From Trichoplax adhaerens (taxonomy: Eukaryota > Animalia > Placozoa), in the NCBI RefSeq assembly GCF_000150275.1, contig NW_002060971.1, forward strand, positions 165,212 to 229,211: 64,000 nucleotides of DNA. Reading direction: 5' to 3'. The position numbers were made by a program, and so were the translations under genes. A model generated the notes under the pieces. It was not told the origin of the DNA. It made no database searches and saw only the letters and a program-made list of their open reading frames with translations. Position 1 is the stretch's first letter, and each line of letters opens with the position of its first letter. Shown piece after piece: positions 1 through 64,000 of the stretch.

Positions 1-3000
1 CAAACGAGTGTGAATACGAACGGCTGCGAGATGCCACTCCGAACCTTGTTCTCCACTTTTCTTCCAAATATTAATGGGTTGTAAACCAATGTTGTTGGAG
101 TCAACTAGCCATACTTCTAAAGAGCCGATAGTTGCACCGTTCATGTTATAAAAGAAATAAAACTAGGATCGAAAACAATTGATAATTAATTCTTATGTAC
201 TTTGTATATTTAACTAGTATGGCTTTTATGTATTGTTTAAACATTCTGATATGCATATATAGTACATCTTACATTACAGCTATCTTGCAGTTCTACTGGT
301 CCCAATAACTTAGGACTAATCAACTTCGCCTTATCGAAGGGTAAACGTGGATCCGATGATTCAATATATAAGTAATTTCCGACACCATCCCCGGGTGTAT
401 GATCACCTGCAGGTCCAGTATTTAAAGACGTTGTTTCTCCTTTATTTAGTGTCCAATCAAAGTCATCGTCACCTAATTGTGACCAAAGGCATAATCCATT
501 GGTGAAGCCACACATATACGAATAAATCCCTATGAGAAGAGTGAATATGCAAGTAAGTTAGTGGCGCATAATTAGCTTTGCAGGCCTTAATGATATGGGC
601 ATTAGATTTATTAGTCAAATACAGTTGCATAAATATTATCACCTTGGGTACAATCGATCTCATCTGATCCATCAAAGCAATCACGCCTAAAGTTACAACG
701 ATCTTCGTACGGAATACACTCACGATTTTTACACTTGAAAACATTTTTACTGCAGGCAACCGCGGTAGCCAAAGGTTGGCATTGTTGCGAAAAAGAAATA
801 TCATCGACAGCGATATCACCTTTAAATGTTTTACCCCGAACAGCTGCCAAAACCACCTACAGGATAAAATAGATTTTACTTATATAGCATTGCTATTAAA
901 ACATATTTAAGAAGCACGTTCTAGACATACCTTGAATGGCTCAGAGCTTCGTAATATAATTTCAGCCCTGGTCCACTTGCCCCCATTTTGATGTCCACTT
1001 TTACTCCATATAGTAACATTTTTTACATTTTTAATACCAGAACGAATACGTACATTTAATGAACCAACATCAGCACCATTCATGTTGTAGAAAAATCGCA
1101 TCTAGATTAATATAGTTATAATACAAGATAAAAATGATCTTAGAAATATTTTACGGCTGGTAAGAATAAATTTCTATAGCTAAATTTACCCGACACTCTG
1201 AGTCAGACGGAGCAAAAAAATGCGGACTGGTTAGCTCGGCAACATCACCAGGTTCTCGCGGAGATGACGCCTCGATAAAAATAAAATAACCTAAAAAAAA
1301 ATACCAAGGAAACCATAGGTGAACGCTAAAAAATATTAAAGTATAGCAAAATTTTTCTATATTTACCAGAAGCATTACGAAATGTGTGATCATAGGTTGG
1401 CCCAGTCTGCTCAGAAGACGTGCCGTCTTTAGTTCTAGACCAGTCAAACTGATCTTTAGCATATTGTGACCAGCCACAAAAATCATTTTGAAAATCACAC
1501 CTGTCCGGGAAGGCGTCTATAAAACGTACCGTACAGTGCAATTTATTAAAACATCGTATAAGAATTATTTCGAATTTTAAGGTTAGCAACTAACTGCAAT
1601 ATCGCTCATCTGAGCCATCTGCACAATCGTCAGCAAAATCACATCGAACTGATGCAGGAACACATTTCTTATTTCCAGATGAACAAGGAAATTGATTATT
1701 ATTGCATATTGATTTGTCTGTAAAGGAACACATTGAATTTGCTTAATCTAAATACATGAAGGTGACATTAAATTCTCAGATCAATTACGCTAGTGAAGCA
1801 ATCCTACCTTGACACATAACACTAGCATCCTGATGATGATTACAAGTACTATTACCCCATCCAGGATGTTGGCATTCTGATAGGGTTTTGGCATTTAATG
1901 GGCACTTTAAATGTGCAAGCCATACTGGTCCATAACCATGTCTGTAACGTGCGCTTCCATACACGGTAATAACATTGCTGTAACCCAACTGACGACATAT
2001 TACTTTGCCAACGGCAAGATCAAACGATTGATCACAAATTGTTCCCCATAAACCATTATGATAAATTTCAACTCTTCCTTCATAAGGTCCGTTGCCGTTT
2101 TTCAATCGGATTGTCCCTTCCTTGATGGTTACTTGATTCCGAGTGCATTTTAAAGAATATATTAAAGTACGTGAATTTCTATGTTTAAGACGTTATTGAT
2201 AATTTTGAAATCGATGGAAATAGTACAGAAAGATATGAAAACTAACTTACAGGTTTTGTTTACACAAATAATCCCAACTGTATGATTTCGTGTACAAGAA
2301 TTGGATGGGGGTGAATGATCGCAATAGTAGAGCGCTTCTTCATCACCCATGCAACGTATATTACCAATTAGTGACACCATATTTTGAGTGCCAGTTGCGA
2401 AGTTGAATTGGACACGTTCAGCCCCCACATAATTTAACTGGCGACATGTCACATTAGCGGCAACCATATTAAAATCAGGGTCGCAAAGCGTTCCCCATAT
2501 ACCGTTTAAATTGATCTGTACAATGCCTTCATTTGGTTCATTAGATCCAAATAAGCGTACTACATGATAGAAGAAAGCACATTTATCTTTTTTCGTCATT
2601 AAATCAATCTACGAAACTACTATGTACTTCCTATAATTAATAAAAATGCTTCACATTCCCTGTGAGATTACCTCGTGGAGTAACACATCGGGCCGTTGCT
2701 AATCTACCAGAGGAACAAGCTTTGCCCGACTGCCAGTTAGAATGACGACATTGCATTAAAGATGATTCATTACCCTTGCAGTCAATATCCATCAAAGTTA
2801 AACTTGAATCAGGTTTATACTCAATGTTAGATAGTTCTGATAAGGTCGCTTCATAACCTAATTGTTTGCATAATACCACTGCATCGATAAAAGACCATCC
2901 TGCACTACAAATGCCAGACCAACTTTGGTTATAATAAATCTCAACTACGCCAATTTCAGGTGTATTTCCCCTTATTCGAACTGATTTAAAAAATATGAAA

Positions 3001-6000
3001 AACGTTCAACGATTTCTTCAGAGTATTTAATTAAAAGGAAATAATCAAGTTTCAAATTTTAGCGGCGTATTTTAAAAAATTAGCAAGTGCAGGAATTGCT
3101 TGGCGTTTAGAATTAGCCCTTAAGAGTTTATAATATGCTGCAGTAAATACAGAATAAGACCACAGAAAGTTGTTTAGATCATGGACCTCAACTATTTAAT
3201 CAAACTTACCATTCATTTTGGATTGCCGAAGTGAACCAGATTCTGTCACAAAGCATATCAGTTAAAATACGTCATACCAAAAATTCAATTTTAATACCAT
3301 AAAATGGCATGGATTATTACTATAGACCTAAAACGACCAACTACCCTTTCATAAAATCATAATCATTCTTCTAAAGATAAACTGCAGCCGATAAAAATAA
3401 GTATAACTTAATTCATTATTAAGATTATCATGCCTATGTTTTCCTACTACCGGAATATTTTCAGTAGCGATATATTATTACAAGTAGAGGCAAAAGATAA
3501 GCTGTATATTGCCTATATGAGTACAATCTAATTAATTCTACCTGCTAGCGTTGCACTACGCGTTTGCCGGTGGGAGCAATGGCTAAATGTACTCATCTCG
3601 TCTAAATCGTAGACGGGATGTTTAGAAATCGAATTTAAGTTGTGGCATTTTCCAGTAATATCTCTACCAAGCTGGGAATTTTTCCATATCAACAACGGTA
3701 GTATATAACAATCGCAATCGACGGGAGAAGTAAAGTGACTATAACGTTCAAAATGATTGCATATTAATTATTAATATGAATGGCATTATTACAATAAAAT
3801 ATCAATGTCGATTAATTAAATAAACTTGTATAACATTGAATAGTATTCCACAATTATCATACAAATTGATAATAAAATGATGGGCAATATTAAATAGAAT
3901 TAACTATCCATAGCGATTGCTTTCAACTTGTTAAAATTGAATTAAATTCAACAATTGTTATATAACTGATATTAAAATAAGTACACTATTAAATAGAATT
4001 AGCCCATCAATACTGATTGCTTTCAATTTGTTTAAAATTGAATGAAAATTTTATAATTACGATACAACTAGATATTAAATAAATTTATAAATCATAAGTC
4101 AACAAACGCTCAACTTAGATACCATGGACTTATTAGATGACCTTCAATTGGTGATGGTGAGTGAAAAAACTCATAACTTGGAAAATGTAAGAAACAATCT
4201 AAGTAACGCTGGAAAAAATGTACTATTTCGCCTATCTGAAAAATTTCTTCTACTAATTAGACTGTCGTGTCTGATGTGAGTAGGATTACGTTGCAGTCCG
4301 ACAATCGGTAATCCTTGTCCATACTGATCAGACGGTCTGATCATAGTAGGATTATATTGCAGTCAGACAACCGCTACTACAATCCATAGTTGATACAAAA
4401 TTGTACTTAGCACCATGGTCATTTACAAAGCATAAATACGCATGTTGCAAACACAATTTTGATTACGTAGCTCGTTTTCAAGAGTAACAATTTACCGGCA
4501 AAAAATGAAAATTTACAGTATATAAATAGATATCAATTGAGAATTGAAATAGGTAGCAGGCGATTACATAGGCAATCTATTCATTCACTAGTCTATTGAT
4601 ATTTTCTATCACAAGATGTTTCTGCTAGAGAATTACGTTTCATCATGTATGGCAAAAAAAAACAAATATCTGTAATTCTAGAACCATTTCAACTTACATG
4701 GCTCGAATATGAGTTAACATATCAACGTTGGAAGATAATAGCCTGGCTTGAGATCCGGGAATTCGCCTATTCATATAAAATAACATCGTATTACAATTCA
4801 TTGATCAATAACGTTATTAATAATGTGATGATTGTTTATCATTTCCCACTATCCAATTCTATCCTATCCTACACTAGTTATTATGCAACGTGTGTAAAGT
4901 GAAATGACCAATGTATGGGTAAATATAGCGCGAGTATTGTTGTGAGTTTTCACATCAGTGAAAAATGAAATAAAGTTTCCTGTAAATTGAGAATCAAGCG
5001 TTGTCGGCTATTGCATCCTTGCTATTTTGATCACTAGTATTGTTGGGCTATTGGTGTCTATCAACGGCCTAGAGAATAAAAAAATCTCTGCTGATAGGAG
5101 AAAAAATTGCTATTTCCGATCTCTAAAAATAAAACAAATTCCCAACATACAACGTCGACAAGAGAATTCAATTAGCCAATGGGTGGATCCTGTATACCAT
5201 CAATATAACGCCATTTTGAAGAGTGAAATGATTTAAAATGAAGGACAAAAATGGCTAATAGCACTTGGGTGAAAATTGCAATCAATGATAATTATGATCA
5301 CTCTAATCAATTCTGTCATCATTGAATTGGGTGAGAGACATGGGGGCAAATTCAATCTACACGACCCTTAGTTTGGTCATTAAAATTCCTCTATGATAAA
5401 AAGACAAACAATGATACTGTTGATATCATTGAAGATCCAACATAATATTGCACTTTAACGTCATGAAGGAGATTTATCACGTTGATTGGAATGAGACTTG
5501 ATACCGTAGTGATCTACTGTCGATTATGGGTTTCTTTAAGAAGAGCAGGCGATAAAATCGATTTGTCTCCATAATTTGTTATGGAACAAACGAATAGAAC
5601 ACCGATGGCAAGGATAGGCACTCGAACCTTTCCAAACACAGCTACCACTCAATTCGCTGCTTTGCTGAGTATATCATTTGCAAAAGTGAAGTCAGAATGG
5701 CCGGTTTAAAAAAGGTCGCCTAGGAAGATTAGAACATCGACTGCAACAGTGATTTGGTTATAACATCTCTAGACCGTTATCGCAAGGATAGGCACTCGAA
5801 CCTTTCCAAACATAGCTATCACTCAATTTGCTGCTTTGCTGAGTATATCATTTGCAAAAGTGAAGTCAGAATGACCGGTTGAAAAAAGGACGCCTACGAA
5901 GATTAGAATATCGACTGCAACAGTGATTTGGTTATAACATCTCTAGACCGTCATCGCAAGGATAGGCACTCGAACCTTTCCAAACATGGCTACCACTCAA

Positions 6001-8475
6001 TTTACTGCTTTGCTAAGCAAATCATTTGCAAAAGTGAAGTCAGAATGACCCGCTGAAAAAGGACGCCTAGGAAGATTAGAATATCGACTGCAACAGTGAT
6101 TTGGTCATAACACCTCTAGACAGTAATCGCTTTGTTAACTACCTCTGAATATTCTCCTTCAAGATGAGACTACCACAAAATCAACATTTTGTATGTTTAT
6201 AGTTTGATAGTAAATTGGATTCGAGTTTAACAATCAATACTCATAATCATGGAAAGCAATCCTTCAAAAATGAGAGTAGATTCTGTCCATTGCGAGAATA
6301 AATTGAGTAGACAGTAAAGAAATACTACTGCTTCTCAAATTGAAGGTAGAGTTAGGTCAAGTCATACTGTACTAGAAGGAATGAACCAAGACGTATTGAA
6401 AGGACGACCCAGGACGTGGCAATGTTAATTTGAATCACGAGCTGATTTTCTACGACTATAATGTATGTAGACGAGTGTGATTGTTGAAAAAGAGAGTAGT
6501 ATCCTTGTAGAGTCCAATCACGATTTATATTAACAAATGAATGGAGTCAACAACTAATACCAATGATAGATATATCCCCCAATCCTTGACTATGAAGAGT
6601 TGATTGCAAGAATAAATCGAGGAAGGAGCAAAGTAGTAATGCCCTTCAAGTTGAGGCTATGGGTTTAGCACTTTTGGTGGAGAAGACAGATCATTGCACA
6701 ACGTTGGTCATCACCATTTGGCACAAATGGACACAAGTGATCGCCATTGCCGCTAGTCAACGCACAGCACCGAACTGCCATATTGACTAAGGCATTACGA
6801 GGATGTTATTATTTTTCTTCAATAACAAAAATAAACTGTAAAGTGTGAAATTTCAATAACGTATTGAAAATAGTGTTGATGATTGCGTATCGGATGACAG
6901 AAGTAAGTGAAAATGTCTACTCAAACCGATACGGCGATCCATTGATTCATCATCGATTACATAAAGGTATTGGCTACACGCAAGGGCCGGAGAGTATCTA
7001 GTACATTGATGACTAAGATGTTGCAATGCAAAGACTAACGGTCCCAACTAAAGAATGAATCCATTCAAATTGAAGACCATGCTAAGTTAAAATAAATAAA
7101 TGGTTGGTTAAGCAGCCCAATTGGGTTTTAAAATACTTGTAACAAGGCGAAGTAATATGCTAGCATGTGCAGTATTGGCAGGAAAGATAAAGCAAATGTT
7201 CAATGCATTCAGTACCTTGCATAATCATAAAAAAAGACAATTGTATTGGTATGCTAGTTTGATGGATAAATCTGTTAGGTCTTATAAGAGGAAATAAAGC
7301 AAATAGAACTTGTATTATCCTTGAGTTGATGAAGGATAACACGATGATCAGTCCAGCATGCCACAGTGAGAACCATTTAGAATCATTTCAAGTTTTTCTT
7401 ATCTCTCAGTCCATAACGTGATTTATGAAATGCGGAAGTGCAATGATGCAAAAATGATCTACCCCTTGCTGTTATTGTCGATTTACAAGGAAAGAGTGTA
7501 AAATGGGATGGATATTACCCTAAACATGTTCTATCCCACACATGTTGCCAATTACACAGTGTAGCAGTGAAATAGAGTGAGAAAATACAAAATATCTACC
7601 GTAGTTTAATCATTTGTTGGTTGATGAATTAGCAGTCATTGGATGGAAAGGAAAATGCAATGAAAGTGGTGAGAAAATGAAGAGCAATAATTGCTATCAA
7701 GTGCATCAAATCTTGAGCAATCAATGCTTGATAAGATAATTTACCTAGGACAGACAGTAATGTCTTATTGATTAGGGAAATAAGCACTGTACGCGTATGC
7801 AACATTGCTCAAAATAGAGCAGTTTAAGACTGTTTGGTTATCCTTTGATTCAAGTCATGTATTTCATGGGAGAGACGTCGTAATGAAATTACTATCTGTT
7901 GAGCACTGTATCATTGCTATGGACTATTGGTAACCATGGCCTAGGTAATAATCTACTCAGTGGTAGTGAATTTGATTGATCTACTTGGATCCAGTATGGG
8001 TGCCATGATAAATTGGAATGGGAAAGTGATGAGCTAGGCAAAGTTATTTAGGTAAAGTCCAATGTTGATTATTGGAGTTGATTAAGACACCACTTTCGAG
8101 TGGTCGGTCAAGGTAGAAGTCGATGCTTGCATGGATTGATAGACACCATTTCAATTTGAAGATTACGTTCATCTCCATGGAAGATGGAGTGGTATAAAAT
8201 TACTAGTCATATCGGTGACTTTAAAGTAGAGAGAATTGCATAACTTACAGTGATTGAATTGACCAAGGTAATGGCTGCGAAGGGAATTGATTACAGTCTG
8301 CGGTCATTTGTGTATGATGTAGCGCACAATGGCAACGATGAGGGCAAGTTTCCATGATGGTAGTCTGGTCAATGCCAAGTCCACTGGTGTAGACTATACT
8401 GACAACATGACAGGCTACAAGATAGAAAAGCAGTAAGTACTGTCTATGATTATTTAAAAGGGTCCAAGGTCTCAT
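1..8475 (-). CDS. Secreted/membrane mosaic protein: signal peptide, LRRNT, degenerate LRR, LRRCT, 3x SRCR, LDLa, MAM, LDLa, MAM (3' end beyond window)
   Basis: Phase-consistent GT-AG exon chain. Exon 8475-8249: MRPWTLL...hydrophobic stretch...CPHRCHC...DC...SIQSL. Exon 4766-4698: 69 nt, RIPGSQARLLSSNVDMLTHIRA. Exon 3738-3542: HFTSPVDCDCYILPLLIW...GKC. Exon 3242-3210: linker. Then SRCR exons (VRIRG..GVVEIYYN..WSGIC; GIVQINLNGIWGTLCD; EGRVEIYHNGLWGTICD), LDLa (RCDFADDCADGSDE; RCNFRRDCFDGSDE) and MAM (CDFQNDFCGW..DW..TGP..DHT; FFYNMNG; GDIAVDDISF). The SRCR/LDLa/MAM part is secure; linkage of the 5' LRR exons is inferred from splice phase. Confidence 0.85.
3888..4082. repeat. Degenerate tandem duplication, ~99 bp x2, intronic
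   Basis: TATTAAATAGAATT...GATTGCTTTCAA..TGTT..AAAATTGAAT starts at 3888 and again at 3987. Confidence 0.7.
4280..4370. repeat. Short direct repeat (period 66) enclosing a 9-bp inverted repeat
   Basis: GTAGGATTAygTTGCAGTCmGACAA-like unit at 4280 and 4346; TGATCAGAC-G-GTCTGATCA at 4325-4343. Confidence 0.6.
5608..6130. repeat. 174-bp tandem repeat x3 in intron 1 of the LRR-SRCR gene
   Basis: GCAAGGATAGGCACTCGAACCTTTCCAAACA starts at 5608, 5782 and 5956; copies are highly similar. Confidence 0.95.
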
Positions 8476-8940
8476 TTTGAGGTATCTTGTGGTTGGGCGG
8501 ACGATTTGGCCAACCAATTGCAAATAAAATGCTTCGACCCCAAGTCAATGTTGTCGATAGAAAAGTGATGAAATAGCGATCAATGCAACGCTATACCAGG
8601 TATTATACAACCTACTACTATTGACTACAGCAACTTAAAGTATTCAACATATTCCAATGATTTTACTGGTGCAAAATAAAAAAGATATCGACAGGAATTG
8701 ATCAATTTTTTCAGTAATCACCACTCTAAGAATTGTCTCCTTCAATCTTGATGGCCATTGAAGGCTGCTAATGAAACCGTTATAACCAAGCAAATGGCTC
8801 GATCAACAAACTGAGTCCTAAACTAATTTGACTGATGGCCGACTCGTGTATGGGACGGTAGAGTACGGTATGCCATCACTGCCTCCTAGCCCAGCACGGT
8901 ATGACTAAGAAGCGTAGTATCACGTGACAGCAGTCCCGTA

Positions 8941-10053
8941 CCAAGCAAGTGGAAGAGGGGGGGGGGTGGACTTGCCTACAGTACACAGTACTGTAGGCAA
9001 GACGCCTTCCTACCGGACAGACGACGGACTGCTGCAGGCCAAGGAGGCAACCACGACTGCCAGTACTCTACTGTGTACAGTAGAGTACTTGGAAAGAAGA
9101 GAGTCGAGTAGTCCCTGCCTCCACTACAGTACAGTATGTAGACTACAGTACATACTGCAGTAGAACGGTGAACAGGTCTGCAGACTCTCATTTTGATGAC
9201 GACTTGCCTACAGTACACAGTACTGTACTCTACTGTACAGTGTACAGTAAAGATCGAACCTGTTTACGCTATACTACTGTATTTACCTGTCAACAGGCTC
9301 AGAGATCGCTATATAAATGAGCGCATCTCTAGCTAACGATAGTGATTATACCTCGTCTCTCTCTTGTTATCCTCTCTGTCTTTCTTTAATAAACATAGTT
9401 TTCTTGACTGTGAGTTGTACGTCTCTGCATACAACAGAATATATTACAGAGTAGTCCCTGCCTCCACTACAGTACAGTACTGTACAGTACCGTATGTAGA
9501 CTACAGTACATACTGCAGTACAGTACTGTAGAACGGTGAACAGGTCTGCAGACTCTCATTTTGATGATGACTTGCCTTCCTATCGGACAGACGACGGACT
9601 GCTGCAGGCCAAGGCGGCAACCACGACTGCCAGTACTCTAGTGTACAGTGTACAGTAGAGTACTTGGAAAGAAGAGAGTCGAGTACTGTACGTACAGTAC
9701 CGTACAGTAGTCCCCTGCCTCCACTACAGTATGTAGACTACAGTACATACTGCAGTACTGTACACCGGTGAACAGGTCTGCAGACTCTCATTTTGATGAT
9801 GTCATTCAAGCAAGTGGAAGAGGGGGTACACTTGCCTACAGTACAGTACTGTAGGCAAGACGCCTTCCTACCGGACAGACGATGGACTCCTGCAGGTCAA
9901 GGAGGCAATCACGACTGCCAGTACTCTACTGTACACTGTACAGTAGAGTACTTGGAAAGAAGAGACTCGAGTAGTCCCTGGGGTGACTACAGTATCCACA
10001 CTACAGTACATACTGTAGTAGAACGGTAGACTCTCATTTTGATGATGTCATTC
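8941..10053. repeat. ~250-bp composite repeat, about 3.5 copies, with copy-specific CAGTA/CTGTA/CCGTA insertions
   Basis: Shared backbone GGACAGACGA.GGACT.CTGCAGG.CAAGG.GGCAA.CACGACTGCCAGTACTC...GGAAAGAAGAGA...AGACTCTCATTTTGATGA recurs at ~8941-9230, 9449-9806 and 9807-10053. Confidence 0.92.
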
Positions 10054-10069
10054 TGTGTCGGCATTCAAC

Positions 10070-10475
10070 GATCATGGGCAAACTTGGAGTAAACAATTTT
10101 TTGTTTGGATCGTTTTGCCGGTCTTAACTCCAGCTACAGTGTTGTACATAAATAGGACAAGATTGGACTTTTACAGCAAGTTCGATACTGTATTATCACC
10201 GTGTGTCCATGATGCTGGAGAATCTTGCTTTAGTAAGAAGTTACAGTAGTCAGGGCACGGCCATTTGTGGCATGTGTAGATCATGGGCAAACTTGGAGTA
10301 AACAATTTTTTGTTTGGATTGTTTTGCCGGTCTTAACTCCAGCTACAGTGTTGTACATAAATAGGACAAGATTGGACTTTTACAGCGAGTTCGATACTGT
10401 ATTATCACCGTGTGTCCATGCTGCTGGAGAATCTTGCTTTAGTAAAAAGTTACAGTAGTCAGGGCACGGCCATTT
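10070..10475. repeat. 209-bp tandem duplication x2, near identical
   Basis: GATCATGGGCAAACTTGGAG at 10070 and 10279; only a few substitutions; explains twin ORFs 10055 and 10267. Confidence 0.95.
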
Positions 10476-10901
10476 TATTCAAATTACAAAGATACTTGGG
10501 GTAGATTAGTGAAAGTCCTTCGTCAAGAACAACTAATAACGGATACAGTATGCACTGTACAGTGTATGGGGACTTGTCAGACAGGACGGAAAAAAATTTT
10601 CTCCCACGACTTTCTAGACATGCTCAGCTTGACTGTACTGACTGTGTCGAGTTGCGCTTTTTCCTTCAGTCTACACTCACTATCACTGCTACTGTACAGT
10701 ACAGTACACTACCAGTAGTTCATCTAGTAGCCAGAGTTTATTACCCCGACGGTCAGACTATCGGACTGACGGATTCAGTCCGGGACACCACGCCATCGTT
10801 CAGTGTAGACAAGTGTAACGTCAACTTGCGAACCGAACCGTGACAAGTGTAATAGCAACGTTACGTCGATTCGGCAAGGCAAACCCTCCAACGATCGCAA
10901 G

Positions 10902-13885
10902 ATGGCCATCAAAGTAGCAACGTTGCTCGCAATCATTCTCCTCCTTCTTGGTAATCCAGTATCAGGACAAGTTGTCAAATTGACGGGGAATAATTGGAAG
11001 CAAGCCTTAACTGGAGAATGGATGATTAAATTGTGAGTATAGCTTGTGTAGGATTCATGCTTGAAGAATGGTACAGAATGATGAAAAATAAGCATTGACA
11101 ACAAGCTGAATCCAGTCAGCATCCATCGTAGTGGTAGTTTTGCACCCATTTGCCATAGTCAATGCTCACTGGACTACAGTATATCCGACATTAGCAATCG
11201 TTAGGCATGGACAAACAATAATCAATGGATACGGTAGCTGTGTATCTGCATAGCTGAATATCAATTGAAAAATAATGCAATAGTAGTTGTCATCAGCTAC
11301 TGCAGTACAGGATAGAAATACAATCGATCACATAGTGCACAGGAGCAAATGGAGAAAACGACGTCATGACTATTTCCATATACGGTAGCAATGACTATTG
11401 TTGGCTTCCTCCTATAGTAATAGTCTTACTGTGGATCATTCAAAAGAGACGATCAACATCAATCATGCTTTGCAAAATGGGAAATGACAATGCTACAGTA
11501 GTTACATCATGAAAGTACAATTCCCAAAATAATTGTTGATACTATCCTCTCCTATCATCTCAAGCCCTCCACGTCTACAGTAGAGTAAAAGAAGCCCTTC
11601 TTCCAATAGTCGTTGACTGGAATCAAGCGAGCGATACTCTACTCTACATGTATACTACCATAGTAGACATATTCTCAAATTTAAAAAAGAATTCAAAGTC
11701 ACATTGAATACAGATATACGTGACAAACTGAGATTTATTCTGACAGTAGTGGAACATACAGTACGCTTATCCTTTCATGAATACATCAAAATTGAAATAC
11801 CAATACAGGATATCACTACGGTAGGTAGAACATCAGAACCGTACAATCAACCGTAAACTACTAAACTTTATCATAGCAATCCAGCGGTAAATCAAGTTCT
11901 TTTGCTGATGGTTCATTCATCACGATACCTTCACATGCCGTGTCAGTAATAGTAGAATCTTATGATCACCAGGATGTCAATCCTAAATTTCTGTATCATG
12001 CACGTTACCCTGTATGAGGTAAACATCACCCGATTATATTATAATGATCAACACCTAACGCTTGTTACAATCGGACCTTTCCCAAGTGTTGCAAGTAATA
12101 GGAATATTATACATATTATTCACTTTTGAAACTTTATCTCATTTTACCTTCAATACTAATCCACTCATCTATACCTCTATCGCTACGCATTGATGCGTTA
12201 TATGAAATCTTAGCTATGCTCCTTGGTGTCCAGCTTGTCAAAACCTTGCTGAAACATGGACTAATTTTGCTACGTGGGCAAAAAAACAAAAGGATCATAC
12301 TGTCAGCGTTGCAGAAGTAGATGTAACACAAGATGAAGGTTAAGATCACCGTAATAATGAAAGCGCAATATTCTGAACTACTGATATAATGGCGATGCCA
12401 ATTACAATTGTATTGTCATATTATGATCACCATCATGTTACAACAGTAGCCATGATTTACATTTCTCATTCTATAGTCAATATTAAGTAAGACTCATCGC
12501 TGATGTTTACCGTAATGACTTTTCGGCTTATTGACTGACTGACTACAAAGACCTAGTTATAAAGTGTCATTTAGCCCTAGCCGTAGGTGCACTGTAAATG
12601 TTGCAAAACAAGTAATTGTGAAGTACTCTACAGTATGAGTAGGACAACACAATAATATTGCTATCATAGTGACACAACAGGATAGCCTTATCGAACAAGT
12701 GACAATAAATAGATTTGGTCTAACGTCGGAGTTCTTTTTAGCTTTAGGAGCACAATTTATGATCACCGCCTTACCCACTATCTTTCAGTAAGCAACGAGC
12801 GGATTATTCTATTCATATCAAAATCGATTTCATTGTCAATTTATGGTGCCATGATGTTGATGCAAACTTTTACTGAAAATACACAGTGTAAAGAACGGCC
12901 AGTTTCGCAAATATTCACCTCCACCCACTTTAAGCAACTTTCAGGCGTACATCACCAATCAGAATTGGGAAAAAGCTGATCCGTTATCTTGGTGGAAATC
13001 GCCTAGCTCTATAACGTAAGTAGATCGCGATAAAAACAACCGATCAACACAGTATTTTGCCTTAATGCTTTACCCAATGAACTTATTCCGTACAGGATGG
13101 TTGGGCTTGGCTATTTATATAAATTCTCCATGCAACTTAAGGTTATCCACTGTTGATGATTAATTGAAAATAGCTACAAATTGCATCGTTATTATTGGCT
13201 TAATATTTCAGTAATATTTAAAAATCACCTTTCCGATCCAATATATTCTGCTAACTCACTACACAAAATTCCCAATAACAAAATTATAGAGTCTCCATCA
13301 AATGCTAGTATCAGAGTACAACATTCCGGAGTATGTTGCCTACGGTATAATGGGTCTTGGATTTATTATAGTCGGACTCGTTATTGCTTTGGTAAGTTTA
13401 CTCAAGAGATATATCAATCAAATTGTTTGTGTTACTAACATTGCAATGCTAACGGTGACAATTTTACCATCTCTTCAGCTTGGTAGTTCATTGATTGATA
13501 GTGCATTAGGAACTCCATCGCCAAATAGAAATGTTCAGGAATTAATAGATATGCAACAACCCGAAAATGATAGTAATACACAAGATCCTGCAACCAGCGA
13601 AGATGTTCAAGATAATAACAATAAGGATGAAGATAAAGATAGCACGGCGGGAACTGATGAAGGTGCAAAGGTTGAAGAAGATTACGTAATAGTCAATAAA
13701 AGTTATACCAAAACTGAAGGATCACCAAGAAGTAGTCCGCGCAGAAGGTTCATTCATTTATTACTCATTATATTACCGTTAACATTGATTAATTATTCTA
13801 TGCGGTATTGCTTTACGAGATGAAAAAATCTTATCCTAATGTTATCACTTCATTCTTTAGGAAACTAAAAGCGTCTGCCGATTAA
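10902..13885 (+). CDS. TMX1: Thioredoxin-related transmembrane protein, TMX1-type (8 coding exons)
   Basis: Signal peptide MAIKVATLLAIILLLLG; GEWMIKF|YAPWCPACQ (CPAC active site); FMITALPTIFH|VKNGQFR; WWKSPSS; TM helix YVAYGIMGLGFIIVGLVIAL; acidic tail ending RRRKLKASAD-stop. Confidence 0.9.
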
Positions 13886-15232
13886 AAATTTCCTCTGCTC
13901 GTAACCATAACGAAATATTTTTAGACTCTGCCAACGATACGCATAGTAAGCAGGAAATGTGTAACGTTCCATTTTACCGTATGGTACTGTGAAATGCTTA
14001 AATTACAATAAAAACTGTACTATCAATTCTAACAGAATTGAATCAATGCAATAATATAACTCAGCTACTGTCAATTGTATGCGCAACCACTTTAAATATG
14101 TAAGTAAGATACTTGTCTTTTTTATATTGTATCTTAATAAATCGACTTAAATGTGAGTATGTGTTCGCAAAATGTTATCTTTCAATTAAAAATGGTGCTT
14201 TTTGCATATATTGTAATATGTTATATTCTAAATTTCATGGTAATGTTGTGATTGAGCACGTTATGGTTAATATGAATAAACAACACGTACGTATCGCAGT
14301 TAGAACTGACTGTAATACGAGTATACTTTCTAACCTGTATGCGAACGGCCGATTACTAAATGTTTTGCTTATTTTATCGGTATTCTCAGTCGATTTCATC
14401 GATCGAAGAAAATACGTGCAATTTCGTAAGAGTGTCCTCTGTTAAACATGACATATTATAGCTAAAAATCGGATAACAAGAATTTCCGTATGGTATATGG
14501 CAGATACATAACTTTTTGTCAAGCGGCAACAAAATCTTACTGTTAATTCTTCTTCTACTACTAAAACATCAAATGTATCCATAAACTTCAGATAACCATC
14601 AGACTGTACTAGTACGCTAATATGATCTTGATTTTATTATTAATCAGCTGAACGTACTCTCTACGATGCTGTATCCATAAGCTTACCTCAAGCCCAGTTA
14701 ACCTTCATTCAGCATAGGAACTATAGTAGACAGTACGCTTTTTTACTGCATATTCTACCTACCCTTTCATATTGAAATACAAACTAAATGATTTCTGTAT
14801 GTAACTCACGTAAAGCTAAATTATAATTGATTTGATTGCTATCTCCCCTTAATGAGTGATAAAAATTTTTTGCGGTAACTTCCTACGTATCGATTAATTT
14901 CCGACCAGTGAATCTTGAAAAATCGTAAGATAATACGTATAGCTGATACCATAAAGTCATAATAACAAAATTCAATGCTGGCCGTAGCAATCTATCGGTG
15001 CTCAATATTACGATATTTGTAATGCAATGGCCACATTGTAAGCAATAATAGAAAATCCAAGACATTGCAAAAGTTCGCTTTATTATTTGCTTTTAATGGT
15101 TGACTTAAAATTATAATTATCAAGATATACAAATGCAAAAGATTTGAAACCTACTTAATAGGAAGACATATTTAGATAAGGTATTAATTTACAGAATATA
15201 ATAAGATGCTATATTCGATGAATAAAAAACAC

Positions 15233-18200
15233 TTAATTCGAGGTCTGTTGCTGCATTTTCCATTTCTTTGCCATTTGGAGAAGTTTAAAGTTAGGCATAT
15301 TCTCTTCGCTGTCCGGGAATATGTAGTCGTAGTATTCCTCCCAACCGCCGTCGGTCTGTAAATATGTAAAGACATTCAAAGATATATCGTATCATAATTA
15401 CTCTAGAAAAAATACAATAAAAGATAAAATACCCCATCCTCATTTTGTGCTTTTCGTCTCTTCTTAATTTTGCGAGGCATTAACTTTTGTACAGCATCTA
15501 ACTTTTCACTTCCGTTTTGTGCCTTAGATTTATAATAGAAAATATGTTTAATCGGGTTTAAAGCCAATACTTTTGTACTTACTTAAAGGTAGAAAACTAT
15601 GCATGCCTACTTACTTCGAAATCTCTCCACGACTCCAACAACATTAATCTCTCTTCTTTAGCGTCTGTCTTCCTTAAGGCATTATTTGCACGCTCATAAG
15701 TAGAACTAAGAAATTATAATCGCATGAGACCATTATCAAATCAAAATTACAGCTAATCTACATAATTTTACTCACCGACAACGGTCAACTGCCCCATTCT
15801 CTTCAGCATTTAGTTCAAATAGAGCATAGCTAATCCAAACCTAAATAAAACATAGTTCATTCATCCTTTGAGATGTACAAAAGACTTTCGAAATGAAATC
15901 CATCAATACCAAAGATTACCTTAACATGTTGGGTCCTTTCTAACAGTTTTTCATATAAACTCCTAGCGTTTTCGTACTCCTCTTGACCAATCTCAAAGTC
16001 TATGTAACTTTTCCACAAAACCTAGGTATATTACACCATATACAGCAATTACACTAGACAATTCTCTGCTAATTACACTCACATCTTTCAAAATAATACT
16101 AGAGTAAAATAATACCTCTGGCATATCCATTATTGGTTGATTGATGGCTAACTCAAATATAGCTCTAGCACGCTCTACATCACCTAAAATAGTCTCAAGT
16201 TCCGCATACTACAGTATCATTATAATAAGCATCTATTAATACATAGCTACAATTATTTAATTCAGTATTAACATATAGCATAGCAAACACATAAACGAAC
16301 CTTAACCCAACTTGTACAACAAGAAGGATTAAATTGTAAAAATTTCTCGTATAACTGTCGACATCTGTCAAATTCTCGTAATTGTAGCTCCAACTCAATG
16401 TAGCTTTTATATAACTTCTCTTTGGGGCATCTCCCAATAGCATTGCCCTAATTAACAAATAATTCCGTAAGAATACATTATGACCTGTAAAATTTCACTA
16501 TACCCTACTCGTTACCAAAATCTTCCGGGCAGAAGTAGCGTCCTTTTGACGAATCTCGAAATTAGCCAACATTATCCATATTTTGGCAAAAGTAAACTAA
16601 TAAGCGAGATACAATAAATACATATTATAAAAGGGACCATTTATGACTTCTTACCGCCTGAAAGGACGTATTCATGATTAAAGTAATCTAAATTTGATAT
16701 AGAATCTAGCATAATTACACTTAAAACATATATACTGAAAATCAGCGGCAATGTAATTTGAAGAAATGTTAGTTTAGATATATTAGCAGAACTGAAAAGA
16801 ATCAACGAAATTGTAAAGCTTCATTGTTCTCACCTTCTTGTGAGGTATAAGATTTAAGCAAGCCGTGTAGACCTCTCGTGCTCGTTTTACATCCTGAAAT
16901 CATTATCGCAACACTTTTAAATATTTCACTATAGTACAGTATTTTGCTAAGTACAAAGCAAAAAATATCAAACCTTAGCCACTAATTCTTCAAATAAGGC
17001 GTAATAAATCCAAAGGTATATATATCGGCGCCAATAGCGTTTTTCCTAAAAGCCGATTGCTGTCTTTAGTATCGTATGATAGCATAATCTACTTATGGTA
17101 GTAACTTAAATATTTTACTTGAATTAAAGGAACGTTAGCTATAGCCCGTTCATAGATTTCACGAATAGCTTCTTCATCTTCCTCATTTTCCATTAGTCGG
17201 ACGTAATCAAACCAAACATCATAGTTATGAGGATTACTTTCAAGTTCCTAAAACGGCATTATCGTGGTATTATCATAGGTTAAATAAAACTATGCATTTA
17301 CTCTATACAGCACGCTATCACATCATCTCAATAACAGATATACAATTCTATGCAGTACAACAAGATCTCTCTCAGAAATTCGACTACTCAATAAGGTAAG
17401 GTTCAAAGTATAAACTTGTAATACTGTAGTACTAGTATTGAAGTGGAAAGTATTTTACCTCTTCATATTGACGACGACGTTTACTAGTAACCACAGTCTC
17501 TATGCCCATTCGATCCCCATGTCTTTTCTCGAACTGTGTAAAATTTTTATATAATTCTTTGGCATCTTCCTTAGGCAATGTGTCTAAGGCATACTTATAA
17601 ATCATACGAGCACGTTCAAACTACGAAAGAAAAGTGTATAGAAAATATACAATTAGTATTTCAAAATTATGCATTAATCATTCTCACTTAGCATATTAAA
17701 ATACGATATACCTCTTTGCACTTTTCCTCGAGTTTAGAGAAAGCGATAAATATAGATTCATCCATAAGTTCATCGCCATAAAAATCCATAGCGCGCTCAT
17801 ATACTTTCCTAGCTTCCTCTATATATTTCAGTTATATATATGTCAATACGTATAGATCAGCAGGAGTTAAGATTAACAAGATATAAAATAACAGCATTAG
17901 ACTCGTTAATGTAAATTAACCTGAGCCACCGTGTTGCTCTTCAAATCTTGCAAATTTAATCCAATTTTTTATATCAGGATGAACGACCACAACTGTAAAA
18001 GCATTAAAATATTTATCCATAAGATCAAGTACATCTAAAAAGATCCTTATTACATTAAGAACTGACACATGATATCAATATTGTAGCATCTATGAGCAGT
18101 AGATAAGATAAGCCTAATAAAAAATAATAACGTACATCTTTCGTAAATATTCCTCGCCTTATCGACCTCTTTATATCTTAGTTCCATTTTAATGTACGAA

Positions 18201-19752
18201 AACCATGCCTACGGATAATATAAAAAACTTGATTAAAAGATTTATCCAAATTAACGTTCCAATCGGTAGTACTGTTTACAACCTATCCACCACTATCGCG
18301 TCATGAAATGTTTGCTAGTTAAATAACCTGTTCTTCTGGTTCCCATTTCATCCATCTTTCAAAAATTTGACGTGCAGCAGGTATGTTACCAAGCATTTCT
18401 TCCATGTACGTATATTTATACCTACAACGTTAAAATTGACCATAAGGTTAATCTTGACTATAATGGCCTGTAGCAGTAAGTCGAAAGAACTACGCGTGTA
18501 TATCAAAATTAATAAATTAACGTCGTATTCTTACCAAAATTGATTAGCACGAGGTAAAATAGTGACGGCTCGATCCCAAATATTTCTGGCATGATTTATT
18601 TGACGATTCCTTTATAAAAGTGGTTGTGTAAAATGAATATTTGTAGCAATTTGTATCAATGACAATTTGATTAGTCAAGGTAGCAAAGTATAAAGTCTAT
18701 ACTACGTGTATGTTCAATATATTACACATACCTCATTTCCATTTCAGCATATTTCAGCCATACTGCCGTGTTACGATGGTCAACGTCAAGACCTCTTTCG
18801 TAAATAGACCTAGCCCTATTTCATTAATTATATAATATATGCATTTTAGTGTCTGGTTAGGACAGAAGAGGATATCGTTGTCATTAAGCAGGCCTAAGCA
18901 ATAAAGATAGACGTTTAACCAATGGCACTGGCACACCCGTTACTAATTTTAAAAATTTCAATATGGTATTTATTAATGTATCCGGTTGAAGGTAGAGAAT
19001 ATTTACCGATCAATTTCGCGCTGACTCTCTTCCCAGCTAGCATATTTCAACCAATTCCCCATTAGCGTCCGATTCTTACGCAAGTTATCTTCGAAATCTT
19101 TCCTTTTCCTTAGCTGATAACTTCGTAATTCTTCGGGATCAGTAATCTTTTGCTTCGGTGGCTATAATCATTACGTAAAGCATTTATAATGCAAAGAATG
19201 CATTTATGATGATGATAAAGTACTGGTGTAGTATAGCTATTTTATCCAATTTGCTAAGATTGTACTACTAAAGTGTAGATCACTTGTTTGCAATGATGAC
19301 AACACGTTCATCCAAGTGATTGAATATTGAATTGTATTCATTACACGTTGTTAGTACTTGGCCAATGTAGCCTAGATAAAGCAACATTATTACCGGTGGA
19401 ATTCCTTCTAATTGCCTTTCTTGGGCTTCACGGAGAAGTTGTTCGGCCGTAATTTGTACAGGAGCAGGCAATTTATTTTTGACCTGGGTAGCAATATGAC
19501 AATTAATATAATCCATGATGATGATGATCGCACGCCATCGAGTCATACACCAGTAGATAGGTTATTGAATAGAGTAATTTTTCTCTTGTAATGTATCTTA
19601 TATCGTAAAGACTGCTTGTTCACTTGGCTATATACTGTACTTTACTGTAGATCGCTATCTCTATCCTTTCAATTGATTGATATAGCAAGAGTTACCTTTG
19701 CCACTTTGGGGACTGACGTCCTGACATTTCTATTTTCTGGAGCGGTTGACAT
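15233..19752 (-). CDS. CRNKL1: Crooked neck-like pre-mRNA splicing factor (HAT repeats), multi-exon
   Basis: [19 protein letters not shown]|[20 protein letters not shown]; FEDNLRKNR; [15 protein letters not shown]; HNYDVWFDY; WRRYIYLWI; C-terminus [12 protein letters not shown]...[11 protein letters not shown]. Confidence 0.96.
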
Positions 19753-21214
19753 TTTCAAGTTCTTCAAGTATGATATCGACACAAGCAATAAAACACTCTT
19801 TGGTAGTGTGCTCTCTACTAAGAATGTCAATCACTAAATAGGCAAAGTAAGGCAAAATCAATCAGCTTCTATCCACGATGGCAATATCAATGAGTGAAAT
19901 ATTGCAGTGATGTCTAACCTTTGCAATAATATTTCCAGGATGAAGAGCATCAGCGGCTAACGATCGTGGGCTCCAGACTGCAGTGTTGTACTCAGCTTCT
20001 ACAGTGTACAGTACAGCATACTGTAGTACGACAGTACTGTACAGTACTGTACTGTACTGTATTATGTACCGTGTACAGTGCAATATACTGTAGTACTACA
20101 GTACAGTTCAGTACGGATCCATTGGCCGGTTGCATTCCATACAGTACAGTACTGTACAGTACAGTAATGTAGAAATAAAAAGTACTGTAGTCGACGTCTA
20201 GTGGAGGAAATAACGGTTTGTCATTGAACATAATTTATGAATAAGTTCAACGTTGTATGTCAATTTTAACTCAAGAATCTTGTTATTCAACTCTTTCATG
20301 ATCGCTTAATGTATTATTTGTCTACTTTCCAAAATTTATTTTTGTTTGGATGTTAAAATTGATGGGCTAAAATATCTGAAACATACAGTACAGTATTCCA
20401 AGTTTTTACACACCGCCGTACAGTACTGTACAGTATGTACTGTACAGTGTACACTGTACACTGTATATTGTACAACGGCAGAGTGTCGACTATGGAGGTC
20501 CAGCGAGCTAACCAGAGAAAGACTGTTGCAGTCATTTTCTAGACTGTACTGTGTACAGAAAAACTCCACTGCACCATAGAGATACAGTACAGAAGATAGA
20601 AAAAAATCGCTCTTTAAGGAGGAAAACGTTTCCTATTCATGGAGACCCTAGTACCCATGAAAAGCATGGGACATGGAGACCTAGTACCCATGAAAAGCAT
20701 AGGACACAGTCACAAACACATGAAAAATGATGTTAAGCATGGCGATGATTTCGTACTGTGCTTGTGACATCATTTTTGCGAACGGGTTGGCTTGCTTCTA
20801 CGACGATTCAGCATACTAAGTGCAGCTGGGTAAAGGTGCTTTGGTGTACAGTATCGCCATCGACACTGTACGATACACTATACGTACCCATAACCTGATG
20901 AATGTGAGCAACACTCGAGTGCATAGAGCAAAGGCAATGTCACCTATTTAGAGTACTACGTACTGTAGGTGACAGTCCAGCTACAGTACATCACACTCAA
21001 GACAAGTACTGTAGGGTGTACAGTACTGTACTATACGCATGAGTACCAGTATGGTATGGTACGGTACGGTACGACACTGGTTAATCCAGTACACTGCAAC
21101 CGAACCATCCCACTGTGGCGAATGCCGAAATCGCCACTAGACTCCATTTTGTTTCTTGATTTTTCAACATCTTTTTACATCAATCTTTCCCATACATTCT
21201 ACAAATAAGACACT
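19753..21214. promoter_or_regulatory. Head-to-head promoter region (CRNKL1 / SRP54) with TA-CWG-TA island
   Basis: Divergent ATGs at 19752(-) and 21215(+); motif chains at ~19999-20190, 20384-20590 and 20845-21095. Confidence 0.75.
20638..20706. repeat. 34-bp tandem duplication x2
   Basis: CATGGAGACC(C)TAGTACCCATGAAAAGCATRGGACA at 20638 and 20672. Confidence 0.85.
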
Positions 21215-25262
<4,048 letters not shown>

Positions 25263-28200
25263 TATTGTTATCGGACGTTGTGAAGGCAATTAACTACTTT
25301 TGACCGTAACATAGAAAGCAACATCTTAAGAATGTAAATCGCTATTAAGCATTCGAATGAAGAAATACCACATGATGAAATTATTCAACCTTACGAAGGT
25401 TAAAGTAAATGACTAATCTTTTTGAAGTATTCTCTGGTATAATAAGCAGACGTTACGTTTACGTTATACATGTTGACAATATACTGTATCATATATTCGG
25501 TAACGATCACAACTGATATCAAGTCGTGTTATCGTTAAAAATATTAATTTGAGGTGGATAATCTGTAATGAAATTAAAAAGAGTTGTAACTATTTTCTAT
25601 GTTCACACGAAATACTTTATGTATTGCTTGTGCAGTATATGGTATTTATATAGTGTTGTGCATAATGACAAACATTTGATGGTACTGTCTCACTTTACTA
25701 CTATTGATACGTCACTATGCTTTGTAACATTTGCTATTCTTGCATTTATAACAACACAAATTTTAAAGGTATTGGATGATAATGCATATAATTTTAGGTC
25801 AAGTGCATACAAATTATTAAACTCATTCCCTCAATTTGAGTTGGGCTTGATCTATTTAATTACTACTGATAATCTCAGACATTCAATATTGTAACACAGA
25901 CGCAGAAGATTGTTAAATAATATAGAGCATGACATGTTCGGCCTTATTGTACTGAAAAAAGAACGTACCATAATAATTAGTTTTTTATCTATAAATGTAT
26001 TCGTTATATATTATAATCCTGTTAAGTGGCTATAGTATATTAGACTGCAAGTTTTTACATCATGACAAGGGTACCTTCAATAATATCTACGTATATCAGC
26101 ATTCCATTCTTTCGACAGGCTTATTTCTTTTTAAAGACTACCCCATTCAAGGTAACTTTCATAACTCTCCAATGCAATAGATATACTCTACGGAGAAAAG
26201 ACTGCTAAAATACTGCCAAAAGAAGTTATTCTTCGCTGCCAAACTTTTAGGAATTACCGTAAGAGAGTTGATTTGATGAAATAAGAAGAGTTGTCGCATG
26301 AAATGTCAACTATGTTTGTATTCACCTACTATTAAAATACTACTGGTACGCTACATTTGCATAAAAGAGTGCAGAGCTCTTTGGAGTGTACAGTACTGTA
26401 GATGCAGGTGTAGTCCTTATGCCCTTATATCTTGCTAGGGAACTGCGCTTCCTGTCAATCGTATAAGGGTCCTTGTAACAATTTTTTTTTTGCAGTTTAG
26501 AAATGCAGTTCAGTAATTTAAAGCATTGAGAGCATTAAAGATCAGAGTAATAAATATAAAACACGATAAGTGCGCCACCACTAATAGCTGTAACGTTATA
26601 GCCAAATGCTTTTCGTACAGTATAACAGACCTTCTCTTCGAGGAACTTAATTAATACTCAAATAGCATCAGAAAATCATTCTGGTACAATACAATAAAAG
26701 TATGCCATATTACACCCTAGCCAGCCCAAAATCTTGCTCGTGAGTGTCCGATATTAGGCGTTAAATCAAACTATATCTATCAACATGTATAATTTCCATA
26801 CTCAATATTTTCGATGAAGGTACGCAATCAATCATCTAAAAAACGATTCAAATAATATTGATGTAGATGGTATAGTAGCTTTAATGAATGGATATGCAAA
26901 CCGAAAAGTAAGGCAATTATTACATATCTACTTAAAAGTTAAAGCTACTTATTAGTTATTGTACCATATGAGTGATTTTATAACTCTGAACTTTGTCGCC
27001 GATGCACATTCAAGTAGTATTATAATATCATTTGTATCTTCATAGCTATAAAATTTTTGCATAATAAAAGATTCAAATATATATTCGTATCAGTCCCGCA
27101 TTCGAATCTTGCATATATACTACTACACAGTATTATGATTAAAAAACGTAAATTGATATTGGATGATTAGTTATAGCTGAAGACACAATATTAAATCATC
27201 GATATTTACGAATTAAGAAAATAAAGTAATCAATAAAATCGTCTCTTTCATTCGAATTGAAATCTTAATAAATTATGAATTTGTTTATAGCAAAGTTACT
27301 GTAATACATATTCTTTAGATGGTTGATTCCAATGCAGTATTGTAGTTTTAGAAGCTGATGTTGCATTCGAAATCATGTATACCTAGTATGGTGTTATGTC
27401 AATAAAATAGATTAGAAATTTGATGATAAAATCTCGGAATATCTCGATCTGATTCGTCTACATTGTAATATGTTCACTACTATAAGATAACTAAGACATA
27501 CTGATACTCTACACGAATGATTACATTTCCTGGCGCTTCATGTATATCTAGTAATGTCAATACACATAATTTATGCTAATGGCAGAAATATTGCTAGAAA
27601 TTACGCTCTATTCAACCACAGTTTCCTAATTTTTGCTGTCTACGGATGAATACGGTTATTTACAATATACGACAATTAATAAAATCAGTAGTATGAATAC
27701 ATAGCAAGAATAAAATCTTGCTAAAATACAACTCTTAATAGTTAGTTATTTCAGAACTATAATTAGGGATGCCTATGAAAGCTATCCAAAATTATCCCAT
27801 TAAATCATAATCAGATTGATGGCATCGGTAAAATCGAATCTTATTCTATATTTAATTTCCTTCATTTTAGCTATCACAACTTCACTAGAAGGTGTCTATT
27901 ATAATTATTTATTACGGCAGACAATATCCAATTATAAGCTGATATGCTAATGATAACTTTATCTTGAAGGCCCTTGTTACGTTATATCATTTATATTAAG
28001 TACAATAAACCTATTACGAAGTTTCTATTTCGTAGGACTAATCAAAAATCCCTAGTTCACGTATATCGTACAAAGATCAATAAACAGAATTAGTAGATGA
28101 CAGTTTTCACATTCAGTGAAGCACAAATTATATGCTAATTCACGGTTAATAACCCCATTCAAAGGATTTTCATTTATATTATGTTCTTGTATCACTTTAC

Positions 28201-31200
28201 TAATCTTATCGCCTTTACTAGAATTAGTTTTTATCGCTTTAAAGAATGATAGCGTACATGCTTTTGTTACTGTAAGATAATTTTTCTTGTTACTGACATT
28301 AATTTTGTTCCGATAGATATGATTACTTACATATACGCAGTAGATACAAGATATCACATCATAATTTAGCGAACTATAATATCTTTTACTGTCTAGGAAT
28401 ATCTTCTGAAGTTAATGATATAATTTCAATTTAAATACCTATGATAATAATAATCATCATCATATGTATTTAAGCGGAACTTGAAATGCGTTTGGGTCAA
28501 AGCCCTTTTAAATATATGACGCCAGTCGCCCGACGTCTAAAATATAAAATAAAATTTTATATTTTGGGCGACCAGTATCGAGTTTAGGAAAGGATTTAGC
28601 CAAATATGTCTAGTTCTTGATTCGACGCAATGTAAATGTAGCTCTACTGTAAGCCAGTAAAAAGCGAAGTATCACGAGCGAGGAAATGCACTACGGTAAT
28701 GCAAGTTTTATGCTCAAATTAAGCCATAGGTCAAAGGCTCACGGTTACAACTTCGTGTGATCTATAAAATTAGGTACAGCTAGATGCAAAGCTGGTAGCT
28801 AGCTTTTTATGTTTTTTTTATTAATATGAAACTTGAATAGGCGTTGCTGGCTTTACAATTTCCGGTTGCACAATTAGATACAACTTCGTATGATTTATAA
28901 GTTGCGTATAGCTGATACTGTAGTTAGGTTCTATAATTTAATTCTGGCACGGAAGTTAAAACAGATAATGCAGGCTTAATCATACTACTTACTAGTTGTA
29001 TCATTAGATATCAGTATAGAATAAGCTTAAACCACATTGATAGAAATTTTTAATTTAAATATACGAATGGGTGCGTATAGTGCATTTCTTCAAAAATGTT
29101 ATCCTTGGGCCTCTATGCATAAAATGTCTTATAGCGTACAATCCATTATGAAACCCTTAATTCTATTAAAGCGACATGATATTTGCTATCCATACGCGTA
29201 AAATATGACATATATTTGTCTTCTATAACAGTCCTCTACGTTAGTTTAAATCTTTGGAGAGAATCAGGTATATGCTTTGTTGTTATGCAGAAAAGAACCA
29301 TTCTTTATTGAGATGCTGAGATCTTTTACAGCCCTAAGGCTAAGATAGTATTTACTTGTTGGAACGAATTATAAACAAAGCAATTCTTTGTTTAGATACA
29401 TGGCTTACTCATTGAATTCTATCATGTTACGAATTCATTTTATTGATCTACGTGCACATGCAAATTTGCTTTAATTAGCCTCCTTAGAAGATATACCCAG
29501 TAAATTGATAAAAAGCGGAGACGCATAATAAAATCATTCATGCCAGTACGCTAATATACAGTGCTCGTTTAGATTAATCACGCTAGAAATTTTGGGCAAC
29601 TTTTAAGACTTGATTGATAAGTTATAATTATTATCCATGAAAAAAAGCATTCAAAAAAATCTCAACTAATGACTTCTAAAACCCCTCAGGCAGGATTCTA
29701 AATTGTTACTAATTATTTTCCGTGGTGATTGTCAAGGATTGATCTTGACTATTGAAGGCAGAAAAGTAATGCCAATGTTGTATAATTCAGTTTTGTGTAA
29801 ATTATACAGTGGACAATGCTGACCACTTGATATAATTGATATGTTCCTATTTCATCAAAATGTCTGTAAACGTTTAATTTCATATATGGAAATAATTAAC
29901 TGATAATTGCCGCAAATAAAACGTGGGCACCGAATCAGATATAGATTGTATGAAAGTTTATGCTATAGTCTATACTGCCTATTTATGAACAATTTATTCG
30001 TTATGACAGTAGTTCCAACTTGTTCTCTCGGAAGTAGCTATCACATCAGGATAGTAAAGTGGAAGTATTACACAGATGGAGCATTTCGTAAGGACCGTCT
30101 CTTCATGTGTAGCAGTATAGTAGTATATGATTGATTTATAAGACGGATATTTTACGAGACAGAAGTTTACTTTGGCCAATGAGACAAAGCAAATCAGGTT
30201 GCTGGCGTTTGTCTATCCATGATGGTATTGGTGTCTTGAATAATATTGATAACGAAACAGCTATTAACATTAAGCGATTTCATTGATTACTAAGTGAAAA
30301 GTATCGCCAAGACAGATCATTTAGCTAAAACTAGCAGTCATTATTTTCGTCCTCAACATTAAACAGCATTGAACAGCATAAAAAGATTGCTTACTCCTAT
30401 GAATACTAGTGAAAATGGCATCGATTTATTAGTCCAGACCACACTAACAATAGACCTAGAAAAAGTTTACAGTTCATAATTGCGCAATTTAATAGCCATA
30501 ATGTTGTTGTCTTGTATTACATTGATACCTTACAGACAGAATCAGAAGTCAATTGACTTTTATTTGTGATATCTTTGGAAGAAATAATGCCAGTTCTGTA
30601 ATTATATCGACTATAATAACAAATCCATTGACGTTGCATAGTCACTATGACAACCTTGATTCGACTACTTCTAGTATTGCTACTCCCAAGCAATTGGAAT
30701 ATGAGACGATGATGGAGTTATATGGAAATAGGGAAATTGCTATAACTGTATCAAGTCTTTTCAATGGTACAATAGCTACGTAAACAACGAGCAGTAACGC
30801 TAGATTTTATTCTATAGCGAATTAATTACTGAATGAGTGTACATACGAAGATGAATGGTAATTTTGCAAATTTAGACTTATTAGCCTACAATAAAAGATT
30901 ATTTCTCCATGGCTAGTTACCTATTCGATTTTCTATTTGGCGATAAGTTATTAGGAAATCATGTTGAAACGATGACGACCAATTGCTTTCTAATCGAAGT
31001 GTATAAGATCTTAATAGGGGAATTAATCTTGATTTCTCAAAATATCGACGCATGTTTTAACATTACAGTAATCTAATTCCATAGAACACTAATTTGCTCT
31101 AGAAAGTGCATTCATGTCCAATTTTTGTTGGCGCGCCGCAATCATCAAATGATTGGAGATCGAAATCAATAAACTGATTTGAGTGGTTACATTGAATTGT

Positions 31201-32376
31201 CCTCAATGAACTATTATCGTTTTATTGATCAATAATTATAATTTTATCATCGCTTATGTTGTATATTGTACTATACTGTACGTCTGTACCCATCTTAGTG
31301 AATATGGACGCATAAAATAGACAAATTCGTCGATAAGTTATGCATTGCTAACCAATTCATTAGCTCATAGTCAAAGATCTAAAGCATCTAGTCTAACCTA
31401 ATGGTCATGCCGTTCAATCGTTCTTCCACTCAGGTTATTCAATTCAATAACCTGATGTTGTCGATACTCGATAAGTCACTACCATTAAATTAAATTCTCC
31501 TCGATCTACTTTGATTTACTGATAGCCTCTACACATTTACGTCCTTGGGATAACGTTCTTCATCAGAATGACAGTTTTCCCTTTCGGCTATTTATTCTCT
31601 CCATCTTAATAAGAAAAATAACAATCATAATTATGACTTATTATTATGACTTAATGAAGAATTGTTGAATTGTATTTGGTTCAAATGATTGACGATCTCA
31701 TTTGTGCGTGGACTATCGTTCGACCTTGGATTGCTGTGCTATAAATTGTATAGCAGTTTTTACATAACCTTCATTAAAATCAATTATAGAAAGCATCACT
31801 GTGGTCTCCATTTGTATGGAAAGTCAATGAATAATTTTTCTACAATCGTCATCACTCTTGAAAATTAGCTTATGTAACCTTTGTAATAATATATCGATCT
31901 TGTTCTAGACTGTACACTGTACAGTAGACCGTAGACGAGAGAGAGAGAGCTAGCTGTTTTGGAGAAGAGAACTTTATATATTCTCGTGAATCAGTCAGGT
32001 ACAAGGTAGAGAGATGGCTATACCGCTACACATTGAATATCACGGTCCATTCGATCGTGTTGGTAGGATTTATGAAAAGGTGGGATGGGATAAATTAGTG
32101 AGACTATTGTTAATGCTCCTGTCTTTCTTTGTAAAACGCTTCGTCTACTACAGTTAGTCTCTACTCCTTCCGTAGCTATGGTAGTACACAACTGCAATTT
32201 CTGGAATTGAAAGCGGTGATATAACAGCAATGCGGATGCTTTATTAAGTTAATTAGTTATACTAACCGACAGTGAAATAGGACAAACTACTGTCGTCCTT
32301 TATTGTACAGTACGATGATTGAAAGTTTTTCAAATTGACTGTATGAGCAAAGTTGATGATTTCCCTATGCTAGGTG

Positions 32377-33265
32377 TTGTTTAATGGCTTTGCAAACTTT
32401 CAAAATTGATGTTCGGGTTAGCACAGAAAATATCATTCAACAATGACACACTGAGAATGCGAGCAGTGTTGTTGGTATTTTCTCAATTGACTGCCGCAAC
32501 TGGCTATTAATCTATTACACCGTCGAGTCCATTTGTTCAAAGTCTTTACAAATTTTCAAACTTGATATTAGGGTTAGCACAGAAAGTATCATTCAACAAT
32601 AATACACTGAGAATGCGAGCAATGTTGTCAGTATTTTCAATTTACTGTCGCAACTGGCTATTAGTCTATTACACCATCGAGGACGTTTGTTCAATGACTT
32701 TAGCAATTTTCACAGAAAGTATCATTCAACAAGGACACACTGAGAATGCGAGCAGTGTTGTTGGTATTTTCTCAATTGACTGCCGCAATTGGCTATTAAT
32801 CTATTACACCGTCGAGTCCATTTGTTCAAAGTCTTTACAAATTTTCAAACTTGATATTAGGGTTAGCACAGAAAGTATCATTCAATAATGACACACTAAG
32901 AATGCGAGCAATGTTGTCAGTATTTTCAATTTACTGTCGCAACTGGCTATTAGTCTATTACACCATCGAGGACATTTGTTCAATGGCTTTAGCAATTTTC
33001 ACAGAAAGTATCATTCAACAAGGACACACTGAGAATGCGAGCAGTGTTGTTGGTATTTTCAATTGACTGTCGCAACTTGCTACTAGTCTATTACACCGTT
33101 GAGTCCATTTGCTCAATGTGTTTACAAATTTTTAAACTTGATATTAGGATTAGCACAGAAAGTATCATTTCACAATAATAGACTGAGAATGCCAGCAGTG
33201 TTGTTGGCATTTTCAATGGACTGCCGCAACTGGCCGGTAGTCTATTTACACCGTCGAGGACATTT
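32377..33265. repeat. Higher-order tandem repeat: six monomers with alternating 156/133-bp spacing (289-bp dimer x3)
   Basis: CACAGAAA.TATCATT at 32422, 32578, 32711, 32867, 33000 and 33154; alternate monomers share diagnostic variants. Confidence 0.93.
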
Positions 33266-33559
33266 TAACATTTGCCTTCTAATTTGGCACTATCAATCGT
33301 GAAACTTCCATCTAGCAAATGAGTCCCATTGCAGACAGACTATCACCATGACTATCATACTCAGTCGTCAGTACTCGATGAAGACACGCCATTGGACTTT
33401 TCCGCTCTATTTTGTAGTCATTTTAATTCATTTTTAGAAGGGGACGAAATTTTTAAATTTTTCTGTCTGTCGTCCATGACTGATTGGATAGTAGCTGGTA
33501 GTTCAACTTCCGATTCATTTTGCCTATACAAACTGTGTAGACTGGAGAACGACACCGTC

Positions 33560-34409
33560 GAGTAGACTACAGTCGATATCAAGGCAGCAACCGGCGAGAG
33601 TGGTAAAAGTTCATCCTCTCACTCGAGCCTTTTACAGTACTACAGTCCAGCAGAGTACAGTACTAAGGTTTTTCTACAGTACTGTACTGTAGGAAAACAT
33701 ATGCACAATCTCTTGGATACGGCTTCCTTTCACGATCACTTTGGCATACGGCGCTTGTTGAATAACACGGCGTACGGAACACAACCCTAGCGGTTGTCCT
33801 AAGCCAATCTGCTGAGACCCGGTATGACATGCAAAAAAAAAAAGCAATGATTGACCCTCCCAAACGATCGTTTGTACCGTGACATACACACGAGTCACAC
33901 GCTACGTGAACAACGGTGAAGCGATGAGGTCGGACGCTAATAAAGTCAACTCGTAGCGCTCGTCCATCCCTATTCTACTGTACGCTCACCACTGGTGTAC
34001 TGCTGTCATTTTCCTCTAGGATTTTATTCAACTGGTGCAGTCGTTGAGGCCAAATCGACGCACAAATTGAAGTCTATTTGGATCAATTTTATTCTATATT
34101 ACATCCTTTGACAACCCTTTTGCACCAATTTTGTATCCAAGTACCGGTAAGATTGCTTAACTATGGCTATTTGTTTTTTCAATGGATTGGTAATTTGGGT
34201 ATTCCTTTTTGGAAGGTTTTTTTTTTTTCATCTTAGTGGTTTTGCTGTACTGTAGGTGTAGGACAACTTTCTTTGAGGTAGACGCTTTTGCCACTGTCAA
34301 CCAATTGAAAGCTTCTTTTTTTTTTTGTCTCTTTTCCTTCTTTTACTAGCGCTTGTACCTCGTTGAAACCATTTTCAATTGAATTGCTGCCAAATTACAA
34401 CTGCCAAAA
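33560..34409 (+). promoter_or_regulatory. AKT promoter/5'UTR region with smaller TA-CWG-TA island and probable 5'UTR intron
   Basis: TACAGTACTGTACTGTA at 33675-33691; GC-richer segment; CCAAT near 33804; donor-like GTAAG at 34147 and pyrimidine tract + AG ending at 34349. Confidence 0.55.
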
Positions 34410-40768
<6,359 letters not shown>

Positions 40769-42565
40769 ACCTAAAGTTAAATATCATCTCATATTAACTT
40801 ACCACGCCAGAGAAACCTCACGGAAGCTTTATCAGTAATGATATATTATTCATTATTTCGTCCTTACCATTAGTACAGTATCAGTGCATTACCTCTGTCT
40901 TTCTAACCGCCTCATCGGTAGATATAATGCGGCTACGTGAATATCATTTAGCTCGTTACTGCTTTGCGTAAAAGTTGCAGTGTTTGGATATATTTGCTCT
41001 CAAATCAAACTAAGTTCAAGCCAGAAAAATATGTAATCAGTTACGGTCACTATGTCTGCATTTACTAGGGGATTCTGTAAAATTTTTGTGTTACTGAGGT
41101 AATGGGCTCTAGAACGCTAACTCTTGTTTATAACTATAAAATGATTGTAAACATCAGTGCAGTTAATATGTATGTACTGTAGTACGTAATAACTGTTATA
41201 ATACGACAACTATCATTGTATGTCATCATACTTTAGCTTTTTTTATTGTAGTCCAACCAAAAACAAAAACTATCGGAAAAAAATGGTTAGTTTCTCTTTA
41301 AAATTGTTACCGTCATTGATTGTGGCAGTCCGTATTGAATTGTTGATACGGTATAACTGTTATTTCTTGTGCTGCATTTAATACAATATAAATATGAACA
41401 GTACCATGAAGCTTTCTACTCGCTATGGTTCACTAGTCAATGTATCGTATTTAACTCAAGGTGATGGTGGAGTTAATTGGTTACTTTCCGTAGACTAGAC
41501 ATATTTTGCAGTTTTAGTTACAATCTATTATGAATAGGATTTAACTTTTTGCTTTGGGACAAATTATTTTAGTTTTTAATTTGTCTATTAATTAATTTTA
41601 CTCTTTCTCCTTCGAAAATTTGCCATAAATTAGCTACCACTGTACAATTTTAGGCTTTTTATGTTAGGTTCAAGATATTAACTGCGTTGAGATCCAATCA
41701 TTGTCAACAGGATGATTAAGAGTCTGAATAATACGATATCTTTACAGGGATTATAGAACTGTGCTATCATTGGCATAATAAATACCGATAGAGTCAACAA
41801 TAATTTTACTCTAATTTTTATGAGTTAAAGGAGGTGTTCGCATTTGTCATTTATTTCTGATAGATCGTACAAACAGTATGGTTATAAATTTGGCAAGCTG
41901 ATATATTAACATCAAAAATAACTTGGACATACATCGATCATTTATAATATACTAGTAAAAATAGTCAAATTTCCAGATAGAGCGGCTAATCTTATCAACA
42001 TTAACCGACATGGACGAGAGTTTTAGTTAGTGAAGAGCATTTGCACTACCTTAAATGTAGAAATGACTTTGAGAAACCCTCTAATTGTCCAATACCGATA
42101 ATATAATACATGATACTAGGGCAAAATAGATCTCTGATATTTGTGTCGACGATGAAGAATACTTATTGTAGTGTTGTGCTAACTAACCACAAAGGGGGTA
42201 GTCAAAAATTTCAATGCCGCAACTTATACCATAACTAAAGAATAAAATGTGATCGACTACAGTATGATTCAAAAACATTTTCTTAGTAGGATAGGATAGA
42301 AAATTCAGTAATATAACCGTACAATCATTCTGAATATTTACAATAAATGCAAGCATATTAAAGATGAGAAATAGAAAAGTACGAATTTTTATCTAGATAA
42401 GAAATAAGTATTTGGAAACCCTCAAGCATGAAAATATCCTATATTTTGATCTTACAAATCATCGGTTCATTTTATAGGTATGCTCGTGCATACATTGTAT
42501 ATTATATAAATCATATATACAGTACATGCAAATATTGCGTATTGATGCATTAGTACGTCTTTAAT

Positions 42566-45500
42566 TTAAAGACTAAAGTCGGTATCTAAAGATGATGGAG
42601 TAGAAGAAGTAAGATGAGCTGCAGGACGATTCTTGAAATTGTTACCTTGAGTCTGAGAAGATTCTTCATCTTGCAATTCCTGTAATGCAAATAACAATAA
42701 TTGATTTATCCACTGATGGGTTCAAAATTAATCGATATTTATTTTTTATTAAATGCATAATCGGTATTCAAAAAATAATTAACATTATAACAAAATATTC
42801 TCTAAATGTGCAACATATTGTAGAAGAGAAGATATGTCAATGAGGTTATTCCAATCTCGTTTTACTGCATCAATTATTCAATATATACTATATTGTAAAT
42901 TTTATAAGCTACTAGTACAGTATATTAAAACAACAACTAGGTAACTGTAGTACGTTGCGATTTATCTATATAACAAAGGACAATTAGCTCAAAACTGGCC
43001 AACTAATTGCTTTTCGTTTATTATTATTATCAACTAAGTAATTAATTGATTTAATAACATAAATTTTCTAAAAGGTATTTCAAATACACAGTGCTCGATA
43101 GAGGGGAAAGTCTGATAACGTTTAGAAATGAAATACTAGAAATACCTTATCCGTTCTCCATCTGACACCCCTCGACAATGTAAATGACAAGTGCAAATTC
43201 TCCCAGCTATCTAGAATATCAGGTATAAGTGGTTCGACAGGTAGCGGAATGGGTATATGACGTTGAAAGTCTTTATAACGCTGTATCATCATTTTTTGCT
43301 GCTTTGAATCTACGAAAAATCCAATCATTTATTGCCATCAATTCGTCTTAGGTACAATATTTGTTTCTTCAGATAAGTTTTGAATGTAATAAATAAGTAA
43401 GATAGCTACCGACACTGAAATATCCTACAATGGTATAAACTAATCAACGCTTAATGAATAAACTTACACCACGGCATCCTGAACTGTTTTTCACCAGGTT
43501 GTGGAGGTATATATTGTTGCTGAAATCCAGCCCAGTACATTAATAATTCGCGAAAAACGCAAGCTTGCGCATCATCAAAGATTGCCCCATCTCGCATATC
43601 TTTGCTAAAGTTTCTACTGTAACGGAAACTCTGTACAATTCTATAAGCAATTTCGGGTGTAACGTCGACCTAAAATGAATTTAAAATAATATTAAGCAAA
43701 GCATTAAATTAATTACTATTACCTCTCAACTATTATTTACTTCTGACTTATCATCGTCATTGAATTTATTTAAAAGAAAATATTCTACAGTTGTATCTAA
43801 TCACTGGTAGATTATATATATTCTTTTAACCTGCACAGGAGGAGGCGATTGGGATAAAAGGTAACATTCAACGATAACATTTGCTTTGCCTCTAAGAATG
43901 TGCTGTAAATAATAAAATATCATTATTCATTACATAATTCATTTACAACCGATATCGCTATTAAATCTAGATATCGTCGCTAAATCAAACTAAAGTGTAG
44001 CCTAATTTGGTAGCCAACCAATATCTAAACTAGGATTGCTAGCTGTGGCTTATGATAGAATTTTATTACTAATAAACAGAGATTTTAGTTTCCATTTATT
44101 CAGTAGTAAGTCATATTTAGCATATACATTCAATATGGATAGGCTTAATAATTGACTTTAGATAGAATAACTAGTTTAGTATCCTTTGCTATATCGAATT
44201 TGAACAGACTCATTCTTTAAAGAACGGAATATATCTTAATTACAGCTATTAGGCATCGCTTATATTTCGGTGATAATTATAATTTATTTCTAGTAAATAT
44301 ATTTCGGAATTTTCTTGCTCTACCATTATAAGTATAATAATTTTTAGAGTGTGTGTTGATAATAGTATAAATTTACTGATTTACTGCAGATATAGTAACT
44401 ACACGAATATTAAAGTAGACTTGTTTTAAAAACCGGAATGCAGCTAAATTGTACCCTATCAATTCCGAATAACCATAATGATTATTTCATTATTCGATAA
44501 TATGTAGGAGTCGTCCTATAATTTATTCGTTAGCAGTATTCAGAGCAAGGATTTCATTATTGTGCTAGTTTATATTACTTTACTGCATGGTGCTAGATAC
44601 TTCTAGCAATGGATGTGACTTCTCTAATATCAGATAAAATTTCAACTAATTTTGTAACGCAGTTTTAGATATTAATCATACACTGATCAACCTCTTGTAA
44701 CTATTTTCTAACAGAAAAGGTGGAAAAATTTTACTCAGTAATCATTGAATGGAAGGAGAATTAAATAAAATAAATCACTCAGTTTGACATCTTTAAATTA
44801 AGTGGATGCAAAAATTTTGATGTCAGCTATATCATTGATATCCGTAAGACAACCATTTAAACATAAATCAACATTTTACCTCATCGGAATAATCAATAGC
44901 CATTTCCTATTGAAATAAAATGAGATTAAATGCTATATTAGAAAAGTTTCACTCGTAGATTAGATTTACAAAAGCAATTTTAATCGTAAAACCAGTTTAA
45001 AAGAGAAATACTATGCTAAAAGCTCTGCCTTTTAAGTTAAATTTTAATAAATAATTTTTGTCTTGTGTTAACTTCTGGAATAGTTTGACTTTGTTAATTA
45101 GATCATGTAAGATATCTTAAAGTTATAAATTATGGCAAAAATTATTACCATAAGATAATCTAACCTTGTATTTTTGTATTTCCAACCAAAAGCATAAATC
45201 ATTGACAAGAAATGGGAAGCCATCTTCTTCTCCACATTGCGATAAAAACCGTTTAAAGTATTCCATTTCTATCGTTAATTTACCAGCTGCACATTCTTGT
45301 AAAGCTTGTAGGAAAGATTCCTTTTCGACTTTAATTGGTTGAATTCTTCCTGGTGTCTAAATAGACCGAGGAAAATAAATATTCAGTTTAAAAGAAATAA
45401 GAGAATAGGAGAACTGTCTTGAAACTTTAAGTTAATAGCAGAACTTACTTTTCCTCTGCCTTTCCTTCTATTTTTCCAGGCTACCACAATGCTACGCGTA

Positions 45501-48500
45501 GTACTGCCAGGCCGTTTCTCGGGCTCCTTACCGTCTTCATCGGGTTCAACTCGAATACTTTTATATTGATCGGCAAGATGGACCTTATGAAATTTAATTT
45601 AGGATTTAAATGTAATGATCATCGCCATACTAATGCAGGCTGATGAAATAGAAAGGAGTCGTTGGGGGATTGTATCACTTAATAATAAATTACGGTCCAT
45701 AAATTTATCACTGTACCTTCATAAATTTCTTGAAACTATTATCCAATTGTGGACGGATAAAATCCTGGATTGCTATTAGAATTTCTTCTTTGGGAGGATT
45801 AGATGGATTCTTCTTAATGCTATTATATAGCTTATCCGGTATGAGCACATTTCTTGATAGATGGTGGTAGCAAAGACAACTTTTAGTTAGGTATGACAAA
45901 ATTTATAAATCTTACCAATCTATGATCAAGCTTACCTTCTTGCATCTTGCTTGATGTACACCCTAATAAGAATAAGAATGGACGGCATAAGGTAAGGAGA
46001 AAATAGATTAAATGATCTCAAAATTGTGCCAGTAGTACAATCAAGATTAGAAGGATAAGGTATCATTTGAGCCAAGTGTTATCGTTTAGGTTCAATTTTA
46101 ATCTTACTTTAAGATATGATATGACTGAACTTTTCGCTGTGATTTCTTGACGGTTGGAATTTTTTTAAATACTTCAATATCCAAATAGAGCAGTAATTTA
46201 TTAAAATGTTTTTCTTCGGCATTTTTTTGGATGAAATTTTTAAAGGAGTCCATAGTTCTAATCCAAAATAACGAATTCAATAGCGTTAGCCATCACTATG
46301 CAAAGATGAGTAGGGGTATAATAGTTTATAGCAGCAACTTACAATTTATCATCCGTAAAGGAAATAAATGACAATGGCCGAGTAATACTACGATGGCTTT
46401 CAATCGAGACTTGATCATCATCTTTTTCTTGCATAAGTGTTTGTGCTTTAACTCCTTCCTTAATCATATTTAGAGTACGCTGTTGAGCACTTTTGCTGAT
46501 CCTCTTTTCAGTGGCGGATGAACCTGTGCGTTCGCTTGGCGATCCTAACTTTCGCTTATTTATATTCATTCGATATTTTGCATTTTTCAGAGCCATGTAA
46601 ACGTAATTATTATCATCGGCTAGCGTTAATGCTCGATGTAGCCGAACACCACGTTCTGAAGCTGTTGAATCAGGACGTCTATCAAGAAAAAAATTTGCAG
46701 CAAGAAAATCGTTAAGATTGCAAATGGACTGGAAAGGTTCATTAATTAAATCTATAGGTAAGCAATCTGTCCTTATTTCTGACATCGCTATTATCATCTA
46801 CTAGGGATATTCTTAAATCAGTAGGCTCAAAGTAGCAAATAGCCATGCTCCAATATACTCGTATTTACCTCTTCCAAGATGATGGATAGACTGTAACCAT
46901 GTCGCGAAAACTAATACGACTTCTATTTCTCGGTGTATGCGATGGTGTAGTTGCGAATTCATTAAAGGTGCCATATTCGACTTCCAAAAAGCCGCGAATA
47001 TCGGTTTCATAAAAATCTTTCCAATGGTTACGTAAAATTTCTTCAACTCGAGCCTATGAAAAAGATAGATCAATTTTAATTTAGCTTGTAAGTGAATGGA
47101 TGAGCAAAATTTGAGATGTAGCAGAGGATAAGAACGAAAGACGATCACGCTATCTTGACTATCTTGAATGCTACCTTAATAGCATAAAATCCAGCACTGT
47201 ACAATGATTGCTGATCTTCTCGTTGTAAGAATTGGCGAATATTTTCTTCTTCTTCTGTGGTTGCCCCAATGTAACATTCTCCTTCTTTGTTAATAAATCG
47301 CTTCCATAAGCTCCAAGCTACTGATAACTGATAGCGTCGATTTGAACTTAATTCTTCAACAGATTCCATACTGCTAATTTCTTTCCAAAATGAACAAATA
47401 GAGATCGCTTGCGATAGTTTTTGCCTAGTCATCAGTCCAGTTAATTCAATGAAATTGTTAAAATTATAAAAAAAATTCAATTGATGGAGGAAATAATGGA
47501 CCTCCAATGAACACTAGCATCTTTGCTCGTCTACAATTATGCCATTTACCTTTCTAAATAAGCGATAAATGGATCACCAGCTAAAGTATCATGGCTCAAA
47601 CCAGCAATAAATATCTCCGTTGTAAATGGACTAGACGGTTGAAAATTTGAAAGAGCATAGTAGAGGGATAAGCATATAATTAATTCAATCAATTGATTAA
47701 CTGCGCTAAGTATAGTCCAATAAAGATGGATGCAGCACCTGGACTATCCTTATAATTATAGGTAGAATAAAAATGAAACGAGATATACTCATCTGTACAG
47801 ACTTACATCTTAGATCTTATACCGGCGGATCGAGTCTTTTTCCTGCTACTACCCCTTGTACCGGTTGGATTTAAAAATTCAACCTTATCTTCCACTTCTG
47901 GTGCCTTACTAGCAAATGGATCTAATGGAGCCGATGTATTTCGTCGAGGACTCAATGTAGGTAAAAAAGTTAAACTCTGATAAGCTCTTTGCTTTAAAAT
48001 ATTATCGACATCTTCAATTTGATGAGTAGCAAGTTCCTCTTTCAATTTCGCTCTATAGTGATAAAAAGTAGCACCGTAAGTAGATATACTTGTATAAGTA
48101 TAAAGAATTAAATTTACTGGAATATCTGTACTGGTAATACTAGGTAAGAATCTACAATTATAATAATTTCGACCAATAAAATTAGATATAAAGAATTGAA
48201 TTTAGTAGAATATCTATGCACGTATTACGCGTTACGCATCTAAAGCTATATTAATTTCTACCATTGAAATGAACAGATTTACTTTTAAAGATTTAGGGCT
48301 ACAATAGCTCGTTTACACGATATAGGGCAATATCAATAAACTTTAGAGCGAAGTAAAGAAACGAGAAATTAAGATGATTTAAAAACCGTTATAAAATAAC
48401 GCTTACCTCAATGATGGAACTTTCTCGACATGGAGGAGAAATCGATTACACCAATACGATCTCAATCTTCGCAAGATATCATATTGCGCTTTTGCGAACA

Positions 48501-51500
48501 ACGTATGGCTAATGCCCTCATCTTTCTTGGCTTTACGAATCTGAGCCTAGGAGGAAGATTTTATGAAAAAATTTTCTATTAAAATAGAGCTAACCTTAAC
48601 TGCTTAAGAATGAACTAGATATCACAAATAGAGCAGGCATCTTTATTTATGCGCAATATAATCCTATAGCAATGCAAGGATCAGTAGAATCATACCTTAG
48701 CATCATCGGTCAATTTGGACTTATATTTGTCTTCGATTTCTCTAAATATACGTAAGTTTAAAATAGTTTGATATTAGATTAGACGTCAGTGAATGCTTTG
48801 CATATGTTACGTATGCTTAACGCTTACTGAAATAGTTTGACACTTTTTTAATTAAACAGCAATTCTAATCCAAGCTGTTTATTAATTTAGAACGGCTTTA
48901 CAAATGGGATACTATAGATGTGCTAGCCAATGTAATTGAGAAAAATTTTGCTCTTTATCTCTATCATTAATCAAATTTAACTATAGCTCTATATTGGATC
49001 AGATATAAATGAGTGGTATAAGGTAAATTTTATCTAATTCTATACCCTCAAGTGTTATTGAATCTCGTTTATATCATTCCTTAGATTGAAATTTCTGTAT
49101 TAAATCAAATGTTTACCTTGATGTACAAGCTACATATATCATGTTAATATAATTAAGAGTTCCAGTTACTGCTCTATTTAATGATAGATAAGCTATTTCA
49201 TGATAATATACTTAAAAATATTCATTTCTGCTTTATTTAAACTACTCATGAAGGTAGAGTATAATTTACTATCAGCAGAGCCCATATAGGTATGCCAGAT
49301 CGAATAGCTTTTATTAATCAGATAATGTAAGTAACAAACGTAATTAAGTTTTGTATTCCACAGGAATTCAATGCCTTTTCCTTTACCTAACTAGCTTCAA
49401 GCGCCATTCCTTAGTATCATGGAGATACTTTGAACATTTCTCTTTATAATATTCAACATCCAGCCAAAATTGAAATAAACTTTCACCGGTAGTACCACTT
49501 AAATAATTTTTAAATACGCTCATTCCGGACAACTAAATTACCATGATGACAATAAATTAGTGTCTAATAGAGGTGACTGTATGGCTAATCAATATGTTAA
49601 TAATATGAATTTAAACATACCGAGCCCAAAATCTGAACTTTAAGATCATGTAGGCTCATTTTCCATTTGTCGGCTAAACTTTTAATATCGGCTTCAGTCC
49701 TTTGTGTATCCTGTAAACTTTCACTATCTCCTCTAGAGAAATCAATAACACTCCCTTTACTAAATGCTTGATCTCCATCAAGACTATCGTTTTCTTCGTC
49801 GGTAGTTTCAATGTCATCGAAAATTTGATCAAGTTCATCAGTCATATCGATAATGGTATCTCCTTCATCTTGGCCATAAACTTGTTCAAAATCACCATGG
49901 CCGAGTTGTTCATCTTCCTCAGCAATGTGGCCCACACTATCATAGGCTGTAGTTACTATATAAGACAGTACCGGTAATGATATTTTTAAATAGAATTTAT
50001 GATCAAATTCAGTATGGCATTCGTCATAAACTACAAGACTAATATTGCTTATAATTTTGTGAATGCATAAATGCGGTTTAATTGGTACACAATAGTTTAA
50101 CGGTATTCCTTTACATTTATTTTCCCAACTTACATCCTCCTCTAGTTTGACCTTGGCTTCTCCTAGTTTTTGATGGACTATTTGTTAACATTGTACCTAA
50201 ACCAGTATCGGCTGATGTGAATCCGGAAGCTTTAGCATCTGCCGATAGTGGCATACTTTTTTGATATGAACCTGTAATAGAGATGAATCATACAGTATCT
50301 CGAATTACTGGCAATAAAATGCTGAATTTTAGAGGATGAATATTGTTATAGATAGGAAACGGAGAAAGAATAAAGATATAAGTATAGATACTACAAACTG
50401 AAATCTAACTGTAGAGTACTACAGGGTATCATCAAAATCAAATTATATAAGACTCCAATGGTATAGCGAGCAAAACCTATTTTACAGTGTCATCGATCAT
50501 AAAATTCCATGCATTCCTTACACAATTTTATATGCAGGTATAGGCATTGAGAAAATAGAAAAGCTAACTGTAGTCAATGCGAAGATATTATTAAAATCAA
50601 ACTGTGTATGAATACAATGAAAAAGCATCCAGTAAAATCTATATAAAAGTATCGTACTAGAGATGAAATAGAATATTGTCAGAAATAGCAAAAGCAAGTC
50701 TGCATGTTATGTCTTACTATTTCGATTTCCATCTTGCGATTTTCCATTGCCGCTTCCATCATAAGATTGGTCATCTTGAGTTGGATAATTCTGATTTTCA
50801 TCGTAGGTATCACTACTCTTAGTCGAATGCTGGCTATGTTTGGAGTAGGATTTACTTAACATTGGTGGTAAACTAAATGCGCCACTTTTTGGTCTTTTAT
50901 AAACGGGTGGCTGACGGATATCGGATAAGTTAACATCTTGATATTCAGGATCATGTTTTTGACGCGCTTCGATGCTACTCTGGGGCCTTCGTCTTATTGA
51001 TGCCGATGGATGTGCTCTTGCAAATTGCTTATGGACAACTGTAGCAATATCATCGGATCGGCCAGGCGCTGATCCTAAGCGCCTTCGCGTTGTCGAACTA
51101 TATGTTTTGGAAGTAACATTAGATTGACTGCAACTATAACCTCCAAGTCGTCTAGAATTTGCTGAATGTCGTGCTGAAGATCCACGTTTCATATCAATTC
51201 GTTTAATCAATAATTTACATAGTTTATATTCTTGATAGATGCGCGTTCTGTAAAATGAATTGAAATCATTTTATAATTATAATGAATTATGTTTCCATAA
51301 GATTATAACTAATATTATCGTGCATAGAATATTTATAAATTTAGTAGTCGCAATCCTTATTATGTATAACTAAATGACTAGGGTGCTCTATTTAGTGATC
51401 TATTTCAAGTAAATCAGAAAAAGTTTCACTAGAGAGATTCTCTCGTATTCTAATACCTTAAAAAATAAGGCAATCGTTCAACAATGTTCCAGTTAAAAAC

Positions 51501-54039
51501 AGCTTCGCGTCGAGTAACTTTTTTATATGCTGTTGGAATTTCTTGCTGCGAGCCTTTTGTAGCATTACCAATATTTAGAGTAGATTGATTTGGATCTGGC
51601 TTACAAAGTGTTCCGCTCTGATGCTCAAATTGAAGCTTTTGCCCAAATACCTATATAAATTAATTAATTACAAAATAGACATTATAATATCAAGGTGAGA
51701 AGTTGTCATGAAATAGAACTAAAATGAAATAACCGTTACGAGTCGTAAAGTGTATAATTCCATAGTTATTTATTAGATTAAGCTCAGTTTTAAATTTTTA
51801 TTATAGAAGATGAGCAAGAAGATCACCCAACAACAATTTGGGATTTTTAGTACTCAATCAGTGACAGGCTTCAAAGCATCCAATTATATAGATTAGTAAA
51901 GCTATTTAGCTTTCTTAAACTGGGTATACTAGGTATTCAACACTGAAAATGAATTTGCTAATTAGTTGAACTCGAAGTAAAATATTGAAAATTTAAAATT
52001 ATAAACGATAGTTCAGCCATCATATTTGCAAGTAATCCTACACCAATTTATATCAGTTTGAAATAGCATATGATAGTTTAACTGAAGCAGTCAATAGGAA
52101 AGATTTTATTACATTATACAGTTTATGGCTTTTTCTAGGTTAGCTTTTAAACTGTAGGAAAAACCATGTTACTGTTGCACATTTACAATCGTTACTTTTA
52201 GGTGTTATAGATGAATGAATATCATGATCATACAAGCAGCTGGCCGATGCATTGCATCGCTGTTCCAATATAGATACACACCCACATACAGTAATTTTAC
52301 GAAAACTTCTTGTTTTAATAATTTTAAGTAGAATGCTATAAAGTAGAAAACAGGATCTTGCTAGGAAAATTGTTTAGTTTTCATAATAAATCGAAATGTG
52401 ATACTGTAATAGTGTATTAAACTTAAGCTAGAAATATACGCAAGTAGGAAGCTATTCAGATGTTTAACATCTTACTCATGCTGAGCATAATTCTGACCGA
52501 ATAAAAGAGCCATAATAGATTGCGATAGCGAAATATTAGACTAGAGTAAAGTGGTGATTTAAATAACACCATGAAACTTAATTAAAAATTAGATTTAAAT
52601 AATTACCGGTAGTCGCAAGAAAGCATTGTAATAGTCTGCCAGTAATGGATCATCAAGTAACATTTGATGAAAGTTATAAGCAGTAATATCCATGTCTTCC
52701 AGGATCCAAGGAGATTTAGTTAGAAACAGTTATTAAAGAAGAAAAATTAAATGAAATAATTCGATGAGATAAATTGCTATTTCTATCAACCTATATTTTA
52801 TTCTAAATATTACTGCGTTATATATCAAGGCGAAAATTAGGATTAATCTCTTATTCTATTGTATAAATATTTTATGATTATAGAACTAGCTATATTATTC
52901 TTCATTACTATTTTATGTTTATTAAAGCCTATAATTCTATACAATGCTTAAATATATTTTGGCCTTATTTAATAATATTACGACTTGATGTTATGACATT
53001 AAAATAATTTTAGAATTATATTATATAATTTAAAGTAAGGTTAGATCTTGAGAATTTCTTCGAAATAATACTTTACTCAACTATTAAGGGTATAATAGAA
53101 TGTGGAAAGAATGTTAATTTGAATGATGATATCATCTAATCAAAATCTTATTATTTAGCTCAATGGCTAACAACGGCCATGATTATAATTAATGCTATAG
53201 TGAGTTTTCTTAAAATAGTAAATGTAGTATCGTGGCAGTTGAGCATTCTTTCGAAATTAGAAGAATAGATTAGTAAAGACAGTATATTTGAATGAATATC
53301 AAGTGCGGTAAAGTATTGTCTTCGATTTTATGTCAATTAATATATTTAGATCAGTGTTTTCTGAAGAAAGTATGAAGTTAAGCAGCGATTGAATTTTAGA
53401 GGATGCTGGTATGTCAGTTGACTATAAATGCTAAAATTAGCCTTGTGGCTCTTCTTGCTTTTAAGTAAGCAATCGGCAATAAAATATATTAAAAATATTA
53501 AACTTTGTGATATATAGATACGTAGCATCATAGAATATTTCCTGGAGAAGAGTTCTAATGTGCATATAGGAAGTGAGCAAGGAAATTACTGATCGGATAG
53601 AACAAAATCTTGAATGCTAGGGTAAAGAAATAAATGATGGCGTTACCTTTGACCATCCTCATCATTAAGTTATACTGTATAACGATTTGCTTATTATATA
53701 CGTAATTAGATATTTAAATGAAGAAATTATAGGCTAGCGGGATGTACTGGCTAGATATACAATTATACATGTAGTTATAATTGATCACGATTGATTGAAA
53801 AAGCTATTATCATGGCCGTTAAAACCACATTGACCGAGCAGAAAGTATTAAAAAATGGAAAATTTCATCAACTGAGGATAATTTAATCTATAGTTGTAGC
53901 GTTATTTAGCGATATGGAACATAAATATCAAAAACAAGAAGAAAGGATTAAGGTGTTGGCACTATATCCTATTATTTGATTTATAGCAACGCTAGTATCC
54001 ACAAGACTGATCGATAATCTTACCATTATATTTCCCCAT
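42566..54039 (-). CDS. RGS22/RGSL1-like multi-RGS-domain protein; start uncertain (54039, ~53665 or ~52693)
   Basis: N-terminal DITAYNFHQMLLDDPLLADYYNAFLRLP|VFGQKLQF resembles the RGS22-family N-terminus. RGS-like segments: FKNYLSGTTGESLFQFWLDVE; ICSFWKEI; LLLYLDIEVFK; NDLCFWLEIQKYK; ECYLLSQSPPPVQ|VDV. Last exon ends DTDFSL-stop at 42566. Confidence 0.75.
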
Positions 54040-57000
54040 TTTGGAAATTTAATCGTTTGGATGTAGCTGGGTTAGTTATTAGTTATAGGCAAAGTTTAAC
54101 TCCCATGATAATTTTTAACCTGTAGTGAAATGGATGATTAAAAACTCCCATTTTCGACTAAATTAAATAACTAATAATCTATAATAATACCTATATTTTG
54201 ATAGGAGGATATTATTTAATTATTTATGATTCAGTCTTCATTCTGATTAATCTATTTAAAAATATAGAAGGGATTCAATCTCTTCGTCGTCTTCTTTTTT
54301 TTCTTATTGACTAATATGTCTTTAATGATATCTGACTTCGATGATCTAACAGCAACATCTACTTTATCATCATTAGGCAAGGTAAGCTTTATTGGTTACT
54401 ATGGTAACCTTCAACACTGAGATTTATTGCTATGGTAGTTAAAATGAAAGGCTTTATTATTAAATTGATGATTTTAGAATTACAATTATTAAAGCATGTA
54501 TAAAGAATTAATTCTGTTTGTACAATGCAGTAGTGCAAATAATCATTTTAACAATAATCGCTCAATCACTACATTATGATGGCATAGTAAAGTATAGAAT
54601 TGCGGTATTACTATTTATTATTGCAGTAGTTAAATTATAGGAAGGATACTGGTATTATTAGTAAGTCGTTGCTAGAATTCTATAAATTATGCGATAGTCT
54701 ATTTAATGATATATAAGCATACGAAATTTGATATAGAAATTCACATTTAATAAAAATTTGAAAGTTGTGACTAGTTCACTACATTTTATCATTTACTTCT
54801 CACATAAACAAAGTGTATCAAGTAAGGATAACTTTCATTATCATAAGAACTTCTGCATCACTAGAATTGGCACTTTGCTATCATTACCTGAGGGCTTCAT
54901 TATATAAAATAATGATGTGACAGTATGTAGTAATAGTCTACTAGTTATATATTCAAAAGAAGAGAGTTTAAGACAGTCTAGAGGAACTAGAGTGTTCTGT
55001 TAATACGGAGAAAAGAATAAGCTTTACTAAGTGACTGATATTACTTACTTCGATTTATTAGACAATCACCAATTGTTTTAATTTTAAAAACTCTTTTAGT
55101 CCGCATAGCTGAAGTTAAAATATTACTATAACTTAGGTAAATTTGACTTGAATGCCACTACTACAGCTACGAAAAGCCTGCAAACATGATCTACTGTATA
55201 ATATAACAAAGTATTGTTTTCAGAAGGGTAAAATATCATGGGTACATACTGTAGTGATTAAACGTCATCAAACTCAAATATATTTCAATCACGTAAGGCC
55301 AAAATTGACATAGAGATAATTGTTTCCATTATCAAAGCTAACTTTGTTAAGGATAAAATAAGATAAAAACAGTAAATAAGATTGATTTAGATATTGGGAG
55401 CCATCATTACATGATACGGCAGAACAGTAAAACCTAGGCTAAATTGGAAGTTATTCAATCATGCTGCTTTTAATGAATGAGTGAATTTTAAAGACTAAGG
55501 AGACTTAAAAAGTTTCTAATTGAAGAAAGATATTTATGAGATATTTTTTAGGCAATCAATCTCTATTCATATAAATTACGACAGTATGATATGAATCATG
55601 AAATTTAGTTTTTAAAGTTTCTTACTTATAGCGTTTTAGCAAGAAAAAGAAATTGTTACTCAATTCAAGCTGCAATTAAGCATATTAATGCATAAATAAT
55701 AACATTGATTTCATGGTCAGCCTTACAGTATTGTAAGCTGTATAAATAGATACAGCGTAAGATTAATTCGCGTTGCAATTTCATGAATAGATTGATATAA
55801 GTCATTTAAAAGATTTTATTTAACAATGATTAACATCGTAATAGTTAAAGTAATTAGTATTAGATAGTAAACGACAAATAGTTGAAGTTGATATATAAAC
55901 ATGTGAATATTCTCTAGCGTACAATTATTTTTCAGAGATGACTTTGTTTAACAAATAGAATAACGTTTTGTTTGAAAGTTGCATCTACGCTCTATTATAT
56001 ATAGTGACTGTATATTCTAAATTTAAATGTTAATTTTACTATTAAACTTAAAAAAGTATCAATAAGTAGGTCTGATGAATTTATTCACTTAGGAATACAA
56101 GATACAGCAGCAGCTAGAAATGAATTGAGAATTAGAGGTATTTACTGCTATAAGTAGCACGTAAGCTTTTGTAACATTCTCCAATAGGACAACAAATCAA
56201 TGAATTGTCATATACTGTAAATATACCAATGATATGAAAGCATGTTGACAAGCCAGAGTAGTGATCACTGTGATAAAGAAAAATATTTTTGGAGATTATT
56301 AAATAATCAAAAAATTAAATGCTGATTATTCTTATCAATGGAGAATGACAGTTGACTAATTTATCGTTATTTTTGATCGAGAGACAAACAAAATTGTTGT
56401 ACAAAGTTGACATCTGATAAAGGTCATGCAAATTAATTATTATGTTGATATAGCTATTGATCGATTCGCGTCTACAACCCGCAGTAATTTTCCCTGCAAG
56501 AGTTCTCAGTTACCCTAGGTGTAGATGATTGTAGACTTTTGCGAAGTAGTGAAGTAAGACATTTAAATAATTATGGAGCAAAATCATTGCAATGTATTCA
56601 GATTTTCTATCTAGACCATGATTGCTATTCTATTTCAGCATCACGCAGTGACAAGGAGTAAATAATTATAGTGATTGAATACTTTTAGTTATAAATCTGA
56701 TTTTGTGCTGTAGCGATCTTAGAACCTCAGATCAATGATCAGTTACGATATGACACATTAAACTTATATCACCCTAGATCAGGCATCAATATAGAATACC
56801 CATATTACGATAATCTTTAACTTTTTTCTGCAATATCTGTGTGTATTTGAATGACTGCAGGTAGCGAAGTATATCTGTATCTTGAAAGGTTTGATCCTAT
56901 ACTCTACTATTATTACATAAGCAAGGCAATATGTAAATTTATTCCATCCCTGAACTAACGTTTGACAACATTTTCGATCAAGTAGCTCAATAAGTCGGTA

Positions 57001-57256
57001 TATGGGATCTAAATTAACTTTGTATGCGATTAATGGTAAAAGGGGTATCTGATACGCCTACTTTGAGCTCTTAATCAATTGCTGACTGTTGATTCTTTGA
57101 GTTCTAAATAAAGTGTTGGATGTAAAAGGAAGTAGATACGAGCAATGGGGATTTATTCTTTTATTGATCGATGATTGGAAATTATCGTGTATACTGTACA
57201 AGACTATACTGTAAGAAATTGAGGTAAGATATTTATAATTTATTATATAAGATTCT

Positions 57257-58617
57257 TTATTGTGTAGCCATAGTCTTCTTTCCTTTCGTTCGCCCAATGC
57301 GTTTATCTTTTTTCTTCAATCCGACGATGTTTCCTTTTATAACACTAGCATAGGCCTATTAAAATAAGATTGAATTTGTCGAATAACTACCGCTTGCTCA
57401 TTGAACAATAATCAAGACTATTCTAATTGTAATTTCTGAGCTTATCCTTACGAGTTGGAATTTGTTTAATTCTTTAGAAACAATCTGTAAAAATGAATTT
57501 ATTGCCTTGTAAGTTATTGTTTTATACTCGATGTATCAACTAACAAATGTAGGTATTATTTTGCAGTACAGGTATAAAGCTATTCAAGATAGATAGGCAG
57601 TTATCGTATTTACGCAATACTACTACGAAGACTATGAAGATAGTCATCCGTTGAATGGATAAGAAGATATTACTAATTTATTTAAGTTTAGTATGATGGT
57701 CAAGACTCAAGTTTAAGTCGGGGTCTACTTATTTTACATGGACTTACCACATAACTGACTTTCCTTTTCCCATTGGTGGCTCTGATCAGACATTTATTAT
57801 CACCAGTCGATTCATTTTTATCTCCTTTACAACTTTTTGGTTTAGTACGACCATCATCTATGCAAGGATTGATAGAATAAGAATGGATTATGCTTGTAAT
57901 CTCCTATCGGCTAAGAATGATTGCTAGGATTGATGGTTGATATTGATTTCTACTTTCAAAGATTATCTTGAAATTTCCGTCAGCTATCATCGTTTATACT
58001 ACTAATCAGCTATTTTGGTCAATGGCGTCATCAACAACTTCATAGATTGCTTTTCAACTAGTCACTACAATTATTATGTAGAGTAGAACAATTGCATGAT
58101 ATCCTGTCCAGTAGTTAATTACAATATAGTTGTCTGAATACTGTAGGGTTGTATACTACTCGTCTATTGAATGATATGGTGTCCATGACTGAAGTCAATA
58201 TAAACTTTTGCTACAACACGTTGTAGCGATTTCGATTGTGCGTGATTCTGCTGAACTAAAGTGATGATGATTGTATCATAAGCAGGAAAAATACTGGAAC
58301 ACCTGTATTAGGGCTAAGTGATCATCGTACTTGAACTAGATGATGCTGATGTATAAGTTAAATGGAAGCAAGGATAGCCTTGCACTGCTGTTGTCCTACT
58401 AGCTGTTGACTGCATTTTGACATATCCAAATGAATACTTACATCGTTTAATAGTGACAAATAGTGAATTCTTATTTCGTGTCTCTTCGAAAAGTTTGGTT
58501 AATTCACTCAAGAACTAAAGCAATAAAAATAGAGACAAGTGTTATGATCGCTGTCAATGGATTGATTATCAAATGGATTTTTCATCTTACGCTATCGTAG
58601 CTCTTGAGCAGCACCAT
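57257..58617 (-). CDS. SRP14: Signal recognition particle 14 kDa subunit (5 coding exons)
   Basis: MVLLKSYDS|FLSELTKLFEETRNKNSLFVTIKR|YDGRTKP...NKCLIRATNGKRKVS..|..SKELNKFQL|AYASVIKGNIVGLKKKDK. Confidence 0.93.
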
Positions 58618-60365
58618 GTTGGAATCGAGGCTGGTCGTAATAGTAACGGAGATGCTTGTCGCTTGAATAACTGGAGTGAGTTTTGCGGTCAAGCCAAGCT
58701 AATTGTTGATTGCTTCCCTTCTAACCAGTTGCATGGGCTCATGTACGATACACTATCGAGTCGGTGAGTTAGTGATGTCCAGCAGTAGACGCCACTAGAG
58801 TGCATGCGCACTACATACGCTACAAATGGTCTACAGTACACTGTACGTCGTTTACAATACAGTATGTACTGTACTGTACACTTGGCTGAAACAGCCCTAC
58901 TAAAGCAGTTATAGAAGTTCATGGCGAAGACAGTGAAATACTATTTCGGTAGGATTATTTCAGCGAAGTGTATGATGAATTGAGAGCAAAATAAATAAGG
59001 CTACTTTACACTTACTACAGTGCAGTATTTGCCAATGGTGTACATTGTATCTTTCCTATCATTGACTGTTACTAGTCAAGTCAATTTACAGTAGACATAC
59101 AGTACTGTACTGTATGCTTTTGGCTTGAACTGGGTACGGTACGGTATGGTTGAGTACTGTACTGTACGTCTACTGTACTGTACACTGTACATTGTGGACA
59201 GGACTCTGGTCAAATTGTGTATTTCTGTCCTGCTACGTCTTGCCTCCAATGGTCAAGTAAATGTACTACAGTGTACAGGACAGCTAGCAGGACTCTGGTC
59301 AAATTTTGAATAAATAAATGTATTGTATTTTTGTCCTGCAACGTCTTGCTTGCAATGGTCAAGGACACTGTGTGCAGGACAACTAGCACGACTCTGGTCA
59401 AATTATGTATATTTGTCCTGCTACTTCTTGGTTCAAATGGTCAACTACTGTATTCCCAACATTGACCGTACTGTCGTCGGAGAGTACAGTGTACAGTACT
59501 GTACACTGTACACTGTACAGTATGCTTTTGGCTTGAACTGGGTACGGTACGGTATGGCTGAGTACTGTACGTCTACTGTACTGTACACTGTACAGTACAT
59601 TGTGGATAGGACAGCTAGCAGGACTCTGGTCAAATTCTGTATTTTGGTCCTGCTACGTCTTGCCTCCAATGGTCAAGTAAATGTACTACAGTGTACAGGA
59701 CAGCTAGCAGGACTCTGGTCAAATTTTGAATAAATAAATGTATTGTATTTTTGTCCTGCAACGTCTTGCTTGCAATGGTCAAGGACACTGTGTACAGGAC
59801 AGCTAGCACGACTCTGATCAAATTATGTATATTTGTCCTGCTACTTCTTGGTTCAAATGGTCAACTACTGTGTACAGTTGTCGGAGAGTACAGTGTACAG
59901 TACTGTGCACTGTACACTGTACACTGTGTACAGGACAGTGAGCACGACGACTCTGGTCAAATTGTGTGTACAGCAAAGCAGTACGGGTAGTGGACGTACT
60001 GTACCGTACCGTACCGTACCGTACCAGACCCACATCAAGCCAAAAGCATTTACTCTACTGTACCTGTATGGTCGTTGGGCATACAGGTGACTTGCTTGTG
60101 ACTTCTACGCACGCGCATGACACTGCCGACTCCATCATAGTGTTTTGTAATCGAGTGAGAAAAGAACACAGACAGTACTACCCTTCACAACGGTTGGAAA
60201 CCCTACCCTGCCTGATCGCAGCTCTCCCTAGTCTAGTCATACTGTCATTGCAATCGGTGCTAGTTCATAACAGTCGACTTGCCACATCAATAAGGCAATT
60301 TTCGCCATTTTCCTTGCATTGATCCTTGAAATTGGTGAGCAATTGAAGCACTCTTGCCATGAAAA
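58618..60365. promoter_or_regulatory. Head-to-head promoter region (SRP14 / VPS39) with TA-CWG-TA / TA-CSG-TA island
   Basis: Divergent ATGs at 58617(-) and 60366(+); dense motif chains from 58830 to 60070. Confidence 0.75.
59100..59970. repeat. ~420-bp tandem duplication built of ~100-bp subrepeats (GGACAGCTAGCA.GACTCTGGTCAAATT...GTCCTGC..C.TCTTG...AATGGTCAA)
   Basis: ATGCTTTTGGCTTGAACTGGG at 59114 and 59522; twin ORFs 59210/59630 offset by 420. Confidence 0.92.
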
Positions 60366-63300
60366 ATGCCTCATACAGCGTTTGAAAAGGTGTCTGTAGT
60401 GGAGAAACTACCATCCAAGCTAATTATCGAATCTATTTGCACCTACGGTAAGCATAGAATGCTAGTATCAGCAATAAAAATAATAATATGCATTCCTGTA
60501 AGAAAAGCAAGACAGCAAAGCGTAGTGGCAATGGGCTTATGCTTGTCCAGTACGTTAACCAATAGCAAGACGATAGTACAGTATAGTAGTCATCAAGTGA
60601 AAGATGTACAACTTACGATAGCTGTTGTTGATCAAAAATTCAACTTAGCTCCATGTAGCTCTAAAAGAGAAAAATGGATCTATTTCACTTAGCATTGATT
60701 GTAAGCCATTTTTGATTCAATCAACTTGACTTTTAGGGGATTACTTACTGGTAGGAACAAGAGATGGTGTCTTAATATCCTACAATATTACCATGGGCCC
60801 AGGTAAAAATAGTGCAATAGACAATTGATAATAGGAAAGAACAATTTTCCATGTCTACTAGTTGACACTCCATTGCAACATTAAATCAAGCAAAAGTGTC
60901 ATGACTTTCAAGGGTGATAAGTTACCTGCACTGTGCAGTGTGCACCCACTACAATGTACGTTTACGTAGGTAATTTGATTTTCATTTACTATCGGTAAAG
61001 ATCAATCTAGCCCGGATATCAAACTTGTACGAACATTAAAGAATTTCTCTAAGAAACCAATCGTACAGGTAACTAAATTAGCAGTCTATACTATCGTCAC
61101 TGGATAGAGCAAACTATCTTTGTTACAGTATCAATAGCATGATAAAATGTCAATATTTTCCTAACTTATCGAATCCAAAAAAATAATAATGCAATACGCG
61201 TACTATGATAACTACTTGATCGTATTATCATCATCTATCTTATGATAATCTTAGATGGCAGCTATTGAAAGTATAAACCTACTCATTAGTTTATCAGGTA
61301 AGCTTAACAGCCTTAGGATGCCGACCCTCTCAAAGGCTACATGCTATTGATATGTTTTAAACCAGCGTAAATTGATATCAAAGGTAGCGTCAATAGAGCA
61401 TCTCTCTCTTGATATCATCTCTATTCTTATAAAATTAGATTCCACCATTTGCTTGTATGAATTAAAATCCTTGACGTTAATTAATCAAATGGCCAAAACA
61501 AGAGGAGCAACTCTGTTTGCTGTTGATGTTTCAGTAAGTACACCAATGGCAATACATAATTGACAAAAACATTCTTATTAATCAATGACCAATCGATCAA
61601 CTTAATTATTCTTCAATCCACTACTGATCAATATTGTGACGTCGTATAGAAAAACCGAGAGGATGGTAGGTCATCGTTGATTGCGATTGTATCTATACGT
61701 CAGATTATATTGAATTACAGTCCTGTTCAATTAAAATAATTGAATGAATGATAATCATTTCATCAAAAGTTCAATCTTTCACCATCATGTTGACGTTCTA
61801 ATTCAATATTACTTCTAGGAGATCAAATTCGTCTATGTGTTGCCGTCAAGAAAAAATTACAGGTATCAACCTTGATTCGATAATGAATATAGATCCATCA
61901 ACCATGTTATCTTGCAATAATCACTACCTGCTGTATATTAATGATGTAATGCTCTCACTATGATAGATTTACGTTTGGGAAGATGTCAATTTTGTCGAGT
62001 TAGGCCCTGATTTATCTGTGCCAGATACACCTAGGGCTGTCATGTGGTCTAAAAATTACCTTTGGTTAGGTTTTAAAAGGTCTTATTACGTTATCAAGGT
62101 ATACATCAATGGAGAATAAATACTACTCTTATGACTGCTTTACAGTGGTATCAATTTACATATCCAACATGGATAAACCTCTTTCACAATATTTATTGAT
62201 TTATTAATATTTCAGTTGGATAATAACGACATGTTTGAATTATTCGAAATTGGAAAATCTCCAGAGCCTATGATAACTGCGTTGAGAAACGGTATAGTAG
62301 CTGTCCAAAAAGATGATATGACTGTATTTTTAAATTCTGATGGCAAACCGGCAAGAAGTTTCACGATAACATGGAGTGATACACCAGCCAATATAAGTAA
62401 GTTAAGGCCGAAATTAAGATTGCTTGAATTGAAAATTACCAACTGAAATGATGATCATCATCGATTACAAACTTGTACCATTTGCTGTTGCTTTAGCTTA
62501 CACTGCGCCCTATATTATGGGAATATTATCAAGGTGTGTACTGATTTTTGACACATTTTTTTCCCCCATGGTATTGCTGTTTTATTGAAAGCTTTCACTG
62601 TCATCCTTGTAGGTATTTAGAAATTCGACTTGTTGATCCTCCAACATTGGTGCAAAGTATCGAATTCGACAAAGCCAAATTGATAACTTGCGACAAGTAA
62701 GATATCCAAAAATAGTAATCTAAGATTGTTTATGCTGTACACAGTTGTTGTTGAGAATATATTAAATTATACTCGTACTACATCATTTTCTTGTTAGATA
62801 CTGCTATTTAGCTTCACAAAGTTGTGTATGGCGTGTACAACCAGTACGACTAGTTGATCAATTGGAAACTTTAATCAATGTAAAAGAATTCGAACTGGCA
62901 TTAAATCTATTGGTAATGCTCTATTCATACTTTATAAAAAATGTCTGTTGATAATTCCGACTGATGTTTAATACAGTATGTACTTTTTTTAATTGTCAAT
63001 TTCATTGTAGAATGTCAATTCCATAGATGGAGCGCAAAAAGAGCAACAAACACGTCGTATAAAAATCTTATTGGCTTTTGATTTGTTTGCAAAGCATTAT
63101 TTCCAACGGGCCTTTAAATATTTTACTGAACTTAATTTAGGTATTGTTAAACACCCTTTCTGGATGAAAGAACAAGCTGAATATCTTTATATAAATTTCT
63201 TTCCTCACTTTGTGATCATTCTTTATGATTAGATGTTCGTATCATTATTGGATTATTTCCTGGTTTAATGGGGGAAGAACCGTTGACAAATTTCAAATAT

Positions 63301-64000
63301 CCTATAGAAATTACACGTCTACCATCAACTGCTGAACAGAATGGATTAACATTCTTAGCAGAGTATCTTACTGATGCTAGAAATAACTATATCAAAGAAA
63401 AGAAAAATAGTAACCCAAACGATATCGAAGAAGGTTATAATGCTATCTTTTGACGTTTTATTCCATATCTTATTACAAATGTGTAATAACGTCATGCTGA
63501 TATCAATTAATTATTATCATCACTTAATTTATATACAGGGAAGAAACGAGATAGTTTATTGCAAGTTATTGATACAACTTTGTTAAAATGCTATATAAAG
63601 GTATCGTAAATTATTTTATAGACGTATGCCTTTGCCGTATTATCGTGGAAATTACTGACATAATTTAACTTGCATGTTTCCCTTCTTAGACTGGCAATGG
63701 TGTAGTAAAATCTCTCTTACGCCTTAAAGATAACAATTGTCATATAGATACAAGTGTTAAAGTCCTAAAAGAAACGAACAGTTTGGAAGAACTTGTTATA
63801 CTTTATGAAAGTAAAGGGCTACATGAACGAGGTATGGATTCCTTTCGTTTTAGCTTTGTTCTTATGCTACCTAATTTAATTGCAACTTTTAATAAACAAC
63901 AAGATGGCATGCTTCTAAATTTTAAATTAAGCAACGTTCTTTACTAATTGTGGTTAAATTGATAGTCGAATTTGTTGATATATTTTCATTTCAGCTCTAG
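60366..64000 (+). CDS. VPS39: Vam6/Vps39 HOPS subunit (CNH domain N-terminal; 3' end beyond window)
   Basis: MPHTAFEKVSVVEKLP; LLVGTRDG; KNFSKKPIVQ; KTRGATLFA; LCVAVKKKLQ; PDLSVPDTP; IIIGLFPGL; VIDTTLLKCY; LLRLKDNNCH; LVILYESKGLHERAL. Confidence 0.93.

Follow-up and report, generated by a model that had tools for sequence, protein, structure and literature searches.

The dense CAGTA-type chains in the window, the 64-kb stretch of Trichoplax adhaerens (H1) DNA analysed here, form four islands of the promoter-associated (ACAGT)n repeat known from this organism, since both the motif and its location upstream of genes have already been reported (Wang et al. 2010, PMC2871265). The unit of these islands is a TA-bounded heptamer, TAC[A/T]GTA, that is added or removed in blocks of 5 bp, rather than an ordinary head-to-tail microsatellite repeat. 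New here is the island-confined turnover of units between alleles, including gains at TA sites that carry no unit. We tentatively propose, with somewhat less than even confidence, that the islands are built by endogenous self-copying repair together with slippage.

The heptamer occurs 155 times in the window, as against 14 times in dinucleotide shuffles (maximum 25), and 99 of these 155 copies fall within the four islands, which together span 4.9 kb. Its density reaches 18-25/kb in three strong islands and 0.95/kb outside islands, with shuffle means of 0.1-1.6 copies per island. Comparison with the shuffles thus bears out the dense chains reported at these four sites in an earlier, sequence-only reading, the one at 33.6-34.3 kb being weak (9/kb). 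That reading also described the promoters as paved with such chains, which overstates their extent: chains occupy just 17-21% of the sequence in the strong islands, falling to 6% in the weak one, and only 40 chains of at least two units are present in the whole window.

Island 1: 8941-10720, between the starts of LRR-SRCR (- strand) and TMX1 (+ strand); 41 TAC[A/T]GTA, 23/kb, chains 17%.
Island 2: 19950-21080, divergent promoter region of CRNKL1 (- strand) and SRP54 (+ strand); 28 TAC[A/T]GTA, 25/kb, chains 19%.
Island 3 (weak): 33560-34300, upstream of AKT (+ strand); 7 TAC[A/T]GTA, 9/kb, chains 6%.
Island 4: 58800-60070, divergent promoter region of SRP14 (- strand) and VPS39 (+ strand); 23 TAC[A/T]GTA, 18/kb, chains 21%.
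Control region: 54040..57254, upstream of an RGS gene (- strand); 0-3 heptamers per kb.

All four islands are 5' intergenic DNA, situated in the divergent promoters between broadly used genes, and the RGS promoter, scanned for the same heptamer, has no island. Much of islands 1 and 4 consists of local tandem duplications, with three copies of a ~290-bp unit (8925-10047) and 1.9 copies of a 209-bp unit (10070-10475) in Island 1, and 1.9 copies of a 420-bp unit (59104-59871) in Island 4. The gene assignments of the sequence-only reading hold on the basis of exons, RNA contigs and the H2 annotation, and one window protein is an exact match to TRIADDRAFT_61901.

LRR-SRCR first coding exon: 8248..8475, - strand; signal peptide and CPxxCxC cap, start codon at 8475 or 8355 (Met at 8355 in the H2 annotation).
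TMX1 first coding exon: 10902..11033, + strand; 100% identity to residues 1-43 of RDD42631.1 / XP_002117862.1.
CRNKL1 most 5' exon in RNA contig: 19694..19835, - strand; CDS start at ~19752 in the H2 annotation.
SRP54 first coding exon: 21215..21288, + strand; RNA contig coverage from 21084 or earlier.
AKT start: 34410, + strand; AGC-kinase and hydrophobic-motif exons at 38.6-40.7 kb.
SRP14 5' coding part: 58317..58617, - strand; start codon at 58617, second-exon ORF at 58317-58514.
VPS39 start (MPHTAFEKV...): 60366..60470, + strand; CDS start at the same place in the H2 annotation.

Enrichment upstream of genes is likewise in print: 54% of (ACAGT)n copies are found in the 1 kb upstream of a gene, with translation and kinase functions overrepresented among the genes concerned (PMC2871265). 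A link between the ACAGT repeat and chromatin contacts was published in 2025-26, with ACGG and ACAGT repeat motifs related to contact maps by the Chimaera model (PMC12817080) and placozoan housekeeping promoter hubs described together with a loop-anchor motif that lies in 'Mutator' terminal repeats (Kim et al. 2025, PMC12221973). The proposal that the islands act as a promoter mark is plausible, and its descriptive part has already been published (PMC2871265, PMC12221973, PMC12817080).

Among all 64 TA-NNN-TA words in the window, only CAG (9.3x) and CTG (8.0x) stand out, followed at a distance by CCG (3.2x) and CGG (2.7x), and TACAGTGTA and TACACTGTA are each enriched ~12x. The proposed TG and CG units occur at chance (TATGTA 1.0x, TACATA 0.7x, TACGTA 1.4x) and are barely raised even right after a unit. 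Successive units have a TA in common: 67 of the 136 spacings of up to 30 bp are exactly 5 bp, and within the islands 80% of CAGTA/TACTG pentamers belong to complete TA-C[A/T]G-TA units. This exact 5-bp phasing is a mutational signature. The centre base is effectively random, being shared by 57.9% of 32,173 adjacent pairs genome-wide, with a ratio of 33:34 in an unbiased sample; for S units, the centre is the same in 77% of 429 pairs. The centres of units look independent. Palindromic chains, tested for excess, showed none, so that snap-back synthesis is not the source of the units. Isolated units far from arrays are enriched solely as the TA-bounded heptamer with T..A flanks (4.7x, other flanks 0.6-1.9x), and a density of ~1.7/kb corresponds to roughly 1.8e5 heptamers in the genome.

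Turnover was assessed by comparing islands 2 and 4 with Trichoplax sp. H2; Island 1 is identical in H1 and H2 and hence uninformative. At least 12 unit events distinguish the alleles in 2.4 kb of islands, and none was found in 35.6 kb outside. Slippage in 5-, 7- and 10-bp steps alters copy number and makes (ACGGT)n runs and CAGTG/CACTG units, the latter when TGTACAG is duplicated over a CTG|CAG junction. Tandem 5-bp changes occur at 20384, 21023 and 20097, both 5-bp indels in contigs of other runs delete one of two identical adjacent units, and a 7-bp TGTACAG tandem duplication at 20153 yields a CAGTG unit in H2. This observed duplication replaces the earlier suggestion that CAGTG and CACTG arise from ends joined with a 1-nt overlap.

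Whole units of either centre are also gained (or exactly lost) at TA sites, including unit-free ones, in islands only. The H1 and H2 alleles differ by units at TA sites without a neighbouring unit at 58898, 58912, 59407 and 20493; these four insertions, three of 5 bp and one of 10 bp, all keep the TA register, and their confinement to islands is significant (Fisher p = 1.4e-5). Polymorphic insertions are therefore not always duplicates of the adjacent unit, and slippage alone fails because at least four gains occurred where there was no unit to slip. Non-slippage changes were further identified at 58840 and, in paralogues, at 9684-9709, L025:2033 and L011:1060, the inserted unit at L025:2033 having a centre opposite to that of both neighbours. 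Roughly half of the non-slippage gains fall at TA sites outside any chain, and the distance from a new unit to existing ones is always 14-40 bp. The H1/H2 comparison also revealed a block replacement at 20053-20063, a complex +9 change at 59094, and a substitution adjoining the insertion at 20493. Several multi-unit gains, including the paralogue difference at 9684-9709, are TA-flanked with complementary end triplets (CTG...CAG at 20493 and 9684-9709, CAG-TA-CTG at 58850).

Islands 1, 2 and 4 contain the following further features.

(ACGGT)n-type tract: 21050..21073, + strand; TATGG/TACGG units, ~10 bp before the first base of the SRP54 RNA contig.
(ACGGT)n tract: 59997..60025, - strand; the + strand reads TA-CTG-TA-(CCG-TA)x4.
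Local inverted repeat, left arm: 59114..59144, + strand; ATGCTTTTGGCTTGA... segment and ACGGT tract.
Local inverted repeat, right (inverted) arm: 60011..60049, - strand; pairs with 59114..59144.
24-bp chain CTG, CG, CAG, CCG, CAG: 9684..9709, + strand; in one tandem copy only.

The 59997..60025 tract has two CCG units fewer in H2 (change at 60001), a slippage-type difference. The left arm of the inverted repeat has a second direct copy at ~59522, and the repeat is neither dispersed in the genome nor flanked by a 9-bp target duplication. In the other two tandem copies the place of the 24-bp chain is taken by a bare GAG-TA-GTCCC, and the rare CAG-TA-CCG context within the chain is found again at a distance of 200 bp.

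In the explanation that we tentatively favor, breaks or stalled forks would arise in quasi-palindromic arrays lying in open chromatin, and their repair would copy short stretches of neighbouring units, in direct or inverted orientation, via TA/GTAC microhomology. Gain of whole units at TA sites would then be endogenous, the array would seed itself, and it may be retained at promoters through a role in promoter architecture. The 20053-20063 block, the 20493 substitution, the +9 change at 59094, the recurrence of CAG-TA-CCG and the 14-40 bp proximity of new units are pointers to local templating and repair over clean scars. Some observations sit less easily with repair. Generic microhomology templating predicts mixed lengths and registers, rather than the 5, 5, 5 and 10 bp seen in TA register, and the enrichment of isolated units only as complete heptamers is similarly unexpected. 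The off-chain half of the non-slippage gains looks as though island TA sites were hit regardless of units, and all seven non-slippage gains belong to the H2 allele (p = 0.016), which a constitutive process does not predict.

The sequence-only reading regarded the units as cumulative scars: a CAG-ended cut-and-paste element of Tc1/mariner/pogo type would land on TA sites in open promoter chromatin and leave TA-C[A/T]G-TA behind at every excision. We regard this explanation as less likely than repair. The heptamer is the exact canonical Sleeping Beauty scar, C[A/T]G is the sole strongly enriched TA-NNN-TA word, and the T..A flanks of isolated units, the near-random centres without palindrome excess, and the 5- or 10-bp gains at unit-free and off-chain TA sites all conform to it. 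A low-copy 'hit-and-run' family could, moreover, leave far more scars than copies, and superfamily remnants are present in the genome (four HTH_Tnp_Tc3_2 matches, one DDE_3 ORF and three intact, single-copy pogo-type ORFs with HTH_Tnp_Tc5 and a full DDE_1 match). A genome search nevertheless found no Tc1/mariner/pogo copy with TA-CAG...CTG-TA ends, the pogo-type and Tc1-like ORFs lack TA-CAG terminal inverted repeats, and no dispersed MITE or other element was found within the islands. The Tc1-like ORF is a single-copy gene encoding the same protein in both H1 and H2. According to published surveys, both genomes are nearly devoid of transposases: transposable elements amount to 0.13% of H1, none active, with 11 mariner/Tc1 fragments (PMC2871265), and the ORFs for a transposase, reverse transcriptase or integrase number just 12 in H1 and 9 in H2, the DNA transposons being mostly Ginger (PMC6057997). 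Because alleles that differ by units are only ~1% apart, a donor should still be recognisable. The implied ~1.8e5 copies also weigh against scars, and Tc1/mariner elements are not known to favour promoters. The minor scars (TACATA, TATGTA, TACGTA, TACTA, TAGTA), more than half of Sleeping Beauty events in one assay, are not enriched here (0.7-1.5x), and TACAGCTGTA is absent whereas TACTGCAGTA is present. CASTG units come from slippage, and neither block replacements nor centre flips are scars. The TA-bounded 5-bp grammar and unit-free gains uphold one part of the scar proposal, while the missing CAG-ended donor and unenriched minor scars undercut the other. The repair explanation needs no transposon, in keeping with the searches and the near-empty surveys (PMC6057997), and we lean modestly against scars.

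Selection on ordinary mutations, with the heptamer as the putative binding site of a placozoan factor and no special process, appears improbable. It would fit the strict promoter location, with no island at the RGS promoter, the published ties to upstream regions, loops and insulation, and the enrichment of only the complete heptamer. Alleles and paralogues differ, however, in complete 5-bp blocks that keep the TA register exactly and not in point changes, so that selection may account for retention but not, given the mutational signature of the phasing, for origin.

Still more doubtful is a putative domesticated pogo- or Tc1-type host transposase that treats units as ends, cutting CAG...CTG segments and pasting them into nearby TA sites, such that the repeat is both scar and mobile element. 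The intact pogo-type and Tc1-like ORFs without terminal repeats and the complementary triplets at 20493, 9684-9709 and 58850 would suit it, but single-unit gains cannot be the integration of a 3-bp element, on visual inspection the Tc1-like ORF appears to be missing its first catalytic Asp, and the complementary-end pattern is based on 3-4 events.

An ordinary (ACAGT)n microsatellite evolving by slippage alone, with mixed CAG/CTG centres due to point mutation, agrees with the published label (PMC2871265), the loss of identical neighbours in both 5-bp contig indels and several tandem H1/H2 changes, but as a sole cause it is refuted by the gains at unit-free TA sites, the unit at L025:2033, and the opposite centres, with the other six bases intact, of 42% of the 32,173 adjacent pairs. 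S units, with 77% same centres, illustrate how a more slippage-driven pentamer looks in this genome.

The closest known system is the (ACAGT)n repeat of Wang et al. (2010), which matches in organism, motif and location and is treated there as a microsatellite and possible transcription-factor site; the TA-bounded grammar, random centres, CASTG/CSG variants and allele turnover are absent from that account (PMC2871265). The promoter hubs (PMC12221973, PMC12817080) involve housekeeping promoters as here, islands 2 and 4 pair ACGGT-type tracts with ACAGT chains, and the inverted-repeat pair of Island 4 contains such tracts. The 'Mutator' label is unsupported at Island 4, where the inverted repeat is local and without a 9-bp target duplication. 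Sleeping Beauty/Tc1 footprints share the 7-bp product, the TA anchor, the A/T centre and the gain of 5 bp per event (bioRxiv 10.1101/659086; PMC6943129). Unlike them, the Trichoplax units have no donor found and no enriched minor classes, are promoter-restricted, reach ~1e5 copies, and come with slippage, block replacement and centre flips. Short insertions copied from nearby in either orientation, with junction microhomology, are also the products of polymerase-theta-type end joining and of quasi-palindrome template switching; their lengths and registers usually vary, and adjacent substitutions or replaced blocks sometimes accompany them. The Trichoplax islands appear similar in their nearby copies and replaced blocks but, unlike those systems, gain exact 5- or 10-bp TA-registered units at unit-free sites.

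The window contains 155 copies of the heptamer TAC[A/T]GTA, a CAG or CTG centre bounded by TA on either side, where dinucleotide shuffles contain 14. The proposal that such units form dense islands was largely right and statistically overwhelming: four islands, 4.9 kb in sum, hold 99 of the 155 heptamers, at densities of 18-25 per kb in three of them and 9 per kb in the island preceding AKT, compared with 0.95 per kb elsewhere in the window. Their placement upstream of TMX1/LRR-SRCR, CRNKL1/SRP54, AKT and SRP14/VPS39 also holds:

8941-10720: island 1, between LRR-SRCR (minus strand) and TMX1 (plus strand)
19950-21080: island 2, between CRNKL1 (minus strand) and SRP54 (plus strand)
33560-34300: island 3, weak, upstream of AKT (plus strand)
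58800-60070: island 4, between SRP14 (minus strand) and VPS39 (plus strand)

Genes were placed using exon translations, one PDB match, RNA contigs and the orthologous loci as annotated in Trichoplax sp. H2, and their assignments rest on exons searched one at a time; Pfam and PDB searches with single exons mostly returned no match. The SRP14 exon in the window is an exact match to TRIADDRAFT_61901 of Trichoplax adhaerens, and TMX1 exon 1 matches XP_002117862.1 / RDD42631.1. Upstream of the RGS gene, a 3.2-kb stretch is free of islands. Units are phase-locked, with a predominant spacing of 5 bp that corresponds to chains of successive units sharing TA. To call these promoters paved, as the sequence-only reading did, is nevertheless too strong, since chains make up 17-21% of the strong islands, and local tandem duplication accounts for much of islands 1 and 4. 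The weak AKT island is directly preceded by a 289-bp tandem repeat (32422-33265; 2.9 copies, 92% identity) that contains no ACAGT units and shows almost no indels between copies, whereas unit-bearing tandem repeats are indel-rich.

In a 224-kb sample comprising the window and 16 unselected 10-kb samples, CAG (9.3x) and CTG (8.0x) were the only strongly enriched TA-NNN-TA words, followed by CCG and CGG at about 3x, while TACA[G/C]TGTA reached about 12x. The list of TA-bounded spacers initially proposed is thus upheld for CAG/CTG (8-9x), CCG/CGG and CAGTG/CACTG, but not for TG and CG, which occur at chance level. Four of the 147 kilobase bins of the unselected sample hold at least 8 heptamers, against an expectation of 0.06, indicating that the islands are a genome-wide feature. 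ACAGT is the predominant microsatellite motif of the T. adhaerens genome, with 54% of its copies lying at most 1 kb upstream of a gene and 85% at most 5 kb (Wang et al. 2010, PMC2871265), and repeating ACGG and ACAGT motifs have been recovered from Trichoplax contact maps in the Chimaera study (PMC12817080). Organism, motif and position within about 1 kb upstream all agree between the islands and this published promoter repeat; the islands are, in other words, an already known object.

The arrangement of units sets this repeat apart from a slippage-driven (ACAGT)n microsatellite, in which head-to-tail identical units are expected. Among 32,173 adjacent unit pairs genome-wide, just 57.9% share the same centre (18,630 pairs), with 7,220 CAG-then-CTG and 6,323 CTG-then-CAG pairs making up the remainder (controls, 8-21). 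Assuming that slippage copies the neighboring unit and that other gains are random, slippage is needed for only about 16% of adjacencies. Pairs of CCG/CGG units are rare (n = 429) and share their centre in 77% of cases, and therefore behave more like a slippage repeat. Outside the islands, isolated ACAGT/ACTGT cores are enriched 4.7x when flanked by T and A, while every other flank lies at 0.6-1.9x, so that it is the TA-bounded heptamer as a whole that is born or kept. Palindromic chains show no excess, ruling out a hairpin or snap-back origin of the units. Together, these results identify a real, previously unpublished scar-like grammar in a repeat that is not a plain microsatellite. In the window and a 160-kb sample, TACGCGTA is also enriched 7.7x (16 copies).

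Turnover of the units was assessed between T. adhaerens (H1) and Trichoplax sp. H2, whose loci align to window positions 898-23910 and 47264-64000 at 97-99% identity. H1 and H2 have common alleles at most loci (Kamm et al. 2018, PMC6057997), so that the two sequences are best taken as old haplotypes differing by about 1%. The comparison of unit changes covers islands 2 and 4; island 1 is identical in both and hence uninformative on turnover. The tract containing the latter (8880-11900) carries 0-1 differences over about 3 kb, against 8-18 substitutions in each flanking kilobase, and looks like a shared allele of the kind generated by the admixture of Kamm et al. 2018.

In island 4, the H2 allele presents an extra CAGTA at three TA sites that lack a unit in H1 (58898, 58912 and, in both tandem copies, 59407), a 15-bp gain made up of mixed units (58840), a complex gain of 9 bp at 59094 and one more copy of a 420-bp minisatellite unit (59104-59871), whereas H1 carries two more CCG units at 60001; one centre flip also separates the alleles. 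Island 2 differs by two centre flips, a block replacement (20053-20063), 5-bp tandem changes at two sites (20384 and 21023), a multi-unit rearrangement (20431-20470), a gain of 10 bp (CTG, CAG) at the unit-free TA of 20493, accompanied by a neighboring base change, and one more copy of a 33-bp minisatellite unit in H1 (20638-20706). It also contains a 7-bp tandem duplication of TGTACAG that creates a CAGTG unit (20153), so that the origin observed for this class is slippage and not the joining of overhangs with a 1-nt overlap that had been put forward. Paralogous tandem copies likewise differ chiefly by unit blocks at TA: one copy out of three has a 24-bp mixed chain at a TA that is bare in the other two (9684), one of three others has an opposite-centre unit inserted between a pair of CAG units, and at another locus of the genome (L011:1060) a unit is present in one copy at a TA site that is otherwise unit-free.

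Between H1 and H2, unit changes are confined to the islands. The 17 small indels found outside them, in 35.6 kb of aligned DNA, include none of unit type, and, against this background, the gain of units at four unit-free TA sites is significant (Fisher P = 1.4e-5 on TA counts). Within the islands, units turn over at a rate close to that of all substitutions. The prediction that haplotypes would differ by insertions at TA is borne out by the units at unit-free sites, but about half of the events duplicate or delete an identical neighbor (20097, 20384, 21023, 60001 and 20153), as do both 5-bp indels of island 2 listed from contigs of other runs, which break within unit chains and revealed slippage-type changes. 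All seven non-slippage gains lie on the H2 allele (P = 0.016), with gain or loss settled by paralogous sub-units for 59407 only; neither of the two main readings considered below explains this bias well. At 60580, H1 TACAGTA corresponds to H2 TACGTA, the two differing by a 1-bp indel in the centre of the unit, so that a word resembling a minor excision footprint can result when a full unit decays. Just upstream of VPS39, five substitutions fall within about 10 bp (60144-60152) of near-identical surroundings and may mark a short tract of conversion or repair.

Neither pure slippage nor selection acting on point mutations can be the sole cause of this pattern. The non-slippage gains could have arisen through endogenous template copying, a reading we favor only tentatively, in which nearby units would be copied as templates during repair or replication, with no transposon required. 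It fits the restriction of changes to islands, the proximity of templates (14-40 bp) and the messiness of events, which include block replacement, adjacent substitution and a recurring rare CAG-CCG context, although it predicts a wider spread of lengths and registers than observed.

That the units are instead excision scars of a cut-and-paste transposon appears unlikely, even though such scars would account for the heptamer's exact form, for its random centre, for its occurrence in isolation and for the TA register observed at unit-free sites. They would demand promoter targeting, which is not typical of the Tc1/mariner superfamily, and they sit poorly with the slippage origin demonstrated for CAGTG/CACTG units and with the absence of TACAGCTGTA where its mirror form TACTGCAGTA occurs (0 copies against 5, the latter at 22x, in the window and 160-kb sample). 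They also need a donor. Searches of the genome assembly (105.6 Mb, 1,414 contigs) returned four HTH_Tnp_Tc3_2 profile matches, one DDE_3 ORF and three intact pogo-type ORFs; the mariner PF01359 profile had no match, but its control was equally blank, making this search uninformative. The loci concerned (L and G000:C labels denote other loci of the genome), with those of a 38-bp TA-flanked motif, are:

L006 (G000:C1396:1272742): intact pogo-type ORF, open frame of 550 aa
L007 (C1373:146174): intact pogo-type ORF, open frame of 419 aa
L008 (C1411:7363514): intact pogo-type ORF, open frame of 426 aa
L005:895-1968 (G000:C1409): Tc1-like ORF, TRIADDRAFT_57505, 358 aa
Window 59199-59440 and 59620-59860: 38-bp hairpin-like motif, repeated in island 4
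G000:C1400:333664: 38-bp hairpin-like motif
G000:C1414:5404962: 38-bp hairpin-like motif

The pogo-type ORFs combine HTH_Tnp_Tc5/CENP-B_N/HTH_psq with DDE_1, are single copy and lack terminal inverted repeats; they are candidate domesticated transposases. TRIADDRAFT_57505 is also single copy, its protein is identical to TrispH2_008830 of Trichoplax sp. H2, and its first catalytic Asp position is, by eye, seemingly replaced. No transposase-like ORF of the genome is flanked by TA-CAG...CTG-TA terminal inverted repeats, and a scan of about 275 kb for TA-flanked inverted repeats starting with CAG, CTG, CCG or CGG yielded only chain-on-chain matches or local palindromes. Neither the 236-bp repeat unit (island 1) nor the 420-bp one (island 4) has dispersed copies in the genome; both are local. 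The hairpin-like motif (GCAGGACTNTGGTCAAATT ... GTCCTGC) was rejected as a mini-element, being present at only 3 loci genome-wide. Published surveys place transposable elements at 0.13% of the T. adhaerens genome, none active (Wang et al. 2010, PMC2871265), and describe H2 as equally transposon-poor (Kamm et al. 2018, PMC6057997). The TA-targeting, CAG-ended element anticipated in the genome or lineage was thus found neither here nor in these two surveys, despite alleles about 1% apart differing by many units, and by this measure the scar mechanism is not supported at present. We consider it similarly doubtful that a low-copy or now-lost Tc1/pogo-type element, or a domesticated transposase acting on the units, hopped through open housekeeping promoters, leaving one TAC[A/T]GTA scar per hop, and that these scars became the dominant simple repeat and were co-opted as promoter architecture. 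The domesticated-transposase variant, taken by itself, is very improbable.

The repeat in question, the predominant simple repeat of an entire animal genome, lies at housekeeping promoters and has lately been tied to promoter looping and insulation. The present results narrow the question of its origin: whole TA-bounded units come and go, and do so in islands only. Were a transposase the agent, excision scars would for the first time be seen to have built a class of regulatory sequence genome-wide, in a nearly transposon-free genome; were it endogenous repair, the repeat would illustrate clearly, in nature, how a quasi-palindromic promoter repeat seeds itself.

Kim et al. 2025 describe housekeeping-gene promoter hubs and place their anchor motif in 'Mutator' terminal repeats (PMC12221973). 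Unlike a Mutator-type element, the inverted pair of island 4 (59114-59144 / 60011-60049) lacks, by inspection, a 9-bp target duplication, and its unit is not dispersed. For Sleeping Beauty, our literature search returned no paper connecting placozoans with excision footprints, and the donor with TA-flanked CAG...CTG ends that such footprints lead one to expect is missing from the genome and from the published H1/H2 surveys. The six minor Sleeping Beauty footprints (TACATA, TATGTA, TACGTA, TACTA and TAGTA among them) made up more than half of events in one assay (bioRxiv 10.1101/659086), whereas none of the six is enriched here, the five named being found at 0.7-1.5x expectation with chain-rich loci no exception. 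The main footprint, TA plus 3 nt of the element end plus TA with either centre, has the same form as the enriched heptamers, and the near-random choice between CAG and CTG agrees with it. Such a footprint is expected at any TA, whatever the neighboring repeat units, and units are likewise present in one allele or copy at the unit-free TA sites of 58898, 58912, 59407, 20493, 9684 and L011:1060.
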